From a virus, in IMG/VR virus record IMGVR_UViG_3300045988_058553, positions 119,095 to 183,094 of that record: a stretch of 64,000 nucleotides of DNA. One strand, 5' to 3'. The position numbers were made by a program, and so were the translations under genes. Below are positions 1 to 64,000 of this stretch, in pieces. Under the pieces are notes generated by a model. The model searched no databases. It saw only the letters and a program-made list of their open reading frames with translations, and had not been told where the DNA came from. Numbering within the stretch: position 1 is the stretch's first letter; every line of letters starts with the position of its first letter.

Positions 1-55
1 TTCAAATGTTAATTTTATGTTAAAGGACGTTAAAATCCTCTTAACTAAAAATCTC

Positions 56-409
56 TTAAAATGGTACATAATTGTCGAGCAAAATCTGGAGCTGTTTGGG
101 CATATCTTTCGGCTTAATGCCAAAGTCAAGAAAAGTGGTACACCCGTACATTAAATCCTCACAGATAGCCCCTAAAGACTTCAGAAAGGTATTTTTTTCT
201 CCCTCCCTAAAATCTTTTCCGACTTTCAATAAAACATCATAACACGTTACCTTTTGACCTTTTTTCTTTAACTCATTAGTTATATAACAAGTAAGAGCAA
301 TACAGGCTAGTTTATCACCCATATTGCTCCCTAGGTAGTTTAAGGTAAAGTATTTTGAGTAAATTGATGACAATTGTTCAAAGCTGATATTTTGAAGGTC
401 GTTCATCAA
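56..409 (-). CDS. hypothetical protein
   Basis: Intact 117-aa ORF in the compact minus-strand early operon. No recognisable motifs. Confidence 0.45.
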   Translation of the reverse strand: MMNDLQNISFEQLSSIYSKYFTLNYLGSNMGDKLACIALTCYITNELKKKGQKVTCYDVLLKVGKDFREGEKNTFLKSLGAICEDLMYGCTTFLDFGIKPKDMPKQLQILLDNYVPF

Positions 410-1427
410 GAGAATAGTCTCTATAACCTATCTGATAGGCTACATACTTCAAAAGAGTCTTGAACTCATGAAATCCTTGTCGCAATTCCAAATAAGTAAC
501 TGGCCTAACCTTACTATAAAAGTTCGGAATGGTAGAAACTACTAAGTAATTAGCTTGCAATTTTGGATTCTCCAAGTTATAGAACTTTTCAGCACACAAC
601 TTCAGAAGGTATAAATACATCGCAAACTCCCTACTATAGTGATACTTATTGATATTGGTGTCAATTTCACTAACGATTTTTCCAATCGTCTTAATATCAT
701 TCACTACAATAGTGTTAGTTTCTGTATCTATTGTATAATTATCTAGTTTGGACTTCAGGTGTAAGATAAACTTTTTTCCATTAGGGCAGGTCGCCTCCAC
801 GTCCAATAAAATAGCTTGCTCATTTTCAGAAATAGGTGTTTTAGTTATCCCTTCAGGATGTAAAAGTTTCTGCACTTGCTTATTGCTATTTAATGCTGAT
901 ACACAAGACTTTACGATTTCTAGTGATTTGTTGTCAAGATATATAATTTCCTTATCTTGTGTTAAATCAAATTCTTTTAGCTGTCTATTCTTCCAATAGT
1001 TAGTAGAAGCTTCAATCACAGATTTAGCTAGTTCCTTGGTAAGCTTTCCCTTGTAATATTCGACCTTGTCTGATGCTTTCTTTACATCGTCAAATGTTAC
1101 TTCTCCTTTCAGAAAAACGGGATAGAGTTCATTAGCCATTGCTCCTAACTTTGCAGTAGGTTTACCAATGTCTTCTGACAGTTCAAAACTATCTGGCTGT
1201 AGCACTAATTCGTGTACGGCACTTCCAAGTTCCAGAGCAGAAGAGAAAGTATTTTTAAACCCAGTAAAGAATTTATCTGGATTACCATCCTGCCGAGGAT
1301 TAATTAATCCTAAACGGGAATTACTAACATATCCACTGTACTGTTCAGAAAAATATACCTTATCACTTATCTTCTCCAATCTTAGTGTGTCTAGCAGCGG
1401 CCTAAGCTTGATATCTTTTAATTCCAT
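378..1427 (-). CDS. hypothetical protein, possible PD-(D/E)XK-type nuclease
   Basis: 349-aa ORF. The C-terminal region has a D...E.K-like arrangement (LDVEATC...ILHLKSK...IDTETN) reminiscent of lambda-exonuclease/YqaJ-type nucleases. This is a weak by-eye assignment. Confidence 0.3.
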   Translation of the reverse strand: MELKDIKLRPLLDTLRLEKISDKVYFSEQYSGYVSNSRLGLINPRQDGNPDKFFTGFKNTFSSALELGSAVHELVLQPDSFELSEDIGKPTAKLGAMANELYPVFLKGEVTFDDVKKASDKVEYYKGKLTKELAKSVIEASTNYWKNRQLKEFDLTQDKEIIYLDNKSLEIVKSCVSALNSNKQVQKLLHPEGITKTPISENEQAILLDVEATCPNGKKFILHLKSKLDNYTIDTETNTIVVNDIKTIGKIVSEIDTNINKYHYSREFAMYLYLLKLCAEKFYNLENPKLQANYLVVSTIPNFYSKVRPVTYLELRQGFHEFKTLLKYVAYQIGYRDYSLDERPSKYQL

Positions 1428-1936
1428 CCTAAAGTTGCTAATTCTAATTCATATGCAAATCTAATTTCGTCAATATCTAAACTATAAATGCGGAATAAAG
1501 GATCTCCATTCTGGTTATGTGGCCTATCTATTAGCAATGCTGGAAGTCCAGAGTTTATTGCCATAGTCACATTACTAATACTGTCGTCGATTAATACATC
1601 GCATTTGCCTTTTATCAAGTCAGCCTTGTTTCCGTGCTGATAATACATTTGATAAATAGGTCTTATGGGTAAATTGTATTTAGCTAGACAATTTCGAGTA
1701 TAAGTTTTACTGTTAATTCTTTTAGTCGCATAAATATGCGGCTCGAAATTCGGCTTTTCTAGCAAGGGTAAATTTTCCCAAAACTCCTTGTTGTAGCGAA
1801 GACTTACTACGTTTCGTGTAATTACGTGCTCGACTAAATCTGATTCTCTAGGGAATAGTGTTTTATATGCTCCCCAGAAATCGAAGATTGTATCATCCAA
1901 GTCTAACGCTATCCTTAATGGATTACATAAATTCAT
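1418..1936 (-). CDS. HAD-superfamily hydrolase (nucleotidase-like)
   Basis: N-terminal DLDDTI (DxDxT motif I) and a later ...GKCDVLIDDS (motif IV) seen directly in the translation. Confidence 0.5.
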   Translation of the reverse strand: MNLCNPLRIALDLDDTIFDFWGAYKTLFPRESDLVEHVITRNVVSLRYNKEFWENLPLLEKPNFEPHIYATKRINSKTYTRNCLAKYNLPIRPIYQMYYQHGNKADLIKGKCDVLIDDSISNVTMAINSGLPALLIDRPHNQNGDPLFRIYSLDIDEIRFAYELELATLGWN

Positions 1937-2144
1937 TTATCTCAGATACGTCTCCTAAATATATTCCATGTTTTTCAGCAAGTTCTATACAGAAATCATC
2001 ATAATCTAGAAGATCGTCTAAATCGTCGTATTTATTTATATACATACTCTTTATCTTCTCTTCGCAATCCTCATAGCTTCTTGCTACTACTTTGCTAATA
2101 GTACAGGCTTCGTCTGTATGCCATGGAAATAAATATATGTTCAT
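1923..2144 (-). CDS. hypothetical protein
   Basis: 73-aa ORF, translationally coupled within the operon. Confidence 0.4.
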   Translation of the reverse strand: MNIYLFPWHTDEACTISKVVARSYEDCEEKIKSMYINKYDDLDDLLDYDDFCIELAEKHGIYLGDVSEINEFM

Positions 2145-2389
2145 AACTCGATTACTTCAATAACATTCAATCGCTTCTTTATTAATAGCTCTAGGTCTTC
2201 TCTATCTACGTAGATGAAATGACTTTTCTTCAAATCAGATAAAGTGGAATCAAACTCAAGAGAGAATGCTTCCATTGTTCTCCAATTCTTTTTAGCTGTC
2301 CTTAAATAAAGAGCATATTCATCATCAAAGTCATTAACTATACAATTTTTAATCGTAGGAACCGGACCTTTAACTACTAACTTTTTCAT
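2141..2389 (-). CDS. hypothetical protein
   Basis: 82-aa ORF whose start overlaps the upstream gene's stop codon (4-bp overlap pattern). Confidence 0.4.
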   Translation of the reverse strand: MKKLVVKGPVPTIKNCIVNDFDDEYALYLRTAKKNWRTMEAFSLEFDSTLSDLKKSHFIYVDREDLELLIKKRLNVIEVIEL

Positions 2390-2835
2390 TTTCTAAGCAA
2401 TTCATAAAAATATTCTATAGGTATTACAGCGACTTGGCCTCGACAGGGTTCTCCGTTCTTTCCTGCCTTTTTCCAGCATATACAGAACGGTTTTGACTTA
2501 TCACTGCAAGCATCTCTAATATCAAAATAGTTAGGCATATTCTGAGTAAATTTAGCTTGGATATTAACCGGAAGTTCATTGTTCATGTCAACAATATCTA
2601 TTTTGTCAGCATCAGCCAATTTGTTTTGACTTCTGCTAGACACACATCCTTCGTATCCTATATCTCTAAGTTTGTGAATTATTTCTAACTCATACTGAGA
2701 GCCTTTTTGTTTACTCTTCTTTGCCTGCTTACTTCTTCTAACTGCGGGGTCTGCCCATTCAAAGGTAATTCCGTCTTTTGATTTTGCTCCAGAGCCAGGC
2801 TTATTAGCTCTAGCTTTGATTGAGTTTATCTCCAA
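2386..2835 (-). CDS. hypothetical protein (basic N-terminus, Cys-containing C-terminus)
   Basis: 149-aa ORF. Lys/Arg-rich N-terminus and a CICW...C motif. No family assigned. Confidence 0.4.
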   Translation of the reverse strand: MEINSIKARANKPGSGAKSKDGITFEWADPAVRRSKQAKKSKQKGSQYELEIIHKLRDIGYEGCVSSRSQNKLADADKIDIVDMNNELPVNIQAKFTQNMPNYFDIRDACSDKSKPFCICWKKAGKNGEPCRGQVAVIPIEYFYELLRK

Positions 2836-2914
2836 ACCAGTTCCTTCAGAGGCTAATTCAACAGATTCAAAAGTTTTTCTACTACCGTCCTTAAAGATGG
2901 CTGTAACACTTGTA

Positions 2915-3928
2915 TTAGTCTACTTTTTCATTCTTCTTAAGTTTCTTTATGTAATTAGTAATAAATTCTTGTGTACCTTTTCTTCCATACATATGGTAAT
3001 AATCACTTATATCCTTAGCTCCTGTGCTTCTGGGAATCATTGATACAATTAGTTCTGGATGCTCTTTCCTAATCTTATTAGTAAAACGTACTCCAGTCAA
3101 ATCATTATCATATAGCAACACAACGTATTTGAATCTCTGCTTTAATTCTTCTAAAATCTTATCAGAAACAAACTGAGTTTCAGAGTTGGGAGCTATAGCT
3201 GGTATTCCTAAAGAATATAAACACATTACATCTTTCATAGATTTAGTTATAACAACTAGTTTTCCACTCTTAGCTAATTGCTTATAGCCTTGAATAGTCT
3301 TGGTTGAAACATTTCCTATGAATCTAAACTCCTTTCGTTTTGGCATATAAATTCGCCATTGCTCGATGTTCTCTTTCTTTCCAAAATAGTAGCCATATAT
3401 AGGACTATGCTGGGCAGATTGTGCATATATGTTCCCATTCAAAAATACAGTACTACAACTGTATACTTTGAACTTATATAGGATGTCTTTAGTTATACCA
3501 AAACTTCCCCACCACTTCAACTCAGGTTCTGAAAAATCCTTAGCCTCTATCTGAATAAAAGTTTGTTTCTCTTCTTCAAACTTAGGCTGGATTTTCACTG
3601 CAACTTTCTTTACGGAAGAATCTTTCGTATATCCAAAGTCTTTAGCTATAATCCTTAAAGCAGTGTGGTAGTTACAATTATACTTTTCCATAACTACTCC
3701 TTCGAATGTGAGACATTTTCCAGAAGCAAAGTCTTTAAAATACAAGTTTCCAGATTTTCCTCTAAAGAAACTGCAAGTGACATGACTGTCACTACGCAAA
3801 GGAGACTTGAACAATCCTTTCTTAACTGGGATGCCCAGATAATAAGTCATGTAAGTCTCCTCATTGTTTTTAGATAGAAGAAATTCCTTAGTAATTTTTG
3901 GTTCAAAAGTATAATCAAACATGGTCAC
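2915..3928 (-). CDS. putative DNA primase / TOPRIM-domain protein
   Basis: 337-aa ORF. C-terminal half has a TOPRIM-like acidic motif (VVLLYDNDLTG) and sits in a replication module with helicases. Confidence 0.4.
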   Translation of the reverse strand: MTMFDYTFEPKITKEFLLSKNNEETYMTYYLGIPVKKGLFKSPLRSDSHVTCSFFRGKSGNLYFKDFASGKCLTFEGVVMEKYNCNYHTALRIIAKDFGYTKDSSVKKVAVKIQPKFEEEKQTFIQIEAKDFSEPELKWWGSFGITKDILYKFKVYSCSTVFLNGNIYAQSAQHSPIYGYYFGKKENIEQWRIYMPKRKEFRFIGNVSTKTIQGYKQLAKSGKLVVITKSMKDVMCLYSLGIPAIAPNSETQFVSDKILEELKQRFKYVVLLYDNDLTGVRFTNKIRKEHPELIVSMIPRSTGAKDISDYYHMYGRKGTQEFITNYIKKLKKNEKVD

Positions 3929-3962
3929 TAAGGAATTTATGAATTACTCTACTAACAAATCA

Positions 3963-4658
3963 TTAGAGTAAGTCAGTGATGTCCAAATCATCTGCTGGAG
4001 CTTGGTCTACTCCTGCTACATCTGCAATTGGATCTTCTGACTTCATTTCAGTAGGCTTAGCCTTCAGATATTTCTGACGTTCTCCTTCCTCATAGTCAGA
4101 GAAGAACAGCTTATCGCCAATATAGTTATCAGAAATGAACGACTCACCCTGTTTGTTAATACCAACAATACGCGGTATATCAGCAACTACCTTACCGTCA
4201 CGGTTTCTACCAATCAACTTCAACTTAGTCTCTGTTCCCTTCACCTTCTCAGTGATTGTAATCAAAGCCTTAGCTACATCGTCGAAGCTCTTAAACTTAG
4301 AGCTAGCTGCTTGCATCTTTTCGAATCCTGCAGGGTTAAGAACCTGCGCAGTCTGTTTAACTACAGCCATCAAAGTTTCGAAGTTGGAGGGCATCACTAC
4401 CTTTCCACCATTCTTACTATCAAATTCTCGTCTCTCATCATCACCAGCTTTCGGGAAGAATTGAGTTACTGAGAAGTAACCATCTTCGTTCTCAAAATTG
4501 ATAGACAAAACTTTATAGTGGGCTGTTGGGTCCTTCTTCCCATCAAATTCCTTGATTTCGCAACCCATGAATTTTACATCATGGATATTCCAAGGGGTTA
4601 AAGGACGACGTGTGTTTCTTACTGCTGAGTCTGCTGATATACCAAAATTAAATGCCAT
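3963..4658 (-). CDS. putative single-stranded DNA-binding protein
   Basis: 231-aa ORF ending in an acidic tail (DDLDITDLL) of the kind found on SSB C-termini. Adjacent to an ATPase and helicases. Confidence 0.35.
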   Translation of the reverse strand: MAFNFGISADSAVRNTRRPLTPWNIHDVKFMGCEIKEFDGKKDPTAHYKVLSINFENEDGYFSVTQFFPKAGDDERREFDSKNGGKVVMPSNFETLMAVVKQTAQVLNPAGFEKMQAASSKFKSFDDVAKALITITEKVKGTETKLKLIGRNRDGKVVADIPRIVGINKQGESFISDNYIGDKLFFSDYEEGERQKYLKAKPTEMKSEDPIADVAGVDQAPADDLDITDLL

Positions 4659-4660
4659 AA

Positions 4661-5236
4661 TTAATTCAAATTAAAATCAAATTTTTCTAAGTTTTTGTCA
4701 TCTTCGTCTATGTTTAAATTATCTAATGCTTCTATATCGAGTTCTTTTTCGATATCAATTATCTCTTCCGGCACAGGATTTGACTCCTGTACCTTGTCTC
4801 CTATCAGATAATAAATTCCTTTATCCTCTGTAGGTTCCAACTTAAAGACAGTACCGTAAGCAGAAAGCTTTTCGTTAGCAGCTCCTCTATAACTTACAGT
4901 ATTACTTTTAGTCAGCTTGTTTCCAGCCTTAGTACCGAAAGCAGCATCGGTTCCAATAATAGGAACTGCCTTCTTATCCTTTTTCTTATACTTGATGTCT
5001 ACACGACAATCTGCACAGACTTGTAACAAGTCTACTGCCCCTTGGGTCAAAATCAACTTGTTAGAATCAAGCGTAATAATAGGTTCAGGATTTTCATCTA
5101 CCTTAGCAGATGAAGATTTACTACTTGCAGCTTTCTTAGTAGCTACGGTGTCAACATGGATTTCTTCTTTACCAATATAGGTGATTTCACCCGTTTGCTC
5201 ATTCACATCATAGTGAAACAGTATGTCTAATTTCAT
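4661..5236 (-). CDS. hypothetical protein (acidic C-terminus)
   Basis: 191-aa ORF with an acidic C-terminal tail. Confidence 0.4.
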   Translation of the reverse strand: MKLDILFHYDVNEQTGEITYIGKEEIHVDTVATKKAASSKSSSAKVDENPEPIITLDSNKLILTQGAVDLLQVCADCRVDIKYKKKDKKAVPIIGTDAAFGTKAGNKLTKSNTVSYRGAANEKLSAYGTVFKLEPTEDKGIYYLIGDKVQESNPVPEEIIDIEKELDIEALDNLNIDEDDKNLEKFDFNLN

Positions 5237-5931
5237 TATTCCCCTTCGTTATAAGCGTCAATAACTTTAATAATCTCATCCAAATCATTATCAATTTCTA
5301 AGTCTTCAAACATTCCCAAAGAAGTCTTTGCTACACAGCTACCATCATTGTTAGTGATAAGCTTATACTCCATTCTACCGGAGTCTCCTTCGTTTACTTT
5401 AGTAAAGAAGATATATGTAAACAAACCTTCCAAGGTTACTTTTTCAGACAGCAACTTACCAACAGTCTTGATAACATACTTAGGATTAACGTTGTCTCCA
5501 ACATTTTCTGAGTGAGTCAAGAAGATCATTTTGCAATCCTCTCTCATCTTTTCTGAATATCTCAGAATTTCCATAGCGTGTTGAGCTAATTCACTAAACT
5601 TAGTATAACCAACTTCAGTTGCTCTATCAACGAACTCATAAGAGAGAACATATTGGAAGTCATCAATGATTACCTGCTTGATGTGTGGCATCATCTTATC
5701 AATAATTTGAAGAATTTTCAGTATTTGGTCCCACTTTGAACTTACATAGTAGTTACCACTCACGTTCTTTCCTTCGATTTTGATGGGAATATACTTCTTC
5801 TTCCATGCACGGAAGGGAAGGGGTTTACCCGTAGTACTTATAATAAAAGTAGTTTCGGGATTAAGATTTCTTAAACTTGTACTTTTTCCAGTACCTGATT
5901 CACCTACGATAGCAATTGTTTCAGCAGCCAT
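5236..5931 (-). CDS. P-loop ATPase (Sak4/RecA-like recombination ATPase candidate)
   Basis: Walker A GESGTGKST near the N-terminus and Walker B-like VIIDDF. Neighbours an SSB-like gene. Confidence 0.5.
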   Translation of the reverse strand: MAAETIAIVGESGTGKSTSLRNLNPETTFIISTTGKPLPFRAWKKKYIPIKIEGKNVSGNYYVSSKWDQILKILQIIDKMMPHIKQVIIDDFQYVLSYEFVDRATEVGYTKFSELAQHAMEILRYSEKMREDCKMIFLTHSENVGDNVNPKYVIKTVGKLLSEKVTLEGLFTYIFFTKVNEGDSGRMEYKLITNNDGSCVAKTSLGMFEDLEIDNDLDEIIKVIDAYNEGE

Positions 5932-7025
5932 TATTCTAATGCAAAATTAAAATTCGAATTTGAATTATCTAATTCTGTAATATCATCTAGCTCCTGTTCT
6001 ACAATAGAACTATTATCTTCTAATATATAGTTTGGACTTGTATATCTCTCATAATCATAAATTTCATCGGGCTTCGGCAGCTCGTAGAACATATTAATCC
6101 ATCCAAAGAAGTTTACTCCAACCTCAACATCGCAATCCCCATATCGGTTCTTAAGTACCATAATACTCCTATAATAAGAGCCTAGATACTCAATATTGTA
6201 GTGTTTATAAGTCTTCAATCCATCTCTGTGAGGATTATACAATGCAATCATGATATTACAATCTTGCACAGTATTACCTGAATCCTTAGCATCGTGAATA
6301 GTAAACGCACTTTTGCCTTGCTTAAACCTCTCAATATTTCCTTGCTCTCTATTAGCTTGCTGTATTACTACAGGACTAATAAAACACTTATCTCTAAGAA
6401 AAAGAAGATAGCTAGACAACAAATCAATATCAGGCTTTGTACCAACAAGACCAATATGGTCTACAACTACATTATAAATAAGATTAGGATTATTTGGAGT
6501 ATAGACGAGGCGGGTTTCACTTTCAGAAAAGGTTCCCATTTCCTCCAACCTAGTTTTCAAGATGGCATATACCTTCTTCGGAGTTACCTTCTTGTCATAG
6601 ATTTCTAACTTCTTACTAATCTTATCTATCCAAGGCATACATTGCTTAACTAAGTCATAATGCTCATCAGATAAAATATATTCTTTTTCTCTTGACAATA
6701 TCTTCTTAAAAGATAGTTGGATTCCATAGGTCTCAAATATATATATGGATAACAGCTTAATATACAAAGCTACTTCTCCCATTTCAAGACTGAAATACAA
6801 TACCTTAAAATCATCATCATCAAGATGTTCCATTAGTGGTCGATATACATAAGCATATAAGGCAAACGAAGTCTTACCTGCACCAGAGTTTGATAGAATT
6901 AAAGTATAGGTTTCCCTAGTAACTCCATCAATAATACTCTCTAGCTTAGGAAGTTTCATAGAAATACCATGATTTAGTCCCTGTCTACCTCTATCAATTT
7001 CATTGAGAAGTTTATCAGAAATCAT
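5931..7025 (-). CDS. DnaB-like replicative helicase
   Basis: Walker A SNSGAGKTS plus the characteristic DnaB H1a motif YFSLEMGE. Confidence 0.55.
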   Translation of the reverse strand: MISDKLLNEIDRGRQGLNHGISMKLPKLESIIDGVTRETYTLILSNSGAGKTSFALYAYVYRPLMEHLDDDDFKVLYFSLEMGEVALYIKLLSIYIFETYGIQLSFKKILSREKEYILSDEHYDLVKQCMPWIDKISKKLEIYDKKVTPKKVYAILKTRLEEMGTFSESETRLVYTPNNPNLIYNVVVDHIGLVGTKPDIDLLSSYLLFLRDKCFISPVVIQQANREQGNIERFKQGKSAFTIHDAKDSGNTVQDCNIMIALYNPHRDGLKTYKHYNIEYLGSYYRSIMVLKNRYGDCDVEVGVNFFGWINMFYELPKPDEIYDYERYTSPNYILEDNSSIVEQELDDITELDNSNSNFNFALE

Positions 7026-7627
7026 AGTAATCTCATAGAATCATAATTAACTCCGCCTTCATTCTTTAATGCCTCTAGTTCTTCCCACTTATGGTCTATT
7101 ACAAAATTAGCTATTGTGGTACACAATATATTGTGTTCATTAGCCCACTTAACTAACTCTATAATATGGTTATGAGTTTCTGGCTTCCATCTGATAGTTT
7201 TACCATAAAACCTATAGAAGTCTTCAATTGTATCAAATTTCTTAGATACGCTTTTCAGACCCACTTGTGTATTATTAACTATTCCAAATAATGGATAAGT
7301 ATCCCACAATTCCTTACCTAAGTCGAATGAACACTTATAAAAGTCTTTCACAACTAACTTATTTAGAGGAACATCTAGTGGGTTAAATACAGACCCTTTC
7401 TCAGGAATCTTATAGGATTTATGAATAACTCCAGCATCGCGAAGTCCAGTTAATAGTTCTATTGTAAAACCACGAGCGCATACTCTAGAAGAGAAATACT
7501 CGTGGACAATTTCGGGTTCATCACCCTCTTGGGCGATAAGAAGAATTTCTAACAACAACAGCTCACTTGGGTTTATGCTATATTTTTCACAAAACAAAAG
7601 TTGCTGTTTCAGTTCAAGATTTTTCAC
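7022..7627 (-). CDS. hypothetical protein
   Basis: 201-aa ORF, start-stop overlap with neighbours. Confidence 0.4.
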   Translation of the reverse strand: MKNLELKQQLLFCEKYSINPSELLLLEILLIAQEGDEPEIVHEYFSSRVCARGFTIELLTGLRDAGVIHKSYKIPEKGSVFNPLDVPLNKLVVKDFYKCSFDLGKELWDTYPLFGIVNNTQVGLKSVSKKFDTIEDFYRFYGKTIRWKPETHNHIIELVKWANEHNILCTTIANFVIDHKWEELEALKNEGGVNYDSMRLL

Positions 7628-7714
7628 GTGTACAAATTAATAGATTTTCTACTAATCTATACACCAAGTCTAGTTTACTTGTTAAAGCGTTAAAACTTGG
7701 TTACGTGATAAACT

Positions 7715-7933
7715 TTAGTCCTCAACTTTTTCGCTGGCAGTTTCAAGAAGTACTGCATAGTCCTTCTTTAATTCCTTCAATTCAGCGGTAAGCTTACTAA
7801 CTTTAGCTTCCAATGCTTTGCACTTCTTAGTCAAAGCAGACTTCATCTCATTAAACTCTTTTTTAGTGTAATAAGTTTCCATAATTAAAAACGATAGGTA
7901 AAATTCTGCAATTTTTTCTTGTAAGGTTCCCAA
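7715..7933 (-). CDS. hypothetical coiled-coil protein
   Basis: 72-aa ORF, Lys/Glu/Leu heptad-like sequence. Confidence 0.35.
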   Translation of the reverse strand: MGTLQEKIAEFYLSFLIMETYYTKKEFNEMKSALTKKCKALEAKVSKLTAELKELKKDYAVLLETASEKVED

Positions 7934-9162
7934 GGCTCTCCATTAAGTAACTTTCGTAAGTTATCTACATCAATAGTAACATACTCGCTCTTTTGATGAG
8001 ACTTCTTAAACCATTCTTGTTCAACGGTATCTTCTAGCACTAATGTGAATATTTCAGAGTATTTAGAACCTTCTTTTCTAATGACCCTACCAGCGGCTTG
8101 AGTGCTTTTTGTGCTACTAGAGTCAACTCCAAGCATTATCCCGACTGATAGACCGGGACAATCAAAACCTTCAATAGCCAATTTACAGCTATTAATCACA
8201 CCCTTGTCTAGTAGGGCGAACTCCTCAAGTGTAATTCTGTTTTGTTTTTTACTTTCTTTGCCAGTGTAAACATATCCTACTCCTATCTTCTCTGCCATTG
8301 CAGTGTTAGCAGAGAATGTAATAATTTTCTTGTCTGCTCTGTGAGCAATAATCTCCCTAGCCACTTCTAATTTAGCCGGATGATTATGGATAAACTTTTT
8401 TCTAGCTTGTAAAGCTCTCATAAAAGCTGTAGAATGAAAGGTAATCTGCTTCAAAGCATTAGACAGCTCAGCTTTATCCGAACTACTACAAATCTGGTTT
8501 CTGTAATTAAGCCTATTTCTGAGGCCGTCTTTACCAACCATACTCATTGCGAGTCCAAAATCAAAGTTAAAGAATTCAAAATGTCTTATAAATTCCCTAT
8601 TTTGCTCTCGATAGCTTTCGATGTCTTCTGCTGTGATAATTACTTGATATTCAGTAAAATCAGATACCCAACCATTGGCTTTGGCTACTTCAATAGTTAC
8701 GCTATCAACTACAGGGCAATATTTCTCGACTATAGTATGTCTACCGTCAAGTCTTTCCAGAGTAGCAGTTAGTCCAAGAATTAACTTGTATTTAACCTTA
8801 CTAAATACAAATTGTAAAGTCTCAGCAGCAGTTCTATGGATTTCATCAATGATTAAAAAGTCACATTCGTATCCATTCTTTGCTGTAGTATTTACAACTT
8901 GCACCTCTGTATTTAACCCTAGACCTTCCTTATCTAATATATCTATCCACTGATTCTTTAAAAGTTCCGTGGGGACTACTACCAATGCTCTAATAGTAGG
9001 ATATTTAGATAGAACAGCCTTTAAACAATTAATAGCACATCGTGTTTTACCAAAGCCTGTACAGGCTTCTATGGTGCCTCTTCCTTTATGTAATAACCAG
9101 GCTCTCTTACATTGCTCCTGTCGCTCATCACGAGTAACAGGAGTAAAGAGGTCTTTCATCAA
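7885..9162 (-). CDS. SF2 DEAD/DEAH-box DNA helicase
   Basis: Motif I TGFGKT, motif II DEIH and motif III LTATLER seen directly. Confidence 0.6.
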   Translation of the reverse strand: MMKDLFTPVTRDERQEQCKRAWLLHKGRGTIEACTGFGKTRCAINCLKAVLSKYPTIRALVVVPTELLKNQWIDILDKEGLGLNTEVQVVNTTAKNGYECDFLIIDEIHRTAAETLQFVFSKVKYKLILGLTATLERLDGRHTIVEKYCPVVDSVTIEVAKANGWVSDFTEYQVIITAEDIESYREQNREFIRHFEFFNFDFGLAMSMVGKDGLRNRLNYRNQICSSSDKAELSNALKQITFHSTAFMRALQARKKFIHNHPAKLEVAREIIAHRADKKIITFSANTAMAEKIGVGYVYTGKESKKQNRITLEEFALLDKGVINSCKLAIEGFDCPGLSVGIMLGVDSSSTKSTQAAGRVIRKEGSKYSEIFTLVLEDTVEQEWFKKSHQKSEYVTIDVDNLRKLLNGEPWEPYKKKLQNFTYRF

Positions 9163-10022
9163 TCTATATTCCTAGTGATGTCCCATCCTTTAAGTTCTGC
9201 AACTTTCTTGATTTCTTCCATCTTATCCTTCCATTGTTTAGCCTGGTTCTCGCATTGATTTTGGAAGCGATAAAGAACTTTGTTTGATAGCAGTCTGAGC
9301 TGATCACTAGTTAAGTTAGCATATTTATCTCGTTTCAATCTACACATAGATCTAAACTCAGCATAACTTAATCCAGTATCACAGATTTTCAGAGCTATAG
9401 AAGGATTCAAACGAAGTTCCTTACTTACTACTAACAGTCTGTTAACAGCTTTACCTGTCACTGGGTCTTTACGATACAAGTCTTTCTGCATTTCTTGCTG
9501 TGTAAACCACAGTCCCATTTTTACAATGAAGTTAAGCGTCAAATGAGAGTTGTCAAACAATCCCAAGGAATCTAAACAAGCATCCATAACTAAACTTACT
9601 GGTACTTCTCTAAACTCTACAGGGATTCCATTAAGAATCTCTCCAATTGGATAGACCTTAATAGCCTCATTAGTTAACACTTCCTTATTGTTTTTGATAA
9701 CAGCTTTCAAGTCTTCCAAACAACGTGTGTTTGTGTATTGCTTTTCAGCTCTAAGCCATCTAATAAGAAGCTCTGCACGACATCTTTGTATTTGGTCGGA
9801 CACAATTCCGAGTAATGTTACACGACCCGGATTCTTGGTATCAGAGTTGTACAACATTTGTTCACAATGATTGTAGAATCGTCTCAGCTGGTCATAACCT
9901 GCGTCTACCAATTTAATTTCCTCCTGGACCCCATTTACCTTAGGTCCTTTCCATACATAGCTATTAACGTCGTTTGCTTTATCGCTCAAAGCCTCTCTCA
10001 GCTTATCTCCTAATACAGTCAT
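9159..10022 (-). CDS. hypothetical protein
   Basis: 287-aa ORF. Confidence 0.4.
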   Translation of the reverse strand: MTVLGDKLREALSDKANDVNSYVWKGPKVNGVQEEIKLVDAGYDQLRRFYNHCEQMLYNSDTKNPGRVTLLGIVSDQIQRCRAELLIRWLRAEKQYTNTRCLEDLKAVIKNNKEVLTNEAIKVYPIGEILNGIPVEFREVPVSLVMDACLDSLGLFDNSHLTLNFIVKMGLWFTQQEMQKDLYRKDPVTGKAVNRLLVVSKELRLNPSIALKICDTGLSYAEFRSMCRLKRDKYANLTSDQLRLLSNKVLYRFQNQCENQAKQWKDKMEEIKKVAELKGWDITRNID

Positions 10023-10067
10023 AAATTATTCTTTAAAAATACTTCATAGTTTATCTCCTTTTTAATG

Positions 10068-10391
10068 TTAATCTAATAATATTTGTCCATCTTCAATGAT
10101 AGGCTTTTCATGAATAAATTTCAAAAAAATTATATTACTATCCTTGTATGGAACAAAATCTTTACCATCGTACCATTTATCGATGCCTTCTTCTACGTAT
10201 CTTAGTGAAACATAGCCGACATCTCCTAATTTCATAGAACACTGGTTCCAATTCGGGAATCGAACACACATTATATCCTTGTAATCTAGATTATCATATT
10301 CTAGCCTTTCAAAGACATAATTAGCGTATCCCATCCCGTCCTCACATTCAGCAACAAATTTGACATGGTAAGTTACTTCTTTGGTTTCCAC
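10068..10391 (-). CDS. hypothetical protein
   Basis: 107-aa ORF. Confidence 0.4.
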   Translation of the reverse strand: METKEVTYHVKFVAECEDGMGYANYVFERLEYDNLDYKDIMCVRFPNWNQCSMKLGDVGYVSLRYVEEGIDKWYDGKDFVPYKDSNIIFLKFIHEKPIIEDGQILLD

Positions 10392-10582
10392 ACTTCAAAT
10401 GTATTAATATCCTCAAACTTCCTACAACCATAAGAAGCGAAGTCTCCTTGCAGCTTATCCATGTTAGGCAAGCAAGGGTAATTCTTACACCTAGTGCAGC
10501 TACGTTCAGGATGTTTGTAGTGAAAACCATCTTTGTCCTTAAACATTACTTCAGTAATAGGCATAATAATATTAATACACAT
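10373..10582 (-). CDS. hypothetical Cys-rich small protein
   Basis: 69-aa ORF with CTRC...C...C pattern. Confidence 0.3.
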   Translation of the reverse strand: MCINIIMPITEVMFKDKDGFHYKHPERSCTRCKNYPCLPNMDKLQGDFASYGCRKFEDINTFEVWKPKK

Positions 10583-10920
10583 GAACCAGCAGCGCCATAT
10601 TTAATGACATTCTGCTTCTTTTTTAAAGACTTATTAAGACCTTCAATAGATCTATTTTTATCTTCAATTATGTTTCCATAATACAGTAACTGAACTCTAC
10701 GAAGAGAATCCGTTTTTTCCCAACTCTTATTTATTAGTTCTAGATTAGTTATTCGCTTATTCAATAACGGAACAGTTTCAGACAACTTCTGATGCTCGGC
10801 AAATATCAGATTAGTTGTTTTTAGTTGCTCGCTGGTTATTGTAACGGTCGATGTATTCTGAGAAAAAGCACAAATTGATGCTATCAGAACTAGACATAAT
10901 AGTAGATACTTTCTCATCAT
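10546..10920 (-). CDS. hypothetical secreted/membrane protein
   Basis: N-terminal hydrophobic signal-like segment and C-terminal TM helix. Confidence 0.4.
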   Translation of the reverse strand: MMRKYLLLCLVLIASICAFSQNTSTVTITSEQLKTTNLIFAEHQKLSETVPLLNKRITNLELINKSWEKTDSLRRVQLLYYGNIIEDKNRSIEGLNKSLKKKQNVIKYGAAGSCVLILLCLLLK

Positions 10921-11116
10921 ACTCTTTGTCTATATACTTAATTTTCTCCACGATGGAATCGTTAACTATATAGATGCTATCTCTAATTATAGAATCCCTT
11001 ACTATTTCCTGCACATTAGGCGGAGAAACTGCGGTTTCCTTCTTAGGTATTAGCAAATAAATAATTAGCAATCCCATCAAGGCTATTAAGATATAGCAAA
11101 ACTTAGTCCTGTTCAT
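10811..11116 (-). CDS. hypothetical membrane protein
   Basis: N-terminal TM segment (ILIALMGLLIIYLLI). Confidence 0.35.
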   Translation of the reverse strand: MNRTKFCYILIALMGLLIIYLLIPKKETAVSPPNVQEIVRDSIIRDSIYIVNDSIVEKIKYIDKEYDEKVSTIMSSSDSINLCFFSEYIDRYNNQRATKNN

Positions 11117-11687
11117 TTAGCTCAACGCCTATTGCCTTGGCTTTAGTTACCAGTTCAGCGCATTTAACTACATCTATACCTTCTTTAGCTAGATTCAAAG
11201 CTTGCTTCTCTTTATCAGAGAGATTTTTGATTTCGTTCTTGAGGGCTTCTTTTCTTTCGAATCGAGCTTTCATTTGGTTATACCCCTTAATGATACGCTC
11301 TGGATTTTCTTTCAAGAAAGTAAGCTCCTGTTCCAAGAATGCTTTTACCAGCACTTTACCTGCTACACCTCTAGATGTAGTATAAATAGCTGGACACTTT
11401 GGATCATGAAGAGCCTTATCGTAAGCCTTCTTCTGTCCCTTAGCCAAATCGAAGGTATCACTAGGATTACATACTGCAATACCAACGGTTACTACTCTAC
11501 AGATTCTAGCATAGTCCGGATCATTTGTGCATATGTATTCATCGGGAGCTACCCAACCTACTGCTAAGACACAATCATCCTCACTTACTTCAGCAGCCTG
11601 ACTTAAAGCACAAGCTACAATTTTACGTTCTTCACCCTTAAAGTCTACAAATGAGTCTACCATGTACTCAATCACATCCTGTTTCAT
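11103..11687 (-). CDS. hypothetical protein
   Basis: 194-aa ORF. Confidence 0.4.
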   Translation of the reverse strand: MKQDVIEYMVDSFVDFKGEERKIVACALSQAAEVSEDDCVLAVGWVAPDEYICTNDPDYARICRVVTVGIAVCNPSDTFDLAKGQKKAYDKALHDPKCPAIYTTSRGVAGKVLVKAFLEQELTFLKENPERIIKGYNQMKARFERKEALKNEIKNLSDKEKQALNLAKEGIDVVKCAELVTKAKAIGVELNEQD

Positions 11688-11952
11688 TTTCTACAATTTT
11701 AAAACCGTTATTAATTAAATATTCTTCGGGAGCAAATTGTAATTCAAAGAATCTATGCAAAGAGTACTTCTTCCTCTTACAACATAGTTGATTCTTTTTC
11801 AATACAATAGGTTTATTAGAAGAGTAGTATTTTTCTTCCATTAGAGCAGCTCCCCAGCTCCATATTTGATATACTGAACTACAGTAGATAAACTTATCGT
11901 GCGTATGCACAATTTGTTTATCCTTCTCGTAAGTCCTCCGTGAGGTCGTCAT
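11668..11952 (-). CDS. hypothetical protein
   Basis: 94-aa ORF. Confidence 0.35.
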   Translation of the reverse strand: MTTSRRTYEKDKQIVHTHDKFIYCSSVYQIWSWGAALMEEKYYSSNKPIVLKKNQLCCKRKKYSLHRFFELQFAPEEYLINNGFKIVENETGCD

Positions 11953-12391
11953 AAAACACCTTTATAGTCTTAAAAATGAATTGATTCTTTTGAGTATTAT
12001 AACAGTCATTCCAGCTACATTTCTGATAGTGAGATAGTAGTTCGGAAGCTTTTACGCCAGTATACACATTTCTGCAAAAGCTATCGTCATCATCACAACC
12101 TGCTGCGTTTATGGTGTACTTTCCAATAGAAATCGCATAATGATAATGACTTCTCGCTACTTCGCTAAACTTTTCTTCTAGTTCATAATCCTCGTAAATA
12201 ATGACTTTGAACTTGAATTTATCTCTACTTAGTAGCCTAGCTAGACAGTATGCTATATAGCAACACCCTCCACAATTAACGTCATATTCCTCATCTAAGA
12301 ATCTACAAAGCTTATTCAGCCTCTCCGCTAGAATCTCCTGAATCTCCTGAGACTTCGAGTTTAATTTCCTCCTTTGCCTTTTTAAACTCAT
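11918..12391 (-). CDS. hypothetical protein
   Basis: 157-aa ORF, Cys-containing. Confidence 0.4.
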   Translation of the reverse strand: MSLKRQRRKLNSKSQEIQEILAERLNKLCRFLDEEYDVNCGGCCYIAYCLARLLSRDKFKFKVIIYEDYELEEKFSEVARSHYHYAISIGKYTINAAGCDDDDSFCRNVYTGVKASELLSHYQKCSWNDCYNTQKNQFIFKTIKVFYDDLTEDLREG

Positions 12392-12614
12392 CTAAGTACC
12401 TACCTAAAGTTATAACTTCATCTTTTCCGAACTTTTTTCTTACTGCATAATGGCGACATCGCTCTATAGCAGCTTCTAGGGGATAGCCATAGCCTTCCAC
12501 TTTAAATTCTTTTCTCGGATTTTTCCCACCAATATCATACAACAATTCCAAGTCAAACCTCGGAGAAGATTCACTAATGGGAGTAAGTCTGTAAAAAGGA
12601 CCTTCAATTACCAT
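12312..12614 (-). CDS. hypothetical protein
   Basis: 100-aa ORF. Confidence 0.35.
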   Translation of the reverse strand: MVIEGPFYRLTPISESSPRFDLELLYDIGGKNPRKEFKVEGYGYPLEAAIERCRHYAVRKKFGKDEVITLGRYLDEFKKAKEEIKLEVSGDSGDSSGEAE

Positions 12615-12623
12615 TTTATTTTG

Positions 12624-13433
12624 TTATTTACAAACGTCTATTACAGTTAAGTTCTCGTTGCTGGGACGATAATTAATATCCCTATGAGAATTAGATACAA
12701 TAACCTGGTCAAAATTATTACACATATTAATCAGACCTTTATTATTAACTGCGTGACATACGATTATGATAAACTTGCTATTTGGATATCTCTCTTTGAG
12801 AACCTTAAGCTCTCCTAGGAAAGTTCCTCCGGCATCACACAAGTCATCAATGAACACAAATGTAGAATAGTAGCAATTCTTAGACTCCTCTATTTCAAAG
12901 GACTCAATTCTTCCAGTCTCTAGATTTCTTTCCTTTTTGAAGACTAAATAACCATAGTGAGAATAGTTACTTCCATATCTGTCCTTCGCCCCATGGTCTG
13001 GGAACACGATATTACTTTGGGCTGGAATCCAAGAGTGGTGTCCAAATTCCCAAGGTAAACATCTGTCACCAAGAAGATGAAAAGTTCTACTAGAATGTGC
13101 CTCAAGAACATATATGTTTCTATAGCCTAAGCTATTTAACATATTACATACTACTTTCAAGGAGAATGGACGATTAAAACTCATTACTCTATCCATACGC
13201 ATAGACATTAAATAAGTAATGTGTAAATCCCATTCTACTTCTTGTCTATCTAAAATATCTCCTACTTGCATTAAGAGGAATAAATCCTCAGTATTAGATA
13301 TTCTACAAATGACATCAATAGATTCCTTTCTGTTTAATTCCTCAGTAAGGAAAAACTGAGGCTCTCCATCAGGAAATCTAGTAACATCGTACTTAATTTC
13401 ACTGATTTCCTTGTTGATTAAGTTTAATTTCAT
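12624..13433 (-). CDS. ribose-phosphate pyrophosphokinase (Prs)-family protein; candidate ADPR-PP synthetase (Adps-like)
   Basis: Prs flexible-loop-like RFPDGE. YLMSMRMDR resembles Prs YFGYARQDR. PRPP-binding PRTase motif FVFIDDLCDAGGT. Confidence 0.5.
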   Translation of the reverse strand: MKLNLINKEISEIKYDVTRFPDGEPQFFLTEELNRKESIDVICRISNTEDLFLLMQVGDILDRQEVEWDLHITYLMSMRMDRVMSFNRPFSLKVVCNMLNSLGYRNIYVLEAHSSRTFHLLGDRCLPWEFGHHSWIPAQSNIVFPDHGAKDRYGSNYSHYGYLVFKKERNLETGRIESFEIEESKNCYYSTFVFIDDLCDAGGTFLGELKVLKERYPNSKFIIIVCHAVNNKGLINMCNNFDQVIVSNSHRDINYRPSNENLTVIDVCK

Positions 13434-13854
13434 CTACTACATATTTTAAGATTTCATAACTTTCTTCCAGACCTGCCCTATCATCTAGGAGGATATTATA
13501 ATAGGGTTTCTCAGAATTAGGAAATACAGGACTTTCATTTGTATATAGCTCAAAGTCTTCATCCAGACCTAATAATTTAGCAGTTTTCATCTGTTTAATA
13601 CATAGCTCTTGAAGATTTGTTTCACAGGTAAACAATATCAAATGAAATCCCAATTTATAACACTTATTAAGTAAATTTATGACTTCACTATAATCTCCTC
13701 CATTATTATGGTAATCGAAAATAGTATTATCAAAATCGAAAGCGACTATTAGCTTTCCGTATTTATGATACTCTTCTAATAGTCGTTTCTTGCAAGCTTC
13801 TTTCCCAAAAGGATGATTAAAGTCCACGGTCAATTCTTTGTCTGATTTCTTCAA
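13399..13854 (-). CDS. HAD-like phosphatase
   Basis: FDFDNTIFDY (DxDxT). Lies between the Prs-like and NAMPT-like genes. Confidence 0.4.
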   Translation of the reverse strand: MKKSDKELTVDFNHPFGKEACKKRLLEEYHKYGKLIVAFDFDNTIFDYHNNGGDYSEVINLLNKCYKLGFHLILFTCETNLQELCIKQMKTAKLLGLDEDFELYTNESPVFPNSEKPYYNILLDDRAGLEESYEILKYVVDEIKLNQQGNQ

Positions 13855-15367
13855 GAGAATATTCTTTCTTCAAGATACCATCTTCAAAGACAGTCTCTAA
13901 GCATCCCTCTTTTTCCTCCTCGATTGAGACCTGGTCGGTAGCAGTATACTTCCCATCCAGACATTTATAGACAGCAATCAAACCTTTCAAAGAGTTCTTA
14001 GTACCATCATCAGTTTTAGGATGTTTGAAGATTTCTTTCAATTCGCCATTTACTACGCAAGCAGTAGCCTTAATAGCAAACCCAAGACTATCTCTACTTG
14101 CATACTGATAGGAATATGAACCTACTCCCAGAACGAGATTACAAGCCGCCATATGAGCGTTTTCTAATCTCAAGTAGATTTGCTTTTGACGTTCCAGAGT
14201 AATAGAATCTCCATAAAGCAGACCAACCTTAGTGCTAGGATAACGGTAATCCTTTGAAGTAGTATTCCATCCGAAGATTTTACCAAGCATATAATATGCC
14301 CCATAATATTGACCTTCGGACACTTCAACATACTCTGCATCGTCGTTAAACGGAGCATAGCAGCAATAATACTTACCTTCTTTCATTCTGGTATTGAAGT
14401 GAGGATTAGTTCTCAACCCGCAGATTATATCTACTGGGTCTCCACTATCAGGACGGATTACTACTCTACCATCACGAGCCATAATGTCTTTCTTCAGCTT
14501 GGGCAAGAAATTTTCAATTACATTCCAGAAATCCCAAGTATCAGATACAATAGAAACAAACCCAGAAGGATACAAATCATTAATTAGACGTTTGAAAGTG
14601 CCCAGCTCATCTTCCTCCCCTCCAGCACACATTACAGAGTGTTCTGTTGCTGGAACTGTAGCAGCAATCAATTCCTCGTCTGAATTAGCTCCATAATATT
14701 CTTCCAAAGCAGCAATAGCTGGAATAGTTTCACTTCCCACAAAAGAAGTCATATGCGCCATACCAGATATAATTGCGGCTTCCATTCCCGCCATACCTCG
14801 CATTGAGAAATCATGACAACAAAAACCAAGATTTACATCTGTTGGAAAACCAGTCTTACAAGCATGACGATGTAGCTCTTTCTTATAAAGCCTAGCTCTA
14901 GTAGCAGATGTGCACGGCATCCACAAGGTACAGCTGATAATAGTCTCTAAGTAGTTAGTTAACCAAAAGAACTCGGGTAGGGTATTTGTAATGGTCATCA
15001 TGGGAACCCGAATAGGGCACACAGAACCTTCAGGAAGAGCCTTTATGCGAATTGGTAGATACCCAAGGTCATATAAAGCTTCAATATGTCTGTACCCAAC
15101 GGATTCAATACCAACAAAGTTGTTTACTCTACGATAGAACATCTCCACAGCTTCCTTCTTTGGTAAATTAAAGAAGTTTTTCTCAAACTGTTTAATGAGA
15201 TATTCTTTGATTAGGTATTGAATACCAAATACTACTGAACCTTCGGTTGCTTCTGGGAAGTATTTATTACTTCTAGGAGTCCAGTTACTATAAACTTGTT
15301 CAGTACCTTCGGGATACATTCTGTGATGGCCCAATTTGTAACCATCTGTAGCATTAATTATTTCCAT
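13817..15367 (-). CDS. nadV: nicotinamide phosphoribosyltransferase family protein (NadV/NAMPT or Namat-like)
   Basis: 516 aa, N-terminal DGYKLGHH motif typical of the NAMPT family. Length and overall sequence fit NadV. Confidence 0.6.
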   Translation of the reverse strand: MEIINATDGYKLGHHRMYPEGTEQVYSNWTPRSNKYFPEATEGSVVFGIQYLIKEYLIKQFEKNFFNLPKKEAVEMFYRRVNNFVGIESVGYRHIEALYDLGYLPIRIKALPEGSVCPIRVPMMTITNTLPEFFWLTNYLETIISCTLWMPCTSATRARLYKKELHRHACKTGFPTDVNLGFCCHDFSMRGMAGMEAAIISGMAHMTSFVGSETIPAIAALEEYYGANSDEELIAATVPATEHSVMCAGGEEDELGTFKRLINDLYPSGFVSIVSDTWDFWNVIENFLPKLKKDIMARDGRVVIRPDSGDPVDIICGLRTNPHFNTRMKEGKYYCCYAPFNDDAEYVEVSEGQYYGAYYMLGKIFGWNTTSKDYRYPSTKVGLLYGDSITLERQKQIYLRLENAHMAACNLVLGVGSYSYQYASRDSLGFAIKATACVVNGELKEIFKHPKTDDGTKNSLKGLIAVYKCLDGKYTATDQVSIEEEKEGCLETVFEDGILKKEYSLEEIRQRIDRGL

Positions 15368-15382
15368 TCTAATATTTTATAT

Positions 15383-15892
15383 TTAATAATCAATCTTTGA
15401 TAAATATTTAATATTACCTCCAGCACTCAAATGCCTAAAGCATTTAGTTATGAAATCCTTGGTTTCAGGATGTATAGCCCTAGGTGAACTTAGAAATTTA
15501 ATCCACCAGCTGTACTCACTCCCGTAGGTAAAATCTTTATTATAGGTTCTCCCAGCAGCCAGATAATCACAGACTAATTCCAAAGCATATTTTCTTGGCA
15601 TTTTCGCTGGAACTCCTCCTTCATCTAAACTATGAACCCAATATTCATAGTGATGTGGATTTCTTCCTCGATGATGTAGGAAGGTTTCAGAATATCCGTG
15701 TATGTTTTTCTCATTAGCTAGAGGACTAATAGTATCGTCCCAGTACTTTATTGACCTACTAAATTCAGTATAGCTAAACTTAGACCAGTCATGTACTATT
15801 CCCTGCCAATAAAGACCTAACTGGAAACAATAGTGTGCTACCCAGTATTTATGCTTAATAATCCTAATTAGATGTTTAAATATTCGTGTCAT
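15383..15892 (-). CDS. hypothetical protein
   Basis: 169-aa ORF, His/Trp-rich. Confidence 0.4.
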   Translation of the reverse strand: MTRIFKHLIRIIKHKYWVAHYCFQLGLYWQGIVHDWSKFSYTEFSRSIKYWDDTISPLANEKNIHGYSETFLHHRGRNPHHYEYWVHSLDEGGVPAKMPRKYALELVCDYLAAGRTYNKDFTYGSEYSWWIKFLSSPRAIHPETKDFITKCFRHLSAGGNIKYLSKIDY

Positions 15893-16190
15893 GTATTGAG
15901 TTTGATAAAAACTTAATAAAAGAAACGTCTACCTCGTAATATTTATCGCCGAGAAACTTAAGCATATATATAATCCAGCTTACTATAGAAAGCGAGACAG
16001 CTACAGGAGGAAGACATAGGCTCACTAGGGCTATAACTACAGCCCAACCAGGCACAGATATTCTTCTCCACCTTCTCCACCTTCCAGAACCTAAATAATC
16101 TAGTTCATAGGTATGATAAAGTGTATAGTATAGGAGCGCATAGAGCACAACTCCTACACAATCACTTATCAACATAATCTTTACGTCCAT
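15876..16190 (-). CDS. hypothetical membrane protein
   Basis: Two hydrophobic helices. Confidence 0.35.
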   Translation of the reverse strand: MDVKIMLISDCVGVVLYALLYYTLYHTYELDYLGSGRWRRWRRISVPGWAVVIALVSLCLPPVAVSLSIVSWIIYMLKFLGDKYYEVDVSFIKFLSNSIHDTNI

Positions 16191-16455
16191 ACTTAATTAG
16201 TATTTCTGGACCACAGAATAATGTATTCCCTATATCCCTTATCATTATACCATAATAAGACATTATTCTCTGTAATATCTACATACGGGTCGTAATAAAT
16301 AAAGGCGATTATCAAGACTATTGCTAGTATAATAGCTAACATAGATTATCGAGTTTTAACGGAACCAGGTCTAGTGGTTGCAGCTTGGAAATCTTTTCCC
16401 TGCTTATCCCACCATGCCTGTTTATCCTTTAACCATTTTACTTTTTTCTTGTATT

Positions 16456-17472
16456 TCATTGTTCTGTTACGATTACGATTCTGTTAAATTCTCTATCTCC
16501 AAACTCAGTAGTGCTTCCGCAGCCTTTAACTATAAGCTTATCCTCTGGAGCGCCATAACTGATAAGGGCCTTCTTCATAGATTCTGCTCTAGCTACAGCT
16601 AAGTTGTCATTAAAATCTACTGGACCTTCTTCAGAAGCATATCCCTCAATCATATATGACTTACCACTATTTGAAATATAAGCTGCTAACTCCGATACTG
16701 CAACATTAGAAGTTGTAGAGATTTCAGAAGAGTTCTGTAAAAACTGAATTTTAGGTGTAAGAAGTTCTACCTTAGTAACTACTATAGTATCAGTCTTAAT
16801 TATTTCTACTGGTTTACGAGATTCCAATTCGCTATTCTTAGCCCTCAACTCGTTAATGGCAGCATTAAGACTTTCTACTTCAGCGTCACTATATAGTTTC
16901 ATCATAGGAAAGTTTCCTTTATTAGACTTAAATCGGTAAGTAGCTCCTACATAAACATTTACTTCATGATTTAGAGGAGTAGTCTTTGGAAGTAGCATAT
17001 ACTCTGGAGTAACATTTAGTGCCCAACTATCAGTAATATTAAAGTTGCATCTAATTGCACCTCTTGCAGATACATTATTATAAACATCACCATAAGTATG
17101 ATACCAACCAGCACCTATCAGTAATACAGGCTCAAATAAACGTCTAGAGCCTTCGTATCCACAAATAAGATTAGTTAGATTAGTAGTTACATTAGCTGTA
17201 AGGTTATGGGAATCGAAGAACGTTTTACTGCCTTGATTCATACCTGCCATCATATCTAACTCTAGTCCGAAGATAGGAGTAATTTCTTTACCCACCGCAA
17301 TATTTACTAATACATCATGAGGTTCAGCCCAACTTCTTGAGTTGTCCCAAATTGTAGTACCTACATTACCAGAAACATACCAGTTATCTTTCAAACTTCC
17401 AGTTTCAACAACTTGTGCGCTAGCAAACACGCACATTAAACACAAACAAATAATACTAAAAATTTTCTTCAT
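16456..17472 (-). CDS. OmpA-family outer-membrane protein (beta-barrel + OmpA_C)
   Basis: Bacteroidota-style signal peptide ending ASAQ. C-terminal OmpA-like peptidoglycan-binding region (YMIEGYASEEG...NLAVARAESMKKAL). Confidence 0.5.
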   Translation of the reverse strand: MKKIFSIICLCLMCVFASAQVVETGSLKDNWYVSGNVGTTIWDNSRSWAEPHDVLVNIAVGKEITPIFGLELDMMAGMNQGSKTFFDSHNLTANVTTNLTNLICGYEGSRRLFEPVLLIGAGWYHTYGDVYNNVSARGAIRCNFNITDSWALNVTPEYMLLPKTTPLNHEVNVYVGATYRFKSNKGNFPMMKLYSDAEVESLNAAINELRAKNSELESRKPVEIIKTDTIVVTKVELLTPKIQFLQNSSEISTTSNVAVSELAAYISNSGKSYMIEGYASEEGPVDFNDNLAVARAESMKKALISYGAPEDKLIVKGCGSTTEFGDREFNRIVIVTEQ

Positions 17473-17488
17473 AATTCTATTAATTAAA

Positions 17489-17923
17489 TTAATCCCACCA
17501 AGACCTCATACGTTCAAACCTAAGTTTATTGTACAAGTACCAGGCTTTTTCTCTTCTCAAATGGTCTTGAAGAATAGGTTTACTCAAATCAAGATCAGCA
17601 GCTTTAGGCCAGAATCGTTTCCAGTTCTTAATGTTTATGTGCCTATCTACGAATCCTTCAGACCCAGGTCTGAAATCACAATGATAGGCAGAATCTATCT
17701 CTAGAACAATATCTAAAAGTCCTAGTGCGAGTTTTAGATTCTTTTCAACAACTTCGTTACCTTCAGCAATTCTAGATACTTTGAAGTATTCATACATTCT
17801 GATTAAGGCTTGCTTCTCTAGTGAGAGCACGAAACCATAATCAAACGGATAGAACTTCATAGCCTCTTTAATGAGCTTCTTGTTCTTACTCTTTCTTAGT
17901 TTCATATTCTTGACTTGCTTCAA
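17489..17923 (-). CDS. hypothetical protein
   Basis: 144-aa ORF. Confidence 0.4.
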   Translation of the reverse strand: MKQVKNMKLRKSKNKKLIKEAMKFYPFDYGFVLSLEKQALIRMYEYFKVSRIAEGNEVVEKNLKLALGLLDIVLEIDSAYHCDFRPGSEGFVDRHINIKNWKRFWPKAADLDLSKPILQDHLRREKAWYLYNKLRFERMRSWWD

Positions 17924-18344
17924 CTGCTAATTTATCTGCGAGATTATTCATCTGAGAAAAGAAATCAGAATTGGAGGTATGTCCTTTTACCCAACAAAAG
18001 TTTATACTAGGGCAGAATTTTTCTGCCTTTTCTAAAACCTTGTCATACAAATTCCATAGTTCCACATTCTTTTTCCTCTTCCATCCTTTAGTAGCACATC
18101 CTATAACATACTGAGAATCTGAATAGATAGTAAGAGATTTAAGTTGACTGCTTACTGCATTAAGGGCATATATTACTGCTAACAACTCACATTTGTTATT
18201 AGTAGTATTAGGAATCATTTTGCTAAATTCATAGACTTTTTCTCCATCAATTACAAATACGACTCCTACCCCTCCAGTGTTTCTAGACGAACTAAAAGCT
18301 CCATCAGTGAAGACTTCTAGAACCTTATTGGATTTCTCCATCAC
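17886..18344 (-). CDS. rnhA: ribonuclease H
   Basis: VFTDGA, CELLAV, YSDSQYV and NxxADxLA catalytic motifs seen in the translation. Confidence 0.65.
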   Translation of the reverse strand: MMEKSNKVLEVFTDGAFSSSRNTGGVGVVFVIDGEKVYEFSKMIPNTTNNKCELLAVIYALNAVSSQLKSLTIYSDSQYVIGCATKGWKRKKNVELWNLYDKVLEKAEKFCPSINFCWVKGHTSNSDFFSQMNNLADKLAVEASQEYETKKE

Positions 18345-18729
18345 GAGAATTTACTCTCATGTTAGTTCCTAGTAATATTGCAATCTTTATCAAATCATCA
18401 TAATTATCACAAATTATATTTTCTAGAATATAGTTCGCGTAATCCTTAATCTTAACTCTCTTACCTATAGCTCCGTATTTGTCATTTAACCATTTGATTT
18501 GAGGATTGAAATCCTCTAACCCATCGGATAAGTGTCTAAGAGCTTTCCTAATAGGAACTGGAAACCACATTTTCTCCCCTATCCAATCTAAATGACAATA
18601 TCCAAAAGCAAAAGCTCTACTCAAATCTCTTTGAATAAACTCGTCTAACTCAAAGTTTCTCTCGTGTCTGCCCATTTTCTCAAAATCGTCTCTTAAGTCT
18701 AGGCAAAATACTTCGTTAAACTCAATCAT
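18325..18729 (-). CDS. hypothetical protein
   Basis: 134-aa ORF. Confidence 0.4.
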   Translation of the reverse strand: MIEFNEVFCLDLRDDFEKMGRHERNFELDEFIQRDLSRAFAFGYCHLDWIGEKMWFPVPIRKALRHLSDGLEDFNPQIKWLNDKYGAIGKRVKIKDYANYILENIICDNYDDLIKIAILLGTNMRVNSRDGEIQ

Positions 18730-19111
18730 CGCTCCAAGATCCTATAATGCAATCTAACTCTAGTATACCGTATCTGTATATAGCCTTAAATGGTCCAGTA
18801 GCCATAAAAATCACAGGAGCTTTGCTAGTTTCCTTAACCTTCATAACACCCTTAAGTAACCTGCTAGCACAGTCTCTAAGTTCACTTATGTCAGGTATTT
18901 TATATATACTAGGTGCTACAAACATCTTCCAGGAGGACTTATCTATACAATTCCCCTCATCGTCATAGCTTCTTTTGCTCTTTTCCCAATTCATAAATTC
19001 GCGAACTCTGTCGAAATCAAAGTTCCTCATTATGTTCTCGTACTGAACATTTAGAGGAGGGGAATCACTGTAGTTGTTTGTTCTCTTCACTTTCATTTTT
19101 GTAACATTCAA
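18722..19111 (-). CDS. hypothetical protein
   Basis: 129-aa ORF. Confidence 0.4.
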   Translation of the reverse strand: MNVTKMKVKRTNNYSDSPPLNVQYENIMRNFDFDRVREFMNWEKSKRSYDDEGNCIDKSSWKMFVAPSIYKIPDISELRDCASRLLKGVMKVKETSKAPVIFMATGPFKAIYRYGILELDCIIGSWSDD

Positions 19112-19382
19112 TAAGACGTTGCAGATTTGAGAGTCTGTCAGGTTTTACACTGACAATTAACCCTCCCTTCCGCAAATTATAACTTAGTTTAATTCCGCAA
19201 TGACTTAAGACATCTATGAAGTCTTTCAAAGCGTTTCCCTTTAAAACATTTCTGTAGACTAACTTCTGACCATCTTCATAACCTTTACGATAATATTCAT
19301 TCGCAACATCAGAAATAAGCCATCGCTTAATAGGCGAAATCCTACTTAAGAGTTCATTGACTCTGGTTGCGATGAAATCCAT
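19065..19382 (-). CDS. hypothetical protein
   Basis: 105-aa ORF. Confidence 0.4.
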   Translation of the reverse strand: MDFIATRVNELLSRISPIKRWLISDVANEYYRKGYEDGQKLVYRNVLKGNALKDFIDVLSHCGIKLSYNLRKGGLIVSVKPDRLSNLQRLIECYKNESEENKQLQ

Positions 19383-19384
19383 AT

Positions 19385-19545
19385 TACTGATTGATTACGA
19401 GGCTATCAACGCCTACAGTATCTACACTTAATGTGTCCACAACTTCCTCAATGACTACAATAGAGTCATTCTCTGAGGTCTTAGTGTTTCCTGCACAAGC
19501 AGACATCAATGCAATCATTCCGAAAAGCAATAGTACTTTCTTCAT
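19385..19545 (-). CDS. small lipoprotein (approximate coordinates)
   Basis: Hand translation gives MKKVLLLFGMIALMSACAGN... (signal peptide + lipobox LMSAC). Under 60 aa, so absent from the ORF track. Confidence 0.35.
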
Positions 19546-19882
19546 TTCCATTAGTTTTTTAAAATTAATAACTTATCTATCAAAAAAAAGAGTGGTTCCA
19601 ATATCTGTGCTTCACCAGATATTTTCCCCACTCCCAATACTCCGAAGAGCTTGTACCGTTATTAGGTTGGCCAACCTCCCTTTTCATCTTGTTGAGAATT
19701 TGGGATAATAGTCACCAAGTTTAAAGATTACTTGTAACTGAAGCAAAGCTGAAATCCCGTTAAGGACTTCGTAACTCCTCCAACAACGTGGTTGGCGAGC
19801 TATTTTAGTAGGAAGCTAACGCGCAGGCAAAGATAAAAGCAAAGTCTAAGACCTGACCGTACTAACAAAGACTAAGGCAAAG

Positions 19883-19914
19883 ACTCTTATATATTATAAG
19901 AGTAATTTTTTTTT
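19883..19914 (+). terminator. rho-independent terminator-like hairpin
   Basis: Perfect 9-bp stem ACTCTTATA/TATAAGAGT with a 3-nt loop, followed by AATTTTTTTTT. Confidence 0.35.
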
Positions 19915-20025
19915 AATTTTGCACAGTCAGCGAATGAGTTGTCAGAAATCCAGTGATTTCTAATAGCAATTATTTATATTCCTGTTAAGTATAAATTGTT
20001 AGCTTCCTACAGAAAATCTTCTAAA

Positions 20026-20940
20026 TTACTTAGAAGAAGGATCGCCTTGTTTCTTAATCTCTTCGAAGATTCCTAGGAGATTCTTTGGCAAGGTAATTTT
20101 TAACTGTGAAATCCGCTCCTTTTCGGAGGTCTTCCAATTATTAAAGCGGCTTCTTAATTCTTGTATCTTAGAATTATATCTCTCATAATCAGCCTTAAAT
20201 TCTGCAAGTCTTTCCTGATATTCCTCTTCTCTAGTCATATCAATCTTATTTACAGTCTCTTTAAGTTCAGCTTTAAGAGCGTTTAATTCTTTCTCGTAGG
20301 AACGGTATATGTCTTGGAGAGACATAAACATATCATCTACCTTACTTACACTAATAGTAGGGTCTTGGTAATAGAGAATTAAATCTCTACCAGATCCTTC
20401 CTTATAGATAGGACAATTCTCAGCGGCATGGACATCCTTTCTAGCCTTACTGAAAGCCCCTTTAGGATGGATATATTTACCATAAGTAGAAGCAAACGCT
20501 TCAAGTCTTAGATACTTGTTTCGCTTATTGCCGTCCCAAGAATCTATAACTTCCTTCTCTTCTGCTCTCCGCAGAGATTCCGGATACTCAGGTTGTTCGG
20601 GGATTTCTATGCCGTTTTCCTTAGCCCATTTCTCAATAGAAGTAGCGGCAAGATAAGAAATCATCTCCTCTTTCTTTTTGATAGCTTCTCGTACCCAAGC
20701 ACAGAAACTATTCATTTCAGCACATTTTTCCAAATCGTTCTTAATGAAGCCTATGGAAGTTTGCCCTACAGTCATTAGCTGTTTTTCTCCACCTCCAATA
20801 GAGGCTACAGATACTTGGTAAAACTTCACACCATTTAGACGCTCTGTGGCAGCCTGAATCATTTCCTGCGCAATATTAGCATAATAGTTAGCAGATGTGG
20901 AAGTTAACCCTTCGTTTCCAAAAAATACACTTTCTTTCAT
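20026..20940 (-). CDS. hypothetical protein
   Basis: 304-aa ORF, first gene of the long minus-strand early operon. Confidence 0.45.
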   Translation of the reverse strand: MKESVFFGNEGLTSTSANYYANIAQEMIQAATERLNGVKFYQVSVASIGGGEKQLMTVGQTSIGFIKNDLEKCAEMNSFCAWVREAIKKKEEMISYLAATSIEKWAKENGIEIPEQPEYPESLRRAEEKEVIDSWDGNKRNKYLRLEAFASTYGKYIHPKGAFSKARKDVHAAENCPIYKEGSGRDLILYYQDPTISVSKVDDMFMSLQDIYRSYEKELNALKAELKETVNKIDMTREEEYQERLAEFKADYERYNSKIQELRSRFNNWKTSEKERISQLKITLPKNLLGIFEEIKKQGDPSSK

Positions 20941-21101
20941 TTTGTTAATTTATCAATTACGTTTACTATAGACTGTTCTCCAGCTATAAAGCCAGACTTA
21001 TGAGCATTTCTAATAAGTTTTTTCAAACTTTCTAGCTCTTCTTTTGATTTAAGAGTATTACTATTGTATATCTCTTCAAGTTCCTGTATATATCTTTCCA
21101 T
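20938..21101 (-). CDS. hypothetical small protein (approximate)
   Basis: Hand translation MERYIQELEEIYNSNTLKSKEELESLKK..., whose stop overlaps the downstream start. Confidence 0.3.
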
Positions 21102-21131
21102 GACTAAAAATATTTAGTACCCGAAGTGGCA

Positions 21132-21767
21132 TTACTCTGGAAGTATGCCGTACTTCCATATGTAGCCATAAGCATGAGTTATTTTATGATTGCAACAATC
21201 AGTGATATGTCTTTTGCAATTAACAGTTTTTGCTAGACCATTATCTACAAGCCATTTAGCTGCTTCCTCTCTTCCCCAGAAGTGCTATATATAATTGCCA
21301 GCCATATCAAATTGATCGATTTTCTTAGCAGACCCACCTCTGATTTTAATGCTATGAGCTTTCAATACCTTTCTTACAGTATCATCACTACATCCCACTT
21401 TCTCTGCAACTTTTTTGCAAGTATATCCCATATTGTATAGTTCGATTATCTCTTGATAATCATATAACTATGTTCCGTCTCCACCCTTAGTAGCATTATA
21501 GCCTTTGGAGCCATAAGTTTCCAACTCTTTTATCCAATATACCTCTCTTTCTGAGAGTATGTTTTCATCCTTTACATATTCTAATTCCTCTACTATAAAG
21601 TTTTCAACTCCATATTTATTCATAGCATCATATAATGGACGTTTTTCACATCTTTCTTTTCGAGAATCCTTGCAGTGTTCCTAAAATCTTTCCTATGTAG
21701 TAAAGAGGGTTTTACCAACGTATCTTTTATTGTTGATAATATTTGTAATGCAATAGATATATCCCAT
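21132..21767 (-). CDS. GIY-YIG homing endonuclease (copy A, 5 in-frame TAG codons)
   Basis: Starts MGYIYCITNIINNKRYVGKT (GIY-YIG) and contains KYGVENF...GYNATKGGDG. The only internal stops are TAG. Ends at TAA. Confidence 0.55.
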
Positions 21768-21824
21768 ATCATAAATTATTTATAACATTATTAATAATTG
21801 ATTGAATTAGCTTTACCCAAAACA

Positions 21825-21838
21825 CACCACGTGGAGGT
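21825..21838 (-). promoter_or_regulatory. conserved 14-nt motif ACCTCCACGTGGTG upstream of GIY-YIG copy A
   Basis: Identical 14-mer, with palindromic core CCACGTGG, 42-71 nt upstream of all three GIY-YIG starts and 17-19 nt downstream of a tRNA 3' end. Confidence 0.4.
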
Positions 21839-21854
21839 TTCAATCTTGTGTTTC

Positions 21855-21940
21855 TACCCGAAGTGGGACTCGAACCCACACGCCCATTACTGGGCATCAG
21901 AGCTTAAATCTGACGTGTCTACCAATTCCACCATTCGGGC
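21855..21940 (-). tRNA. tRNA-Leu(TAA), type II
   Basis: Manual fold: acceptor GCCCGAA/TTCGGGT, anticodon stem TCAGA/TCTGA, loop TTTAAGC, long variable arm, T-loop TTCGAGT. Confidence 0.65.
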
Positions 21941-22026
21941 ATAATAATTAGCTATACTCACGTACCGCTAATCAACTTACTATAATAACAGTACAAGTGT
22001 TAAATTCAAAGTTAAAAACCGTTAAC

Positions 22027-22341
22027 TTATTTAAACTGCAAACAAATGTTAATAAATTTATCGACATCAGTTCCGCAATCTACATAATTCGGAGTGTTAG
22101 CTTCGAAGTATTTGAGAACAGCCTCTGTTCCAAAAAGTCCTATCTCTTCGAAATCATACCCCTCACCGTGAATATCCGATGTAGGCATATTTGGTCTGAA
22201 TACTAACCAGGCTGTACCAGGAAATTCACAACACGTACAAACAGTCAATCCACTTTCTCTTAGTTTATCTAAGATTTGTGGACTAACTGTTTTCAATACG
22301 ACACAATTATCCGAGTTCTGCAAGTCGTTGTCTGATTTCAT
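22027..22341 (-). CDS. hypothetical protein
   Basis: 104-aa ORF. Confidence 0.4.
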   Translation of the reverse strand: MKSDNDLQNSDNCVVLKTVSPQILDKLRESGLTVCTCCEFPGTAWLVFRPNMPTSDIHGEGYDFEEIGLFGTEAVLKYFEANTPNYVDCGTDVDKFINICLQFK

Positions 22342-22717
22342 CTTCGGACATACTTTCCATTTTCTCGGACTGTTTCTTAGCCAGCAGTTCAGTCAGGCGT
22401 GCCTTCTCAGCTGCCTTATCTTTAGCTGCTTCTCTAGCGGCCTTGTCTTTCAGCTTATCAGTGATAACATCTTTCACAATATTGAACTTTAACTCCAGTT
22501 CGCTATTGCTAGGAGTATCATTAGTTATGAAAGATTTTCTAGGACTCTTGGCTAATTCTTCGTCATAGGACACTCCCAGCTCACTAATCTTATATATCAT
22601 AAGAATTTGGTGAAATCTTAGATAAGGATATTGGTCAATGATTTGACTCAATCTAGTTAATATCTTGAAATTAGCTTTCTTTCTAAATTTGATAGCTTCT
22701 TCAATTTGAGCTTCCAT
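22307..22717 (-). CDS. hypothetical protein
   Basis: 136-aa ORF with a Lys/Ala-rich C-terminus. Confidence 0.4.
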   Translation of the reverse strand: MEAQIEEAIKFRKKANFKILTRLSQIIDQYPYLRFHQILMIYKISELGVSYDEELAKSPRKSFITNDTPSNSELELKFNIVKDVITDKLKDKAAREAAKDKAAEKARLTELLAKKQSEKMESMSEDEIRQRLAELG

Positions 22718-23195
22718 ATTTATTAAGTATATCTAATTCCAATTCCTTAACTTTACTTTCATACAAAGAATCCTCAGCGTAGCCAATTCTGTCTAGGAAT
22801 TTGTAGTAATCCTCTTCTGGGTTATACTTACTAAGGATAAATTGTTTATAAGCGAACACACAGCTTATCCAACTATCGAACTTGAAGTAAGACATTGTTC
22901 TGGAATTATACAATCCGAACAGATTGTTATTGTCCTTACAAAGTTTCGATTTAAAATTGCCAGATTCCAGAACAGCCTGAGCTGTTATAATTGCTGGATT
23001 TGGAAAATCGTAATGCTTCAAAGTATTGTACAATACTTCTTCGTTTACTTCATCCAATAAGTAGAATGGATGCTCTGGCAGCAATACCATTTCCTCCTGT
23101 TTCTGATTGAAATGTATCAGATGATGCAAAGAATAACCAGTTGCAAATCCGAATACAATACTAATCATGAGGATAATTAAAACTTTCTTTTTCAT
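22701..23195 (-). CDS. glucosaminidase-family peptidoglycan hydrolase (endolysin candidate) with N-terminal signal-anchor
   Basis: N-terminal TM segment. AQAVLESGNFKSKLCKDNNNLFGLYNS matches the mannosyl-glycoprotein endo-beta-N-acetylglucosaminidase core. Confidence 0.5.
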   Translation of the reverse strand: MKKKVLIILMISIVFGFATGYSLHHLIHFNQKQEEMVLLPEHPFYLLDEVNEEVLYNTLKHYDFPNPAIITAQAVLESGNFKSKLCKDNNNLFGLYNSRTMSYFKFDSWISCVFAYKQFILSKYNPEEDYYKFLDRIGYAEDSLYESKVKELELDILNKYGSSN

Positions 23196-23494
23196 ATCTC
23201 AATTGAATTAATAAATCTCGCATCATTAGCTAATTGATATACAGTAGTATTTAGCTCTGGTACATAGACTATATAGTAGTAATCAAAGAATTGATTATTA
23301 TCCTCAAATCCTATGATTACTCCTTTTCGTCCTCCATCTACAATGCAGTCTCTATACATATATTTTGCAATATCTTGACGGATTCCGTCATGATTTATTA
23401 CAGCCTGCAATGCAGAAAGTCCGTAGTAAGATGTATTTACACCCCTTATCTCATGTCCAAGCAAATCTTTATCAAAAGGAGAACTTACTATCAT
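23192..23494 (-). CDS. hypothetical protein
   Basis: 100-aa ORF. Confidence 0.4.
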   Translation of the reverse strand: MIVSSPFDKDLLGHEIRGVNTSYYGLSALQAVINHDGIRQDIAKYMYRDCIVDGGRKGVIIGFEDNNQFFDYYYIVYVPELNTTVYQLANDARFINSIEI

Positions 23495-23814
23495 AACAAT
23501 ACTCTAGTTAAGTCTTCTATAGTTAGATTAGCTATCTTCGATAATTCACAGATTTGGTTTGAGAAATCTAGCCTCGTTTTAAGTTCTAAATCCCTCCATT
23601 GCCGTACCTCCTTTCGACTCTTTCTAAGTTCTTCTTGTAAGTAGGATATAGCCGCCCTTGCTGACTTTAATTGCTCTGTAGAACAAACGACAAAGTGCTT
23701 AGCTCCCTTCTTATTTGTAGAAGGAAGAGCGGCCTCAGCCTCTTCAATACTATCGAACTGTCCTAAGATAAAAGGAATATTATTACATTCCTTAATTAAA
23801 TAGTACTTACTCAT
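23491..23814 (-). CDS. hypothetical protein
   Basis: 107-aa ORF. Confidence 0.4.
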   Translation of the reverse strand: MSKYYLIKECNNIPFILGQFDSIEEAEAALPSTNKKGAKHFVVCSTEQLKSARAAISYLQEELRKSRKEVRQWRDLELKTRLDFSNQICELSKIANLTIEDLTRVLL

Positions 23815-24004
23815 CTTTAATTCCTAGATAATCCTTTAATAATTGAATGTTTCCTTCTCTCAAATGCCGAATAAAAGCCTCCCTTTCTCTCTCTCAAATA
23901 GCAGAATTTTACTCTCTAACAGGTCTATTCGTCTTTGTTGATTTTCCTCGTATTCTTCAATAGCGTCAGAAATTGCTTTAAGTATAGAAGATTCCTTCAT
24001 AGCG

Positions 24005-24430
24005 CTACTCATTGTAGAACTCTTCGTCCCCATTATCGTCGCCTATAGGATTCTCCCATCCATACTTTACAGCAGTAGCCTTAAACAAAGGCAACCCATA
24101 CATAGCATAATTCTCTTCAGGATAATTCTCTAAGCCCTCTTCTAGAACTTGATTCCACCTTAGTACCACGTAGAACATTAGGCTAGCTGAAATGCCTCTC
24201 TGGTCTAGAGCCTTCTCAAAACCAAACTCCACGTCAGACTTAAGTTGCTCTAGGATATTCTCTCTAGTCCATTCCTTAGGCTCTGGATAAGGCTCATCAC
24301 CATCGTACTTGAAGCCTATTTTTTCTAACTGCTCTTCTGTTAAAAACTTTGCTAATCTAGAACCGAAACGGTCATCGAGAACTACGGCATAGTCTTTGTA
24401 ATTGTCTAAAATCTCATTTAACGTTTTCAT
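24005..24430 (-). CDS. hypothetical protein
   Basis: 141-aa ORF. Confidence 0.4.
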   Translation of the reverse strand: MKTLNEILDNYKDYAVVLDDRFGSRLAKFLTEEQLEKIGFKYDGDEPYPEPKEWTRENILEQLKSDVEFGFEKALDQRGISASLMFYVVLRWNQVLEEGLENYPEENYAMYGLPLFKATAVKYGWENPIGDDNGDEEFYNE

Positions 24431-24433
24431 TTT

Positions 24434-24754
24434 TTACATATCTTTTAGGTAAATATTTTGAGGATATTCCCCGAATACTGATAGAGTTACAGCACAAATC
24501 CATACCCTGTCATTGTAATTCTTACTTTTGCATAAGTAAGTTGCTCCACATTCATCCTCCTCAATTTTAGACAACGTTATCTTAGCTGCAGCTGGGTCAA
24601 CCATCTGCAATCTAACAAACTTATTATCTAGAGAATCAAGAAGTTCATCTGCACCACCAACCATTGCTAGTTCCTCTGGTGTTCCGTCATAATCTGGCCA
24701 CCAATAGAACCAGACTCCTCCAACCTTTACAAACTCAAATGTTTTTCTCATCAA
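24434..24754 (-). CDS. hypothetical protein
   Basis: 106-aa ORF. Confidence 0.4.
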   Translation of the reverse strand: MMRKTFEFVKVGGVWFYWWPDYDGTPEELAMVGGADELLDSLDNKFVRLQMVDPAAAKITLSKIEEDECGATYLCKSKNYNDRVWICAVTLSVFGEYPQNIYLKDM

Positions 24755-24810
24755 TTATTAATTATATTAAACAAAAAATACCCAACAACTTTCGCTGCTG
24801 GGGTACATAG

Positions 24811-24882
24811 TAACGCCAACGGGATTCGAACCCGTATGGCAGGCGTGAAAAGCCTAAATCCTAACCATTAGATGATGGCGCT
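24811..24882 (-). tRNA. tRNA-Glu(TTC)
   Basis: Acceptor AGCGCCA/TGGCGTT, anticodon stem TAGGC/GCCTG, loop TTTTCAC, T arm ACGGG-TTCGAAT-CCCGT. Confidence 0.6.
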
Positions 24883-24885
24883 ATC

Positions 24886-25437
24886 CTACTGCACAATCAA
24901 GCTATAAGCTTCTTGCAACAGTTTAATAGTTGGAACCATACGGTTATCAACAACTATTATTTTATAAATGTTCAGAATTTCTTTGTAGGTTAAAGATGTA
25001 CAAGTTAGAAATATCTGCACATCTTCGTTTACAGAACCATTTGACAATCCCAAATCTACTTTAATCATACTGGGTAATGTTCCAATCTGAGAAATATCCC
25101 AAGTAGATTTAGTTCTCCTGAAAACTTCCCGCTGTTTGGAAGTAAGTTGCTTTTCTTTCAATCTAGACTCAATAATAGTACCATCAAACGTTAACGAACC
25201 TCCATCGGTATTACTATTATTTAATGCTAGCTGAATCTTCTGAACTGCAGAGTCTTTAGGTTTTGGCTTAAGTTGCACTCCTTCCTTCAAGCCCTTAATA
25301 ATCTGCAATGAAGGAATAAAGTCTTTTATTTGAGTTGCATTCCATACAAGAAATTTTCCAGGACTATCCTTAACAGTAACTATATACTTAGTCCCTCCGT
25401 TCAATGGGATAATTACTTGTAAGTCTGCATCACTCAT
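24886..25437 (-). CDS. hypothetical protein
   Basis: 183-aa ORF. Confidence 0.4.
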   Translation of the reverse strand: MSDADLQVIIPLNGGTKYIVTVKDSPGKFLVWNATQIKDFIPSLQIIKGLKEGVQLKPKPKDSAVQKIQLALNNSNTDGGSLTFDGTIIESRLKEKQLTSKQREVFRRTKSTWDISQIGTLPSMIKVDLGLSNGSVNEDVQIFLTCTSLTYKEILNIYKIIVVDNRMVPTIKLLQEAYSLIVQ

Positions 25438-25586
25438 TTTACTTAAATGGTCTGATACTCTAACTTTGACGTTTCCAATGACAAAGTAGCGAGAAACAGT
25501 TGTTTCGCTTCGATAATCTCAGTAGCAGTTGCTACTAAATACTTTTCTAATCTAGTCATAAAAATTAATCTGATTTAATGGTTAAG

Positions 25587-25659
25587 ATCCCCCACTCGGA
25601 TTCGAACCGAGGTCTCGAGATTACAAATCACGTGTTCTAACCAACTAAACTACAGGGGA
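25587..25659 (-). tRNA. tRNA-Thr(TGT)
   Basis: Acceptor TCCCCTG/TGGGGGA with two G-U pairs, anticodon loop TTTGTAA, T arm CTCGG-TTCGAAT-CCGAG. One mismatch in the anticodon stem. Confidence 0.5.
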
Positions 25660-25665
25660 ATAAAT

Positions 25666-25703
25666 GCCGAGACTGGGGGATTCGAACCCCAACCTTCACA
25701 GTG
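25666..25703 (-). pseudogene. tRNA 3'-half remnant (Asp-like)
   Basis: GCACTGTGAAGG-TTGGGG-TTCGAAT-CCCCC-AGTCTCGG duplicates the anticodon-3'/T-arm/acceptor part of the adjacent tRNA-Asp. No 5' half is present. Confidence 0.4.
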
Positions 25704-25775
25704 CCGAGAGTACCAGACTCGAACTGGTGACCTTCGCATAGACAGTGCACTATTCTACCACTGAACTAACCCTCG
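25704..25775 (-). tRNA. tRNA-Asp(GTC)
   Basis: Canonical numbering fits (U8, G18G19, T54T55C56). Anticodon loop CTGTCTA. The 5' part TAGTTCAGTGGTAGAATA is typical of tRNA-Asp. Confidence 0.65.
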
Positions 25776-25800
25776 GTGTAACTGGATTACTCCAGACTAA

Positions 25801-26451
25801 TTAAACCCTTCTCTAACATAATATGGTGATTCGGACATAACCTCCGCAGGATTTTGCTTTTCCTACACAACAATCAATTATATGATTACTAGCAGAGTGT
25901 CTACTCTTTGATTTTCCTACTTCAACTAGCCAATCTGCGGCTTTCAGAGAACCAGGAAATTCCTAAATTTTGTTTCCAGCTTTATCATACTGAACAACAA
26001 TTCTACATTCACGTGCCTATTTATTAGCTCTTCCATCTATTCCGTGAGCTTTTAACACTAAGTACACAGTTTCCACTGAACAACCAATCTTTTCTGATAC
26101 CTCTTTACATAAATACCCTAAGTTATATAATTCAATAATTTCCTTGTAGTCATACAATATCTTCCCATCACCGCCTTTAGTGGCATTATATCCATCTTTA
26201 TAAGACTACAGTTTGTTTATCCAATATATTTCTCTATCTGATAGGGAGTTATCATCTGCTTCCTCTAGGCACTCAACTATGAAATTCTCAACCCCGTACT
26301 TATTCATGGCATCGTACAATGGTCTCTTTTCACATCTTTCCTTCTAACTATCTTGACAATGTTCTCTAAAACGCGCTTGTGGGTTTTGCGTAGTCTTTCC
26401 TACATAGCGCTTATTGTTAATCAAGTTTGTAATACAATAAATATATCCCAT
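25801..26451 (-). CDS. GIY-YIG homing endonuclease (copy B, in-frame TAG codons)
   Basis: MGYIYCITNLINNKRYVGKT...KYGVENF...GYNATKGGDG, with the C-terminus homologous to copy A. Four internal TAGs, terminates at TAA. Confidence 0.5.
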
Positions 26452-26492
26452 AATTTTCTTTTTTTATTAAACATTTAGTTTTAATCCAGAGT

Positions 26493-26506
26493 TCACCACG
26501 TGGAGG
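26493..26506 (-). promoter_or_regulatory. conserved motif ACCTCCACGTGGTG upstream of GIY-YIG copy B
   Basis: Same 14-mer as at 21,825 and 42,167. Confidence 0.4.
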
Positions 26507-26523
26507 TAGTTTAATACGAACTC

Positions 26524-26570
26524 CTGGACCTAACGGGAGTCGAACCCGTGTCCAAACAACCCTCGTTACA
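26524..26570 (-). pseudogene. tRNA 3'-fragment (T arm + acceptor TAGGTCC-A) without a 5' half
   Basis: ACGGG-TTCGACT-CCCGT followed by TAGGTCCA. The same acceptor 3' strand occurs in the fragment at 32,906. Confidence 0.35.
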
Positions 26571-27126
26571 AGGATAACGTGCGTCTCATTTTTATTACAT
26601 CAGCTAGGGAGTTCTAGCATTTAGGTAGTTTTATAAGTCTTACAAGAGTCCATACTAAGTATTTCTCTAGATGCTTATCTACAAGCTACCAAACTATAGG
26701 GCTGACCGAAGTCAACGTTCCACCACTCCATTTACGTTGGAGAACGGGATGATACTTTAGAGATTCGTCACATCTCACGGAACACATCTTCCATCTGTTT
26801 TATGACGTAGGAGATTCAGTCTTACTAACTCTTAGAGTGTTCTGATTAAGAGCATATTACTAGGATTAGAGCCTAGCTCTCCATTATATCAATATACTCA
26901 ACCTCTTCTGTTTCTAGGTCTCTCCCGTAACCCGACTTAGTTAATAGTGTTTACCAACAAGCCAGCAGCTTAGGCTGCCATTCTTACTTCGCTATAAGTA
27001 GCATTTATTGTTTTTTCTTCGTTTAAAGAGATTGCGCTCTACACGTCCTTATAATTTGTAATCGCCTGTCAAATCCAAGTAGGCCCATACCCAGTTTATC
27101 TTTAATTAGAAAACTGGAAAAAGAAA

Positions 27127-27378
27127 TTATAACATTATAGTTGTACCCTCAGGTAGTGTTCGTAACTTAGTATTAGTATAGTCTCTAGCACCCTTACTAA
27201 ATATCTCAGGATAGTAAGAACAACTTCCTAATATAAATAGTGCAAGTCCACATCTTTGAATTATATCTCCGTTAGATACTGTTCCATCCTCAAACCATTC
27301 CATCACTTCTGCAAATTCCCCATCCTTTAGGTCTTTAAGTTGGATTATATCAGAGGCCCTATTTACTACTTTCGCCAT
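27127..27378 (-). CDS. hypothetical protein
   Basis: 83-aa ORF. Confidence 0.4.
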   Translation of the reverse strand: MAKVVNRASDIIQLKDLKDGEFAEVMEWFEDGTVSNGDIIQRCGLALFILGSCSYYPEIFSKGARDYTNTKLRTLPEGTTIML

Positions 27379-27907
27379 AAATACATTGTTTGATTATGTC
27401 TTTAGTAATTATTCCACTATCACGAGTAAGAGAATCTAGTTTCTCTATATCAAACTCGTCTTTATGAAATTTGAATTGAATCCACGTTGGTTCACTTGGT
27501 CTGAAATCTAGATAAGTCTTACACTTGTCAGTTCCTAACACTTCATGCACCATAGCTAGAATACGCTCACCAGCAGCTTTGGTCTTTACAAAGCCAGAAA
27601 CATCTGGATAGCCAGGACCACGAGAGTTCCAATATTCTCCTTCTTCTGGACGTTCGTCAACTGGTTCCCAATTCCATGCAGGAATACCTTTTCTAGGATG
27701 TTCAATTCTGATTGCGCTTTCCATAACCCATTTAGATTTCGGGTCTGAGGGATTTTCTGGATGGCAGCCATATTTGACTATTCCCATTGGATTTTCGCTT
27801 CTAACTTCAAATTTTAACTTGCAATGTCTACAAGTTCCAGATGTTAGACCTCCTCCAGAAACTCCACTACTTATAACAGAATCGCACCCACAATTAGGAC
27901 AACCCAC
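27359..27907 (-). CDS. hypothetical protein (N-terminal CxxC pairs)
   Basis: 182-aa ORF with an N-terminal CPNCGC...CRHC zinc-ribbon-like motif. Confidence 0.4.
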   Translation of the reverse strand: MGCPNCGCDSVISSGVSGGGLTSGTCRHCKLKFEVRSENPMGIVKYGCHPENPSDPKSKWVMESAIRIEHPRKGIPAWNWEPVDERPEEGEYWNSRGPGYPDVSGFVKTKAAGERILAMVHEVLGTDKCKTYLDFRPSEPTWIQFKFHKDEFDIEKLDSLTRDSGIITKDIIKQCIYGESSK

Positions 27908-27938
27908 AGCTCATATTCGCTATATAATACTGATAACA

Positions 27939-28235
27939 TTAGTTATTCAATTTAAATTCTACTTCTCTTAAAACAACATACGACTTGCCATCTTCTCCTT
28001 CTTGAACACATCCGTTAGCCTGCAAGAAGCTAATAATGAACTCCATAGGGATATGATAACTATCTGTAACAAGCATACCGTTACTTATATGGTAACGTTC
28101 TTTTCTTTCTAATCTAGTGGGATTACCGTTTAGAGTAATCTCACCAGAATATTCATTCTCTTTATCAGGTTTAATCCCCTTTATGTAAATAGAACTGCCT
28201 GATTCAGCTAAGTAGACCTGTTGTATTACGCTCAT
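27939..28235 (-). CDS. hypothetical protein
   Basis: 98-aa ORF. Confidence 0.4.
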   Translation of the reverse strand: MSVIQQVYLAESGSSIYIKGIKPDKENEYSGEITLNGNPTRLERKERYHISNGMLVTDSYHIPMEFIISFLQANGCVQEGEDGKSYVVLREVEFKLNN

Positions 28236-28657
28236 AGTTCTGGAACATCTGAACGGTCATCATAATAGCCTTCATCCCCAACGAGCTGAGCCAAGCATCC
28301 GTGCATATACGGAACTAATTCCGGTCTTTCTCGATAAGTTCGGAATAAAAGCCAACTCATGCTCATAGAGTTTCCAGTATGTCCGTTATCAAAGAACTGA
28401 AGTTTGTCCTTAATAGCATCAACTAAGTCGTATAAGCTCTCATATTGCTTCAAGAAGTCTTGATACTGTTCATCACCGAAATCTTGGAAAAATTCCGAGA
28501 ATGAAAGAGCTTGCTTTATACATAACATTTCATACTCAAACAAGTCATCCTCTTCGAAGGAATGGTCGGTTGCAGCTGAGAATAGACGATTAAATCGTTC
28601 GATTCTGTTTTGAAACTCTACAGGGAGAGTTTCTTTGGTAAGATTTTCGTAATTCAT
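28232..28657 (-). CDS. hypothetical protein
   Basis: 141-aa ORF. Confidence 0.4.
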   Translation of the reverse strand: MNYENLTKETLPVEFQNRIERFNRLFSAATDHSFEEDDLFEYEMLCIKQALSFSEFFQDFGDEQYQDFLKQYESLYDLVDAIKDKLQFFDNGHTGNSMSMSWLLFRTYRERPELVPYMHGCLAQLVGDEGYYDDRSDVPEL

Positions 28658-28690
28658 AATCTAAAAATTAAGTATCTAATTAATTACTAG

Positions 28691-28763
28691 TAGCGGGAGA
28701 GGGACTCGAACCCTCGACCTTCAGGTTATGAGCCTGACTAGCTACCTCTGCTAACACCCCGCG
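28691..28763 (-). tRNA. tRNA-Met(CAT), initiator-like 1:72 mismatch
   Basis: Perfect anticodon arm TCAGG-CTCATAA-CCTGA, T arm GAGGG-TTCGAGT-CCCTC, G18G19 and U8 in place. C1 is unpaired with U72. Confidence 0.55.
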
Positions 28764-28766
28764 ATA

Positions 28767-28952
28767 TTACAAATGTTTTTTAAATATTTCACAATGATTG
28801 TATTCACCTCCCCAACGTATGGGATATTCTTCTTCCTTGGCTTTCTTATAGCCTTCGGCTTCCTTTTTATCCAGAAATATCTGACACTCAGTTTTATAGT
28901 TCTGAGGCGCATTAGCTGGATGATGATTCACTACGACTACGTATACTTTCAT
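28767..28952 (-). CDS. hypothetical protein
   Basis: 61-aa ORF between two tRNAs. Confidence 0.3.
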   Translation of the reverse strand: MKVYVVVVNHHPANAPQNYKTECQIFLDKKEAEGYKKAKEEEYPIRWGGEYNHCEIFKKHL

Positions 28953-28970
28953 AATTATTTAATTTTGTTG

Positions 28971-29043
28971 TGGACACGCAGGGACTCGAACCCTATCTTC
29001 CGGTGTGCAAAACCAGCGCTCTAGCCATTTGAGCTAACGGCCC
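28971..29043 (-). tRNA. tRNA-Ala(TGC), aberrant acceptor base
   Basis: D arm GCTC/GAGC, anticodon arm CTGGT-TTTGCAC-ACCGG, T-loop TTCGAGT and a G3:U70 pair. Acceptor pairs 5-7 are mismatched, so this may be a pseudo-tRNA. Confidence 0.4.
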
Positions 29044-29701
29044 ATGTTTGAGATTTTCTTTTTAATTGGTGACATACCCATAAATTTCCACTGTTAAGAT
29101 TCCACAACTTAACAACACCAGATAAGTTTTTTTGTTTGAATCATGTTCTAGTAGCATAAGTCCGCAACCATGCTACTCTCTCAGTTCATCGACTATCGTG
29201 TCAGAAAAGGTCTCTATGATTCCGCAGGGACTGGCTTTAACTTAAACCCCGAATGGATTTTTACCTTGCCAGGTCAGGATATTATTACGTTTCTAGCACT
29301 CTGAATTGATTTAGCCTGTTTAATCTTATAATCACGAACTACTTCTTTCATATAATAGTTAAATTCCTTCATGTCTTTCCATGAAGTCTCATTAGCTAGT
29401 TTCGGAGTTTGAAACATTTTGTACTTTTCTAATAGGTCTTTCATTTCTCTCTTTAGTTTTCAAAGCATTTTCACACGCTTGTTTCTTCATTACATATGGA
29501 CAATCACAATTTCCATTGTAATACCAACAACAATAATCACACTGATGCATAATCTAATATTAAAAGTTAAAGTGGGTGCTAGCCGTTTCTATCCCACTAT
29601 TGCGTACTACAGTGCTAGCTACCGTCCAAGTTACTCTCTTCCTCACATCGACTTGGAATTTGCTGGATTAATATTACTAGGAGGATTCAGCAAAAAGCTC
29701 T

Positions 29702-30124
29702 TTATTTCTCAATCTGTTTGGAAATTTCTAATGCGGCAGTTTCATCACTGATACATTCAGTAGGACATGGAATAATATTTCCGTGAATTTCTCTATGGCA
29801 ATTAGCACAAACTAATATGCATTTATCCAATTCTTCTTTAACACGTTCCCATGAACGTGTATAACCCTTAGCGGATATTCCGAAGTCCTTTTCTTCTGAA
29901 TTAATATGGTGAAACTCTAAAGCCCCAACATATTTGTTATATCCACAACATTGGCACTTTCCACCTTTGTAAGCAATAGACATAAGTTTTACTTTATCTC
30001 TTCTTCTCTATACTGCCTCTGCTTCACATTTAAGACATTTCCATTTGGTTCTATTACCATCTTTTCGTTCTGCAAATTCAGTTTCTCCATGAATCTAGCA
30101 GAACATAATTTCTCTCTTATTCAT
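29702..30124 (-). CDS. HNH homing endonuclease with TAG-containing N-terminal extension
   Basis: CANCHREIHGN HNH motif. Reading TAG as sense extends the ORF upstream to MNKREIMFC-Q-IHGETEF..., ending 19 nt from the tRNA-Asn 3' end. Confidence 0.45.
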
Positions 30125-30142
30125 AATATTACTCTTTAATAG

Positions 30143-30214
30143 CTGGGGCACATGGACTCGAACCATGATTCTTTGATTAACAGTCAAAAGTTCTAACCTT
30201 TGAACTATACTCCA
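30143..30214 (-). tRNA. tRNA-Asn(GTT)
   Basis: Perfect D stem GTTC/GAAC and anticodon arm TTTGA-CTGTTAA-TCAAA, T arm CATGG-TTCGAGT-CCATG. Confidence 0.6.
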
Positions 30215-30588
30215 ATAATTATTTCCTCCCAGACATCTGTAAGTACCCCATTGGTACTTACCTTTTAATGATATTTTTACTCTTGTCCTCTGTATGGAGG
30301 AGGTATTGTTCCAGACACTAACCAAGTGTAGTTCTTAGAACTCTGTTCAAAATACCATTTAGCAGCTTTCTTTACAACATTAATTACTTTCTTCATAACA
30401 TTAAAGTTTAAAATTGTTAATAATTAATCTAATAACAGAGCCACAAAAGGAGTTTAGTTGCGGAGGTAGGATTATTTCCAAATAAATTTATATGCAGTTT
30501 TCAATTTCCCTTTTACACATAAACTAATCTTCTAGCGAACACCTCCATTATAAGTTTTAGCATAACCATTGTGCTATACCCACAAATG

Positions 30589-30663
30589 TGCAGGTAGAGA
30601 GACTCGAACTCTCCCCTCCAGATTGGAAGTCTGGCGTGCTCAATCCATTAACACCACACCTGC
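30589..30663 (-). tRNA. tRNA-Gly(TCC)
   Basis: Acceptor GCAGGTG/TACCTGC, anticodon arm CCAGA-CTTCCAA-TCTGG, T arm GAGAG-TTCGAGT-CTCTC. Confidence 0.65.
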
Positions 30664-30698
30664 ATAATGGAGAGTTTTACGATACTCTCCTAAACGAA

Positions 30699-31043
30699 TT
30701 ACTCAGATAACAGCTCCTGCATATCAATCTCGCCAGCTACCTTAGTAATAGCGATTTTGAACGGATTCCCCTTGATTTTGTCAAACAAGTGAGCATCACG
30801 AGTTTCTTTCACCTCGTCAGGGACGTTAAATTTCTTCTTGCCTTTCTCTATGGTTTTCCATGTAACCACCTCGCAGCGAGTTATCTCGTAAACGCTGTCG
30901 TTTCGGTCAACGTAAACCTTGAAAAAGTTCTTTTTGTAGTTGAACTTCTCAACCCTTTTGAAATTCTTGGGATGAGCGTGGAACTTCAAGTCGCATTTTC
31001 CATTAGCTAAGAAAATCAATTCTGCCATAATAATACTCCGCAT
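30699..31043 (-). CDS. hypothetical protein
   Basis: 114-aa ORF. Confidence 0.4.
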   Translation of the reverse strand: MRSIIMAELIFLANGKCDLKFHAHPKNFKRVEKFNYKKNFFKVYVDRNDSVYEITRCEVVTWKTIEKGKKKFNVPDEVKETRDAHLFDKIKGNPFKIAITKVAGEIDMQELLSE

Positions 31044-31164
31044 AGTCGGAGATTCAAAGTTAAACTATGTTAATTCCAGTCTTTCGTCTGGCACTCCACC
31101 TCGTTTTAACCAATAGCTACTATTATTCACTATTTGAGCTAAGCTCTAAACTGGGATAAAGGTA

Positions 31165-31350
31165 TTAGTCTATGTAAATAAACGGTTTTCCAAATTCTTC
31201 CATGAAGGACTCAAACCATCCCTCCATTTCTTCGTCACTATCAAAATAGATAGATTCATCATGTCTTTTAGAGAACTCCTCAATAGAGAATTTACTCTTA
31301 TCGGCAGAAATCTCATAAGCATATGCATAACCTCTGACGCCTTGCGGCAC
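31165..31350 (-). CDS. hypothetical acidic small protein
   Basis: 61-aa ORF. A competing ORF in another frame is less plausible. Confidence 0.3.
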   Translation of the reverse strand: MPQGVRGYAYAYEISADKSKFSIEEFSKRHDESIYFDSDEEMEGWFESFMEEFGKPFIYID

Positions 31351-31402
31351 ATGGGCCTAAACCATGCCTGTATACCAATTCCAGCATTACCCCTTGCTCT
31401 TA

Positions 31403-31840
31403 CTAATTGTTATTATAATTGTGAAGTTGCATATGACAGTTAGAGCAAACTATCATCAGATTATCCAACTTATTATTATAATGATTATTATCCTTGTGAT
31501 GTAATTCTAAAGGAATTTTCATTCCCATCCACTCTGATAATCCACAACGCTCACACTTATCTTCTTTATATCCATCCTCTATCAATCTTATCCTCTTTCT
31601 AGAATTAGAAATATTAGGATTTCCTATCAGGTCTAAAGCATCTTTTCTCTTTGGGTCTAGTCTTTTTCCCCTAGAGCCTTGATTTCCCTTATACTCTATT
31701 CCCATCTTAATATAATAGGATTTTAGAGTATCGACCTTGCAGTTTAGTCTTCTAGCTATCTCAGCATTAGACTCGTTTTCTGAAATCCATTGTCGGATTT
31801 CCTATTCTCTTTCTAAAATGTCGATTCTTGCCTTTGCCAT
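31403..31840 (-). CDS. HNH homing endonuclease with N-terminal HTH-like extension through TAG
   Basis: CSNCHMQLH motif. With TAG read as sense, the N-terminus extends to MAKARIDILERE-Q-EIRQWISENESNAEIARRLNCKVDTLKSYY (sigma-r4/LuxR-like HTH). Confidence 0.4.
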
Positions 31841-31875
31841 ATTAAATACTATAAATTCCGCCACTACCCCAACTG

Positions 31876-32337
31876 TTAGGTTGCTTTTATTTCTTTAGCA
31901 ACCTTAACCATTTCGTTATATTTCTCTACTACTTTATTAAAGTCTTCTTCAGATATTTGAAAAACTTTGTGAGAGTTTCCATACCACTCTTCTTGACCAG
32001 GAAGCCACGTTATATTAATATACCTCTTCTTTTCTAATTCCATATGTACCTTAGATGAATCAATATAAACTGAATAGGCATCCTCTTCGATTCTACTACT
32101 TCGTGGATCTGTTGGGTCGGATGTAAGTCTGAAAAACATTGTTGACATACCATTGAAGTCTATCTTGAAACACTTTCCTATATAGCTTTTAAGTAGTGCT
32201 TTATGTCTATTATCGCTATCTACCTTCTCTTGGTGTCTCTTCCGTTCTTCTTCCTTAACATATTCATTATACTCTCTTAGAGTGCTGTCTGGATGCTTGT
32301 CCAGATATTCTTCTATAGGACTCTTTCTTCCCCACAT
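31876..32337 (-). CDS. hypothetical protein
   Basis: 153-aa ORF. Confidence 0.4.
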   Translation of the reverse strand: MWGRKSPIEEYLDKHPDSTLREYNEYVKEEERKRHQEKVDSDNRHKALLKSYIGKCFKIDFNGMSTMFFRLTSDPTDPRSSRIEEDAYSVYIDSSKVHMELEKKRYINITWLPGQEEWYGNSHKVFQISEEDFNKVVEKYNEMVKVAKEIKAT

Positions 32338-32338
32338 A

Positions 32339-32755
32339 TTATACTACTTTAAGATGGCAATAAATACTAAATTCTGGAATTGGAATCCAAGTTGCAATAC
32401 CATTGCTATCTACTGGTTTACCCTTGTTGATTGTACAAATAGTGATATGAGGTTTAGCATTTGCACAAGGCAGATATTGGTCTCCCAATTCTACTCCAAA
32501 AGCTATTGCTTTCTCAGAAATCCCTATTTTGTTTACAATTAATCGAAAATTACCATCTATACGATATTGTAGGTCATTAGCCATCTTTTCTTCATGTTGA
32601 TTTTTATGGAGAAGAGTGCAATGATCTAAATAAATAGTACTTCCTCTTTGGAACACCAGATTGCAAATGATGGGATTTCCAATGATAACTTGCATAAGTT
32701 TGTTTCTAGTTGGTTCATCTAAGAACAATCCAAAATACTGATAATTCATACTCAA
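32339..32755 (-). CDS. hypothetical protein
   Basis: 138-aa ORF. Confidence 0.4.
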   Translation of the reverse strand: MSMNYQYFGLFLDEPTRNKLMQVIIGNPIICNLVFQRGSTIYLDHCTLLHKNQHEEKMANDLQYRIDGNFRLIVNKIGISEKAIAFGVELGDQYLPCANAKPHITICTINKGKPVDSNGIATWIPIPEFSIYCHLKVV

Positions 32756-32770
32756 AAATTTAAATATTTG

Positions 32771-32843
32771 TTGGGAGTGCCAGATTCGAACTGACGACCT
32801 CTGGGCTATGCACCCAGCGAGCTGACCACTGCTCTAACTCCCA
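32771..32843 (-). tRNA. tRNA-Met/Ile2(CAT)
   Basis: Perfect acceptor TGGGAGT/ACTCCCA, anticodon arm CTGGG-TGCATAG-CCCAG, T arm GTCAG-TTCGAAT-CTGGC. Confidence 0.6.
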
Positions 32844-32905
32844 TAGATTAATACATTGTCCTAGGCTATACCAATCTATACTATCTATCTTCCGATAAAC
32901 AGATG

Positions 32906-32950
32906 TGGACCTAGAGGGCTTTGAACCCCCGACCTTCTGATTATGAGTCT
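32906..32950 (-). pseudogene. tRNA 3'-half (CAT-type anticodon loop, acceptor TAGGTCC) abutting the HNH gene
   Basis: GACTCATAA-TCAGA-AGGTC-GGGGG-TTCAAAG-CCCTC-TAGGTCC-A. The HNH ORF's TAA stop lies inside the CTCATAA loop. Confidence 0.45.
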
Positions 32951-33537
32951 TTCTTTCTTATTCCTTGAATAACTCTGCGAGTTAATCCAAAATACTGCGC
33001 AACTTTCTCCCAATTCTTAAGTATTTCGTACTGCTCATTTACTTCTTCTAGAGAGGGATAATGTTTATCAGCATCTCTGCATTCCTTAGAACAGTATATC
33101 TTACCCTTAGATTTAGGAAATCTTTTGCCGCATACTGGGCATACAGACCCAGTCATATTTTCAAAAGACGTCTTATCTTTAGCTTCAGTATTAACTAAAT
33201 CTTCAACTTCGTCCATTCCCAAGTGAGGATTATGTACTTCTCTATGACAATTAGCGCATAGAAGTTGACATTTATCTGCTTCCTCTTTAAGCCTTTCTAG
33301 ACTTGTATTAGATAAATGTCTCATATCTAACTGAAACTCTTTCTCATCTGGATTGATATGGTGAAATTCTAGAACAGCTATGTTTCTATCATAGCCACAT
33401 AGTTCACATTTACCACCACGAGATTTTACCAGCTCTAATTTGCGCTTTAAACCTCTTAACTTCTGTGTATTATAATCATTGTAATTCATATACAAATATA
33501 TATGAAAATAATCATAATACCAAATGTTTTGGTGCAA
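32941..33537 (-). CDS. HNH homing endonuclease flanked by tRNA halves
   Basis: CANCHREVHNPH motif plus C-terminal CPVCGK...C zinc ribbon. Bounded by a 12-bp inverted repeat T(G/A)ATTATGAGTC at 32,938-32,950 and 33,644-33,655. Confidence 0.55.
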   Translation of the reverse strand: MHQNIWYYDYFHIYLYMNYNDYNTQKLRGLKRKLELVKSRGGKCELCGYDRNIAVLEFHHINPDEKEFQLDMRHLSNTSLERLKEEADKCQLLCANCHREVHNPHLGMDEVEDLVNTEAKDKTSFENMTGSVCPVCGKRFPKSKGKIYCSKECRDADKHYPSLEEVNEQYEILKNWEKVAQYFGLTRRVIQGIRKKDS

Positions 33538-33657
33538 AATTAAAAATTCAATCCAGAAGTTGTAGGGACGGTGGGGTTTGAACCCACGTGCGACCGACTA
33601 CCCTTTCTACAAGGTATAAGCTTGAGGGGATACGTCCCTATCTGACTCATAATTAGT

Positions 33658-33685
33658 TGCTCTGACCGGACTGAGCTATAGGTCC
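33658..33685 (-). pseudogene. tRNA 5'-half (acceptor GGACCTA + D arm) upstream of the HNH gene
   Basis: GGACCTA-TA-GCTC-AGTCCGGTCA-GAGC-A is a clean acceptor 5' strand and D arm. GGACCTA pairs perfectly with the TAGGTCC of the fragment at 32,906. Confidence 0.45.
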
Positions 33686-33691
33686 TAAATA

Positions 33692-33901
33692 TTATTCGTA
33701 TGCACTTATTGATTTGCATTCAAATATTACCGTCTCCCCTAGAACATCGCTTGGTTTTATATTAAACTTAGCAAATTCTAGCATCAACTTTTCCATTTCT
33801 TCTACAGAATGGGTTTCTCCTATGATACTTTTTCTATCTATAGAAGTTTGAAAATTGGCAAACAATTCTGTAACTAAACAACTATTAATTATTACTCTCA
33901 T
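33692..33901 (-). CDS. hypothetical protein
   Basis: 69-aa ORF. Confidence 0.35.
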   Translation of the reverse strand: MRVIINSCLVTELFANFQTSIDRKSIIGETHSVEEMEKLMLEFAKFNIKPSDVLGETVIFECKSISAYE

Positions 33902-34057
33902 TTCTTACTATTATTTGTTCTTCTGGTTTTAACTTTTCTGCTGCATCAGAGTGTAGCTTACCACACCTAACACACCAACAAACTCCGAATGAATTTTCTC
34001 GAACTTTACATTTACCTTTGTCACAAAACTTGACAACCTTTCTATAATCTTCTGGCT

Positions 34058-34384
34058 TCATAATTTAGAACGTATATCGTTAATTAACGCTTGAATCATA
34101 TGAGTTTGTTCTCTCCATTTGTAATGAAATTCAAGACTGTTAGACTCTTCTTCGGTTAATGGAATATGAAATAATATCTTGTGGTGTATATTTTTAAACC
34201 ATTTCCTCTCAAGCTTCCTACTTTCCTTAGTTCCTACCTCATATCCTCTCTTAGATTTACGGTTCTTAGAACGACCACGTGCCCAACCAAATTGTTTGCC
34301 ATCATTCACCCATTTCCAGTCTGCTCTGGCTTCTTTTTGCCTAAGCCTCTTGTTAATGATATTAATCTTTTCTATCTCTTCCAT
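34058..34384 (-). CDS. hypothetical basic protein (start trimmed to avoid tRNA overlap)
   Basis: The track ORF 34,058-34,492 overlaps tRNA-Gln. The internal Met (MEEIEKINIINK...) at about 34,384 is the plausible start. Arg/Lys-rich. Confidence 0.35.
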   Translation of the reverse strand: MEEIEKINIINKRLRQKEARADWKWVNDGKQFGWARGRSKNRKSKRGYEVGTKESRKLERKWFKNIHHKILFHIPLTEEESNSLEFHYKWREQTHMIQALINDIRSKL

Positions 34385-34398
34385 ATTTGTTAAGTTTG

Positions 34399-34470
34399 TT
34401 GGGCTACTAGGACTCGAACCTAGACTGACAGAATCAAAATCTGTAGTGCTAACCATTACACCATAGCCCA
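34399..34470 (-). tRNA. tRNA-Gln(TTG)
   Basis: Perfect acceptor TGGGCTA/TAGCCCA (U1:A72, Gln-like), anticodon arm ACAGA-TTTTGAT-TCTGT. Near-identical scaffold to the CTA suppressor at 51,273. Confidence 0.65.
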
Positions 34471-34534
34471 ATTTTGGCTTAGCTATTCTCACGAACCACT
34501 AAGTCTATTTACCATGAAAAACACACAATGCAAG

Positions 34535-34611
34535 TGGGACGAGGCAGGATCGAACTGCCGCTAACGTCCTGGATTTTCAGTCCAGCGCTCTACCTACTGA
34601 GCTATCGTCCC
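34535..34611 (-). tRNA. tRNA-Phe(GAA), unusually long (9-nt) variable loop
   Basis: Perfect acceptor GGGACGA/TCGTCCC, D arm GCTC/GAGC, anticodon arm CTGGA-CTGAAAA-TCCAG, T arm GGCAG-TTCGATC-CTGCC. Confidence 0.55.
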
Positions 34612-34866
34612 ATGTCCGTTTATAATATATAGGCATAGATGAAGTAAACGGATAAAACCTTCATCTATGGAAAAGAGTCCCAAAGCAAGTTATGCATTTC
34701 CGAGTATGTTACGCACGTACTAAGGCGACTTCAACGGACTTAAGGTTATTAGCATTGCGCACTACTAATAACGTTTTGCTGGATTTATCCCTCAGCCATC
34801 CACTCTATATACTACATAAGGGGTCTATGCAGTCGATAGTCTACTAAGTGCACTTTCAACTATCAG

Positions 34867-35121
34867 TTATTCCAATTCTAGTATTTTTTTGTTCCACCAG
34901 TTAGTTAAATCCTGTAAAGAAAACTTAAATTCTTTTTCAAAGTCTTCTAACGGAACAACTTCTTCTCCTACTTCTATAGCCCACTGCCAACACGCTTCTA
35001 CTTCTGCTAGTTCAATAGGCTCCTCACATAGCCAAGTATCATCTAGAAGCATACTGAGAAATTCTTTATGAAGGCTTCTAAATATTTCAATTTTATCTTC
35101 CATGAACTTTATGATTTTCAT
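34867..35121 (-). CDS. hypothetical protein
   Basis: 84-aa ORF. Confidence 0.4.
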   Translation of the reverse strand: MKIIKFMEDKIEIFRSLHKEFLSMLLDDTWLCEEPIELAEVEACWQWAIEVGEEVVPLEDFEKEFKFSLQDLTNWWNKKILELE

Positions 35122-35512
35122 CCTGATTCACGAACTCTGCCTTAAGTTTATCCTTATAAAGCGGAATAATAGTATCAGCAGAATCAGTAAAACAAAAGTA
35201 TTGTCCATTACTAAGTCTCTGGAAACGGATATACTTTATCCACCAATGGTCAATAGAATCCAATACCAAATGCCTCCAGTCTCCCTCACCACCCGATGCA
35301 GTCTCTAAACTCTTTAGTAAGGGAATAATCTCGTCCTTATTAAACGAACATTGTTCTACTATAATTCTATTCTTTTTCAGGAATTTATTTAATACTTTCC
35401 AAGGTTGACTTATAGTATCATAAGTAACCATATAAAAATCTCTTGTATCGCAGTGTGCACATTCAAAATCGGATAGCTCTGCGATTGAATCTATGTATTT
35501 CCATTCGCTCAT
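35093..35512 (-). CDS. hypothetical protein
   Basis: 139-aa ORF. Confidence 0.4.
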   Translation of the reverse strand: MSEWKYIDSIAELSDFECAHCDTRDFYMVTYDTISQPWKVLNKFLKKNRIIVEQCSFNKDEIIPLLKSLETASGGEGDWRHLVLDSIDHWWIKYIRFQRLSNGQYFCFTDSADTIIPLYKDKLKAEFVNQDENHKVHGR

Positions 35513-35536
35513 ATCTAATAATTATTTAAGTTAATG

Positions 35537-35624
35537 CGGAGGCAGCTGGATTCGAACCAGCGGGACCCTTTTGAGGCCCGGAGTCTTAGCAGGACTCTGG
35601 TTTAGACCGCTCACCCATACCTCC
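35537..35624 (-). tRNA. tRNA-Ser(GCT), type II
   Basis: Acceptor GGAGGTA/TGCCTCC, anticodon arm GAGTC-CTGCTAA-GACTC, long variable arm, T arm CTGG-TTCGAAT-CCAG. Confidence 0.6.
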
Positions 35625-35684
35625 AAATTGCGAAGGGGCTTTTGTTATACTTTACTAATTCTTTGTAAAGCCCCTTCGCTGTGA

Positions 35685-37643
35685 TTACTTCACTTCTTCA
35701 AACTCAGTAGCTTCTACTTGCTTCTTTCCGAACATTTCCTTTACTGTGTCAGCGAAAGGAATAGAACGTAATAAGTCAAGAGCAGGATTCAAGTTCTCAG
35801 CAGTCTTAGCCATGAAATTACCAGCGGTATTCTCATTACCATAAACAGTAACCTGTCCAAGGTGAATGTGTTCAAACATCTGAGCAGATGCCTGAGCAAT
35901 ACCGGCCAATTGGTCAACAGTCTTGTACTGAACCACCATTTGTGGAGTCAAGCCAGATTCAATCATCTTCTCAACTGCCAAGGCTGGAGCCATTTCGATA
36001 GCTTGAACCTTATCAGCTTCTGCCATCAATGATGCTCTCTTACCTTCAGCTTCAGCAAGCAATTTCTTGCGAGTACCTTCTGCCTCTGCTTCTAACTGCA
36101 GTTTAGTAGCGTCAGCTTTCGCTTCTGCTTCTTTCAAAATCTTTGCAGCTTCTGCTTCTGCTTCCAATACCGCTTTGGCTTTAATTGCTTCTGCTTCAAT
36201 AGTTACTCTCTCTTTTTGTTTCTGAGCAGGAACAATCATTTCAGCTTGAAGTTTTGCTTCCTCTGCCTTAGCAGCAGCTTCGTTAACCTCAATCTGGCGT
36301 TCTTGTTCTGTTTTGGCTACAGCCATTCTTGCTTCTACTTTAGAAGTACCAGCTACCTTTTCTGCTTCAGCTTGTGCCTGTGCAGCTTCTCCTTTTGCCT
36401 TTGATACTTCAATAGTTGCTTTCTGCTCAGCTACTCCAGCTTGCTTGTCAGCTTCTGCAGCCTTAATTCTCTTCTGAGACTCATACTCTGCAGTAGCAGC
36501 TTCTTGCTCATTAATTGCTTTCTGAGTGTCTGCTTCCTGCTTTTGCTTAGCTTGAGCAATACGAGTTTGCTTCAGAGCTTCAGCTTCAGCTTTCTTAGAA
36601 TCTGCTTCTGCCTTAGCTTTAGCTACATTAGCTTCTGCTTCTGCGTCAGCAGCAGCTTTCTTAGAAGCAGCCTCTGAAGCGGATTTCGCTACATTAGCTA
36701 TTCTCTGAGATTCAGCTTCAGCTTTAGCTGATTCTGCTTGAGTGTTTGCACGAGCAATACTAGCTTCTTGTTCCGCCTTCTGTTCAGCGATACCAGCTTG
36801 TTTGTTCTTTTCTGCTTCTGCCAAGCGAATAGCTTTCTCCTGATTAATCTCAGCAACCTTTACTTCCTGTTCTTGCTTAGTTTGAGCAACTGTAGTTTCT
36901 CTTTCCTTTTCAGCATCGGCTACGGCAATCTCACGCTGTTTGTTGGTTTCTGCAATCTGAATATCTCCTTTCTTCTTCTCTTCTGCAATGTCAGCCTGTG
37001 CCTGAGCAAGAGCTTTAGTTGCAGCTTTCTGACCAAGATTCTTGATATAGTTTGCATCGTCCGAGATATCAGCGTTGTTAATATTGATAATACTGAAACC
37101 TACCTTGTTCAACTCAGTTTCAATATTCTCTTTTGCCTTGCCGATAAATTTGATTCTATCAGCATTTATTTCCTCAATCGTCATTGTTGCCATCAAGCTT
37201 CTCACTTCACCAATGAGAATATCCTTGATTTGGTCTGAGATTTCAGAAGTTTTAGCTGTTAAGAATCTGCTTGCAGCGTTTTGCATTAGTACTTGATCGG
37301 TTCCTATACCAGTAGTTAATGTCACAGGAATCCTAACCTTAATCATTTGGCTGGATACTCCCTCTACCATTACCTGAATCTGAATAGGTTTCAAGGACAT
37401 TTTAGCCCAGTCTTGAATGACAGGCATTACGAATGTACCTCCGCCGTGGATGATTTTAGACGGCAGTATAACTTCCTCCGTTTTACCAGTCTTCTCGTTA
37501 ACTACCTTCTTCTTTCCTGCCTTACCAAATACTACCAGGATTTCATCACTAGCACACTTACGATACCGAGACAAAAGTCCGATAAAAGTTACAACTACTA
37601 AGAGTACAATAACACCCGCTACAATAAGAGTTTCTGTTGTCAT
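35685..37643 (-). CDS. flotillin/SPFH (band-7) family membrane protein
   Basis: N-terminal TM helix, SPFH-like region, then a ~350-aa Ala/Glu/Lys/Gln coiled coil (AEAE...KAEA repeats) and a flotillin-like C-terminus. Confidence 0.55.
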   Translation of the reverse strand: MTTETLIVAGVIVLLVVVTFIGLLSRYRKCASDEILVVFGKAGKKKVVNEKTGKTEEVILPSKIIHGGGTFVMPVIQDWAKMSLKPIQIQVMVEGVSSQMIKVRIPVTLTTGIGTDQVLMQNAASRFLTAKTSEISDQIKDILIGEVRSLMATMTIEEINADRIKFIGKAKENIETELNKVGFSIININNADISDDANYIKNLGQKAATKALAQAQADIAEEKKKGDIQIAETNKQREIAVADAEKERETTVAQTKQEQEVKVAEINQEKAIRLAEAEKNKQAGIAEQKAEQEASIARANTQAESAKAEAESQRIANVAKSASEAASKKAAADAEAEANVAKAKAEADSKKAEAEALKQTRIAQAKQKQEADTQKAINEQEAATAEYESQKRIKAAEADKQAGVAEQKATIEVSKAKGEAAQAQAEAEKVAGTSKVEARMAVAKTEQERQIEVNEAAAKAEEAKLQAEMIVPAQKQKERVTIEAEAIKAKAVLEAEAEAAKILKEAEAKADATKLQLEAEAEGTRKKLLAEAEGKRASLMAEADKVQAIEMAPALAVEKMIESGLTPQMVVQYKTVDQLAGIAQASAQMFEHIHLGQVTVYGNENTAGNFMAKTAENLNPALDLLRSIPFADTVKEMFGKKQVEATEFEEVK

Positions 37644-37658
37644 CTTTAAAAATTCTTT

Positions 37659-38186
37659 TTAGTTAAAATAATACTTTCCATTCTCAAATTTTGAAATTCT
37701 CACTTTGTCCCCGTTTTTATACGTCTTATGCTCTTCTTCAGCATAAGCTGACAATTCTTGAAGCATTCCATTTATCTCAACTAAGATAACAGAACTACCA
37801 CCAGAAATATCATTAGGGATAGTGATTGTTCCAATTCTCCCAACTAAGGCTTCACCCTTTTCAGGAATAACTTGATGTTGGAGTTTTAAACAAAGTTTAT
37901 ATAAGTAGTAAAGTATAACCACAAAAAGAATACCGCATATTAATGCGATTAAATAATCGTACCATTCTATAGAATGAGAAACGGAATGCTTAATACAAAG
38001 CCATCCACTTGCTCCCATTACAAAATGTACTAGTCCTTTAAAAGAGACAATATCACTCACATCCATGTCCAATTCTCCATCTAAATCTACATCTAAGTCA
38101 GTGTCGCCACCAAACCAAGAGAGTATGAACTGAACAATAAAAATGCCATACGAAATGGCTGCTAAGAGATAATAAGTTTCGCTCAT
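37659..38186 (-). CDS. NfeD-like membrane protein (SPFH partner, OB-fold C-terminus)
   Basis: Multi-TM N-terminus and a soluble C-terminal domain, encoded immediately upstream of the flotillin-like gene. This matches the classic NfeD-SPFH operon arrangement. Confidence 0.45.
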   Translation of the reverse strand: MSETYYLLAAISYGIFIVQFILSWFGGDTDLDVDLDGELDMDVSDIVSFKGLVHFVMGASGWLCIKHSVSHSIEWYDYLIALICGILFVVILYYLYKLCLKLQHQVIPEKGEALVGRIGTITIPNDISGGSSVILVEINGMLQELSAYAEEEHKTYKNGDKVRISKFENGKYYFN

Positions 38187-38218
38187 TTTGTTTCTAAGTT
38201 TTTAGTTATTGATATTTG

Positions 38219-38291
38219 CATAGGATAAAAGGGTCGAACTCTTACTTTCAGTTTTGGAGACTGACGTGCTAACCATTAACACTAATCCTAC
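38219..38291 (-). tRNA. tRNA-Trp(CCA)
   Basis: Acceptor GTAGGAT/ATCCTAT, perfect anticodon arm TCAGT-CTCCAAA-ACTGA, G18G19 and U8 in place, T-loop TTCGACC. Confidence 0.55.
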
Positions 38292-38297
38292 AGATTG

Positions 38298-38389
38298 AGG
38301 AGGCAGTGGGACTCCAACCCACACATCGCTGTTACACGATTACTGGCAGTTTTCAAGACTGCTGCCTTAGCAATTAGGCTTATACCTCC
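38298..38389 (-). tRNA. tRNA-Ser(TGA), type II
   Basis: Acceptor GGAGGTA/TGCCTCC, anticodon arm GCAGT-CTTGAAA-ACTGC, long variable arm, T arm GTGGG-TTGGAGT-CCCAC. Confidence 0.55.
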
Positions 38390-38533
38390 ATTATAATGAA
38401 ACCTTATATTTATCCCAATCACTGGTTAATGTCTCCCCAGGCAACCTATCATAATCTTCTTGAGATATGGTTATTTGAGAGAATGAGGCTACACTCATAA
38501 AGAGCATAGCCACAATAAGCATTAAAAATTTCT

Positions 38534-38794
38534 TCATTTGTTTAGTACTCTTCTTTTAACTACTCCTGTTCCATTACACATACTACACGATTCGGTATCA
38601 CAAAGAGCACCTGGACCTAGTGTAAGGATGCCTAATACAACTCTAGACCCAGCTGACATCTTTACTTGACCAATTCCATCACAATTTGGGCAATATATCT
38701 CTTCATACTTTATGGTATCAGTTTGATTGTGATTTACTACCTTATCGTGTGTGCATGAGGCAAGCAATAGTAGAATTACAATTAGTCTAGCCAT
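38534..38794 (-). CDS. small lipoprotein with CxxC motifs
   Basis: Signal peptide plus lipobox LLLASC, and two CxxC pairs (CPNCDG, CSMCNG). Confidence 0.4.
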   Translation of the reverse strand: MARLIVILLLLASCTHDKVVNHNQTDTIKYEEIYCPNCDGIGQVKMSAGSRVVLGILTLGPGALCDTESCSMCNGTGVVKRRVLNK

Positions 38795-39342
38795 TTAAAT
38801 TCTCCTACATTGAAGTGTCTGGCAAAACAAGCATCAAACACTAGCTTTCCAAACTGAGTTGACACATATTTAGCAATCTCTTTAGATTTGCACGCAAGCA
38901 TCCCGACATTGGAATAGGCACGGCCGACGCCAACGCTAGAATTGAAACAGCCGAGACCCGCATGGCCGCCATTAGCCGCGCCGCCGCCCACCAGCGCGAA
39001 TTTCTCGCCCTGATAGCTGAAATGTCCAATAACCTCCGCATCTTTCGGCACTGATTTCATTCTAAAGAACCGAACCCAAGGATACCATACAGTTCCAGTT
39101 AATAGATTAAACTTATGTCCTTCGTTTAAGGCATCAATAATTAATTGTAGCCTAGAGAGGGATTCTATAGATTGGTTTTCTCTCATGTATGTAGCAAGAC
39201 ATACTCCCATCTCGTTGGTAGCGTCCGTGAAGGATTTTATCCTTTCTGTAGAGCTACTAGGAACAATTTCTACTTTTCCAGTCTCTGCATTGTAAACTGG
39301 TTTGTAGCCATCTGGACATTCAATTTCAATAGTTCTTTTCAT
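38782..39342 (-). CDS. DGR variable protein 2 (remote target, contains VR1)
   Basis: 186-aa ORF. Residues ~LVGGGAANGGHAGLGCFNSSVGVGRAYSNVG are encoded by the GC-rich variable repeat at 38,902-38,994. Confidence 0.55.
   Translation of the reverse strand: MKRTIEIECPDGYKPVYNAETGKVEIVPSSSTERIKSFTDATNEMGVCLATYMRENQSIESLSRLQLIIDALNEGHKFNLLTGTVWYPWVRFFRMKSVPKDAEVIGHFSYQGEKFALVGGGAANGGHAGLGCFNSSVGVGRAYSNVGMLACKSKEIAKYVSTQFGKLVFDACFARHFNVGEFKWLD
38902..38994 (-). repeat. DGR variable repeat VR1
   Basis: Aligns codon-for-codon with the TR at 63,759-63,854. Every difference falls at a TR adenine, and non-A positions are identical. Confidence 0.8.
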
Positions 39343-39371
39343 TTGTTATAATATTTAATAAAACATGGTTT

Positions 39372-39445
39372 GGGTGTTATAGCGGATTTGAACCGCTGAC
39401 CTCTACAGCCACAATGTAGCGTTCTGCCAACTGAACTAATAACAC
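39372..39445 (-). tRNA. tRNA-His(GTG) with encoded G-1
   Basis: Extra 5' G pairing with discriminator C73 (a His hallmark), perfect anticodon arm CTACA-TTGTGGC-TGTAG, T arm AGCGG-TTCAAAT-CCGCT. Confidence 0.65.
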
Positions 39446-39456
39446 CATCTAATCAT

Positions 39457-39921
39457 TTATTCAAACAACGGCAATAACTTTTTACCAAGAATCTTTACCG
39501 CTTTCTGTGCATCAGCTACAGTTCTAAAATAAACAATACCTGGATATTTTACGTTTTGATGCATGACGACGTACACTCCTTTTATATCAGTTTCCGTCTT
39601 TCCAGATAGAGAAGAACCTTTTCCAAGAAAATAGCCAGTATTACCTTCTGTTTTGATCCATCCTTTATTTAGATAGTTAGCAACTATTTGTAAACTAGCT
39701 AGAGAACTGAGTTGTTCTGTCATGCTTGGAGGACATACTAATGTATTCCAAAAACCATAATCTTCTTCAGACTCTACTATCTCTTTAAAGGAAGGAATTA
39801 GCATTTCCTCACTAAATGCAGTAAGAGCTAATTTCTTCAAGTCTTCATTACCGCTTTCATACCATTCGCGTGCCTGCTCTAAAGTTACCTCAAGATAGGC
39901 TTTTGTCTTAATTCTATTCAT
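39457..39921 (-). CDS. hypothetical protein
   Basis: 154-aa ORF. Confidence 0.4.
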   Translation of the reverse strand: MNRIKTKAYLEVTLEQAREWYESGNEDLKKLALTAFSEEMLIPSFKEIVESEEDYGFWNTLVCPPSMTEQLSSLASLQIVANYLNKGWIKTEGNTGYFLGKGSSLSGKTETDIKGVYVVMHQNVKYPGIVYFRTVADAQKAVKILGKKLLPLFE

Positions 39922-40169
39922 TTTTGTTTATTAGTTTTTAATGGACACCAATCCGGAATTAATACCCTTTCGTAAGGTCTTAACATTCCCTCAATTAGTT
40001 TATTCCCTGCCTCTTTACAAAGCGCTTTTTCATCATCGTCATTGAACCAGTCATCGGGGTCTGGGTCAGGAGCGATTCTACAATGAGGACATTCCCTACA
40101 CTGCGTAATTTCTTTTTGGAATATTACACTAGTACCAGATTTCTGGCAAGTATCCTTTTCCGTACTCAT
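39918..40169 (-). CDS. hypothetical Cys-rich protein
   Basis: 83-aa ORF with CRECPHC...C. Confidence 0.35.
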   Translation of the reverse strand: MSTEKDTCQKSGTSVIFQKEITQCRECPHCRIAPDPDPDDWFNDDDEKALCKEAGNKLIEGMLRPYERVLIPDWCPLKTNKQK

Positions 40170-40196
40170 ACGTTGTCATTTTATTCTTATTTAAAG

Positions 40197-40391
40197 TTAA
40201 ACTAAGCTCCATCCATCATTCCAATAGGAATCCTGTCTGTCCATCCAAAATAACGATGAGTCAACTTTTACACCATCTTCGAACTCATATAGTCCGCTGG
40301 AATTTATAGTTACCCATTCGTCTTTACTAAAGTATCTATGCCTTACTTTCTTTCCTTCAGACATAGCTCTAATTGCTTCTTCTTTTGTCAT
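40197..40391 (-). CDS. hypothetical protein
   Basis: 64-aa ORF. Confidence 0.3.
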   Translation of the reverse strand: MTKEEAIRAMSEGKKVRHRYFSKDEWVTINSSGLYEFEDGVKVDSSLFWMDRQDSYWNDGWSLV

Positions 40392-40412
40392 AATCTAATT
40401 AATTAAAATGTG

Positions 40413-40496
40413 TGGGATTGGGAGGACTCGAACCTCCAGTCTCAAAAGAGAGCAGATTTACAGTCTGCGCGGCTACCAATTACCGGTTACAATCCC
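40413..40496 (-). tRNA. tRNA-Tyr(GTA), type II
   Basis: Perfect acceptor GGGATTG/CAATCCC, anticodon arm GCAGA-CTGTAAA-TCTGC, long variable arm, T arm GGAGG-TTCGAGT-CCTCC. Confidence 0.6.
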
Positions 40497-40724
40497 GAAT
40501 CGACCTAGTAGAGAACCCTGGTTTCCTCGTTTAAACATGACTAACCTATATGCAGTGGGTATACATATTTCTAAAATCCATATCCTAGGTCTAAACTCTG
40601 CGCATCTCGCTAACAGAGTTTTACTCACAGAGAGACTGATAGTAGTCTATCCAATAGTCTGCTTCCATATCTTCGAAAATCTCTTTAAGTTCTTCGTCAG
40701 ATAATCCTTCGTACTTATCTTCCA

Positions 40725-41096
40725 TTATAGCTTTCTTCTATTAAATAGATTAAAGTAACTTGCTGAATAAATATCACATAATGCCTTATACTTTTTAGGA
40801 ACTGGATAGTTAAAGTCATCAAAAGCAGATTCTTTAATAAATCCGTCTTTGAGAGCCATACTAGCAGTAGTAAAAGCAATGTTACATTTGTTCTTTTGTG
40901 CCCATGACATAATATCAGTCATTTTGGAATTAAAGTACTCTTTGTCGTTTTCAAGTAGTAAATAGATTTCTACTCTACAAATAGCAGGATTATTAAATCC
41001 TTGTTTTCCCTGTCTTAATTCTATCTTAGACACGAAATTTAAGTCTAACAAATCAGCTATTCTTTCCTTTGCGATAATTCTTGAAATTCTTATCAT
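40725..41096 (-). CDS. hypothetical protein
   Basis: 123-aa ORF. Confidence 0.4.
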   Translation of the reverse strand: MIRISRIIAKERIADLLDLNFVSKIELRQGKQGFNNPAICRVEIYLLLENDKEYFNSKMTDIMSWAQKNKCNIAFTTASMALKDGFIKESAFDDFNYPVPKKYKALCDIYSASYFNLFNRRKL

Positions 41097-41189
41097 CTTC
41101 GTGAAAATAAGTAAACCCTATAGTAGCTATTATAGCTATTTCTAGAGTAATAAATACTAAAAATCCTATTAACATATTCATTAAATTTG

Positions 41190-41272
41190 TGGGAGTGGAA
41201 GGATTCGAACCTTCTAAGCCATAGGCACTTGATTTACAGTCAAGCCCAACTCTCCAACGTTGGCGCACTCCC
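41190..41272 (-). tRNA. tRNA-Tyr(GTA), second copy, type II
   Basis: Perfect acceptor GGGAGTG/CACTCCC, D stem CCAA/TTGG, anticodon arm CTTGA-CTGTAAA-TCAAG, T arm GAAGG-TTCGAAT-CCTTC. Confidence 0.55.
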
Positions 41273-41490
41273 ATACAATTAACAGATTCGTTCTAATTAA
41301 CATAGCTGTTACCGTTCTTCCATTTGGCACCCCAAATCATCTAACAGCTAATAGCCGCAGTGCGTGGTAACGATATTAAGGACATTGCCTCTGTTAATCG
41401 GAGTAATCAGGGATTCATCTAAAAGGCACCTACAGTCCTAATTGCTGTACTAATAGTGAATGTTGATTACTTCTTGTCTGGATAGCAGGA

Positions 41491-42117
41491 TTAGTCTCTG
41501 AACTTCCACTTGTATTTATAGGCAGTTTTTGATTTGCCTTTACAACAGTTAGATATTTTCGAGAATCCTGTGTTATTTTTAGCGAAACCATTGTCACATA
41601 ACCAATTCATAGCTTCTGCAATACTATAAAAAGTTTGAATATAATTTCCAGCTAAATCATACTACATAACTATCTTTGAATCTCCTTTTCTAAGTTTTAC
41701 ATTATTTGTTTTTAGTACTTTGTAAATAATATCTTTACAACATCCTACTTTTTCGGAGATTTGTTGACTATTATATCCTAAGTTAGCTAGCTAAATAATT
41801 TCTTTATAATCATAAAGAATAGTACCATCTCCACCTCTGGAAGCATTATATCCATTAGAGCCATAAGTTCCTAATTCATTTATCCAAAAGATTTCTCTTT
41901 CAGATAATAGATTCTCATCTTCTACTTGCTCTAATTCTTCTATTATAAAGTTCTCTACACCATATTTATTCATGGCATCGTATAATGGACGCTTCTCGCA
42001 TCTTTCCTTTTGTGAATCTCTATAATGCTCTTTGAGACGTTCTTCTATAGACTATGTAGTTTTGCCTACATATCTTTTGTTATTAATTAAGTTTGTAATA
42101 CAATAAATATAATTCAT
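41491..42117 (-). CDS. GIY-YIG homing endonuclease (copy C, in-frame TAG codons)
   Basis: MNYIYCITNLINNKRYVGKTT-Q-SIEERLKEHY...KYGVENFIIEE...GYNASRGGDG. Three internal TAGs, ends at TAA. Confidence 0.5.
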
Positions 42118-42166
42118 AATTTTAGCTTTTAAGTTAGTTTGTAGATTATTAGCGTTACCCGAAACA

Positions 42167-42180
42167 CACCACGTGGAGGT
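42167..42180 (-). promoter_or_regulatory. conserved motif ACCTCCACGTGGTG upstream of GIY-YIG copy C
   Basis: Same 14-mer. Here it lies 19 nt after the tRNA-Pro 3' end. Confidence 0.4.
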
Positions 42181-42198
42181 TATCTACTTTAGTGTTTC

Positions 42199-42271
42199 TC
42201 TGGATAGCAGGACTCGAACCTGCGGTCTCTACATCCCAAATGTAGCATCTTACCAACTCGACTATACCCAG
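42199..42271 (-). tRNA. tRNA-Pro(TGG)
   Basis: C1:G72 start (Pro-like), perfect anticodon arm CTACA-TTTGGGA-TGTAG, T arm GCAGG-TTCGAGT-CCTGC. Confidence 0.6.
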
Positions 42272-42351
42272 ATGCAAACACGTGTTTCACAACAAATGTT
42301 TACTAGCGGAATAAAAGAAAAAGACTACCCTATTAATAGGGCTAAAGTTAG

Positions 42352-42422
42352 TTCTCCCTAAGAGAGTCGAACTCTTGTCTTTCGATTAAAAGTCGAAAGC
42401 TCTACCGTTGAGCTAAGGGAGA
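42352..42422 (-). tRNA. tRNA-Lys(TTT)
   Basis: Perfect acceptor TCTCCCT/AGGGAGA, D arm GCTC/GAGC, anticodon arm TTCGA-CTTTTAA-TCGAA, T arm AAGAG-TTCGACT-CTCTT. Confidence 0.6.
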
Positions 42423-42429
42423 ATAATAG

Positions 42430-42501
42430 TCCTTCCTTCCAGATTCGAACTGGAATTATCTGTTTAGAAGACAGAGGTTCTATCCATTGAACTAAGGAAA
42501 G
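42430..42501 (-). tRNA. tRNA-Arg(TCT)
   Basis: D arm GTTC/GAAC, perfect anticodon arm TCTGT-CTTCTAA-ACAGA, T arm TCCAG-TTCGAAT-CTGGA. Confidence 0.6.
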
Positions 42502-42563
42502 GATAACTAAGAGTTTGTCTACTATTATACAGTATAATCTAGATTTCTCTTAGTTAAGAATTG

Positions 42564-43523
42564 TTAAATCTTCTCTTCAGAGATTAGTGCGTTCCCACAA
42601 GTAATTCGGTCAGAATCTTCCTCCTTAGATGGAACAAACACTATAACATCCCAACCTTCTTTCAATAAAGGTTGTTCAAAGCGACGATAAACGTCATAAT
42701 CAGAGTATCCAGTTACCTGGAAACCATTCTCTATAGCAGAAGCTGTTTCATGTATAGGAGTGATTTTAACAATAAATTTCTCCCTATCAAATAGCTTTGA
42801 CAATTCCTTCGCATCGAGAATAGTTTGTGAGGTTACTGGAAAATTTAGAGTATACTTTCTGCCTACTGGCATTGGTAACTCATTAGCCAACTGAGAAATT
42901 TGTGCTAGTGACAAACTCTTAGAGTCAAACAGCTTGTTTCTCTGTTCATCGTCTGTAGAATTGATTGAAAACTGTAAGCCTGCTTCTCCATTGTAGAACT
43001 CATTTTTTATGCTACACCAAACCTGTAAGAAGTTTCCAAGCTTATTATTTGCTTTCGGAAGCATCGTGGAAACTACTGGATGAACAGTTTTAGCTGTTAA
43101 TCCTGCAGACTTAACCACACCTCTGAGAGCAAGTCCAAATGCTAATACATTATCATTCCATGTTGGTTCTCCCATTCTAGCAAAGTGTACATTAAACCTG
43201 TCTGTTTCTCTGACACTTTCGCCTTCTATAATAGTTCGGATTTGTCTATCCATATCTTCTATAGAAGCATTTCCATAGAATCCAAACTTGGGAACATCAC
43301 AGAATTTACAATGCATAGGACAGCCTTTCTGAGTTGAAATAGTTGCTACCCATTTCTTGCTTAGGTCTACTGCTGTATTCTCTACTCCATTGATTTCCTT
43401 AGTTAGACCTAAGAAATCAGCCTTGATGTTGTTCTCCTTACCATAGTCTCCTACAGTTAAGAACTCTAGTCTATGTTCTGTATCAACATAGATTTTTCCT
43501 GTATGGGTTAATACTGTTTTCAT
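42564..43523 (-). CDS. radical SAM domain protein
   Basis: CPMHCKFC (CxxxCxxC cluster-binding motif) near the N-terminus. Specific function not assignable by eye. Confidence 0.5.
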   Translation of the reverse strand: MKTVLTHTGKIYVDTEHRLEFLTVGDYGKENNIKADFLGLTKEINGVENTAVDLSKKWVATISTQKGCPMHCKFCDVPKFGFYGNASIEDMDRQIRTIIEGESVRETDRFNVHFARMGEPTWNDNVLAFGLALRGVVKSAGLTAKTVHPVVSTMLPKANNKLGNFLQVWCSIKNEFYNGEAGLQFSINSTDDEQRNKLFDSKSLSLAQISQLANELPMPVGRKYTLNFPVTSQTILDAKELSKLFDREKFIVKITPIHETASAIENGFQVTGYSDYDVYRRFEQPLLKEGWDVIVFVPSKEEDSDRITCGNALISEEKI

Positions 43524-43800
43524 TCGTCTTCAATCATTTTCCACATGATGATTAATATTATAAATACAACGATGTATGTCATACAATCCTCCAATCTGGT
43601 CTATTTCTAGTTATACGAAATTTGTTAGCCTCAGACCAGCTTGAGAAGGCCCTAACGACCTTCCCATAACTGTCTAACAGATAATATTTCATAGCGAACT
43701 AGTTCTCCATTTATTTGTACTGTAATTAATACTATTTCTCCTACGATAATCATAGTTTCTACCACAATTATCTCACCGTTTATTTCGGTAATTCTTCTCA

Positions 43801-44052
43801 TCATTGCCATAAGTCAAATACTTTTTTGGTTAGCGGATAGTTTCCTCTCCACTTTGTTGCATACTTAAATATACGAGAATCGCCTATACGACGCCAAGTA
43901 GATCGAAATAGCGGGAATAAAATCGCCATAACGACAAGTCCAAATACTAGAACAATGAAAGTTAAACCTTTCAGTATATGTTCTAATAACCAAACGGGCA
44001 AAGTAATGCCCCATCTAACAATTGCTAATAAATCTTCCATATTAGTCCTCAA
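43801..44052 (-). CDS. hypothetical membrane protein
   Basis: 83-aa ORF with two hydrophobic helices. Confidence 0.35.
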   Translation of the reverse strand: MRTNMEDLLAIVRWGITLPVWLLEHILKGLTFIVLVFGLVVMAILFPLFRSTWRRIGDSRIFKYATKWRGNYPLTKKVFDLWQ

Positions 44053-44224
44053 TTATCAGAGTGCTATGGGTTCTCAATTCCTCTTCCGAAATCGGAATTA
44101 ATTCTCCAAATACTCTTATGTATTTTTGTTCTTTAATTACTAATGATGTGGTAATTTCAGTGATTACCTCGATGTTAGCATTGTGCCATCTCTTTAAATA
44201 CTGAGAATGTATTCTTCTAGACAA
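44042..44224 (-). CDS. hypothetical protein
   Basis: 60-aa ORF. Confidence 0.3.
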   Translation of the reverse strand: MSRRIHSQYLKRWHNANIEVITEITTSLVIKEQKYIRVFGELIPISEEELRTHSTLIIED

Positions 44225-44472
44225 TTCATAGTTGTCTGAGGACGCAATTCTCGCAGCTTTGAATCTTTTTCTCGTGGTTTTCTTTTTAATTCGTTAAATC
44301 TTTTTCTTGCTAATTTTCCATTCACAAATGTTTCTGTAACTGTTCTGATGCCTTCTATGTGAATGGTATACTCGAAGGCGTGGGTTCCAGTGAGAGCTAT
44401 CACTCTTCCCCATGAATCTGTAAATCTTGCGCGAACAGTTGAATCGCAATGTAATCTGTTGAATTTTCTCAT
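44194..44472 (-). CDS. hypothetical protein
   Basis: 92-aa ORF. Confidence 0.35.
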   Translation of the reverse strand: MRKFNRLHCDSTVRARFTDSWGRVIALTGTHAFEYTIHIEGIRTVTETFVNGKLARKRFNELKRKPREKDSKLRELRPQTTMNCLEEYILSI

Positions 44473-44549
44473 TTTTCTTTTCTTTTTTAATCCTGACTAC
44501 CTATTTCTAGGTAGTTTCGTCTTAATTTTCAAAGACTCGTCAGAGGATT

Positions 44550-45035
44550 TTATCTCCAGCAATGCTTTTCAAGCATCTTTTGAAAGATAGGAATATCAGA
44601 AACAGATGCAAAAAGTAACATACAAGACCTTACTTTAATTACATCGTTTCCAAATATCTCGTAAACTGATTTCTCATTATTATAGACCGCTTCTGTGATT
44701 TCAACTAACCTATCTCTCAATATAGGATGGTTGATATATTCAATAGCTTCATCACGCCCACGTATTCCGTAGTAACGAGACTTTTCACTTGTGCCAAGTC
44801 CCTCCATTTGAGGAAAGATAAACCAAATCCAATGTGTTTTCTTCTTCCCTGCTTTGACTTCTTCCAAGGCAGTTTGATAAGTATTCCACTTATCTTGTGC
44901 TTCAATGAATCTGTCAAGTCCAAGATACATTTTGCGAGCAAGTTGTCTTGTTTCTTCTAGAGGAAATCCACTCTGATCTAATTGAGAGTGAGGCATAGCC
45001 AGTTGGCACCACTCTTTGAATGTAAATTTATTCAT
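44550..45035 (-). CDS. hypothetical protein (possibly DUF1810-like)
   Basis: 161-aa ORF. HWIWFIFPQ...GLG motif recalled as DUF1810-like. Weak. Confidence 0.35.
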   Translation of the reverse strand: MNKFTFKEWCQLAMPHSQLDQSGFPLEETRQLARKMYLGLDRFIEAQDKWNTYQTALEEVKAGKKKTHWIWFIFPQMEGLGTSEKSRYYGIRGRDEAIEYINHPILRDRLVEITEAVYNNEKSVYEIFGNDVIKVRSCMLLFASVSDIPIFQKMLEKHCWR

Positions 45036-46218
45036 CTTTATTTAAATGTTTATAACCTAGCATTCCCATCATGGTAAGAGATAAGAATGGATTATATAGC
45101 TTTTTGGGACTAACATCATACATTCCAGATCCTCCAAATACAGATTTTACAGGAATATCTGGGCCTACTATAGTAAATACTCCTTTTATAGGGTCAGAAT
45201 TAAGAACCTATGTTGCATAATCATCTGTAAGAACACCTTCAGACATATTTACAGAACGTACTCTATCCTTGCTTAAATAAGCACCTATTGGACCTCCTGC
45301 CCAATTATTAGAAGATGGATTAGCTTTCTGCCTTTTTATAAGCCTAATCTAGTCATCCCAGTTGGGATTAATTATAGAAGGTTTAACTGGTAGTCCCCAG
45401 ATTGCAAAGTCTCCGTAAGCTTTTGCTCCTCTTGGATTAGAACTGAACCATTTCTCATAATTCTGGTTATTTTTTCCGGTTTCAAAACTATGTTTATCCT
45501 TAATTCCAGACCTCATTGTGATACCATTATATAAAAGATTCTTACCTTGAGGAGAGTTTGCCTAGATATAATACATAGTTTCTATGTTGCTTAGATTCTT
45601 CCTTCCATTAGCAGTATATCTTCCATTAGGCTATCTTATCAGCTTACCAGACTTAATTAGTTCATTATAAGTTTGAACAAACTAGGGAAAAGCTTTTTTG
45701 GTGAATAAGTCTATTTCCTCTTGTGACATCTTATGTCCTGAAGCTAGTGATTGCCAATTTTCTAAAGAATAATCAAGTCCCGTTCGAAGTCTAAACTTTT
45801 CTGCTTCTTCGTTATGCTCTTTGATTACTTTCTTTTGTTGATTAGATCTGGCTTTAGCCTTAGACTTATTTTCCTCAATTCTTTTTTCTACGGCTTGAGT
45901 CTGTCTGTAAGATGGTAAGCTTTGAAGTTTTCCTTCTTTATTCCTAATGTATTCAACTCCCTATGGGTCAAATATTCTTCCCTTCGTTTCTCGCCAACCT
46001 TTCTTTATTAAAACGTTTGAAAGTTTCTTTATTTGCCCTCCTGTGATTCCTGGAATAATTAAGCCTGTAGCTGCTAAACCCATACTTATATAATCTTTAT
46101 CTTTTGCGGCATGAATAAAATCATGTGCGTCCTATGCTTCTCCAACTCCAGGAATAAATCCTGCTAGGAAGTCTAGTATAGGATTTTTGTCTCTAAATTC
46201 TTTTACTTTGTCTTCCAT
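45028..46218 (-). CDS. pre-toxin TG (PT-TG)-domain protein, 7 in-frame TAG codons
   Basis: Hand translation with TAG as sense gives a 396-aa protein. N-terminus LDFLAGFIPGVGEA-Q-DAHDFIHAAKDKDYISMGLAATGLIIPG resembles PT-TG modules of polymorphic toxins. Only TAG interrupts the frame. Terminates at TAA and overlaps the next start (ATGA). Confidence 0.45.
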
Positions 46219-46347
46219 AAATATTTAATTTTTATTTATAGAATACTACACATTTGTTTGCTAAATAGCAAGTATTTTACACTACGTAGGTAGACTATTC
46301 TACCTACCGCTCTCCGCCTAAAGCCTATTTATACTCGCGAAGTCGAG

Positions 46348-46683
46348 TTAGAATGTTTTGTATCCGTACTTTTGCAAAACTGATCTTAAATCACTTAGCG
46401 ATTTCCTTCCAACACCAGGCATTTTCATGAAATCACGCCAAGAATAGTTTTCCATGAAAATGTTGAGAGAGATATAAACTTGATCATCCAACATAGCTCT
46501 AATACGGCTAGCTGTCCTAGGTTGCATTTCTGGAAGAATACTCGCCAGTGTAATGTTTCTATTTTTCCTTTCAAGTGCTGTAATCTCTGGATAAATACCT
46601 AAAGACCATAATACGGAACAAAGTAAATCAGCCTCTCTATCAGAGAGAACTTTTGTTGTTTCTAGAATTTTTATCTCTTTCAT
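46348..46683 (-). CDS. helix-hairpin-helix DNA-binding protein (RpoA alpha-CTD-like)
   Basis: C-terminal MPGVGRKSLSDLRSVL resembles an HhH / alpha-CTD motif. Confidence 0.35.
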   Translation of the reverse strand: MKEIKILETTKVLSDREADLLCSVLWSLGIYPEITALERKNRNITLASILPEMQPRTASRIRAMLDDQVYISLNIFMENYSWRDFMKMPGVGRKSLSDLRSVLQKYGYKTF

Positions 46684-46847
46684 ATATAACTAGTATTGCA
46701 TTTTACACCTAAAACTTAAGACTAAAGGAATTCTCTAATCTGGCTTGGATTAGCTAAGTATTTACGTGGATAGTCCACAACCTTTAGATTTACATAAGAA
46801 ACTGGTGCCCTCAATGTCTTGGGAAGTTATTGAGTTTTTTATTCAGC

Positions 46848-47312
46848 CTAAGCTTTGTAGGCTAGGCAGGTCAAACAGCTTATTAATTCTCCAAATCCAA
46901 ATTCTTGATGATCTTTTTTCAACTTTTCTGGAATCCAGTACAAAGCCTTCAACAATTGGTCTACTTGGAGGGAGTCGAGTACTATTGGACCCTCTTCTTT
47001 AAGAGCTTCTACTAGAGCTTCCATAGCCTGAAAGCTGGAGTGGTTGAAGAAATGAAGATGTCCGTTGGGCTTTCTGAAAACAACACATTCTTCGTCGGAT
47101 TCTATCACTCGATCTCTGTTCTTGAGCAACATTGACAGACACGCCTCCATTCTCATTTCTAACGCCTGTATGCATACTTCTTTCCAAGCGTCAATTACAT
47201 CCATAGGCGTATAGCATTTAGCTTCTACATCATTTGCCTTTTTGAATGGAATACGAAATGTTGTTGTAAACTCTGAATACTTCTTTAAGCTGTTAATTTC
47301 TACTGTGTTCAT
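46848..47312 (-). CDS. hypothetical protein
   Basis: 154-aa ORF. Confidence 0.4.
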   Translation of the reverse strand: MNTVEINSLKKYSEFTTTFRIPFKKANDVEAKCYTPMDVIDAWKEVCIQALEMRMEACLSMLLKNRDRVIESDEECVVFRKPNGHLHFFNHSSFQAMEALVEALKEEGPIVLDSLQVDQLLKALYWIPEKLKKDHQEFGFGELISCLTCLAYKA

Positions 47313-47749
47313 TTTTTCTATAATTTTTAGTTAAAAATGCCTGTCTATTCCAGGCTGCCAACTAATTTCTGTTTTACTTCTAAATCAGTTAAAGGATGAA
47401 GAGAGCCGGGCTTACCGTTCTAGATTTCTCTTTTTAATTTTTGAGCTTTTACAAAGAGTAATAAAAGCCAGCTAGTTTTAATTCTCAGCTAGAATAGGAG
47501 TTATAAGAACACCTTCATGCCTGCAACATAAGCTCCCCATATTTCATCATAGATTTCATTCTCTGAATCTGGGTTTTGCTCCAAGAGTCTATCTAGTAGC
47601 TCTCTCATTGCTTTAGTGTACTCCTCAATACGTTTCATTTTCTCTTTCATGGTAAATATTTTTAATTGTTACTAGAACTATTAGTTTCAGCTAAAGCAGC
47701 TTACTTATCTCTCAAACCACGTAAAGGTTGTTCTTATCTTGAGAGTAAA

Positions 47750-47767
47750 GGCACCGCTGTGCCTTTT
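47750..47767. terminator. GC hairpin GGCACCGCTGTGCC + T-run (terminator-like)
   Basis: 5-bp GC stem followed by TTTT on the plus strand. Lies about 150 nt downstream (on minus) of the tRNA(TTA) gene. Strand ambiguous. Confidence 0.25.
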
Positions 47768-47914
47768 AGTCAAAATGGAAATTAATAAAATAAGCAAAGG
47801 GTAACGACTAGACCTTCCTGTGCCACAATACTTTGAGTTATTTCACAACAACTGCATAGTCTCAGGGCATACCCATTATGGTCCGACAATAATATGAATA
47901 CTGCAACTTAGTAG

Positions 47915-57207: not shown

Positions 57208-59568
57208 ATGCCTAGAAAGAAAAAAATATTACCTGAAGAAATCTAGAATATAGTAGATTAGGTAAGAGAGAAAGAACAAAAAGAGGATGCCAAAGAAGCT
57301 AGAGAACTAGTATAGAAGATAAGAGAGGAAAGGGGCAAAAATGCTGATTATTGGGATGTAAAGAGAGGAGATAAGATAGAGGTATTTGACCCTACTTTAT
57401 CTTATGAAATAACTGGATATAGACCAATAGATGAAACACATGGTCTTGACTTCGACCCAGATTGGTTTACTGAGACCAGAGAAGTGTATAGAAAAACTGG
57501 AAAGTATTGTCCATATCTAAAAGATAGTAAGAGATATAATGAGTTTTGGAAGGAATAGTATAGAAGATGTAAATATGGAATGACTGTTAATGGTTATACA
57601 ATTACTGGAGATAATTATTTCTTCCTAAACTTCTACTAGCTTCCTATTATTGATGATAACAAGGCATCTGGAGAAGGAACAAGTAGTGACTTTCCTATAT
57701 TTTTCGCATCTCATTATATGTTCTTTCATTATCTATAGATGGCTAGAGTTCTGCATAAACACGCAGCTCTTATGAAAGCTCGTTCTATTGGATTCTCCGA
57801 AATAAATGCGTCCTTATCTGCAAGAATGTATTCAGTAATCAGAAGAAGCAGAGTAATGATTACCTGTTTTAATGATACCTTCCTTAAAGGTACTTTTAGT
57901 AAGTTTGATAATGCTTTAACATTCTTGAATACTTGTACAGGAGGAGGATTCTTCAAACTACGTTTGATTGACCAAGACTTAAGAAAGAAGTCTGGTAAAC
58001 AGATTAAGGTAAACGGACAGTTTGAGGATGTTGGATTTAAATCAGAAGTAGTTGGAATAAATGGAGCTAAGGCATCTAATATTCGTGGAGACCGTGTTGA
58101 CCTATTAATATACGATGAAGCGGGGTCTTGGCCCGGACTAGATACTGCTGTAGTGCAGGGACAAGAGCTTTGTGAAGTTCAGGGTAAACCTCGTGGAACA
58201 ATGTTATTTGGAGGTACTGGTGGTGATATGGGTGCTCCATTAGCAGGTCTTAAGAAGATATATTATAATCCAAAAGCTTACAAAGTTCTTCCATTTAGAC
58301 ATAATTATACCCAGGATGGGACTACTATTGAAAGTGGGTTCTTCATTCCATATTTTGTCTAGTCTCTAAATTCAGAATACATGGACCATAGAGGTGTATG
58401 TAATACAGTAGAATATAAAAAGTATCTATAGGAAGAGCGTGACAATTTATTAGCAGTTCCAGACGACTATCTAAAGAAGTGTGCCGAACGATGTTGGAAT
58501 GCAGAAGAAGCATTTAATCTTGAAGGTGTTAACAAGTTCAACAAGATTCTTATTGCGGACCAGTTAGCTAATATAAGACTTAAGAAAATAGGACCAAGAC
58601 CAGAATCTGGATACATAGACTACTTCTATAAAAACAATAAACACACCTAGGATAACATAGATGGTTTTAAATGGATTCCTAATATTAACGGAAAAGTAAA
58701 AATACTTGAACATCCTGTATGGTCTGATTTGTATAAAGAGTAGATGGATAAACTTAGATAGGAAGCCGAGGAAAGGGGAGAAGAATTTGAATCTCCAGCG
58801 TACAAAGAAATGCATGATTTATATGTTGCAGGAATAGACGGTATTGATATAGGAGCTAGTCAAACTTCAAAAGAAACAAGAGATCCTTCTGATTTCTGTA
58901 TAACTATAAAAAGAAGAGCATTTGGTCTAAACGAACCGTAGTATGTTGCTATGTATAAAGACAGACCTAATGACGTTAGAGAAGCTTATAAAATAGCTAT
59001 GTGTTTAGCTAGATACTATAATTGTAGAATAAACATAGAAGCTACCCGTGTAGGTATGATTACCTGGGCTAGAGAAAAGGGTTGTTTAAACTACTTTATG
59101 AAAAGACCTAGAGCTACTCTAACAGACGTTAAGAATGGAACTACTAAATAGTATGGAACACCTGCTACCAAAACTATTATAGAACAACATACTGATTTGA
59201 CTGCAGCCTTTATTGAGGATTTCTGTCATACTATATGGTTTGAAGAAATGTTAGACCAATTTACTGGATATAATGATGAGAATAAAGGTAAATTCGATAT
59301 TGTAGCCGCTGTAGGAATGACAGAATTGGCAGACTAGGAATTGTCAGGAAGATAGCCAGTGCTTGTTGAAAAAGAAGTTGAACAATTCCAAGATTATGGT
59401 TATTATTACGACGAGAGAGGAATCAAAAGATTTGGGGTTATACCAACTTCTAAGACTTTTGAAACTAACATACAAAAAAATGAATACGATGACCCATACA
59501 GAATTGAAACAAGTGATCCTAGGTTATATGAGAGACTTGTACAAAATGGAATACGTAGGTGGGCTTGA
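57208..59568 (+). CDS. terL: terminase large subunit (many in-frame TAG)
   Basis: Track ORFs 57,739, 58,951 and 59,359 are all in one frame with ATG 57,208 when TAG is read as sense. Walker-B-like LLIYDEAGSW and a Walker-A-like KARSIGFS. About 787 aa. Ends at TGA. Confidence 0.55.
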
Positions 59569-59824
59569 AATTCAGAACCTAGATCCAGTTGGTTATAAGG
59601 TATCATTTAACTTTGATAGGTCAGAGATGCCTTTAGTCATTATAGCTGATTTACCTGATGAAGAATTTCTCCCATTTATAAAGGAAGAATTAAGAAGTAG
59701 GAAGTTACAAAGAGTTAAATACTATAATGCAACTAAACTTCCTCCAGAACAGCATAATTTATGTTATGAAAGAAAAAGAACTGATAGACAAGACGAACGA
59801 GGCTATTGCGGAGCTTGTATATGA
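59531..59824 (+). CDS. hypothetical protein overlapping terL 3' end (alternative frame)
   Basis: Internal ATG of track ORF 59,363-59,824 (MRDLYKMEYVGG...). Overlaps both terL and the next gene, so it may not be expressed. Confidence 0.2.
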   Translation, partial: RDLYKMEYVGGLEIQNLDPVGYKVSFNFDRSEMPLVIIADLPDEEFLPFIKEELRSRKLQRVKYYNATKLPPEQHNLCYERKRTDRQDERGYCGACI

Positions 59825-61937
59825 TAAGTACGAATTATAGAAAGCCTATAATTACTATAACGGAAAGAGAGACCCAGAATAGTTTCGTTACCTGGAAGAA
59901 AACTTTGGAATAGGTAGTCCTACTTCTGTAGAATTTACACCATTACTAAAAAAGCACGTAGATGCTCTAGTAGGGGAATATCTAGGAACCCCTATCCTTC
60001 CGAAGATTTCTTGTAAGGATTCAGATACCATTAGTAATATCACCAGAGAAAAGTAGTTAGAAATAACTAAAGGGATAGTTAAATTTCTTAGAGACCATTT
60101 AAGTAATTCTATTCTGAAATTTATCGACGGAAAAGATATTACAGATAAAGCCGTGAAGACTTAGTTAGATAAAATTATTCAAGACATTGATTAGTCTTTT
60201 ATTTCTCAATATGAGATAGCTGCATAGAATATTATTCATTATATCATGTAGTCTAGAGAAACTGATTTAATAACTAAACTCCGATAGTTACTTACAGATT
60301 TATTAATTACTGGCTATACATTTTTCAGAGTAAAATCATCATCTTCTGGAACTAACATAGAAATAGAAGTTCTGAATCCTTTAAATACTTTCGTAGATAG
60401 GAATCCAGAATCTCCATATGTTAAAAATTCGTACAGAGTAGTAGTTAGAAAATGGATGAGTAAAAGCTAGATATTAGCTAAATACGGAAAAGAAATCTCT
60501 AGAGAAGATTTGAAAAGACTAAAAGACGAATGGAGAGCTGATGATTCGGCTGCAGTTTATAGAAGAGTTTATGGTGACACTTGTACTATAGTAAATGAAG
60601 ACTAGAATCATGAAACTATTCCTGGATATCCAGATAATGAATATAGTGCTCATAGATTTTAGTTAATTCCTGTTTATGATGTAGAGTGGATAGAAACTGA
60701 TGACGATTTTGTGATGTAGAGATACAATACTATTAGAATTGGAGAAGAAATATATATTCTGAGAGGTCTAGACAAGACTGTTATGAGGTCAAAAGATAAT
60801 CCTAATTTCTGCTCTTTGTCTGTGAATGGGGTATATTTTTTAAATCGTTCTCAACAACCATACTCCCTGATATTAAAATGTGCACATCTATAGGATAGAT
60901 ATGACTTGTTAAATTATTATAGGGATAACCTGATAGCTAACAGCGGTACTGCTGGAGTAATCATGGATATGTCATTGCTTCCTACTAACCTAGGCGTAAA
61001 ATGGCCAGAAAGAGTGTAGAAATGGTTAGCATACAAGAAGGGTGGTATCATGTGGATTGATTCCACTTAGGAGGGAAGAAATGACGGAGCGCAAGCACCT
61101 AACTAGATATACAATGGATTTGATGATACCTTAAAAGCTTAGGCTGTATAGGCTATTGAATTAGCAATTCAATCAGTAGAACAAACTACATCATCTATAA
61201 CTGGAGTATTTAGAGAAAGATTAAACGGAATAGAGACTCACGATGCTGTAACTAATATTAAGCAAGGTGTTACTAACTCTTACATAGTAACCAAGCATTA
61301 TTTCTAGTAGATGGACCTAATCACTTGTGAGATATTATTGGATAGTCTAAACTAGGCTAAAATAACATATAAGAAAGGATTGACTGGTACTATTATACTT
61401 GGAGATAAATACTAGCAGATATTTACAGCGCTTCCAGAATATTTTACGGTTACTGATTATGACATCCATATAACTTCTAGCTCTGAAGTAATGGAGGATT
61501 TACAAACTATTAAAGCTATTATTCCAGAGTTTGTTAAAAGTCAGCAAATGGATCCTGACATCATATTTGAAGCACTAACTGCTAAGAGTCTTACAGACCT
61601 TAAATATAAAGTTAAGAAAGCAGTATAGATTCGTAAAGAAGAAAACAATTAGCTATAGCAGCTATAGGAAAAACTGGAAGAAACTTCACAATAGGCATAG
61701 CAGTTATAGCAAGAACTATAGAAAGCTTAGTAGAAGATAGAAAGTTTGGATGAGTAGAGATTAGGATTAGAATAGCAGAAAATGTAGTTAGAATATAAGG
61801 TTAACTGGCTAAAAGTTCAATCCGATTCTACGTATAAAGATAGACAAATGGATATAGAAGAAAAGAGAACTGAAATAGAGTTGGCTTAGCTTCACGATGG
61901 AAATCCATATAATGACAAAATAAGACAATTATATTAA
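59766..61937 (+). CDS. putative portal protein (about 30 in-frame TAG)
   Basis: 723-codon frame from ATG 59,766 to TAA 61,935 with only TAG interruptions. Q-rich C-terminus if TAG=Gln. Size and position after terL suggest portal. Confidence 0.4.
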
Positions 61938-62132
61938 AATGGGAACAATTTGGATAGAAGGCAATTTAAAAGTTTGGCAAGGCCAGTGAAGATTATTTCT
62001 GAACAAGTCGAAACTAAAAAAGCTTGTATTTTATTAGAAGATAACAAAAAAGAGTCTAATAAAGAATCTTAGAATAAAAGTTATTAGAATGGAGATTATT
62101 AGAAAAATAACACATGGATTAAATAAGGTACA

Positions 62133-63680
62133 ATGGCAACTGATATCAAAATATCTCAAATGCCTTCTGCTGGTAAATTATCTGGAACTGAAATAATTCC
62201 TATTGTACAAGATGGAGTTAATAAATCCTCAACAGTAAATAAAATTAGAGAAGGCTTAGTTACTAATAATAAATTAGAAGAACAGATTAACACTCTTAAC
62301 TCTTCTTTGGGAGAGCTACAAAAAGAGCAATAGAGTCTAAGTAAACAAGTCACAGAGTTAAGCAGTAACGTAGACTTATACTCTTATGGAGTAGAATGGG
62401 ATATCACCGTATCTTCTCCTATCCTTACTAGAATAGGAAACCCACTGTTACATAAATCCCTCCCTATTTAGTCTGCTTACAGAGGATGTGTAGCAAATAA
62501 CGGTGTGGTAAATTACTATTTACATCCAGACGATTGGGCTTACAAAGAAGATGGAAGTACCCCTTCTGTGCTCGATGGAACTGATGGAACTGTAAGAGTT
62601 CACACTCCTAAATTTTATGGTAAATCAGGCTCTAATGGAAATAAAAGATGGGTTAGAATTTCTCTAGTAAAGCTTGATGATTCATGGGTAGAAATACCAG
62701 AACTATTAATTGACGCATATAGAAATACCGTTGATAATACTGTGTCAGCAACCCCTAAAGCTGTGTCCGTGGTCAATACTACAGAAGCATTTAGAGGTGG
62801 TGGAAATAGAGCACAATTCGATAAGTATCTAACTACTGAACTTGATACCAAAGATGCTTTTAGAAGCGATTTAGGAAAACCTAGAACTAATGTTTCTAGA
62901 GCTAATATGAGAACTTATGCTACAAATGCAGGTTCTGAATTATTATGCTATGAATATTATAAATGGATATTCTACTGGAACTATGTAATAGAATATGCTA
63001 ACTTTAACTCTCAGGCTGCCTATAATGCCGAGCTTACTTCTAATGGTTATCGTCAAGGAGGACTTGGTCCTGGAGTTACAGACTGGAGTAACTCTACTAC
63101 AAGTTGGTCTGGATATAATGGAACTTATCCAATAACGCCATGTGGGTATTGTAATGATATTGGTAACTTCACTGGAATCAAAGATTTAGTTATTCCAGAA
63201 TGTACTGCAACAAACGAAGCAGATATAGTAGCGACTAAGACATTTAAAGTTCCAAGATGGAGAGGTTTTGATAATCCATTTGGAGATATTTGGACAAACC
63301 TAGATGGAGTAGTTATTCAAAGAACTGCGGCAAATGAAATCAGTAGTGTATATACTACCACAAACAAGGAAGAGTTTACTGACGTAATTGGCAATAAGAC
63401 CGTAGCAGGATATGAGGTAGCGCAAGATGGATACATTAAAGAGTTTGACTTGGGAGAAACGGCAGAGATTATACCATCTTCTTGTACTGGAACCTCAACT
63501 ACAACTTATATGTGTGATTACCACTATTGCAACGTTAGCTCTACAGCGCTTCGCACGCTGCGGGTGGGCGGCAGCGCGGATGGTGGCGGCGGTGCGGGTC
63601 TCGGCTGTTTCTATTCTAACGGTGGCGTCGGCGTTGCCGGTTCCTCTGTCGGGTTCAGGACTCTGAATAGAGTATCTTAA
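62133..63680 (+). CDS. tail-fibre-like DGR variable protein 1 (contains VR2, 2 in-frame TAG)
   Basis: Track ORFs 62,133 and 62,505 are one frame via TAG. The C-terminus ...VGGSADGGGGAGLGCFYSNGGVGVAGSSVGFRTLNRVS is typical of CLec-fold DGR targets. Confidence 0.6.
63558..63653 (+). repeat. DGR variable repeat VR2
   Basis: 32 codons, in frame at the 3' end of the 62,133 gene. 29 substitutions against the TR, all at TR adenines (codons 3-32). Confidence 0.85.
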
Positions 63681-63758
63681 GATATACAATATAAAAATCG
63701 ATTTAGATGATAAATCGTAGGATATTACTTCTAAAAACCGTTGATTGGCAAAAAAGTA

Positions 63759-63854
63759 CTGCTAGTAGGCAGCAACGCGAATAATGGCAGCAATGCAGGT
63801 CTCAGCTATTTCAATTCTAACAATGACGTCAGCAATGCCAATTCCAATGTCGAG
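63759..63854 (+). repeat. DGR template repeat (TR)
   Basis: A-rich and AAT/AAC-codon-rich cognate of VR1 and VR2, 79 nt downstream of the target gene's stop. Confidence 0.85.
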
Positions 63855-64000
63855 TTATTATATATTTAGAAACATTTTATTATTTTTTTTTAGTTTGCTA
63901 AGTAATATCCTTGCCTCTAGGCAAAAAATAACGTAGTGTTGAATGAAGGGTGTTAGTAGGTTATCTCGAACGCTTCCGATGAAATATATAAAAAATTGAA

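Follow-up and report, generated by a model that had tools for sequence, protein, structure and literature searches.

NAD+ depletion is among the commonest bacterial anti-phage strategies, and NARP1, the pair formed by Adps and Namat, is the commonest phage answer to it. The locus analysed here raises the question of whether a phage gene triplet encoding Prs-like, HAD-like and NAMPT-like proteins is a NARP1 operon and, if so, what the third protein may contribute to it. The window, i.e., the whole 64-kb stretch of DNA that was analysed, is part of a ~186-kb phage genome. Its source is a large uncultured gut phage, probably with a Bacteroidota host; a reading of the window as a crAss-like phage was rejected. 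Between positions 12624 and 15367, three minus-strand genes with overlapping reading frames encode a NAMPT-like, a 151-aa and a Prs-like protein, as the first-pass annotation had noted. The order is Namat-HAD-Adps, Adps lying one gene from Namat on the same strand:

13817..15367, minus strand: Namat gene, 516 aa (PF18127 and PF04095, phrog_448)
13399..13854, minus strand: HAD phosphatase gene, 142-151 aa depending on the start codon
13500..13740, minus strand: hypervariable block within the HAD gene, amino acids ~57-115, from a 60-nt identity profile
12624..13433, minus strand: Adps gene, 269 aa, Prs family

The candidate starts of the HAD gene are TTG at 13854, TTG at 13833 and GTG at 13827.

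The Prs-like and NAMPT-like proteins

The first-pass annotation had offered two pathways for the pair, NARP1 or NadV plus Prs. The NAMPT-like protein has the two-domain architecture of NAMPT-type enzymes, with PF18127 and PF04095 in Pfam and phrog_448, and its best match in the PDB is the Namat of Bacillus phage SPbetaL1 (9W5X/9W5W, 488 bits), mammalian NAMPT scoring 227 bits. The published Namat signature, GS-X-Phi-X-Phi-X-Phi-TRD with positions 3 and 7 aromatic (PMC12774641), is represented in the clamp helix of the window protein by GSYSYQYASRD, with a T to S change at position 9. At this site, the validated Namats of SPbetaL1, Gary and DyoEdafos have GSFTYQYNTRD, GSFTYQYVTRD and GSFTYQHNTRD, and the PRPP users have GGGLLQQLDRD (KVP40 NadV) and GSGGALLQKLTRD (mouse NAMPT). 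The window protein is 44-50% identical to the validated Namats and 32% to NadV, and in a small neighbour-joining tree without support values it falls inside the Namat clade, with NadV as the outgroup. Clustering with canonical NadV, which the first-pass annotation had named among the outcomes that would count against its reading, was not found: the protein groups with the three validated Namats, and not with KVP40 NadV or mammalian NAMPT.

The catalytic core (SPbetaL1 F189, R192, D215, R306, D308, G360-D361 and the His of ATEHS) is identical throughout except for D215, a nicotinamide-contacting residue that is replaced by Glu, a conservative change common to crAss-like members. The selectivity-clamp loop is longer than that of NadV, as in other Namats. 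In SPbetaL1 Namat the adenine-stacking residue is Arg40, and the clamp loop is described as variable; the window protein has a Lys aligned with Arg40, followed by Tyr-Phe. A 38-aa insertion is present after about residue 317. The NAMPT-like protein carries the Namat signature and groups with Namats, and the use of ADPR-PP to make NAD+ is predicted from its sequence.

The Prs-like protein contains RFPDGE, RMDR where Prs has RQDR, FKKERNLETG with the catalytic-loop Lys, and the PRPP-type loop FIDDLCDAGGT. The Lys of FKKERN aligns with those of E. coli Prs (DKRR) and of validated Adps (DKERD, LKIRD); it corresponds to K162 of SPbetaL1 and K197 of B. subtilis Prs (Osterman et al. 2024, bioRxiv 10.1101/2024.02.11.579819). 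With the TIGR01251 model the protein scored 60.2 bits for a cut-off of 113, compared with 82-100 bits for validated Adps and 423 for E. coli Prs. None of the NCBIfam Prs cut-offs was reached, all equivalog models being far under threshold. Its placement was based on pairwise scores and on these Prs models. By phmmer, comparison with validated Adps gave 48-50 bits, and comparison with E. coli Prs gave 28; scores within the Adps clade are low, those between Adps proteins being no higher than some between Adps and Prs. The reference genes for the Namat and Adps comparisons were taken from phage records. We found no published residue-level determinants separating Adps from Prs in the literature. 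Two candidate discriminators were set aside: the K-x-R-D/N-x-x-T-G loop, also present in archaeal class III Prs, and PHROG membership, as phrog_619 also takes in E. coli Prs. Because its score, like those of validated Adps, falls short of the Prs cut-off, and because a gene with the Namat signature lies nearby, we assign it to Adps as a probable member, apparently diverged from Prs like the validated enzymes and with a predicted activity on ADPR. Given the Namat clamp signature, the grouping with three validated Namats and the Adps-like scores against Prs models, the pair is, of the two pathways offered, very probably NARP1 (Adps and Namat) and not Prs and NadV.

The HAD-like protein and its slot in the operon

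The protein encoded by the middle gene matched no Pfam family. Its catalytic set is intact (D40-x-D42-x-T44, T76, K116, D124-D125), and all four HAD motifs are conserved in the alignment. The fold is Rossmannoid, and the residues typical of the superfamily are in place: DxDxT in motif I, T/S in motif II, K in motif III and DD in motif IV. The structure model is confident and its fold matches are HAD phosphatases; as modelled, the protein is a capless (C0-type) HAD-superfamily phosphatase. Its nearest structural neighbour is BT_0820 (PDB 2obb), a minimal and uncharacterised HAD protein from Bacteroides thetaiotaomicron, which is only 20% identical to it and does not have the N-terminal extension (H14-P15...R24) that is conserved in the phage family; next come 5'(3')-deoxyribonucleotidases and the T4 PNK 3'-phosphatase. 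AfhF (PDB 9iqw) was considered as a precedent for anomeric dephosphorylation and discarded, as it removes a C5 phosphate instead. Members of the family are currently annotated as 'phosphoheptose isomerase' or 'hypothetical'.

We then looked at the association of the HAD gene with NARP1. HAD, Adps and Namat lie on one strand in 74 of 80 IMG/VR viral loci and in 44 of 67 loci from cellular genomes, and this linkage occurs in five gene orders, in Bacteroidota, Bacillus, Vibrio and other lineages. HAD is found without both NARP1 genes nearby in 18 of the 67 cellular-genome loci, in a 735-kb phage and in some Lak loci; the neighbours in the HAD-only loci are unrelated to NAD and give no functional hint. 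The most precise comparison is provided by two collinear Vibrio phages, Gary and VPT02, whose Adps and Namat are 82% and 87% identical: at exactly the same position between these two genes, Gary encodes the validated Macro-domain enzyme Adpp, and VPT02 encodes the HAD protein. A profile HMM of 11 Adpp sequences (positive control, E 1e-60) detected no Adpp, either in the window or across the HAD loci, tblastn with Gary Adpp gave no match, and the Macro Pfam domain is absent from the 25 of 28 families listed over 80 ORFs of the window. HAD and Macro phosphatases did not co-occur in the loci examined. The suggestion of the first-pass annotation that the HAD-like protein may add a step is borne out to this extent: a phosphatase-extended NARP1 (NARP1-AP) exists, and HAD fills the slot of its Macro enzyme.

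Other candidate members of the module were rejected: DUF5662 and the small downstream ORFs are conserved only in the lineage of the window, and a 2H phosphodiesterase-like ORF (32339..32755) is found mostly in phages without the HAD/NARP1 module. A promoter and terminator scan gave counts no better than shuffled sequences, with a consensus ill-suited to Bacteroidota.

The proposed pathway and competing substrates

The following pathway is proposed. After NAD+ cleavage by a host defence, and by homology to the validated enzymes for both steps, Adps would pyrophosphorylate the free 1''-OH of ADP-ribose with ATP to yield ADPR-PP, and Namat would let nicotinamide displace the pyrophosphate of ADPR-PP to form NAD+. 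RES-type defences (aRES) instead split NAD+ by phosphorolysis into ADPR-1''-phosphate, which Adps cannot use. HAD, judging from its gene context, would hydrolyse this phosphomonoester to ADPR, which would enter NARP1. It is likely that HAD feeds ADPR into NARP1 by dephosphorylating some phospho-ADPR species, and we favour, with somewhat less assurance, the reading of the triplet as a NARP1 operon extended by a non-homologous HAD phosphatase, the HAD-type counterpart of NARP1-AP. That the substrate is specifically ADPR-1''-phosphate is an even bet, based on association by gene context. Other activities can also occupy the place between Adps and Namat: because RyDEP, which fills it in DyoEdafos, is a cADPR glycosidase, the identity of the slot supports the supply of ADPR rather than one given substrate.

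The host range bears on this point. RES is the one chemistry, among those that the literature lists for NAD+ depletion, whose product is ADPR bearing a phosphomonoester. aRES has been described as the bacterial step by which NARP1 is overcome; its frequency is highest in two phyla, Bacillota (10.4%) and Bacteroidota (4.7%), and its listed carriers include B. thetaiotaomicron, Prevotella, B. cereus and Tenacibaculum. The HAD carriers infect these two phyla, in which aRES is commonest; the table of Macro-type Adpp includes no Bacillus, Bacteroides, Prevotella or Tenacibaculum phage.

Alternatively, HAD may act within NARP1 on another phospho-ADPR, either 2'-phospho-ADPR, from NADases cleaving NADP+, or ADPR-1''/2''-phosphate, from the ADPR-1'',2''-cyclic phosphate produced by spontaneous ADPR-PP decay; its role would then be scavenging or repair, and not anti-aRES. 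This reading draws on the same evidence from linkage and slot, RyDEP shows that accessories in the slot supply ADPR from varied precursors, and breakdown of ADPR-PP to ADPR-cyclic-phosphate has been observed (Osterman et al. 2024, bioRxiv 10.1101/2024.02.11.579819). We nevertheless consider it unlikely: the two-gene NARP1 is effective against canonical NADases, hence repair is not required; the in-situ swap with an ADPR-1''-phosphate enzyme and the match between host range and aRES point to ADPR-1''-phosphate; and the 2H phosphodiesterase-like ORF, a potential opener of the cyclic phosphate, is unlinked to NARP1 in other phages.

The HAD gene itself is variable in part. Identity profiles (60 nt) of the window against three loci (L017, L013 and L006), together with amino-acid identity classes and an alignment, delineated a block at 13500..13740 whose DNA is ~50% identical to that of phages matching the window at 98-100% over the rest of the operon. 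This hypervariable block is cassette-like with sharp edges, and lies between motifs I and III, the site of cap inserts in HAD proteins. In a further reading, HAD could be, not a simple analog of Adpp, but a processor of a phosphorylated NAD+ breakdown product or immune signal from an undescribed defence chemistry of Bacteroidota and Bacillota. The block would then reflect an ongoing arms race, with a host factor recognising or inhibiting the enzyme, or a shifting substrate specificity. We regard this as rather improbable.

HAD could also be a nucleotidase with no ADPR role, which destroys an alarm nucleotide such as m6dAMP, the trigger of Metis, a defence that NARP1 cannot counter, or which reshapes (deoxy)nucleotide pools, and whose only tie to the pair is a shared anti-defence islet. 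The 5'(3')-deoxyribonucleotidase and T4 PNK 3'-phosphatase neighbours fit a nucleotide substrate equally well. However, the HAD reading frame overlaps those of both Adps and Namat, the linkage persists in distant lineages through five gene orders, the exact exchange with Adpp between neighbours 82-87% identical would hardly be expected unless both had a role in one pathway, and MisB is a PF13419 protein whereas the window HAD matches no Pfam model; this reading is held to be quite improbable. Finally, canonical salvage of the kind seen in NARP2-type or KVP40-type phages, with PRPP supplied by the Prs-like protein and nicotinamide turned into NMN by NadV, agrees with the generic annotations of the proteins as Prs and NAMPT and with the PRPP-dependent NMN synthesis that Namat keeps to some extent in vitro (PMC12774641), but is highly implausible given a Namat-specific clamp in place of the NadV/NAMPT sequence, a NAMPT-like protein much closer to validated Namat, a Prs-like protein under all Prs cut-offs, and no NMN adenylyltransferase in the 25 of 28 Pfam families listed over 80 ORFs of the window (64 kb of the ~186-kb genome), so that the phage could not complete NMN to NAD+.

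If HAD is an ADPR-1''-phosphate phosphatase, the anti-aRES counter-move would have evolved at least two times from unrelated folds, and the HAD version would be that of human-gut Bacteroidota phages (crAss-like phages, Lak megaphages and this 186-kb lineage) and of Bacillus cereus group phages. The finding gives a directly testable function to a family named 'phosphoheptose isomerase' or 'hypothetical', and extends anti-defence annotation to ecologically dominant gut phages; the sharply bounded variable cassette may mark a further layer of conflict.

Comparison with known systems

NARP3 (PnuC and NadR) was checked and is unrelated. NARP2 (Nampt and Nmnat) and the NadV and NatV salvage of KVP40 similarly rebuild NAD+ during infection with a NAMPT-family enzyme; NARP2 differs in using PRPP and in needing an NMN adenylyltransferase, and NadV in having no adenine clamp, none of which was found in the 64 kb of the window. 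NARP1 is known from Bacillus phage SPbetaL1, Escherichia phage Bas63 and others (Osterman et al. 2024, bioRxiv 10.1101/2024.02.11.579819). With these phages the window has in common an operon that pairs the two enzyme families, a conserved Namat with regard to its catalytic core and its aromatic clamp helix, and an Adps that appears to have diverged from Prs likewise. It differs from them by an extra gene between the pair and by the order Namat-X-Adps instead of Adps-Namat, and from SPbetaL1 by the Asp215 to Glu change, the Lys at the Arg40 position and the 38-aa insertion of its Namat.

Two extended forms of NARP1 are closer in architecture. In Mycobacterium phage DyoEdafos (bioRxiv 10.64898/2026.05.28.727677), an accessory gene also lies between Adps and Namat, and its product, RyDEP, supplies linear ADPR; however, RyDEP acts on 2'/3'cADPR Thoeris signals as a RyR-domain glycosidase and is not a phosphatase, and no RyDEP homolog was found in the window. 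NARP1-AP (Adps-Adpp-Namat) of Vibrio phage Gary, described in January 2026, has as its Adpp a validated Macro-domain ADPR-1''-phosphate phosphatase (bioRxiv 10.64898/2026.01.28.702374). Both operons consist of three genes, with one for a small phosphatase added to the NARP1 pair; however, Adpp is a Poa1p-like Macro-domain protein to which the window HAD has no relationship in sequence or fold, and the ADPR-1''-phosphate, anti-aRES role of HAD is a predicted one. A search of the accessible literature returned no description of a HAD-type NARP1 phosphatase. The NARP1 pair and the Macro-type NARP1-AP are known, and what is new is the HAD-type phosphatase in the accessory slot.

The Adps-Namat pair

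The first-pass annotation had claimed a gene triplet at 12624-15367. Three overlapping open reading frames are present at exactly these coordinates, all on the minus strand, and every motif quoted for them was found.

Genes of the triplet
13817-15367, minus strand: NAMPT-like protein (Namat, nicotinamide ADPR-transferase), 516 aa
13399-13854, minus strand: middle protein (HAD), 151 aa
12624-13433, minus strand: Prs-like protein (Adps, ADPR-pyrophosphate synthetase), 269 aa

The HAD stop codon (13399-13401) lies 35 nt within Adps, the ATG of which is at 13433, and the candidate HAD start codons (TTG 13854, TTG 13833 and GTG 13827) overlap the 3' end of Namat (stop codon 13817-13819); HAD homologs start at the equivalent of GTG 13827. 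The three reading frames thus overlap, an anatomy that fits one translationally coupled unit. As the flanking genes are kept only inside the window's own lineage, the module comprises exactly three genes. The ORF at 16456-17472 (minus strand), ~1 kb upstream of the triplet, has a product of 338 aa in which a signal-like N-terminus is joined to an outer-membrane beta-barrel domain and an OmpA domain (PF13505, PF00691; ORF assignment from sequence features). A DUF1810 match (PF08837, E 1.8e-42) was also obtained among the window's ORFs, in an unplaced ORF that does not flank the operon.

The NAMPT-like protein matches PF04095, PF18127 and phrog_448 (E 1e-182), well beyond chance. Its best matches among solved structures are 9W5X and 9W5W (488 bits, versus ~227 for mammalian NAMPT), both of which are the SPbetaL1 Namat (PMC12774641). 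We compared it with the validated Namats of SPbetaL1, Vibrio phage Gary and Mycobacterium phage DyoEdafos, and with the PRPP-using NadV of KVP40.

Clamp sequences of Namat and NAMPT-type proteins
Window protein: GSYSYQYASRD
SPbetaL1 Namat (validated): GSFTYQYNTRD
Gary Namat (validated): GSFTYQYVTRD
DyoEdafos Namat (validated): GSFTYQHNTRD
KVP40 NadV: GGGLLQQLDRD
Mouse NAMPT: GSGGALLQKLTRD

The window protein keeps the Namat catalytic core and is placed within the Namat clade; it shares 44-50% identity with the validated Namats and 32% with NadV. It differs from the SPbetaL1 protein by a Glu in place of the nicotinamide-contacting Asp215, a substitution common to all crAss-like Namats, and by a Lys at the position of Arg40 in the variable clamp loop. 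After residue ~317, where other Namats carry variable insertions, the window protein has an insertion of 38 aa that is rich in Tyr and Cys.

The Prs-like protein matches phrog_619 (E 4e-52). It scores 60.2 bits against TIGR01251 (cut-off 113), far under every curated Prs cut-off, whereas E. coli Prs reaches 422.7 bits. The validated Adps of Gary (99.9 bits) and DyoEdafos (81.7 bits) also fall below 113, as do the homologs of Bacillus phage Belinda (80.6 bits) and crAss-like cr126_1 (54.9 bits). With phmmer, the window protein reached 48-50 bits with validated Adps, against 28 bits with E. coli Prs. In place of the RQDR of Prs, all compared Adps have RMDR or RADR; their regulatory loop is also shortened. 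A Namat is the neighbour of 97% of Adps-clade genes (bioRxiv 10.1101/2024.02.11.579819), and such a neighbour is present in the window. From these sequence comparisons, and given a very diverse clade, the Adps identity of the Prs-like protein is moderately supported.

The first-pass annotation had left a choice between Adps plus Namat and NadV plus Prs; the clamp, the clade position and the sub-cut-off Prs score favour the former. NARP2, the NadV-type route, requires an NMN adenylyltransferase, and none was found among 25 of the 28 Pfam families for the window's ORFs. We are confident that the window pair is NARP1, as defined by Osterman et al. (bioRxiv 10.1101/2024.02.11.579819; Namat structure, PMC12774641).

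The HAD family and its linkage to NARP1

The middle protein matched no Pfam or NCBIfam model; its sole family match is phrog_1238, labelled 'phosphoheptose isomerase'. In a collection of 5.8 billion proteins we found 596 relatives, and the best 120 of these bear no precomputed Pfam domain save for two longer proteins (AAA). Alignment of 31 relatives shows little or no variation in the four HAD phosphatase motifs (D40-x-D42-x-T44, the motif II T/S, K116 and D124-D125), and an N-terminal H14-P15...R24 and the flap residues D47, H49, G52-G53 and Y55 are also conserved. The catalytic set, together with R24, D47, N106, N120 and R126, is retained in distant Bacillus, Vibrio, Tenacibaculum and megaphage members, PTm1 being the one exception, with a Glu at the nucleophile position. 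As this set is kept even in distant relatives, the middle protein is an active-looking, predicted capless HAD phosphatase.

In annotated phages, the family was found in 85 records and in several gene orders: Namat-HAD-Adps in crAss-like cr126_1, cr111_1 and DAC15, Adps-Namat-HAD in Belinda and gut phage Phass-1, and Adps-HAD-Namat in Vibrio phage VPT02. In Phass-1 (2881-6396), the gene immediately upstream of the triplet is annotated as a nicotinamidase, which is puzzling beside a nicotinamide-consuming pathway. Same-strand Namat-like and Adps-like genes accompany HAD in 74 of the 80 IMG/VR loci found by HAD alignment. Bacterial genomes and MAGs contributed 67 loci, of which 44 have all three genes (in four orders), 5 have one partner and 18 have HAD only, with neighbours that are not NAD-related. 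The Namat-like gene of these loci scores far higher with SPbetaL1 Namat than with NadV except in one Mucilaginibacter locus (L127), which resembles a canonical NadV and Prs pair. In Lak megaphages (Prevotella phage Lak-B5, 20001-21295), HAD is directly followed by Adps, and the 20 kb to each side contain no Namat; in a 735-kb phage (LR756501.1) HAD has no NARP1 partner within 15 kb on either side. In huge phages, the pathway may be split across the genome, or HAD may have another role.

Phage lineage and variation

The window comes from a lineage of uncultured gut phages of ~186 kb, related contigs clustering at 185-193 kb. A 186,052-bp contig binned as a 'Bacteroides sp.' MAG (DXLM01000001.1) carries near-identical Namat, HAD (99%) and Adps. 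A crAss-like origin was ruled out, the helicase having matches in uncultured gut phages and more distant ones in Flavobacterium phages, and in no others. The window Namat is 66-68% identical to crAss-like Namats. That this lineage and crAss-like phages share NARP1 with HAD implies horizontal transfer of the module between them.

Within HAD, a sharply bounded, cassette-like hypervariable block of ~240 nt (13500-13740) shows ~50% identity to phages that are otherwise 98-100% identical across Namat, Adps and downstream DNA. The block, of which several alleles exist, encodes aa 57-115, where HAD cap inserts sit. Recombination of diverged alleles is one candidate cause, and diversifying selection acting on the surface or the specificity region of the enzyme is another.

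The window carries 21 tRNA genes (array at 21.8-51.3 kb).

Other features of the window
47914-47984 (minus strand) and 51273-51345 (plus strand): two suppressor-type tRNAs, anticodons TTA and CTA
32339-32755, minus strand: 2H phosphodiesterase-like ORF, 138 aa, two HxT/S motifs, PF08302 (E 2e-7)

No ORF of at least 60 aa under table 11 occurs in the plus-strand region from 50 to 64 kb, nor in several further stretches. Together with the suppressor-type tRNAs, these ORF-poor stretches suggest that stop codons are recoded in late genes. The HAD homologs of two loci (L064 and L077) are each interrupted by one in-frame stop, which would fit recoding in related phages. PF08302 is the fungal tRNA-ligase 2H cyclic-phosphodiesterase domain. 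As an opener of ADPR cyclic phosphate, this ORF was rejected: it is unlinked, and occurs mostly in Lak phages and in Bacteroides phages without the HAD/NARP1 module.

Candidate role of HAD and comparison with known systems

The RES-domain defence aRES cleaves NAD+ to nicotinamide and ADPR-1''-phosphate (ADPR-1''P), which Adps cannot use; 15% of NARP1 phages carry within the operon a Macro-domain phosphatase, Adpp, that converts ADPR-1''P to ADPR, and this NARP1-AP pathway has been validated for Gary (10.64898/2026.01.28.702374). In the role of Adpp, the HAD phosphatase would feed ADPR into NARP1. In-situ replacement, mutual exclusion, complementary host range and chemistry argue for such a role. 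Gary and VPT02, two phages of one subfamily, have collinear genes throughout this region (flanking genes 38-95%, Adps 82% and Namat 87% identical); between Adps and Namat, Gary encodes the Macro Adpp and VPT02 encodes HAD, an unrelated protein. No Adpp was detected in the window or in HAD-carrying loci by tblastn with Gary Adpp or by a profile HMM of 11 diverse Adpp (positive control recovered at E 1e-60), and no Macro domain occurs among 25 of the 28 Pfam families for the window's ORFs.

The hosts of HAD carriers are mainly Bacillus and Bacteroidota. The Macro-Adpp table includes no phages of Bacillus, Bacteroides, Prevotella or Tenacibaculum, and the hosts in it include Pseudomonas, Vibrio, Acinetobacter and Pseudoalteromonas; aRES reaches its highest frequencies in Bacillota (10.4%) and Bacteroidota (4.7%), with entries for genomes of B. 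thetaiotaomicron, Prevotella, B. cereus and Tenacibaculum (10.64898/2026.01.28.702374). Among the NAD+-depleting immune chemistries listed to date, RES alone leaves a phosphomonoester on ADPR (10.64898/2026.01.28.702374), and E. coli YihX is a precedent for anomeric sugar-1-phosphate hydrolysis by HAD enzymes (PMC4251788).

However, in DyoEdafos NARP1 the same slot is occupied by RyDEP, a cADPR glycosidase; the slot therefore favours the supply of ADPR rather than one particular substrate. Some HAD family members are, moreover, located outside NARP1. Overall, HAD is probably a phosphatase feeding ADPR into NARP1, and the chances that its substrate would be ADPR-1''P specifically appear even.

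A HAD accessory is undescribed in the NARP1, NARP1-AP, RyDEP, NARP3, Metis and NIR literature, as far as an incomplete search covered it, and in a 2022 survey of viral NAD+/ADPr systems; the Macro gene is called only 'one of the most common' additional genes (10.64898/2026.01.28.702374). The Adps and Namat core is a further member of known NARP1, and the whole operon is a putative variant of NARP1-AP with a non-orthologous phosphatase.

Follow-up and report, generated by a model that had tools for sequence, protein, structure and literature searches.

Genomic context of the three endonuclease genes

The window analyzed here is a 64,000-nt stretch of viral DNA, whose minus strand carries three paralogous genes for GIY-YIG homing endonucleases (HEGs A, B, and C), each placed behind a structural RNA gene as follows.

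21132..21767, minus strand: HEG A, GIY-YIG, 211 amino acids, four in-frame TAG codons, TAA stop at 21132-21134 (Pfam GIY-YIG, 41.3 bits; translation)
21855..21941, minus strand: tRNA-Leu(UAA) without encoded CCA, discriminator A at 21855 (ARAGORN; Rfam tRNA, 56.9 bits)
25801..26451, minus strand: HEG B, GIY-YIG, five in-frame TAG codons (Pfam GIY-YIG, 50.5 bits)
26525..27086, minus strand: phage tmRNA, acceptor stem GGGCCTA/TAGGTCC, discriminator A at 26525 (Rfam RF00023)
41491..42117, minus strand: HEG C, GIY-YIG, 208 amino acids, three in-frame TAG codons, NUMOD1-like segment (Pfam GIY-YIG, 44.0 bits)
42199..42272, minus strand: tRNA-Pro(UGG) without encoded CCA (ARAGORN; Rfam)

Between each RNA 3' end and the endonuclease gene lies an exact minus-strand copy of the 14-mer ACCTCCACGTGGTG (21825-21838, 26494-26507, and 42167-42180), 16, 17, and 18 nt from the RNA, respectively, and 45 to 70 nt before the HEG start codon. 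Allowing up to two mismatches, no fourth match was found in the window (chance expectation, 0.06). An earlier, sequence-only reading of this DNA had described the threefold arrangement and the heptamer GAAACAC directly after both tRNA-Leu and tRNA-Pro, and both were recovered here; its spacing of 17 to 19 nt was close, the three sites being as described but the measured gaps slightly shorter. The window holds approximately 23 tRNA or tmRNA 3' ends; the 14-mer follows only three of them and a GIY-YIG gene follows only the same three, an overlap with a probability of 1/1771 if the two were independent. Three HNH endonuclease ORFs are also present in the same tRNA array; like the tmRNA, the P1 and P2 pairings, and the tRNA-end copy after each HEG described below, they were absent from the sequence-only reading.

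What had been taken for a tRNA 3' fragment, at 26,524, proves to be the 3' end of a tmRNA, which resembles that of a tRNA; RF00023 matches at 26522-27086 with 57.6 bits (gathering score, 47). This RNA holds a plausible tag reading frame ending in ...RMAA*, and ARAGORN calls a tmRNA at the homologous loci L173, L333, L338, and L340.

The endonuclease assignment is clear, with PF01541 scores of 41 to 50 bits for the three HEGs, compared to a curated cut-off of 22.6, and 60 to 64% identity to one another. The catalytic residues are intact: Y3/Y5, Y16, R27, H31, E75, and N91 are invariant across nine GIY-YIG homologs, and we take them to correspond to the I-TevI residue numbering. The reading frames of A, B, and C contain the four, five, and three internal TAG codons listed above and no in-frame TAA or TGA, and the TAG positions align with Gln in the paralogs, bearing out the earlier proposal that these genes need TAG suppression. 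As candidates for a C-terminal DNA-binding module, HEG A has HTH_28 and HTH_7 matches above their cut-offs, and HEG C has a NUMOD1 match of 22.3 bits, slightly short of the cut-off (22.8); HEG B, whose C terminus is deleted, gave no DNA-binding domain match. Compared to L007 and L173, HEG B is cut short by a deletion that took its final codons, the repeat of the tmRNA end, and approximately 830 bp including a tRNA-Ile (blastn against L007), and it is therefore probably impaired; L007 carries an intact 210-amino-acid version. About half of 80 HEG homologs start 18 to 160 nt after a same-strand tRNA.

The repeated 14-mer is part of a predicted theta ribozyme

Theta ribozymes, described by Kienbeck et al. 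(Nat Commun 2024, PMC10879173), are minimal HDV-like ribozymes that neighbor phage tRNAs. Based on its sequence and pairing context, the 14-mer is assigned to the P3 stem and L3 loop of such a ribozyme, predicted at each of the three sites.

21800..21854, minus strand: theta ribozyme A, G1 at 21854, 14-mer at 21825-21838 (RF02682, 28.7 bits; model R1, 65.0 bits, E 2.5e-13)
26466..26524, minus strand: theta ribozyme B, G1 at 26524, 14-mer at 26494-26507 (R1, 60.4 bits; RF02682, 25.0 bits)
42141..42198, minus strand: theta ribozyme C, G1 at 42198, 14-mer at 42167-42180 (R1, 66.7 bits, E 1e-13; RF02682, 32.5 bits)

The nested double-pseudoknot order P1(5')-P2(5')-P3 hairpin-P1(3')-P1.1-short P4-J4/2-P2(3') is found at all three sites, with complementary strands of 7 bp for P1 and 6 to 7 bp for P2. 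In ribozyme A, P1 is GAAACAC/GTGTTTT, P2 is GATTGAA/TTCAATC, and P1.1 is CC/GG; ribozyme B pairs GGAGTTC/GAACTCT and TTAAACT/(T)GTTTAA; and ribozyme C pairs GAAACAC/GTGTTTC and GTAGAT/ATCTAC. The shared GAAACAC is thus a strand of P1 in A and C. J4/2 reads CTAA in A and C and CTAAA in B, the catalytic cytosine being in the first position, and the P1.1 columns (CC in L3 with GG after P1) are invariant in the alignment.

R1, a covariance model built in this analysis, gave exactly three strong matches in the window (60 to 67 bits). Rfam has no dedicated theta ribozyme family, and the nearest one, RF02682 (HDV-F-prausnitzii, drz-Fpra), aligns over its full length at all three sites, sharing the P1, P3/L3, P1.1, and J4/2 consensus; its gathering score of 44 is not reached by any of them (25 to 32.5 bits) because they miss the P4 hairpin, which is approximately 15 nt long in drz-Fpra and is replaced by 1 nt here. 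The 14-mer appears 945 times in the published theta ribozyme tables, where one entry is identical to ribozyme B in sequence and exact parse (supplementary file 4, PMC10879173). HDV-like self-scission of theta ribozymes in vitro is reported in the same work (PMC10879173). Scission of this type yields 5'-OH and 2',3'-cyclic phosphate ends.

The pairing is not a property of these three copies only. In 53 of 99 unique IMG/VR contexts, the 14-mer is accompanied by a P1 of at least 7 bp and a P2 of at least 6 bp in HDV order, versus 1.4 with swapped flanks. Across an alignment of 24 sequences, P1 pairing reaches 100%, and five of the seven P1 pairs show compensatory changes; sliding the partner strand lowers the pairing to 26 to 45%.

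These observations bear on whether the 14-mer could instead be a DNA-level signal, either a middle or late promoter of the HEGs or a protein-binding or endonuclease site at the palindrome CCACGTGG. Such a role would fit the palindrome within the motif, its position shortly upstream of each start codon, and its perfect conservation next to HEG coding DNA that is only ~70% identical. However, the flanks form two interleaved helices in pseudoknot order that covary between phages, and therefore only an RNA fold fits; both the 14-mer and GGRTAAYGCTAA, its partner on the 3' side, agree with the HDV-like consensus, and the 14-mer also occurs without an ORF downstream. We consider a DNA signal very improbable, and with it the shared late promoter proposed from the sequence alone; a functional role of the palindrome itself is likewise not supported, its bases being accounted for by the 3-bp P3 stem and the L3 loop.

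The earlier alternative of a processing signal agrees with the ribozyme assignment. For tRNA-Leu, tRNA-Pro, and the tmRNA alike, the discriminator base is followed immediately by G1, which places the predicted cleavage site no more than 5 nt from a tRNA 3' end at A and C and from the tRNA-like 3' end of the tmRNA at B. Since HDV-like ribozymes cut at their own 5' end, the cut is predicted to fall right after the discriminator base and would yield a tRNA or tmRNA with the proper 3' end and no CCA.

Cassette boundaries and empty alleles

Ribozyme and HEG lie together in an insert of approximately 720 to 740 bp, whose left edge coincides exactly with the tRNA or tmRNA gene's 3' end. The insert runs from G1 to the HEG stop codon and is followed by an 11- to 17-nt copy of the tRNA's own 3' end, which starts in the T-loop (positions 58 to 63). 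Seven independent cassettes, each behind a different RNA, show this pattern of G1, HEG stop, and repeat. The copies in cassettes A and C are as follows.

21118..21131, minus strand: direct repeat TGCCACTTCGGGTA, 13 of 14 bases identical to the last 14 nt of tRNA-Leu, abutting the HEG A stop (sequence; empty versus filled sites)
41477..41490, minus strand: direct repeat TCCTGCTATCCAGA, exact copy of the last 14 nt of tRNA-Pro, immediately after the HEG C stop (sequence; empty site in L243/L246)

The cassette A insert is thus 737 bp (21118-21854, its right edge at the repeat), and the cassette C insert spans 41477-42198.

Related genomes carry clean empty alleles at all three sites. At the tRNA-Leu site, the ribozyme and the HEG or an HEG remnant are present in 5 related loci and neither is present in 31; the tRNA-Pro site is filled in the window and in L269 and empty in ~25 loci; and the tmRNA site is filled in the window, L334, and L338 and empty in ~20. 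A fourth site in relatives, behind tRNA-Met, is filled in L168, L103, and L112 and empty in L167, L169, and L170. Ribozyme and HEG are therefore distributed sporadically, with syntenic HEG-less alleles, and are present or absent together at the three window sites and at tRNA-Met. The sequence-only reading had proposed a mobile cassette of motif and HEG at the tRNA 3' flank and a comparison of related genomes for its presence and absence, which was positive at all three sites. It had also held that copies of the motif away from HEGs would speak against a cassette, and these are widespread, as many phage contigs carry the identical 14-mer without a nearby HEG. The motif is therefore not HEG specific, and the cassette reading survives only within this phage clade.

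The ribozyme might, accordingly, be an independent element of phage tRNA maturation that hitch-hikes with the HEG through co-conversion of flanking DNA. Theta ribozymes are common without an HEG, for example with another tRNA next; close HEG homologs lie 18 to 41 nt after tRNAs without a ribozyme, including tRNA-Cys and tRNA-Met in the same phage clade; co-divergence of ribozyme and HEG is weak and not significant (rho 0.21; permutation p 0.07); and L134 has kept the ribozyme with the HEG largely deleted. The pairing is therefore not obligatory. Against hitch-hiking, both parts lie inside one segment bounded by the tRNA end and the repeat at four RNA genes, and each pair therefore arrived in a single insertion; moreover, the ribozyme is present in 0 of ~75 empty alleles and, among the ~23 RNAs of the window, only at the three associated with an HEG. 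Taken together, we regard hitch-hiking as unlikely. A ribozyme-less cassette in L171 also carries a repeat, in degenerate form, which ties the repeat to insertion of the HEG rather than to the ribozyme.

The duplication also raises the possibility of a transposon-like or RNA-mediated element, in which staggered cuts or target-primed copying would generate the 11- to 17-bp repeat, a situation reminiscent of the R2 and L1Tc retrotransposons, which have HDV-like ribozymes at their 5' ends. The left boundary is the RNA cleavage site everywhere, and the repeat is target derived, with its edges at the T-loop and the tRNA end, as such an element would predict. However, the cassette encodes no reverse transcriptase or transposase, only the ~210-amino-acid GIY-YIG/HTH protein, and shows no terminal inverted repeats by eye; a SegB-like cut where the tRNA ends, or selection for a working tRNA, explains the left boundary equally well, and microhomology in the conserved T-loop could fix the right junction. 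We consider this origin improbable, more so than hitch-hiking. A DNA transposon or IS proper was rejected, given the GIY-YIG gene as sole ORF, the lack of inverted termini by eye, and a duplication length that varies from 11 to 17 nt. A composite of group I intron and HEG was rejected as well: no Rfam group I intron was found in the window, and the tRNA genes are uninterrupted, with the insert 3' of them.

Relation to known systems

The ribozymes share with published theta ribozymes the fold and core ACC-U-CC-ACGU-GGU ... GG ... CUAA, a cleavage site placed where CCA-less tRNAs end, and occurrence in gut Caudoviricetes with TAG-to-Gln recoding (PMC10879173). That work stresses suppressor tRNAs, whereas here the ribozymes lie behind tRNA-Leu, tRNA-Pro, and the tmRNA rather than behind the two suppressor tRNAs, and their gain and loss are shared with an endonuclease gene. 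Its text and supplements, raw gene tables apart, mention neither homing endonucleases nor tmRNA, and the linkage of ribozyme and endonuclease seems to have been undescribed so far.

For the endonuclease, the closest parallel is T4 SegB, which recognizes the T-arm sequence GGTTCRANTCC and cuts directly after the tRNA 3' end (PMC2330249), the position where the cassettes begin. SegB is likewise a GIY-YIG protein of ~210 to 220 amino acids, whose free-standing gene lies among phage tRNA genes and is missing from related phages; unlike in the cassettes, no ribozyme accompanies segB, and CCA is encoded in the tRNAs that it targets (PMC2330249). No duplication of a tRNA 3' end is reported for segB, the word "duplication" being absent from PMC2330249. 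By this analogy, the junctions, the start of the repeat, and the positions of the homologs are consistent with the cassette HEG being a SegB-like endonuclease of tRNA 3' ends.

Two further systems combine similar parts. In group I introns with an HEG, such as the T4 td intron with I-TevI, a catalytic RNA travelling with a GIY-YIG gene likewise neutralizes the insertion; however, that RNA is self-splicing, lies within a gene, and ligates exons, whereas the RNA described here is predicted to be self-cleaving, lies at a gene end, and would trim. In R2, RTE, and L1Tc elements with HDV-like ribozymes and in Penelope-like elements (GIY-YIG plus hammerhead), a ribozyme at the 5' boundary frees the element RNA from a co-transcript with a host structural RNA. 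Those elements belong to eukaryotes and depend on reverse transcription to move, whereas the cassettes have no reverse transcriptase and more likely move by DNA-based homing.

Proposed mechanism

Overall, the best explanation of the whole is a mobile cassette of ribozyme and GIY-YIG endonuclease inserted at tRNA and tmRNA 3' ends, to which we assign a probability of roughly 75%. By analogy with T4 SegB, the endonuclease probably recognizes the conserved tRNA T-arm and would cut cassette-free alleles at or close to the tRNA 3' end, after which recombinational repair would copy the cassette in, so that ribozyme and endonuclease move as a single unit. The 11- to 17-nt repeat may have originated during such insertion. 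If active in vivo, the ribozyme would also free the downstream RNA, with the folded ribozyme at its start followed by the endonuclease ORF. The in-frame TAG (Gln) codons may limit full-length endonuclease to the phase in which the suppressor tRNA(CUA) is active, delaying its expression until late. The ribozyme may insulate the host RNA gene: like a self-splicing intron that carries an endonuclease gene, it would spare the tRNA any harm from the insertion, and it would allow the endonuclease to be expressed from the transcript of the tRNA array.

A theta ribozyme between each RNA gene and its endonuclease gene

The 14-mer ACCTCCACGTGGTG occurs on the minus strand of the window in exactly three copies, all exact matches; no fourth copy was found in the window with two mismatches allowed (chance expectation, 0.06).

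21825-21838, minus: 14-mer copy 1 (site A), 16 nt past tRNA-Leu(UAA)
26494-26507, minus: copy 2 (site B), 17 nt past the tmRNA 3' end
42167-42180, minus: copy 3 (site C), 18 nt past tRNA-Pro(UGG)
26522-27086: tmRNA gene
21.8-42.5 kb, minus: array of 19 tRNAs

ARAGORN detected this array and two suppressor tRNAs in the window. The RNA upstream of copy 2 had been taken for a tRNA 3' fragment in the sequence-only reading; it is indeed a tRNA-like 3' end, not of a broken tRNA but of a tmRNA, as indicated by Rfam (57.6 bits against a gathering score of 47), an acceptor stem that matches, and a tag frame whose end reads ...RMAA*. As that reading had also proposed, each copy is followed by a GIY-YIG homing endonuclease gene (HEG) whose frame stays open only with TAG read-through. 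All three score above the Pfam cut-off for GIY-YIG; A has additional HTH domains, and C has a borderline NUMOD1. HEGs A, B and C are paralogs (60-64% identical), and the catalytic columns are invariant across nine homologs.

Scanning IMG/VR for exact matches gave 121 occurrences of the 14-mer, most of them in the order segment A, segment B, 14-mer, A', GGRTAAYGCTAA (sometimes with a hairpin inserted) and B'. A/A' and B/B' pair within each contig, and their sequences vary between contigs. This A-B-A'-B' order describes a pseudoknot and matches the HDV ribozyme fold, in which A/A' forms P1, B/B' forms P2, and ACC-UCCACGU-GGU forms P3-L3; P1.1 pairs CC in L3 with GG after P1, P4 is minimal, and J4/2 starts with the catalytic C of CUAA. 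A P1 of at least 7 bp together with a P2 of at least 6 bp was present in 53 of 99 unique contexts, versus 1.4 when flanks were swapped between loci, a control independent of the selection made by the analysis. In an alignment of 24 sequences, all P1 cells were paired, with compensatory changes at five of the seven pairs, whereas slid registers were 26-45% paired. The covariance model built from it, run with filters off, gave exactly three strong matches in the window (66.7, 65.0 and 60.4 bits). A weak match at 32968-33027, inside an HNH ORF, is probably spurious and was discarded. Rfam HDV-F-prausnitzii (RF02682) aligned over its full length at all three sites (32.5, 28.7 and 25.0 bits), below its gathering score of 44, a shortfall explained by a P4 of 1 nt and not about 15. 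Single-sequence folding (z-scores of +0.8, -2.1 and -0.6) was uninformative, since the method cannot predict pseudoknots.

The 14-mer is thus the core of the theta ribozyme, an already published RNA class of minimal HDV-like ribozymes whose cleavage site adjoins phage tRNA 3' ends (PMC10879173). The supplementary tables of that report contain the 14-mer 945 times and the window ribozyme B verbatim (PMC10879173). The shared GAAACAC is the 5' strand of P1, and the first ribozyme base, G1, the predicted cleavage point, directly follows the discriminator (tRNA-Leu, 21854; tmRNA, 26524; tRNA-Pro, 42198). An encoded CCA is absent from all three RNAs. The palindrome CCACGTGG, pointed out earlier within the motif, belongs to the 3-bp P3 stem and its loop and does nothing separate as a palindrome; reading the motif as a promoter or DNA palindrome was rejected in view of the covarying pseudoknotted flanks in the IMG/VR contexts.

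Ribozyme and endonuclease gene form one insert

Since megablast of the array against GenBank phages returned fragments only, relatives were taken from IMG/VR. Syntenic loci came from related gut-phage contigs of ~185-193 kb (human gut samples), with flanking genes as anchors.

Alleles with (filled) and without (empty) the ribozyme-HEG cassette at four sites; L-numbers are IMG/VR loci
Site A, tRNA-Leu: filled, window and 5 loci; empty, 31 loci with neither ribozyme nor HEG
Site B, tmRNA: filled, L334, L338 and window; empty, ~20, tmRNA followed directly by tRNA-Ile
Site C, tRNA-Pro: filled, window and L269; empty, ~25
tRNA-Met site (empty in the window): filled, L168, L103 and L112; empty, L167, L169 and L170

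None of the empty alleles at the four sites compared carries a ribozyme. Among the five filled relatives at site A, the HEG is intact in three (96-98% identical), frameshifted in one and reduced to its first ~30 codons in one. The tRNA-Leu junctions are exact, reading ...CCCACTTCGGGTA|CTATAAAATG... when empty and ...CCCACTTCGGGTA|GAAACAC-[ribozyme-HEG]-GAGTAA-TGCCACTTCGGGTA|CTAAATATT... when filled. The suspected mobile cassette of motif and HEG at tRNA 3' flanks is therefore borne out by filled and clean empty alleles.

In seven independent cassettes, located downstream of different RNAs, the final 11-17 nt of the upstream RNA recur 0-4 nt past the HEG stop, as a copy running from T-loop positions 58-63 through the discriminator.

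Repeats of the upstream RNA 3' end
Window A: TGCCACTTCGGGTA (13/14)
Window C: TCCTGCTATCCAGA
L007/L338, tmRNA: ACTCC(C)GTTAGGTCCA
L056, another tmRNA: TCCCGACATCTCCA
L103/L168: AATCCTACCTCCGCAA
L118: ATTCCCACTACCGCAA
L269: CACTATCCAGA, matching its own tRNA-Pro allele

Each target has its own repeat sequence, so the repeat is derived from the target and not carried by the element, and the unit accordingly begins at G1 of the ribozyme and ends with the HEG stop codon. The ribozyme might simply have hitch-hiked with the HEG; a unit that encloses both modules argues against this. Compared with L007, the window HEG B has lost its last codons, the repeat and ~830 bp including tRNA-Ile. The repeat is mostly absent from distant or ribozyme-less cassettes (L171 has a degenerate copy), so it is confined to the close HEG subclade. 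An apparent copy of the tRNA-Asn tail after tRNA-Glu was rejected as a terminator-like hairpin.

T4 SegB, a GIY-YIG endonuclease of the T4 tRNA cluster, recognizes GGTTCRANTCC in the T-arm and cleaves immediately past the tRNA 3' end; at targets without CCAR, it has additional, more proximal cut points (PMC2330249). One edge of the repeat lies at the tRNA end, the SegB-type cut point, and the other in the conserved T-loop, which is both recognition core and source of microhomology. The repeat could result from offset cuts or from microhomology-mediated joining at ectopic insertion. The duplicated 11-17 bp of tRNA 3' end hint at the mechanism by which free-standing HEGs reach new tRNA genes.

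The pairing is recurrent and not obligatory

We surveyed 80 IMG/VR HEG homologs picked without regard to ribozymes. About half start 18-160 nt past a same-strand tRNA or tmRNA. The gap holds a model-detected theta ribozyme in 8 of the 80; in another five, HDV-like ribozymes with a divergent core, GCCTTCTCGTGGC or ACCTTTACGTGGT, were recognized by eye, and ~22 have a gap of only 18-41 nt and no ribozyme. Many tRNAs before these short gaps encode CCA and are followed by a GGAGG-type Shine-Dalgarno sequence, whereas all ribozyme-linked tRNAs are without encoded CCA. Conversely, of the tRNA-associated ribozymes with the exact 14-mer, about one-third have a gene of this GIY-YIG family next downstream, two have one for an HNH_3 endonuclease, and others have tRNAs or small unknown ORFs. 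Pairing of ribozyme and HEG is therefore frequent and recurrent, and obligatory in neither direction. Testing the HEG proteins and the variable regions of the ribozyme for co-divergence gave a weak signal (rho 0.21, p 0.07).

In two other gut phages (L016, 2342-2900, and L035), tRNA-Met is followed by a theta ribozyme and, after 9-15 nt, a 158-aa HNH_3 ORF (Pfam, 42.2 bits), indicating that the arrangement is not limited to GIY-YIG enzymes. In the clade of the window phage, close GIY-YIG homologs lie 18-19 nt past tRNA-Cys or tRNA-Met without a ribozyme in L126/L131 and L167-L172. L175 joins such a 5' context, lacking a ribozyme, to the tRNA-end repeat from the 3' side of the tRNA-Met cassette, a mosaic that points to recombination between HEG paralogs.

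Other ribozymes, endonuclease genes and tRNA-like elements in the window

44490-44568, minus: RAGATH-1 hammerhead (Rfam, 28.9 bits, sub-threshold)
46280-46348, minus: Pistol ribozyme (Rfam, 63.3 bits, above threshold)
47674-47745, minus: probable fourth HDV-like ribozyme, of a variant class
47914-47984, minus: suppressor-type tRNA, anticodon UUA (would read TAA)
48011-48217, minus: RAGATH-14 RNA (Rfam, 156.6 bits, above threshold), immediately upstream of tRNA(UUA)
51273-51345, plus: suppressor-type tRNA, anticodon CUA (reads TAG)
29702-30120, 31400-31840 and 32941-33485, minus: HNH-type endonuclease ORFs between array tRNAs (Pfam HNH borderline)
32905-33690, minus: two tRNA halves
25660-25702, minus: orphan tRNA-Asp-like 3' fragment
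41280-41476, minus: ~200-nt spacer from the tRNA-Pro site to tRNA-Tyr

The 44-48 kb segment is unusually dense in RNAs of self-cleaving-ribozyme type. The probable fourth HDV-like ribozyme, which the model matched at 12.8 bits only (47710-47744), has P1 CTCTCAA/TTGAGAG, P3-L3 core ACCTTTACGTGGT, P4 hairpin AGCTGCTTTAGCT, J4/2 (A)CTAA and P2 AGAAC/GTTCT; tRNA(UUA) lies ~170 nt upstream of it, and an ORF begins ~25 nt downstream of it, at 47650. Its core also occurs in L193, between a tRNA and a GIY-YIG gene. The T-arm and acceptor of tRNA(CUA) resemble phage tRNA-Gln, and TAG recoding is evident in late genes, for example with 36 TAG codons in ORF 59694-61937. No theta ribozyme lies beside either suppressor tRNA in the window.

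With the three HNH ORFs and the three GIY-YIG genes, the array has six endonuclease genes or more; no theta ribozyme precedes any of the HNH ORFs. The tRNA halves at 32905-33690 (5' half GGACCTATAGCTCAGTCCGGTCAGAGCA... from 33683; 3' half GGTCGGGGGTTCAAAGCCCTCTAGGTCCA ending at 32905; acceptor stem GGACCTA/TAGGTCC) enclose a weak tRNA/tmRNA-like element (33563-33639) and an HNH ORF, and a 10-bp helix, ATTATGAGTC/GACTCATAAT, could bridge them. An interrupted or intron-bearing tRNA, or a tmRNA-like gene, could account for the locus; when introns were allowed, ARAGORN detected no intron-bearing tRNA around this HNH ORF at 32.9-33.7 kb, and brute-force splicing gave many non-unique solutions. The tRNA-Asp-like fragment, GGTTGGGGTTCGAATCCCCCAGTCTCGGCA, directly follows intact tRNA-Asp, from which it differs in the T-stem and with which it shares an identical acceptor end; it may be the scar of an earlier replacement of a tRNA 3' part, and Asp-Thr spacing suggests the same arrangement in relatives such as L173. 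The spacer at 41280-41476 (...GATGAATCCCTGATTACTCCGATTAACAGAGG...) is conserved in relatives with and without the cassette and could be a structured RNA; it has no Rfam match. No genes for a CCA-adding enzyme or RNA repair were found among ten large ORFs scanned.

A proposed mechanism and its significance

The cut made by an HDV-like ribozyme falls at its own 5' end and produces a 2',3'-cyclic phosphate and a 5'-OH. Alongside the observed identity and position of the ribozymes, unit boundaries, polymorphism, target-derived repeat and HEG family with intact catalytic residues, we propose the following route. The HEGs would bind tRNA or tmRNA genes that lack the cassette, at the T-arm, and cut these genes at their 3' end, in a SegB-like model for HEGs A and C at 73/74 in dependence on GGTTCGAGTCC, and recombinational repair would copy the cassette into the cut allele. 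The ribozyme at the 5' edge would then regenerate the exact tRNA 3' end even though the sequence that follows is new, and its cleavage would free the HEG mRNA from the array transcript. TAG codons, read as Gln, may postpone HEG synthesis until tRNA(CUA), the suppressor at 51273-51345, becomes active; the HEG TAG positions align with Gln in paralogs, and TAG-rich ORFs are otherwise clustered in the plus-strand late region. Taken together, we give roughly even odds to a composite mobile element of a self-cleaving HDV-like ribozyme and a free-standing HEG (GIY-YIG; HNH_3 in other phages) that invades exact tRNA/tmRNA 3' ends and duplicates 11-17 bp of target, the ribozyme standing in for a self-splicing intron by restoring the host RNA and freeing the HEG mRNA.

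The theta ribozyme and GIY-YIG endonucleases in phage tRNA clusters (SegB) are both already known. Within the incomplete coverage of the searchable literature, we found neither a ribozyme and HEG as one mobile insert, nor a target-derived tRNA-end repeat, nor a theta ribozyme at a tmRNA 3' end, and this class of composite element seems to be undescribed. Group I intron-HEG composites and R2-type retroelements with ribozyme-capped 5' ends are conceptual parallels; however, the window ribozyme does not splice and its cassette has no reverse transcriptase, so it belongs to neither group. The partnership of catalytic RNA and homing endonuclease would extend from self-splicing introns to a self-cleaving ribozyme. 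As far as the searched literature shows, this is also the first recorded theta ribozyme placed to trim a phage tmRNA, and the natural filled and empty alleles for four targets are ready substrates for cleavage and homing assays.

A 2024 report described theta ribozymes as tRNA-maturation or code-switch devices of recoded gut phages and left their placement behind some tRNAs but not others unexplained (PMC10879173). In this phage, the tRNAs with a ribozyme coincide exactly with those that a HEG has invaded, and ribozyme and HEG are gained and lost as one insert. This joint insert offers a concrete, testable reason for at least part of the patchy distribution of theta ribozymes, one in which the ribozyme rides on, and helps, a selfish element. 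If true, part of the theta ribozymes of gut phages may owe their spread to endonuclease mobility and not to selection for tRNA maturation or code switching.

What the first reader, a model, noticed from the sequence alone, without database searches (positions are those of the whole stretch)
32906..33685. HNH endonuclease gene sandwiched between matching tRNA halves and a 12-bp inverted repeat
At 33,685-33,658 (minus) a clean tRNA 5' half ends after position 26. About 740 nt downstream at 32,950-32,906 a tRNA 3' half carries an acceptor strand TAGGTCC that pairs perfectly with the 5' half's GGACCTA. Between them is the HNH ORF (32,941-33,537), whose TAA stop lies inside the CTCATAA anticodon-loop sequence. 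The unit is bounded by inverted repeats T(G/A)ATTATGAGTC (32,938-32,950 and 33,644-33,655). A simple intron (exon1+exon2) cannot be reconstructed because the 5' half lacks a matching anticodon-stem strand. This favours a HEG insertion/inversion that split a CAT-type tRNA, or a non-canonical intron. A tRNA-like T-arm/acceptor element (AGGGACG...GTGGG-TTCAAAC-CCCAC-CGTCCCT) also lies at 33,563-33,640.
Basis: seen in the sequence. Interest (0 to 1): 0.65.

Follow-up and report, generated by a model that had tools for sequence, protein, structure and literature searches.

The report
Homing cassette splits phage tRNA-Ile gene
A mobile 705-bp element carrying an HNH homing endonuclease has cut a gut phage's AUA-reading tRNA gene in two, and it brings along an oddly folded replacement tRNA-Ile of a widespread, essentially unannotated phage RNA family.

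Summary
On the minus strand, a tRNA(CAU) gene is interrupted by a 705-nt insert (window 32950-33654).

- **Empty site:** a 99%-identical relative (MT838061.1) has the same gene intact. So do 38 IMG/VR phage contigs, while about 13 carry the insert.
- **Not a recognisable intron:** no group I or II core, no terminal G, no bulge-helix-bulge motif. In several relatives the two halves cannot rebuild a tRNA, either because the stems are mismatched or because a half is deleted or missing.
- **An active homing element:** the HNH ORF is under strong purifying selection (pN/pS 0.04-0.19). Mosaic halves in relatives indicate co-conversion.
- **The insert's "tRNA-like element" (33563-33639):** it belongs to a large, phage-specific, almost unannotated RNA family. 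Members have a 7-bp acceptor stem, a T arm and no normal D arm. Their anticodon is always UAU or GAU (Ile), and covariation is strong.
- **Complementary anticodons:** where one of these elements sits in a cluster with a canonical tRNA-Ile, the two carry different anticodons.
- **Same slot in relatives:** related HNH cassettes carry an ordinary tRNA-Ile(UAU) or tRNA(CAU) at that position.

Best reading: a homing cassette that breaks tRNA-Ile2(CAU) and supplies its own AUA decoder. Neither cleavage nor decoding has been shown experimentally.

The parts
33655..33685 (-). 5' segment of the interrupted tRNA(CAU): canonical positions 1-29, covering the acceptor 5' strand, the D arm and ACT of the anticodon stem. 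It carries one change, G27A.
   Evidence: Identical to the intact tRNA at L001:2383-2458 apart from G27A.
32950..33654 (-). The whole 705-nt insert, absent from the intact allele. It is the mobile cassette.
   Evidence: Break points come from comparison with MT838061.1. Flanks are 212/215 and 205/205 identical. The same insert occurs in about 13 other contigs.
33641..33657 (-). Inverted copy of the anticodon arm (ACTAATTATGAGTCAGA). Its first three bases, ACT (33655-33657), are shared with the 5' tRNA segment. Its core ATTATGAGTC is complementary to GACTCATAAT at the start of the 3' tRNA segment.
   Evidence: the repeat finder I2; the 10-mer occurs only at the two junctions. A mini-precursor folds as a cloverleaf with an extended anticodon helix. 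Variants in L016, L020 and L334 keep the pairing.
33563..33639 (-). TLE: a 77-nt non-canonical tRNA-Ile(UAU)-like gene. It has a 7-bp acceptor stem, UAU, a 3-bp stem enclosing a 4-bp stem with the loop CUUAUAC, a D-loop-like/variable-loop-like linker, a T arm and discriminator A.
   Evidence: CM R1 scores it at 95 bits. Family covariation: 97.3% of cells paired, 18/20 pairs with double changes. The anticodon is always UAU or GAU. ARAGORN does not call it under its default tRNA or mitochondrial settings. Rfam gives only a weak tmRNA hit.
33493..33524 (-). Candidate Bacteroidota-type promoter (TTTG-N20-TATATTTG) upstream of the HNH ATG. It overlaps a 25-nt imperfect hairpin (33467-33520) that spans the start codon.
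   Evidence: It is the only match in the window, but 1.07 matches are expected by chance, so this is weak. A similar motif sits at the same place in L024.
32941..33489 (-). HNH homing endonuclease ORF (182 aa): an HNH/zinc-finger core, a CxxC...C zinc ribbon and a C-terminal HTH-like tail. The last codons, GAC TCA TAA, are tRNA positions 30-38.
   Evidence: PHROG 2255/3106 HNH endonuclease, E 5e-26; Pfam HNH weak. pN/pS 0.04-0.19, 49/65 variable sites at third codon positions, no stops in 10 copies.
32906..32949 (-). 3' segment of the interrupted tRNA(CAU): positions 30-73, covering GA, the anticodon loop CTCATAA, the 3' stem strand, the variable loop, the T arm, the acceptor 3' strand and discriminator A.
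   Evidence: Identical to the intact allele in L001.

Best explanation
The region is a phage tRNA-Ile2-like (CAU) gene broken by a free-standing homing cassette. It is not an intron.

**Anatomy.** The cassette (32950-33654) consists of:
- a short inverted remnant of the anticodon arm;
- a non-canonical tRNA-Ile(UAU)-like gene (TLE);
- a leader;
- an HNH endonuclease gene whose stop codon lies in the anticodon loop of the 3' tRNA fragment.

**Inferred mechanism.**
1. In a mixed infection, the HNH enzyme cuts the intact anticodon-arm DNA of tRNA(CAU) genes in phages that lack the cassette.
2. Recombinational repair copies the cassette in, using the two tRNA halves as homology arms.
3. Adjacent tRNA sequence is co-converted along with it.
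4. The split tRNA is not rebuilt. Its job of reading AUA (27.5% of the window's Ile codons) passes to the cargo TLE, which has a UAU anticodon and does not need lysidine modification.

**What is shown.**
- The insert is present in some closely related genomes and absent from others at the same site.
- It has spread into diverged alleles.
- Halves in relatives are mosaic or decayed.
- The HNH ORF is under purifying selection.
- TLE family structure is supported by covariation, and its anticodon is restricted to Ile.
- TLE and canonical tRNA-Ile in the same cluster carry complementary anticodons.

**What is inferred.** The cleavage specificity, the absence of splicing, and aminoacylation and decoding by TLE.
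For: 1. **Empty site.** MT838061.1 carries the uninterrupted tRNA in 99%-identical flanks. 38 IMG/VR contigs have the intact allele, against about 13 interrupted ones.
2. **Spread.** The same insert sits in tRNA alleles with different 5' halves and unrelated flanks.
3. **Co-conversion and decay in relatives.**
 - L022 pairs a donor 27-31 strand (ACTGA) with a resident 39-43 strand (TGTCA). Five intact relatives have GGACA at 27-31.
 - L023, L334 and L336 are mosaics.
 - L028 has lost one T-stem strand.
 - L026 has lost the 3' half.
 - L009 shows neither the HNH gene nor a 3' half directly after its TLE; the rest of that locus was not searched for a 3' half.
 - L024 and L025 show no matching 5' half within the ~2.5 kb upstream that was searched.
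4. **No intron signal.** No Rfam group I or II hit at E<=10, and the insert ends in A.
5. **HNH gene intact and constrained**.
6. **TLE is cargo.** It is present in every interrupted allele and absent from 343 kb around the 38 intact alleles. The window has one TLE and no canonical tRNA-Ile among its 21 tRNAs.
7. **TLE behaves like a tRNA-Ile.**
 - Covariation score 0.789, against 0.19 for shuffled columns.
 - Anticodon UAU in 77 and GAU in 15 of 92 sequences; discriminator A in 91 of 92.
 - 79 of 120 lie within 300 nt of a tRNA, always on the same strand.
 - Clusters with TLE(UAU) hold canonical Ile(GAU) 17 times and show no convincing separate canonical Ile(UAU). The one separate UAU call is a dubious 90-nt prediction in L054. 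Clusters with TLE(GAU) hold canonical Ile(UAU) 3 times out of 4. Fisher p is 0.003, or 0.01 if the dubious call is counted.
8. **Same slot, other AUA decoders.** In related HNH cassettes the position is filled by canonical tRNA-Ile(UAU) (L024, L025, L335, L337) or by a complete tRNA(CAU) with C4:G69 and C5:G68 (L023, L338, L339).
9. **Identity of the split tRNA.** It has C4:G69 and C5:G68, the E. coli TilS identity pairs according to PMC11947777.
Against: - No RNA data: nothing here shows that the halves are not joined.
- In the window itself the two halves are perfect, and simple excision would restore a good tRNA.
- The complementarity between the insert's 5' end and exon 2 is kept through wobble changes (L016, L020) and one double change (L334: TTATGAAT/ATTCATAA, against TTATGAGT/ACTCATAA in the window). 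This hints at a function for that helix which the model does not explain.
- The [5' half]-[AUA decoder]-HNH-[3' half] layout persists in lineages whose HNH proteins are only 55-73% identical. That could mean the halves matter.
- TLE lacks a normal D arm, and neither ARAGORN nor Rfam's tRNA model accepts it, so its use in translation is unproven.
- HNH cleavage of the tRNA gene is not tested.
Confidence: 0.68

Rival explanations
1. It is a genuine intron of an unknown, probably protein-dependent type. The precursor folds into a cloverleaf with an extended anticodon helix. The 705 nt are then excised and the halves ligated, so tRNA-Ile2 stays functional.
For: - Excision at 33655|32949 restores the intact tRNA apart from G27A.
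- A 10-bp helix between the insert's 5' end and exon 2 extends the anticodon stem. It is kept through wobble or compensatory changes in L016, L020 and L334.
- A 2H phosphoesterase with a tRNA-ligase CPD-like domain is encoded about 150 nt downstream.
- Matched halves recur in L110, L338 and L336, at least for the acceptor stem.
Against: - No group I or II core, no terminal G, and no room for a ribozyme. The non-coding part is TLE plus a leader.
- The two junctions lie 11 bp apart on one continuous helix, which is not BHB geometry.
- No RNA ligase or kinase was found among the 33 window ORFs scanned.
- The 2H gene is also present next to the intact allele.
- In L022, L023, L334, L336 and L338 the joined product would have a mismatched anticodon stem, no anticodon-stem 5' strand, or a mismatched acceptor stem.
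- L024 and L025 show no 5' half, and L026 has lost the 3' half.
Confidence: 0.1
2. The tRNA halves and the closing helix are kept because they act as a natural 'tRNA scaffold'. The HNH message, and TLE with it, sits in the anticodon position of a tRNA-shaped precursor. That shape would give RNase P/Z processing, protect the ends, or keep the endonuclease untranslated in read-through transcripts. This can coexist with the homing model.
For: - A mini-precursor folds as acceptor, D and T arms plus a 12-bp closing helix that contains the HNH stop codon.
- In group B cassettes the HNH start codon lies in (C/T)TATGAGT, the complement of the ORF end ACTCATA.
- Start-site sequestration in read-through transcripts is the known control logic of T4 homing endonuclease genes (PMC2988022).
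- The 13 nt TTATGAGTCAGAT are identical between the window and L020 although pS is 0.32, giving P about 0.007 at the synonymous rate.
Against: - Many lineages have lost a half or have mismatched stems.
- L336 has no inverted arm at all.
- The whole non-coding leader is as conserved as the arm, so the conservation is not specific to it.
- There is no expression data.
Confidence: 0.15
3. This is plain gene wreckage. The cassette simply knocked out a dispensable tRNA gene. TLE is not a decoder but has some other role, for example a processing signal for the HNH transcript, or a decoy for host tRNA-targeting defences.
For: - TLE is not accepted by the standard tRNA finders.
- 42 of 137 TLE contexts have an HNH gene of this family within 1.8 kb.
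- Phage tRNA genes are often dispensable (general knowledge).
Against: - The anticodon is restricted to UAU or GAU, with a U33/R37 loop and discriminator A.
- The tRNA core signatures are conserved: U8, and analogues of A14, the R15:Y48 covarying pair and G18G19.
- TLE and canonical tRNA-Ile in a cluster carry complementary anticodons.
- Two phages (L048, L115) carry both a UAU and a GAU TLE.
- Ordinary tRNA-Ile(UAU) or tRNA(CAU) occupies the same cassette slot in relatives.
Confidence: 0.12

Closest known systems
Free-standing homing endonuclease genes of T-even phages, including SegB in the T4 tRNA cluster and gene-splitting insertions such as mobE in Aeh1 nrdA (review PMC2988022)
   Same: - An HNH-type endonuclease gene with no intron or intein.
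- Presence or absence at one site among close relatives.
- Co-conversion of flanking sequence.
- Location in a tRNA cluster (T4 segB lies between tRNA-Arg and tRNA-Ile).
- Insertion that splits a host gene into two pieces.
   Different: - Here the split gene is a tRNA, whose pieces cannot reassemble the way protein subunits do.
- The element carries a substitute gene for the function it destroys.
- The endonuclease ORF ends inside the target's anticodon loop.
Group I introns in bacterial tRNA genes (Azoarcus tRNA-Ile(CAU), cyanobacterial tRNA-Leu and tRNA-fMet, Patescibacteria tRNAs; PMC13168695, PMC13011429)
   Same: - An interruption of a tRNA(CAU) gene in the anticodon arm.
- It can carry a homing endonuclease.
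- Intron-less alleles exist.
   Different: - No ribozyme core and no omega-G.
- The insertion is in the anticodon stem (29/30), not the loop.
- The non-coding part is an independent tRNA-like gene.
Split and BHB-intron tRNA genes of Archaea (Nanoarchaeum equitans type; from memory)
   Same: - Two tRNA halves.
- Complementary sequence next to the break that could bring them together.
   Different: - The halves here lie 705 nt apart and the genome is a bacterial phage.
- The complementarity is between the insert and exon 2 itself.
- There is no bulge-helix-bulge motif, and no splicing endonuclease is known in this setting.
D-arm-lacking mitochondrial tRNAs (e.g. mt-tRNA-Ser(AGY); reviews PMC7609411, PMC4394434), as the comparator for TLE
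   Same: - A three-way junction of acceptor stem, extended anticodon arm and T arm.
- No D hairpin.
   Different: - TLE keeps a canonical T loop, a GG-containing D-loop-like segment placed after the anticodon arm, and a covarying R:Y pair like the 15:48 pair.
- It occurs in phages of bacteria. According to PMC11551756, all known bacterial tRNAs are cloverleaf.

Membership tests
Group I intron in a tRNA gene | Conserved catalytic core (P3-P9) detectable with Rfam RF00028 | tested here: not met
   cmscan of 32600-34000 on both strands at E<=10 gave no intron family.
Group I intron in a tRNA gene | 5' exon ends in U paired to a G of an internal guide; intron ends in G | tested here: not met
   The 5' exon does end in U (33655). 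But the insert ends ...AAGAAA (32950), and I found no guide sequence complementary to GCAACU by inspection.
Group II intron | GUGYG...AY ends, domain V, RT/maturase ORF | tested here: not met
   The insert starts AAUUAUG. There is no Rfam hit, and the ORF is an HNH, not a reverse transcriptase.
Archaeal-type BHB intron or split tRNA | Two 3-nt bulges separated by a 4-bp helix at the exon-intron junctions | tested here: not met
   The predicted precursor has a continuous 12-bp helix with one A.C mismatch. The junctions lie 11 bp apart (and inspection).
Free-standing homing endonuclease element | Intact nuclease gene under purifying selection | tested here: met
   PHROG HNH E 5e-26. The CxxC...HH...N...CxxCH motif is present. 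pN/pS 0.04-0.19.
Free-standing homing endonuclease element | Presence or absence at the same site in otherwise near-identical genomes | tested here: met
   MT838061.1 plus 38 contigs are intact, against about 13 interrupted.
Free-standing homing endonuclease element | Co-conversion of flanking markers | tested here: met
   Mosaic halves in L015, L022, L023, L334 and L336.
Free-standing homing endonuclease element | Site-specific cleavage of the cassette-less allele | not testable with these tools
   Needs an enzyme assay or a phage cross.
Canonical tRNA (for the element at 33563-33639) | Cloverleaf with a D arm between the acceptor stem and the anticodon arm; recognised by ARAGORN or Rfam RF00005 | tested here: not met
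   ARAGORN's default tRNA and mitochondrial settings give no call; only lowered score thresholds gave non-credible folds. Rfam returns only a tmRNA tRNA-like-domain hit at 23 bits, below the gathering threshold. There is no D hairpin.
Canonical tRNA (for the element at 33563-33639) | 7-bp acceptor stem, 5-bp T stem with a TTCRANN loop, 7-nt anticodon loop with U33 and R37, discriminator base | tested here: met
   All are present and covarying in 58 aligned sequences. The anticodon stem is 4 bp rather than 5.
Canonical tRNA (for the element at 33563-33639) | Aminoacylation and ribosomal decoding | not testable with these tools
   There is only indirect evidence: Ile-only anticodons, and anticodons complementary to those of canonical tRNA-Ile in the same clusters.
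tRNA-Ile2 (lysidine-dependent, CAU), for the split gene | CAU anticodon with the acceptor-stem identity pairs used by TilS (C4:G69, C5:G68 in E. coli) | tested here: met
   GGACCTA/TAGGTCC gives C4:G69 and C5:G68; the loop is CTCATAA. The identity rule is from PMC11947777. The host's TilS rules are unknown, so the assignment is only probable.

The most novel reading that the evidence does not exclude
TLE is a real, translationally active tRNA-Ile with a rewired core. The D-stem-like helix is closed by the anticodon hairpin, and the D-loop-like segment is moved to the variable-loop side. That would make it a natural non-cloverleaf elongator tRNA used by many phages of bacteria. The HNH family would then be a lineage of homing elements specialised on AUA-decoder tRNA genes that pay for the damage they cause by carrying a cleavage-immune substitute decoder.
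Probability: 0.45. Interest if true: 0.85.

Novelty: new variant of a known kind. Interest (0 to 1): 0.72.

Why it matters
**The element.** Homing endonuclease genes usually avoid harming the host by hiding in self-splicing introns or inteins, or between genes. Here an element appears to use a third strategy: it breaks the target gene and carries a replacement. That would explain how it persists through lineages whose endonucleases are only 55-73% identical.

**The cargo.** The cargo RNA matters on its own account. It appears restricted to phages, is essentially unannotated, and is built unlike any bacterial tRNA described so far, yet it shows the marks of an Ile isoacceptor.

If it decodes:
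- it relaxes the assumption that bacterial translation accepts only cloverleaf tRNAs;
- phage tRNA complements are being under-counted;
- it offers a natural scaffold for tRNA engineering.

Tried and rejected
- **Group I or II intron:** the Rfam scan at E<=10 found nothing, and the insert's ends do not fit.
- **BHB or split-tRNA splicing:** the geometry does not fit.
- **Enzymatic rejoining by phage RNA repair:** the neighbouring ORF (32339-32755) is a 2H phosphoesterase. But no ligase or kinase turned up among the 33 window ORFs scanned, and the same gene sits next to the intact allele.
- **TLE as a tmRNA fragment:** only the acceptor and T-arm part matches, at 23 bits against a gathering score of 47.
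- **TLE as tRNA-Leu (the GenBank annotation in phage EGole):** the loop reads CUGAUAA, i.e. GAU, not UAA.
- **ARAGORN with relaxed thresholds:** it produced non-credible folds that used flanking bases as the acceptor stem.
- **Viral scan for AGAGCAN{3,8}TTATGAGT,** meant to find cargo-less ancestors: it was swamped by chance matches and gave nothing new.
- **Bacteroidota promoter motif:** a single hit in the window, but about one is expected by chance, so it is kept only as a candidate.
- **Literature searches**: no description of TLE or of an HNH-split tRNA-Ile gene was found. The searched library is incomplete, so this does not prove that none exists.
Full report
**1. What is in the sequence**

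On the minus strand the region reads as follows:
- GGACCTATAGCTCAGTCCGGTCAGAGCA ACT (33685-33655);
- AATTATGAGTCAGAT;
- a 77-nt tRNA-like element (33639-33563);
- an AT-rich leader;
- an ORF ending ...AAA GAC TCA TAA;
- TCAGAAGGTCGGGGGTTCAAAGCCCTCTAGGTCCA (to 32906).

ARAGORN finds 21 tRNA genes in the window, 20 of them on this strand. It finds none here, and no tRNA-Ile anywhere in the window. The inverted repeat is confirmed: arms 32937-32949 and 33644-33656, 13 nt, 92% complementary. Its 10-nt core occurs nowhere else in the 64 kb.

**2. An intact allele exists**

BLAST against phage records found MT838061.1, a human-faecal phage fragment. It matches the 1201-nt query at 99.2% identity in two pieces spanning only 496 bases. 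It carries an uninterrupted tRNA(CAU): GGACCTATAGCTCAGTCCGGTCAGAGCAGCTGACTCATAATCAGAAGGTCGGGGGTTCAAAGCCCTCTAGGTCCA.

Base-by-base comparison gives these results:
- The window differs by G27A and by a 705-nt insertion between canonical positions 29 and 30 (window 32950-33654).
- The flanks are 212/215 and 205/205 identical.
- Joining 33655 to 32949 restores a cloverleaf.

The tRNA has C4:G69 and C5:G68. These are the acceptor pairs that E. coli TilS uses to tell tRNA-Ile2 from tRNA-Met (PMC11947777). It is probably the phage's lysidine-dependent AUA decoder.

**3. The insert is mobile and polymorphic**
- The same insert, with HNH 96-99% identical, occurs in about 13 IMG/VR or ENA contigs of roughly 65-280 kb. 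It sits inside tRNA(CAU) genes whose 5' halves differ (GGGCCTAT.., GGACCTAT.., GGGCCTGT.., GGGCCTCT..) and whose surroundings are unrelated.
- The uninterrupted allele occurs in 38 contigs.
- The HNH ORF has the full CxxC/HH/N/CxxCH motif set and matches PHROG HNH families at E 5e-26.
- It evolves under strong constraint: pN/pS 0.04-0.19, 49 of 65 variable sites in third positions, and no stops in 10 copies.

**4. No known kind of intron fits**
- An Rfam scan of 32600-34000 at E<=10 gave no group I or group II hit.
- The insert ends in A, not G.
- The insert's non-coding part is an independent gene plus a leader, which leaves no room for a ribozyme core.
- The predicted precursor has a continuous 12-bp helix (28-29/41-42, an A.C mismatch, then 10 bp between the insert's 5' end and positions 30-39). 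The two junctions lie 11 bp apart on it. This is not a bulge-helix-bulge motif.

In relatives the halves are often incompatible:

| Locus | State of the halves |
|---|---|
| L022 | 27-31 ACTGA against 39-43 TGTCA; five intact relatives have GGACA |
| L023, L336 | keep GGAC on the left but have TCAGT / TCAGG on the right |
| L334 | acceptor pairs 6 and 7 mismatched |
| L338 | no anticodon-stem 5' strand |
| L028 | lost a T-stem strand |
| L026 | a deletion removed the HNH C-terminus and the 3' half |
| L009 | neither the HNH gene nor a 3' half directly after its TLE; rest of the locus not searched |
| L024, L025 | no matching 5' half within the ~2.5 kb upstream that was searched |

These patterns are what co-conversion and decay predict. 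They are not what a maintained, spliced gene predicts.

**5. The tRNA-like element is cargo and belongs to a large family**

*Distribution.*
- The window copy is about 80% identical to an unannotated element in more than 80 Streptomyces phages. One record labels it tRNA-Leu.
- The same pattern hit only 13 contigs, all metagenome-assembled, among 185,579 species genomes.

*Sequence and structure.*
- Ninety-two distinct sequences have anticodon UAU (77) or GAU (15), never C or A at position 34. The discriminator is A in 91.
- On a 58-sequence alignment the proposed structure has 97.3% of cells paired and 18 of 20 pairs with double changes. Its covariation score is 0.789, against 0.19 for shuffled and 0.12-0.15 for slid controls.
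- The stem-2 core was fixed by the search pattern, so its conservation carries no information. Its register is set by the ACC/GGT and CCG/CGG variants.

*Fold.* In order, the element consists of:
- a 7-bp acceptor stem;
- U8-A9-U;
- a 3-bp helix that encloses a 4-bp stem with the 7-nt anticodon loop;
- a UNGAAA bulge;
- UA-R-YYGGU...CA-Y;
- a standard T arm.

The R and the last Y covary like the 15:48 pair. The invariant A and the GG sit where A14 and G18G19 would be. The element therefore keeps the tRNA core signatures but with different strand connectivity. ARAGORN does not call it under its default tRNA or mitochondrial settings.

*Function, from comparative evidence.*
- 79 of 120 copies lie within 300 nt of an ordinary tRNA, always on the same strand.
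- Clusters with TLE(UAU) contain a canonical tRNA-Ile(GAU) 17 times and show no convincing separate canonical Ile(UAU). The one separate call is a dubious 90-nt prediction in L054.
- Clusters with TLE(GAU) contain canonical Ile(UAU) in 3 of 4 cases. Fisher p is 0.003, or 0.01 if the dubious call is counted.
- Two phages carry both a UAU and a GAU copy.

*Link to the insert.*
- A covariance model finds exactly one TLE in the window.
- It finds one in every interrupted allele.
- It finds none in 343 kb around the 38 intact alleles.
- AUA makes up 27.5% of Ile codons in the window's long ORFs.

**6. The same architecture recurs with other AUA decoders**

Relatives of the HNH protein were collected from viral and metagenome contigs (at least 555 relatives). 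They show [5' half]-[decoder]-HNH-[3' half], or partial versions of it:

| Decoder in the cassette | Loci (HNH identity to the window) |
|---|---|
| TLE(UAU) | group A; L334 (73%); L336 (66%) |
| complete tRNA(CAU) with C4/C5 | L023 (65%); L338, L339 (55%) |
| canonical tRNA-Ile(UAU) | L024, L025, L337 (56-57%); L335 (66%) |

- L029, L084, L343, L346 and L348 have TLE next to the HNH gene without a complete pair of halves.
- L110 (about 50%, N-terminal 118 residues only) splits another tRNA(CAU) at about 28/29, with a TLE(GAU) 400 nt upstream.
- Across the TLE scan, 42 of 137 contexts have an HNH of this family within 1.8 kb.

This HNH lineage is therefore tied to AUA-decoder tRNA genes. It repeatedly travels with a decoder whose anticodon arm differs from the presumed target (nCTGA CTCATAA TCAGn).

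**7. The inverted arm**

The left end, ACTAATTATGAGTCAGA, is the anticodon arm read backwards (14 of 17 positions, my own count).
- In group B cassettes the HNH start codon lies in the related (C/T)TATGAGT. The ancestral ORF therefore probably began in an inverted copy of the loop (TTATGAG) and ended in the loop itself (CTCATAA). In group A the TLE and a leader now separate that relic from the ORF.
- The pairing with exon 2 is kept by wobble changes in L016 and L020. It is kept by a double change in L334 (TTATGAAT/ATTCATAA).
- Thirteen nucleotides are identical between the window and L020 despite pS 0.32.
- Against a required role, L336 has no such arm.

I cannot tell whether this reflects RNA-level function, concerted evolution of a DNA inverted repeat, or a repair scar. 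An RNA-level function could be sequestering the start site in read-through transcripts, as described for T4 endonuclease genes (PMC2988022), or a tRNA-shaped scaffold for the message.

**8. Comparison with known systems**
- The closest known systems are the free-standing homing endonucleases of T-even phages. That includes SegB in the T4 tRNA cluster, and insertions that split nrdA or gene 43 into pieces (PMC2988022).
- What differs here is that the split gene is a tRNA and that the element carries a substitute.
- For TLE, the nearest structural analogues are the D-arm-less mitochondrial tRNAs (PMC7609411). A 2024 paper states that all known bacterial tRNAs are cloverleaf (PMC11551756).
- I found no description of TLE in Rfam 15 or in the papers searched, but that library is incomplete.

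**9. Verdict**

The interpretation 'homing endonuclease insertion that split a CAU tRNA' is supported, and 'non-canonical intron' is not. The most likely mechanism is homing with a self-carried AUA decoder. Cleavage specificity, the absence of splicing, and decoding by TLE remain inferences.

Noticed in passing
L034:4073-4147; L088:5487-5565; L157:7210-7286: These RNAs score 34-39 bits with the TLE model. ARAGORN does not call them, and they appear to share the D-arm-less architecture. Two carry other anticodons (CTTCTAA = UCU Arg; CTTCGAA = UCG Arg) and one is a divergent GAU version. The fold may therefore not be limited to Ile.
   Followed up: partly
window 32339-32755 (-): An ORF about 15 nt downstream of the neighbouring tRNA(CAU) gene (32770-32843) is a 2H phosphoesterase with two HxT motifs. 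It matches Pfam tRNA_lig_CPD at E 2e-7, above the curated cut-off. It is also present next to the intact allele in MT838061.1. No RNA ligase or kinase was found among the 33 window ORFs scanned.
   Followed up: partly
window 32770-32843 (-): The neighbouring tRNA(CAU) has the anticodon loop TGCATAG, with G at position 33 instead of the nearly universal U. It is identical in the relative MT838061.1.
   Followed up: no
window 47914-47984 (-) and 51273-51345 (+): tRNAs with anticodons UUA and CUA (ochre and amber suppressor types). They suggest stop-codon recoding in part of this phage genome, as reported for other gut phages.
   Followed up: no
window 31403-31705 (-): A second, unrelated short HNH endonuclease ORF (100 aa) lies in the same tRNA cluster.
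   Followed up: no
L102:230-380: Another phage has a tRNA 5' half (GGACTTTTAGCTCAGTTGGTTAGAGA) followed after 6 nt by a TLE. The downstream ORFs contain in-frame TAG codons, so that genome is probably recoded. No matching 3' half was seen by eye in the ~1.1 kb printed after the TLE.
   Followed up: partly
L024:2501-3031; L025:2501-3019: The HNH homologues have an in-frame stop after about 155 codons, while similarity continues to the C-terminal HTH region. This is either a recoded stop or a decaying gene.
   Followed up: no
L350:1260-1900: A complete tRNA(CAU) is followed by an HNH gene, then by a duplicate of the tRNA's 3' half and of the sequence that follows the tRNA. This is a direct-repeat arrangement, unlike the split-gene arrangement.
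   Followed up: no
window 33467-33520 (-): A 25-nt imperfect hairpin (76% complementary, 4-nt loop) spans the HNH start codon and overlaps the candidate promoter. It resembles the start-site-sequestering hairpins of T4 homing endonuclease genes.
   Followed up: no
window 13817-15367 (-) and 12624-13433 (-): A nicotinamide/nicotinate phosphoribosyltransferase homologue (Pfam NAPRTase, E 3e-32) lies next to a weak PRTase-CE match. This may be NAD salvage genes carried by the phage.
   Followed up: no

What the first reader, a model, noticed from the sequence alone, without database searches (positions are those of the whole stretch)
38782..39342. Remote DGR target inside the tRNA island on the opposite strand, marked by a GC-rich island
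The 38,900-39,000 stretch is a GC-rich island (GCCGCCGCCCACCAGCGCG...) in an otherwise AT-rich genome. It is the reverse complement of the VR2/TR family. Spurious ORFs in other frames (38,841-39,041, 63,427-63,666, 63,495-63,689) arise from the same GC island. A trans-acting DGR diversifying a second, small (186-aa) protein far from the cassette suggests a second receptor-binding or host-interaction protein.
Basis: seen in the sequence. Interest (0 to 1): 0.7.

Follow-up and report, generated by a model that had tools for sequence, protein, structure and literature searches.

The report
Remote hypermutated gene in gut phage
A small gene of unknown function, 25 kb from a crAss-like gut phage's diversity-generating retroelement and on the other strand, is rewritten by that element as intensively as the tail-fibre gene, so one template diversifies two different proteins (three in one related genome).

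Summary
Window 38900-38995 (- strand) is a variable repeat (VR1). It matches the template repeat (TR) at 63761-63856 at 65 of 66 non-adenine positions and differs at 21 of its 30 adenines. The cassette-proximal VR2 (63560-63655) shows the same pattern. VR1 lies in frame inside the 186-aa ORF 38782-39342. The reverse transcriptase starts at the last bases of the window and is complete in relatives that carry an identical TR.

VR1 is a live target. In about 250 near-identical homologues the scaffold is conserved (dN/dS about 0.2), but the ten AAY-templated codons are only 13% identical between genomes, the same as VR2. TR-specific non-adenine variants are copied into both VRs.

The target belongs to an uncharacterised family of about 200-aa phage proteins (phrog_11581). 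Its members sit in replication/tRNA gene blocks. A confident structure model (pLDDT 93) matches no solved structure and no C-type lectin. Three more divergent lineages of the family are hypervariable at the same columns, and one related genome has one TR and three VRs.

Non-adjacent phage DGR targets are already known, including a non-structural one in Quimbyvirus. This is therefore a new member of a known kind, with a possibly new target scaffold. Its function is unknown.

The parts
38782..39342 (-). Remote DGR target gene: 186 aa, stop TAA, no in-frame TAG. Member of the phrog_11581 family of small phage proteins.
   Evidence: ORF. 833 homologues. phrog_11581, E 1e-14. Scaffold dN/dS 0.16-0.26. 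AF2 model pLDDT 93.3.
38900..38995 (-). VR1, the variable repeat, encoding residues about 117-148 (LVGGGAANGGHAGLGCFNSSVGVGRAYSNVG).
   Evidence: 21 A-site mismatches and 1 non-A mismatch to the TR. Per-column entropy 2.9-3.5 bits at AAY-templated codons in 77 near relatives. Same pattern in 28 genomes.
38873..38891 (-). Candidate hairpin downstream of VR1 (GCAAATCT-AAAG-AGATTGC). Weak, inside coding sequence.
   Evidence: Fold -3.8 kcal/mol, z -0.19, not better than shuffles. One stem pair is broken by a synonymous G>A change in about ten relatives. Listed only as a candidate.
63761..63856 (+). Template repeat (TR): non-coding, 30 adenines, 10 AAY codons in the VR reading frame.
   Evidence: Identical (96/96) in 20 of 28 related genomes.
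63560..63655 (+). VR2, the cassette-proximal variable repeat, at the 3' end of the tail-fibre-like gene.
   Evidence: 25 A-site mismatches and 1 non-A mismatch.
62133..63680 (+). Tail-fibre-like target gene: 515 codons, with two in-frame TAG at 62331-62333 and 62469-62471 that must be read through.
   Evidence: Translation. Open frame only if TAG is read as sense. phrog_5302 'tail protein', E 7e-69.
63996..64000 (+). First bases (TTG) of the DGR reverse transcriptase gene, cut by the window end.
   Evidence: Relative L002 has the identical TR. It is followed by a 425-codon frame with IGNYLSQ and YADD motifs and in-frame TAGs. RVT_1, E 2e-18.
51273..51345 (+). Amber suppressor tRNA (anticodon CUA), needed to translate the RT and the tail-fibre target but not the 186-aa target.
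   Evidence: ARAGORN. 77% complementary to tRNA-Gln(UUG) at 34398-34470 (I3). TAG counts in late genes.

Best explanation
VR1 is a live, non-adjacent target of the phage's single diversity-generating retroelement.

Mechanism. The TR (63761-63856) is transcribed. The RT encoded just downstream (starting at 63996) copies it into cDNA and misincorporates opposite adenines. That cDNA replaces the homologous 96 nt in two places: VR2 in the adjacent tail-fibre gene, and, in trans, VR1, which is 24.8 kb away on the other strand inside the 186-aa gene. The TR carries ten AAY codons, so ten residues of a surface segment can each become any of about 15 amino acids without creating stop codons.

Timing (inferred). 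The RT and the tail fibre need amber suppression. The 186-aa gene does not. Diversification probably happens late in infection, and the new VR1 allele is expressed in the next infection.

Function of the protein (inferred, low confidence). It is a variable-specificity binding protein of a conserved, non-structural phage family. My estimates are about 0.4 that it acts inside the infected cell on variable host factors, about 0.25 that it is a virion-associated or accessory adhesin, and the rest for something else.
For: Shown here:
- Adenine-specific TR/VR1 pattern (21 A-site against 1 non-A mismatch), with VR1 in the same frame as VR2.
- An RT with DGR motifs lies directly after an identical TR in relatives.
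- In 28 independent genomes that hold both loci, VR1 has 16-25 A-site changes, and 24 of the 28 have no more than 3 non-A changes.
- TR variants C16T/G28T/C43T/C91T in two genomes are present in both their VR1 and their VR2.
- Among 96+127+23 scaffold-identical homologues, 243 of 246 VR peptides are distinct. Only residues reachable from AAY codons occur at these sites in VR1.
- VR1 and VR2 of one genome are independent: 27 of 230 sites identical, null 28.3 +/- 4.4.
- Scaffold dN/dS is 0.16-0.26.
- A related genome has one TR and three VRs: tail fibre (18 A-site / 1 non-A) and two small paralogues (18/2 and 22/3).

For a non-structural role:
- Genomic context in the window and in seven other loci from six other phage contigs.
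- No in-frame TAG, against 2-36 TAG in the late genes.
- A precedent in Quimbyvirus (PMC8008677).
Against: - The RT itself is not in the window; only its first 5 nt are.
- No within-sample read data were available. Variation was measured between assemblies.
- No convincing IMH or hairpin was found next to VR1.
- No Avd-like accessory gene was seen between target and RT. This was not searched exhaustively.
- Nothing tests expression time, location or ligand of the protein.
- Absence of TAG in a 186-codon gene is only contextual evidence.
Confidence: 0.9

Rival explanations
1. VR1 is a relic: a once-targeted or duplicated VR that no longer receives cDNA.
For: One non-A mismatch at the 3' edge. 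No clear IMH or hairpin.
Against: VR1 is as variable as VR2 between near-identical genomes (0.129 against 0.131 identity at AAY sites). The variation is confined to TR-adenine positions. Recent TR point variants are found in VR1. The frame is intact and the scaffold is under purifying selection.
Confidence: 0.02
2. VR1 varies because of recombination or gene conversion with VR2 (or between co-infecting phages), not because cDNA homes to it directly.
For: VR1 and VR2 share 96 nt of homology. The scaffold of the small gene shows allele replacement between genomes (dS about 1 where the tail-fibre protein is 93-94% identical).
Against: VR1 and VR2 within a genome are no more alike at hypervariable sites than random pairs. 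VR1 keeps its own fixed edge differences: C2T in 23 of the 24 analysed relatives and T95A in 23 relatives plus the window. Conversion from VR2 would erase these. Nearly every genome has a unique VR1.
Confidence: 0.04
3. The 186-aa protein is a second receptor-binding or adhesin component of the virion. The DGR mechanism is the same; only the role differs.
For: DGR targets in phages are usually tail proteins (PMC8144416). Two-target phage DGRs with two adhesin-like proteins exist (tentaclins, PMC10743442). The protein has no signal peptide and could be packaged.
Against: The gene lies in the opposite-strand block with helicase, NAMPT, radical-SAM, SPFH and tRNA genes. Homologues in six other phage contigs lie beside helicases, NrdD, RNA ligase, primase and NUDIX genes. 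It shows no similarity to tail proteins outside the VR. VR1 and VR2 show no convergence.
Confidence: 0.25
4. The repeat in the tRNA island is an assembly artefact, caused by mis-joined reads from the hypervariable tail-fibre VR.
For: Hypervariable repeats can break or mis-join assemblies. Four of 28 VR1 and three of 28 VR2 comparisons show more than 3 non-A mismatches (6-17); one of them comes from a shortened gene, which points to an indel.
Against: The same gene, with the same unique flanks, orientation and distance of about 25 kb, is found in at least 28 independent assemblies and about 900 protein records. The VR continues in frame into 38 further conserved codons.
Confidence: 0.01

Closest known systems
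Bordetella phage BPP-1 DGR (Mtd/TR/Brt), the prototype
   Same: RT next to a non-coding TR. Adenine-specific TR-to-VR differences. AAY codons. VR near the 3' end of a tail-fibre gene (here VR2).
   Different: BPP-1 has one adjacent target, an Avd accessory protein, and a defined GC-rich IMH plus hairpin. Here there is a second target 24.8 kb away on the other strand. No Avd was seen. TR/VR homology ends abruptly at TGTCG(A/G)G. The RT is amber-recoded.
Quimbyvirus ('Quimbyviridae') DGR with two targets (Benler et al. 2021, PMC8008677)
   Same: A gut Bacteroidetes phage in which one TR serves one target in the structural module and a second, distal target on the opposite strand among non-structural genes. 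Activity was inferred from A-site variation among near-identical genomes.
   Different: It is a different phage family (about 75 kb, myovirus-like) with a frameshifted RT. Its distal target is annotated as a C-type lectin protein in a methyltransferase/nuclease island. Here the distal target is a phrog_11581 protein with no detectable C-type lectin fold, in a tRNA/replication block, and it is duplicated in a related genome.
[quoted passage not shown]
   Same: Large (about 150-190 kb) crAss-like genomes with amber or opal recoding, suppressor tRNAs, many tRNAs, and a cassette of tail-fibre gene-VR-TR-RT with a GxxxSQ RT that contains amber codons and usually no Avd. The cassette seen here matches this description.
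   Different: That paper describes only cassette-adjacent tail-fibre targets (plus extra TR/VR pairs in two phages). The passages returned by my term searches of it do not mention a remote small-protein target; I did not read the whole paper. Whether this window belongs to that group rests on gene architecture and a distant TerL match, not on a phylogeny.
Non-adjacent and remote DGR targets in bacteria and prophages (Treponema denticola; Wu et al. 2018 survey, PMC5758913; PMC4891356)
   Same: One TR serves several VRs away from the RT. In phage-associated DGRs, non-adjacent targets lie within 50 kb, as here.
   Different: Those targets carry recognisable FGE-sulfatase, DUF1566 or C-type lectin domains. 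The present family has none by Pfam, even at E <= 10.
Two-target phage DGRs with tentaclins (PMC10743442)
   Same: Two structurally different proteins are diversified from one TR. VR1 and VR2 were compared within genomes.
   Different: Both tentaclin-system targets lie inside the cassette and are C-type lectin adhesins. Here the second target is remote, small and not adhesin-like.

Membership tests
Diversity-generating retroelement (DGR) | TR/VR pair whose differences fall almost only at TR adenines | tested here: met
   VR1: 21 A-site and 1 non-A. VR2: 25 and 1. The same holds in 28 related genomes and in a three-VR related genome.
Diversity-generating retroelement (DGR) | Reverse transcriptase of the DGR clade (RVT_1 with [I/L]GxxxSQ and YxDD motifs) next to the TR | tested here: met
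   Only the first 5 nt are in the window. In L002 (TR 96/96 identical) the following frame has IGNYLSQ and YADD and hits RVT_1 with E 2e-18. No RT phylogeny was made.
Diversity-generating retroelement (DGR) | VR lies in frame in a protein-coding gene, with TR adenines concentrated in AAY codons | tested here: met
   The TR reads LVGSNANNGSNAGLSYFNSNNDVSNANSNVE in the frame of both VRs, with 10 AAY codons.
Diversity-generating retroelement (DGR) | Ongoing diversification: hypervariability confined to the VR in natural populations | tested here: met
   Entropy 2.9-3.5 bits at templated codons against about 0 in the scaffold. 243 of 246 VR peptides are distinct. This was measured between assemblies, not by within-sample read mapping.
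Diversity-generating retroelement (DGR) | Target-recognition elements at the 3' end of the VR (IMH, then a hairpin/cruciform) | tested here: inconclusive
   The shared 3' motif is only TGTCGG. The VR2 flank has a 5-bp stem (TTCAG/CTGAA). The VR1 flank has an imperfect 7-bp stem. Neither folds better than shuffles, and the VR1 stem is not strictly conserved.
Diversity-generating retroelement (DGR) | Accessory variability determinant (Avd) | not tested
   No small ORF lies between VR2, TR and RT in L002. No dedicated Avd profile search was done. PMC12386605 reports that most Zeta crAss-like cassettes lack Avd.
C-type lectin-fold DGR variable proteins (Mtd/TvpA/TaqVP type) | The VR is displayed on a C-type lectin (or FGE-sulfatase/DUF1566) fold | tested here: not met
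phrog_11581 (small phage proteins of unknown function) | Significant match to the family profile over most of its length | tested here: met
   E 1e-14, residues 25-174 on profile positions 37-193 of 200. 387 clusters at 50% identity with E <= 1e-3.
Crassvirales / Zeta crAss-like phages | Hallmark gene phylogeny (TerL, portal, MCP) and genome architecture | tested here: inconclusive
   TerL matches crAss-like phages at only 26-29% identity; the best hits (42-45%) are unannotated faecal phage records. The architecture fits PMC12386605: two opposed gene blocks, amber recoding, 21 tRNAs, a 183-kb contig. No tree was built.

The most novel reading that the evidence does not exclude
The phrog_11581 family is a previously unrecognised scaffold for DGR hypervariation that is not a C-type lectin. 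It would be expressed from the non-recoded early/middle gene block of large crAss-like phages. It would act inside the infected cell as a programmable binder of variable host factors, for example defence proteins. The DGR would then serve counter-defence as well as adsorption.
Probability: 0.2. Interest if true: 0.85.

Novelty: new member of a known kind. Interest (0 to 1): 0.5.

Why it matters
- Large DGR surveys look only near the RT and state that they miss remote targets (PMC8144416). The term-search passages I read from the paper on DGRs in Zeta crAss-like phages describe only the tail-fibre target.
- This locus shows that one of the most abundant groups of gut phages spends its hypermutation machinery equally on a second protein, and on a third in one related genome. 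That protein is not a tail fibre.
- If the predicted fold holds, it is a compact (about 150-residue) new scaffold that tolerates about 10^12 variants. This would interest protein engineers and test the idea that DGRs use only C-type lectin folds.
- The protein is also a concrete candidate for asking what phage DGRs do beyond changing host receptors.

Tried and rejected
- Megablast and tblastn of the locus and protein against the GenBank phage collection found no match.
- Exact look-up of the 391-aa VR2 ORF failed, because the real gene is amber-recoded and longer.
- The first AF2 run, with 103 near-identical sequences, gave pLDDT 55 and was discarded. A diverse alignment fixed this.
- The afdb50 fold library was unavailable.
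- Sequence and profile searches of the PDB with A2, A4 and the tail-fibre ORF gave nothing meaningful. NCBIfam gave nothing.
- Idea: the overlapping downstream ORF (about 85 aa) is a conserved partner. Rejected, because the ORFs in that position in other phages are not homologous.
- Idea: VR1 and VR2 converge on the same sequence and therefore the same ligand. Rejected.
- Idea: a conserved hairpin marks VR1. Not supported.
- Idea: the second '186-aa' gene kb away in L001 is a paralogue. Rejected; it has in-frame stops and no family match.
- The GC bump as a marker of DGR targeting in distant family members is not diagnostic, because Gly/Ala codons also raise GC.

Full report
**1. The observation**

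The stretch 38,800-39,100 is a real compositional outlier. 200-nt windows there reach GC 0.52-0.545, against 0.315-0.415 around them. With 96-nt windows (mean 0.355, sd 0.058) only three places in the 64 kb reach 0.58: a tRNA-Ser gene, 38884-39059 and 63499-63678.

The repeat finder links the island, as a reverse complement, to two stretches near the window end: 63747-63852 (106 nt, 75%) and 63560-63653 (94 nt, 83%).

In ungapped register the template repeat (TR) is 63761-63856, 96 nt with 30 adenines.
- VR1 (38900-38995, - strand) differs at 21 TR adenines and at one other base.
- VR2 (63560-63655) differs at 25 adenines and one other base.
- Nothing else in the window matches the 66 non-adenine positions.

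The gene sits between tRNA-His and tRNA-Ser/Trp in a run of 21 tRNA genes. The island is GC-rich because TR adenines are mostly replaced by G. GC is 0.448 in the TR, 0.646 in VR1 and 0.688 in VR2. Over 24 relatives, TR-A positions in VR1 read G 346, A 182, T 127, C 60.

**2. The cassette**

The window is part of ENA contig ERZ27260978 k119_131173, 183,094 bp.

The + strand genes beyond 57 kb are open only if TAG is read as sense:
- 57190-59568: TerL-like, 15 TAG.
- 59694-61937: 36 TAG.
- 62133-63680: 515 codons, 2 TAG.

The last of these ends in VR2 and matches phrog_5302 'tail protein'. A tRNA(CUA) at 51273-51345 resembles the phage's own tRNA-Gln.

The RT starts at about 63996 and is cut by the window end. 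In relative L002 the TR is identical. It is followed by a 425-codon amber-containing frame with IGNYLSQ and YADD motifs that hits RVT_1 at E 2e-18.

TerL is 26-29% identical to crAss-like phages. The architecture matches published Zeta crAss-like DGR cassettes (PMC12386605).

**3. VR1 is live**

The 186-aa protein has 833 homologues. In 77 near relatives the scaffold is almost invariant. Residues 121, 123, 124, 127, 134, 136, 137, 141, 143 and 145 have 2.9-3.5 bits of entropy. Residue 132 is Y/F/S/C, residues 120/126/131/140 are G/S(/C), and residue 138 is G/D. This is exactly what adenine mutagenesis of AAY, TAT, AGC and GAC codons gives.

In 28 IMG/VR genomes that hold both loci, about 25 kb apart and in opposite orientation:
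- The TR is 96/96 identical to the window's in 20 genomes.
- VR1 carries 16-25 A-site changes, and 24 genomes have no more than 3 non-A changes.
- Four TR point variants (C16T, G28T, C43T, C91T) seen in two of these genomes are present in both their VR1 and their VR2.

Pairwise identity at the ten AAY codons is 0.129 for VR1 and 0.131 for VR2. In VR1 only AAY-reachable residues occur at these codons. 243 of 246 scaffold-identical homologues have distinct VR peptides.

VR1 and VR2 of the same genome are independent: 27 of 230 sites identical, null 28.3 +/- 4.4. Scaffold dN/dS is 0.16-0.26. These results exclude a dead target, an assembly artefact and simple VR2-to-VR1 conversion.

**4. What the target is**

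There are no Pfam, NCBIfam or PDB sequence matches. It matches phrog_11581, a family of unknown function. An exhaustive profile search finds 387 clusters at 50% identity, mostly proteins of 170-220 aa.

With a diverse alignment, AlphaFold2 gives pLDDT 93.3 and pTM 0.86. The model comprises:
- an N-terminal beta-hairpin;
- three helices;
- a three-stranded sheet leading into the VR-encoded meander;
- two C-terminal helices and a final strand.

**5. Context and family-wide targeting**

The gene lies in the - strand block with helicase, NAMPT, radical-SAM, SPFH and tRNA genes. Family members in other phage contigs lie beside PIF1 helicase, NrdD and dUTPase; RNase H and Band_7; NUDIX, PNKP and RNA ligase; helicase and primase; and in tRNA-rich regions. 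None has an RT within 10 kb.

The upstream neighbour 39457-39921 is a partial paralogue that matches only the N-terminal half of the family profile (E 9e-12).

I clustered 441 family proteins by scaffold identity. All six groups of at least 8 members have 92-97.5% scaffold identity but only 13-24% identity at the hypervariable columns. Three of these groups have scaffolds only 29-38% identical to the window protein.

One contig carries two paralogous small targets 4.9 kb apart. Genome IMGVR_UViG_3300045988_106556 has one TR (30 A) and three VRs: tail fibre (18 A-site / 1 non-A) and two small proteins (18/2 and 22/3).

Other members appear not to be diversified. P0283, for example, is found unchanged on nine contigs read, including records from three JGI samples.

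**6. Mechanism, shown and inferred**

Shown:
- the TR/VR relationship;
- the RT;
- population hypervariability confined to templated positions;
- transfer of TR variants to both VRs;
- independence of the two VRs;
- purifying selection on the scaffold.

Inferred from the established BPP-1 model (my own knowledge, and PMC5758913): TR RNA is copied by adenine-error-prone reverse transcription, and the cDNA homes in trans to both VRs.

Not resolved: the homing signal. TR/VR homology ends at TGTCG(A/G)G, and neither flank folds better than shuffled sequence.

Inferred from amber recoding: the RT and the tail fibre need the suppressor tRNA, but the 186-aa gene does not. It may therefore be expressed earlier than the machinery that rewrites it.

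**7. Comparison and novelty**

Non-adjacent targets within 50 kb are common in phage-associated DGRs (PMC5758913). Quimbyvirus already has one structural and one distal, opposite-strand, non-structural target (PMC8008677).

New here:
- an unreported remote target in large crAss-like phages;
- its protein family;
- recurrent targeting and duplication of that family;
- the apparent absence of a C-type lectin fold.

I file it as a new member of a known kind. It would become a new variant if the fold result is confirmed.

Noticed in passing
window 57190-63680 (+) and tRNA 51273-51345 (+): Late genes are amber-recoded: 15, 36 and 2 in-frame TAG in three genes. The tRNA(CUA) is 77% complementary to the phage's own tRNA-Gln(UUG) at 34398-34470, which suggests TAG is read as Gln. 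The - strand block is open in the standard code.
   Followed up: partly
window 47914-47984 (-): ARAGORN calls a tRNA with anticodon UUA (an ochre-suppressor type). Reading TAA as sense does not lengthen any ORF in 49.5-64 kb, so its role is unexplained.
   Followed up: partly
window 39457-39921 (-): The 154-aa ORF directly upstream of the target (across tRNA-His) matches only the N-terminal half of the target's family profile (E 9e-12). It has a different C-terminal half with no VR, so it is a modular partial paralogue.
   Followed up: partly
window 38534-38794 (-): An 86-aa ORF overlaps the target's stop codon by 13 nt. It has a lipoprotein-like signal (LLLLASC) and weak CxxC...CxxC DnaJ-type zinc-finger hits. 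ORFs in the same position in other phages are not homologous.
   Followed up: partly
window 35685-38186 (-): A 652-aa SPFH/Band_7 protein with a long Ala/Glu/Lys-rich repeat region sits next to a 175-aa NfeD-like membrane protein. Band_7 genes also lie 5-7 kb from family members in two other phages (L123, L128).
   Followed up: no
window 21513-21797, 26200-26481, 41863-42147: Three paralogous stretches of about 280 nt (60-77% identity) lie in the tRNA island. The copy at about 41.9-42.1 kb lies in a gene with a GIY-YIG domain, so these are probably homing-endonuclease copies.
   Followed up: no
L109/L002, L101/L003 and similar pairs, compared with the window: Genomes whose tail-fibre target is 93-94% identical to the window's carry a small-target scaffold with dS of about 1 and about 74% protein identity. 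The differences concentrate in residues 30-68. This looks like allele replacement at this locus.
   Followed up: partly
L127 10001-10561 and 14899-15462; IMGVR_UViG_3300045988_106556 (L136-L138, L046): Related phages carry two paralogous small targets 4.9 kb apart. In contig 106556 one TR serves three VRs (tail fibre plus both small proteins).
   Followed up: yes
window 13817-15367 (-): The phage encodes a nicotinamide/nicotinate phosphoribosyltransferase (NAMPT_N + NAPRTase). A homologue also lies near the family member in L124.
   Followed up: no

Follow-up and report, generated by a model that had tools for sequence, protein, structure and literature searches.

The 64,000-nt phage sequence analyzed here (positions 119,095–183,094 of the IMG/VR record IMGVR_UViG_3300045988_058553; hereafter the window) holds a short tract near its 3′ end and two variant copies of it. 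The question raised by this locus is whether the three tracts belong to a diversity-generating retroelement (DGR) that is in use and, if so, whether one gene or two are rewritten by it. We consider it very likely that the locus is an active DGR of a zeta crAss-like phage of ≈183 kb, and that it hypermutates both a tail protein and a small non-structural protein.

The template repeat (TR) is located at 63759–63854 on the + strand and has its adenines at 63764–63853. One variable repeat (VR2, 63560–63653, + strand) forms the C-terminus of the tail protein, ending in ...VGFRTLNRVS*, while the other (VR1, 38902–38995, − strand) is internal to its gene and lies 24.6 kb from TR. Mismatch scoring of TR 63761–63854 (64 non-A and 30 A positions) against every position on both strands of the window showed that VR2 differs from TR at 1/64 non-A and 25/30 A positions, and VR1 at 0/64 and 21/30, respectively. 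The next-best site in this background has 32/64 non-A mismatches (median 49), and no third VR was found on either strand of the window. When the A and non-A changes over 63759–63854 (66 non-A, 30 A) were compared by Fisher tests, we obtained p = 4.6e-17 for VR2 (25 A and one non-A changed) and p = 3.6e-12 for VR1 (21 A and two non-A changed). The sole non-A change in VR2 is T to G at 63763, a position that is T/G polymorphic among relatives and is part of the ragged 5′ edge of the tract. Most of the TR adenines are found in AAY codons, with 14 at the first codon position, 13 at the second and three at the third.

The positions of TR, VR2 and VR1 agree with those of an earlier note on this DNA, which had also described the VR1 changes as confined to TR adenines, as we see over 63761–63854. 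The VR1 homology was said to start at 63759 and actually begins at 63761. For VR2 the note had counted 29 substitutions, all at TR adenines; there are 26 within 63759–63854, of which 25 are at adenines and one is at the T in 63763. Both VR peptides were moreover thought to end in ...VGFR, which is true for VR2, but the VR1 peptide ends in ...SNVGMLACK, after which the gene continues for another 40 codons.

The homology between TR and the VRs runs to GTCG(A/G)G at the 3′ end, where a single TR/VR difference is fixed: position 63853 is A in TR and G in 70/70 VRs examined. A GC-rich IMH like that of BPP-1 (a GC-rich 14-mer) is absent from the 3′ end of the repeats, and the fixed A/G difference at 63853 could equally reflect selection for Gly.

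A search for a reverse transcriptase (RT) past the window had been set beforehand as the test of the DGR reading, and on the window's own contig a 424-aa RT was found downstream of TR. It has a TTG start at 63996, a spacer of 141 nt after TR and five in-frame TAG codons. Its first 5 nt (TTGAA, 63996–64000, + strand) are in the window and the remainder of the 424 codons lies past it (L099:11864-13138), so the RT predicted beyond 64,000 is there apart from its start codon, which is just inside. The avd gene predicted alongside it was not found, neither between VR2 and TR, where the 78 nt after the stop codon are non-coding and hold no ORF, nor in the four genes after RT (for one gene the only matches are PHROG families of unknown function; the other three have no match). 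The RT matches RVT_1 (8e-20) and phrog_1423 (7e-110), and its closest solved relative is the BPP-1 bRT (8ub7, 3.9e-43), in which IGSLTSQ and YMDD correspond to IGNYLSQ and YADD, respectively. It thus has both the motif 4 pattern [I/L/V]GxxxSQ and YxDD, and adjoins TR, as DGR RTs do, an assignment made by motifs and by profile and structure-family matches. Group II intron, retron and Drt identities were discarded, as their scores were far under the curated cut-offs. We collected 80 RT-related loci from IMG/VR, ≈70 of them with enough upstream sequence, and the order VR-TR-spacer-RT was found in ≈70/80 with spacers of 105–180 nt. All relatives have kept an intact RT ORF with its full set of catalytic motifs.

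The spacer between TR and RT specifies a structured RNA (63906–63995, + strand), as judged from Rfam RT-17 similarity and covariation. Three helices were predicted on the + strand: P1 (63911–63915 with 63920–63924), P2 (63948–63953 with 63972–63977) and P3 (63959–63960 with 63966–63967). P1 is the hairpin TTGCC-TCTA-GGCAA that had already been noticed after TR and is indeed present at 63911–63924. The junction motifs UAGUA and GAA are conserved. Rfam RT-17 matched 63907–63993 with 29.1 bits (E = 0.0014), which is under its gathering score of 40.4, and RT-18 gave a weaker match. RNAalifold analysis of 17 diverse spacers of the RT lineage returned the three helices with compensatory changes in 7/12 pairs. 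In the same alignment 96.6% of the cells were paired, compared to 35–53% when the partners were slid, and the covariation score was 0.58 (≤0.13 in the slid controls), a value reached by 0/500 shuffles. In this comparison the spacer RNA is a conserved, covarying structure resembling Rfam RT-17. RT-10 is located between TR and RT of BPP-1, and other RT motifs were guessed to serve other DGRs (Weinberg et al., 2017; PMC5737381); the present locus fits that guess.

Other hairpins are found closer to VR2. A 7-bp hairpin, CGATTTA-GATGA-TAAATCG (63699–63717, + strand), starts 19 nt after the stop codon of the tail protein gene and shows a compensatory change to CAGTTTA/TAAACTG in six related loci (L001-L006). 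It is not followed by a T-run and may mark where a transcript ends or form a structure on the target side. It was rejected as a conserved DGR part, as it is not conserved in the DGRs of distant relatives. A hairpin directly after VR2 (63654–63667) was likewise rejected as a BPP-1-type target signal, as it is broken in most close relatives, and neither of the two hairpins is conserved in distant relatives or shared by VR1. Scans for sigma-70 promoters and terminators were uninformative, the host probably belonging to Bacteroidota.

Which phage carries this element? The window is 100% identical to parts of the human-gut contig ena:ERZ27260978:k119_131173 of 183,094 bp (20,561 nt in locus L017 and 11,868 nt in locus L099), and megablast of 56000–64000 against GenBank phages gave no match. 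The late genes are found on the + strand from ≈56 kb in the order TerL (57208–59568, + strand), portal (59727–61937, + strand; a match to P22_portal) and the tail protein gene carrying VR2. In-frame TAG codons are concentrated in these late genes, with 15 in TerL and 36 in portal, and most genes on the − strand have none; TerL, portal and the tail protein gene are whole only with TAG read-through. A suppressor tRNA with anticodon CTA (51273–51345, + strand) is derived from tRNA-Gln and is identical at 55/73 positions to the tRNA-Gln(TTG) of the phage (34398–34470). TAG occurs in 12 columns of the RT ortholog alignment; at five of these the remaining sequences are all Q, and one more column is Q in 20/22 others. 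These comparisons indicate that TAG is read as Gln in this phage.

The TerL is 26–28% identical to Crassvirales TerL. OMGK01000003, a close relative which has the TR-spacer sequence in common with the window, is listed as "zeta_4, TAG|q, Sup CTA" (Yutin et al., 2021 supplement; PMC7886860), a paper in which DGRs are not discussed. The zeta crAss-like traits found here include the relatedness of TerL and portal, the 183-kb contig, the recoding of late genes and the Sup-CTA tRNA. Because of the distant Crassvirales TerL and the listing of OMGK01000003 as zeta_4 with TAG|q, the phage is, as far as its sequence tells, most likely a zeta_4 crAss-like phage with a TAG-to-Gln code. The RT itself is affected by this code. 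The Gln of its SQ motif is TAG here and in 12 other distinct orthologs, and CAA/CAG in 17. As the RT has five in-frame TAGs, including the Gln of IGxxxSQ, a full-length RT needs the tRNA-Gln-derived amber suppressor, and the tail target has two further TAGs.

The tail target gene (62133–63680, + strand) is found directly after portal, encodes 515 aa and stops at TAA. It had been described as a tail-fiber-like gene; it matches phrog_5302 'tail protein' (1.1e-86), but is a single ORF only if the TAG (Gln) codons at 62331 and 62469 are read through. Its standard-code fragments of 391 and 66 aa, looked up exactly, did not lead to the window's contig, but the recoded product of 515 aa (recorded as P0271) did. 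In most relatives the tail target is 606 aa with a longer N-terminus. Profile searches of PDB sequences and Pfam (E up to 1) gave nothing relevant for this family, and the model of the VR2 protein, built from a shallow alignment, has a pLDDT of 27 and is not usable.

The second target gene (38782–39342, − strand) encodes 186 aa, has no TAG codons and is flanked by tRNA genes on either side in an accessory island. The island also encodes a tRNA-ligase CPD-like protein, HNH and GIY-YIG nucleases, and an SPFH protein with a membrane partner. The protein belongs to an uncharacterized family of ≈190-aa proteins with 227 representatives at 50% identity. Its confident AF2 model (pLDDT 89.3, pTM 0.76) shows the VR as a long low-confidence loop (residues 125–153) followed by two helices. 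BFVD yielded only uncharacterized homologs and no known fold match, and profile searches of Pfam (E up to 1) and PDB sequences gave nothing relevant. A CLec fold had been suggested for the targets; neither has a Pfam or PDB match, and the VR1 model has no known fold match. Profile comparison of the two target families revealed homology only in the 39-residue VR segment, and none was found beyond it. A neighboring gene (39457–39921) encodes the N-terminal domain common to the VR1 family without a VR (hhalign probability 93.5%).

The VR1 family protein is the cis target adjoining TR-RT in other phages (L079-L081, L086, L088) and is therefore a recurrent DGR scaffold. The proposal that there are two targets, the small one in trans in the tRNA/accessory island, is borne out, as the same TR feeds both VRs. 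The VR1 gene shares its strand with the early genes and has tRNA and repair genes as neighbors, and no export signal is obvious by eye. It is conceivable, if rather unlikely, that the VR1 family is a non-CLec scaffold acting as a cytoplasmic, early hypervariable binder in phage-host conflict (e.g., against variable host defense proteins) and not as a receptor-binding protein of the virion.

Related genomes allowed us to follow the repeats over a larger set of sequences. TR is identical in most of ≈30 related genomes. VR1 and VR2 differ in nearly every related genome, between flanks that are 85–99% identical. The 69 RT-adjacent TR/VR pairs have differences at 69.9% of their A sites and at 1.0% of their non-A sites; for 35 alignable VR1 loci from related contigs, compared with TR, the values are 74% and 0.57%, respectively. 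Variation among 36 distinct VR2 sequences of relatives is located at these same A sites, and each of the four bases is seen at AAY sites in both VRs. Within 120 VR1 proteins only the residues from A-bearing TR codons are variable, and those from AAY codons are hypervariable, with as many as 14 different residues at one position. The DGR with adenine-specific variation and an invariant TR, as originally proposed, is thereby recovered in the relatives, which vary almost only at A sites with a near-invariant TR. Of the 38 viral contigs in which we detected the VR1 gene, at least 31 have the RT as well, at a distance of 25–30 kb.

The rare changes in TR are particularly informative. Contig 059915 has a T to C change in TR at 63766, and the C is also seen in VR1 and VR2. 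Contigs 065173 and 061465 have four C to T changes in TR, and all four are present in both VRs. Non-A variants of TR in three genomes are hence found in both VRs, as expected for directional transfer from TR to VR. Since the point variants of TR are also in both VRs, one TR informs both targets and did so after those TR mutations arose. We regard these variants as the strongest evidence that the element is in use, and from this comparison between genomes it is apparently active.

A relic DGR, with a cassette that is now inactive and A-specific differences that are fossils, appears improbable to us. Such a relic would agree with the missing avd between VR2 and TR and in the four genes after RT, with RT residue 334 being TAG here and W in nearly all relatives, with the ten A sites that look fixed as G (see below), and with the fact that the evidence for activity is a comparison between genomes and not of reads within a sample. 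It is however difficult to reconcile with VR1 and VR2 sequences that differ between nearly all related genomes within closely similar flanks, with recent TR point variants in both VRs, and with an RT ORF that has kept its catalytic motifs in every relative.

The position of VR1 (24.6 kb off, on the other strand and in an unrelated scaffold) might suggest that it is not a target at all, that its likeness to TR stems from common descent with VR2 or from gene conversion between them, and that its variability is ordinary diversifying selection. Homology with the other target is indeed limited to 39 residues, and VR1 lacks the terminal GFR. We nevertheless find this most improbable, as VR1 has no non-A mismatch to TR in this genome (0/64), relatives differ from TR at 0.57% of non-A compared to 74% of A sites, VR1 carries the TR variants of its own genome, and the same small-protein family is a cis target elsewhere (L079-L081, L086, L088). 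That the match is due to chance, low sequence complexity or faulty assembly is scarcely credible given a background minimum of 32/64 non-A mismatches and the recurrence of this arrangement in dozens of separately assembled contigs of several projects. An active DGR with two targets is therefore the reading we prefer.

The adenines of TR fall into two classes. At 20 of them, in AAY/TAT codons, all four bases are seen in the VRs, and these are the randomized sites. The ten others, found in an ApG or GAC context, are G in >90% of VRs, except for 63767 and 63826 (67–100%), and when not G they are A and almost never C or T. The G-biased adenines at 63764, 63767 and 63797 are synonymous third positions, and the bias at these three sites cannot therefore be explained by selection at the protein level. 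In 66 distinct TR/VR pairs, adenines before G appear as G 357 times, A 20 times, T once and C never, and those at four-fold degenerate third positions as G 77 times and A three times. The near-complete A-to-G conversion at ten sites is not predicted by simple random A-to-N mutagenesis. According to a 2026 study, the 3′ neighbor affects insertion by the BPP-1 RT opposite adenine, with an average misincorporation of ≈31%; the A-to-G outcome here is stronger than that average.

Taken together, the active DGR could work as follows. An RNA comprising TR (63759–63854) and the spacer (63906–63995), probably continuous with the RT message, would be bound by the RT encoded downstream, and the spacer RNA would recruit the RT and set the priming site. 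The cDNA would then replace the homologous tract in the C-terminal tip of the tail protein (VR2) and in the internal loop of the VR1 protein. Randomization of ≈20 AAY/TAT adenines would give ≈1e16 peptides at most, a figure for which all 30 TR adenines were taken to be free. Amber suppression would probably confine diversification to the phase of infection in which suppression is on.

If this is correct, a single template serves two targets, one of them structural and the other not, in a group that ranks among the most abundant gut phages, both targets being rewritten according to the comparative evidence. DGR activity would be tied to stop-codon recoding, because the RT needs the amber suppressor of the phage. 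The orphan Rfam-type motif (RT-17/18-like) likely has a role as a DGR spacer RNA. Finally, a small protein family without recognizable fold would be a recurrent DGR target, and its ligand would reveal non-receptor partners that need re-recognition.

Several parts of this system have counterparts in known DGRs. One of these is Bordetella phage BPP-1 (mtd-avd-TR-brt), whose RT is the closest solved relative and which shares the adenine-specific transfer from TR to VR, a target at the tip of the tail fiber and a TR-RT spacer of ≈140 nt, for which a structured RNA was proposed (Rfam RT-10; PMC5737381). In contrast to BPP-1, the present locus lacks an avd between VR and TR as well as a GC-rich IMH, it has two targets and an RT-17/18-like spacer RNA, and it depends on amber suppression for its RT and for one of the targets. 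Rfam RT-17 and RT-18 (PMC5737381) share with this spacer the P1 CCUUGCC-loop-GGCAAAA, the UAGUAG...CGAA junction and a location directly upstream of an RT gene. They were published as motifs without assigned function, whereas here the element lies between TR and a DGR RT (29.1 versus 40.4 bits).

A DGR with one TR and two targets has been reported for Quimbyvirus (PMC8008677, 2021). As here, the structural target is near the RT and the distal one is on the opposite strand in an accessory/counter-defense island, with a tRNA ligase there and a tRNA-ligase CPD-like protein here. Quimbyvirus belongs to another phage family ('Quimbyviridae'), has a ≈75-kb genome and makes its RT via frameshifts, as opposed to TAG read-through in our phage. 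Both of its targets were reported as CLec proteins, while the distal target described here has no detectable CLec similarity.

A close likeness is also found in the DGRs reported in 2025 for 18/43 zeta crAss-like genomes, with an amber-interrupted RT, a GxxxSQ motif, avd absent in all but two genomes and CLec domains modeled for the tail-fiber targets (PMC12386605). Going by the published description, these share with our phage the genome size of ≈183 kb, the CTA suppressor and amber recoding, as well as the tail-fiber VR-TR-RT layout, the long TAG-interrupted GxxxSQ RT and the lack of avd. They differ in having one VR per cassette, and that study does not mention a remote second target, a spacer RNA or a TAG-encoded Gln in the SQ motif, all of which were found here. 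With zeta crAss-like DGRs (PMC12386605) and two-target phage DGRs (PMC8008677) already known, the kind of system is not new. What is added here is a second target in the zeta group that is fed by the same TR and belongs to a family without recognizable fold, a catalytic-motif Gln encoded by TAG, and a spacer RNA supported by covariation.

The tail-protein target of the diversity-generating retroelement (DGR) is 515 aa long in this genome, compared with 606 aa in most close relatives (residues encoded by 62133-62400 compared with the protein record P0272 and others). The N-terminal part of the 606-aa relatives is both longer and different from that of the 515-aa protein. The C-terminal 430 aa are 93-95% identical, a pattern that suggests swapping of an N-terminal module.

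The gene adjoining the VR1 gene (the gene holding the first variable repeat) across the tRNA-His (39457-39921, minus strand) shares with the VR1 family of proteins their N-terminal domain (hhalign probability 93.5%, E = 2e-7). It has no VR and looks like a non-diversified paralogue. Directly downstream of the VR1 gene is a gene pair, consisting of a gene for a 652-aa SPFH/Band 7 protein (35685-38186, minus strand) whose long repeat region is rich in Ala, Glu and Lys (tandem repeats at 36085-36776), followed by a gene for a 175-aa membrane protein. This arrangement resembles SPFH-NfeD pairs.

A repeat of ≈285 nt is present on the minus strand in three copies (21513-21797, 26200-26481 and 41863-42147) which are 63-76% identical and all sit within TAG-rich open reading frames. 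The copy at 41491-42234 matches GIY-YIG (PF01541), and the reading frames holding the repeat probably encode homing endonucleases, interspersed as they are with the tRNA genes.

Besides the suppressor tRNA with anticodon CTA, a second suppressor-like tRNA (47914-47984, minus strand) has the anticodon TTA and would read TAA. TAA is nevertheless a real stop in this phage: it closes the DGR target gene, for instance, and both TerL and portal are whole when TAA and TGA serve as stops. Close to the suppressor tRNAs, the accessory region also holds a Pistol self-cleaving ribozyme (46280-46348, minus strand, 63.3 bits) and a RAGATH-14 RNA (48011-48217, minus strand, 156.6 bits), both above the gathering threshold.

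Rfam further matched a tmRNA at 26522-27086 (minus strand, 57.6 bits, gathering threshold 47), which is absent from the ARAGORN output. This may be a phage-encoded tmRNA, possibly carrying an insertion; the match covers 565 nt, much longer than the 374 positions of the model. Two further tRNA-like Rfam matches on the minus strand (28971-29043, 39.5 bits, and 33563-33639, 31.6 bits) are likewise missing from the ARAGORN list.

In the reverse transcriptase (RT) gene, located beyond the window (positions 11864-13138 of L099, a locus on the window's own contig), residue 334 is TAG in this genome and Trp in 28 of 30 distinct orthologues, and residue 310, normally Trp, is TAG in one other genome. 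In every other TAG column the alternatives include Gln, Asp, Lys, Glu or Arg; these two exceptions may represent tolerated Gln substitutions or sequencing variants.

Template repeat (TR) adenines followed by a 3' G reach the VRs almost only as G. Across 66 TR/VR pairs (TR 63764-63853 and the related loci L019-L098) the VR base was G in 357 cases, A in 20, T in one and C in none; at four-fold degenerate third positions there were 77 G and 3 A. For the adenines of AAY codons all four bases are found in the VRs, and the second-position spectra of AAC and AAT codons are unlike, despite the same amino acids being encoded. The base on the 3' side is known to have an effect with the BPP-1 RT (PMC12875486), but the outcome in the present TR/VR pairs is near-deterministic.
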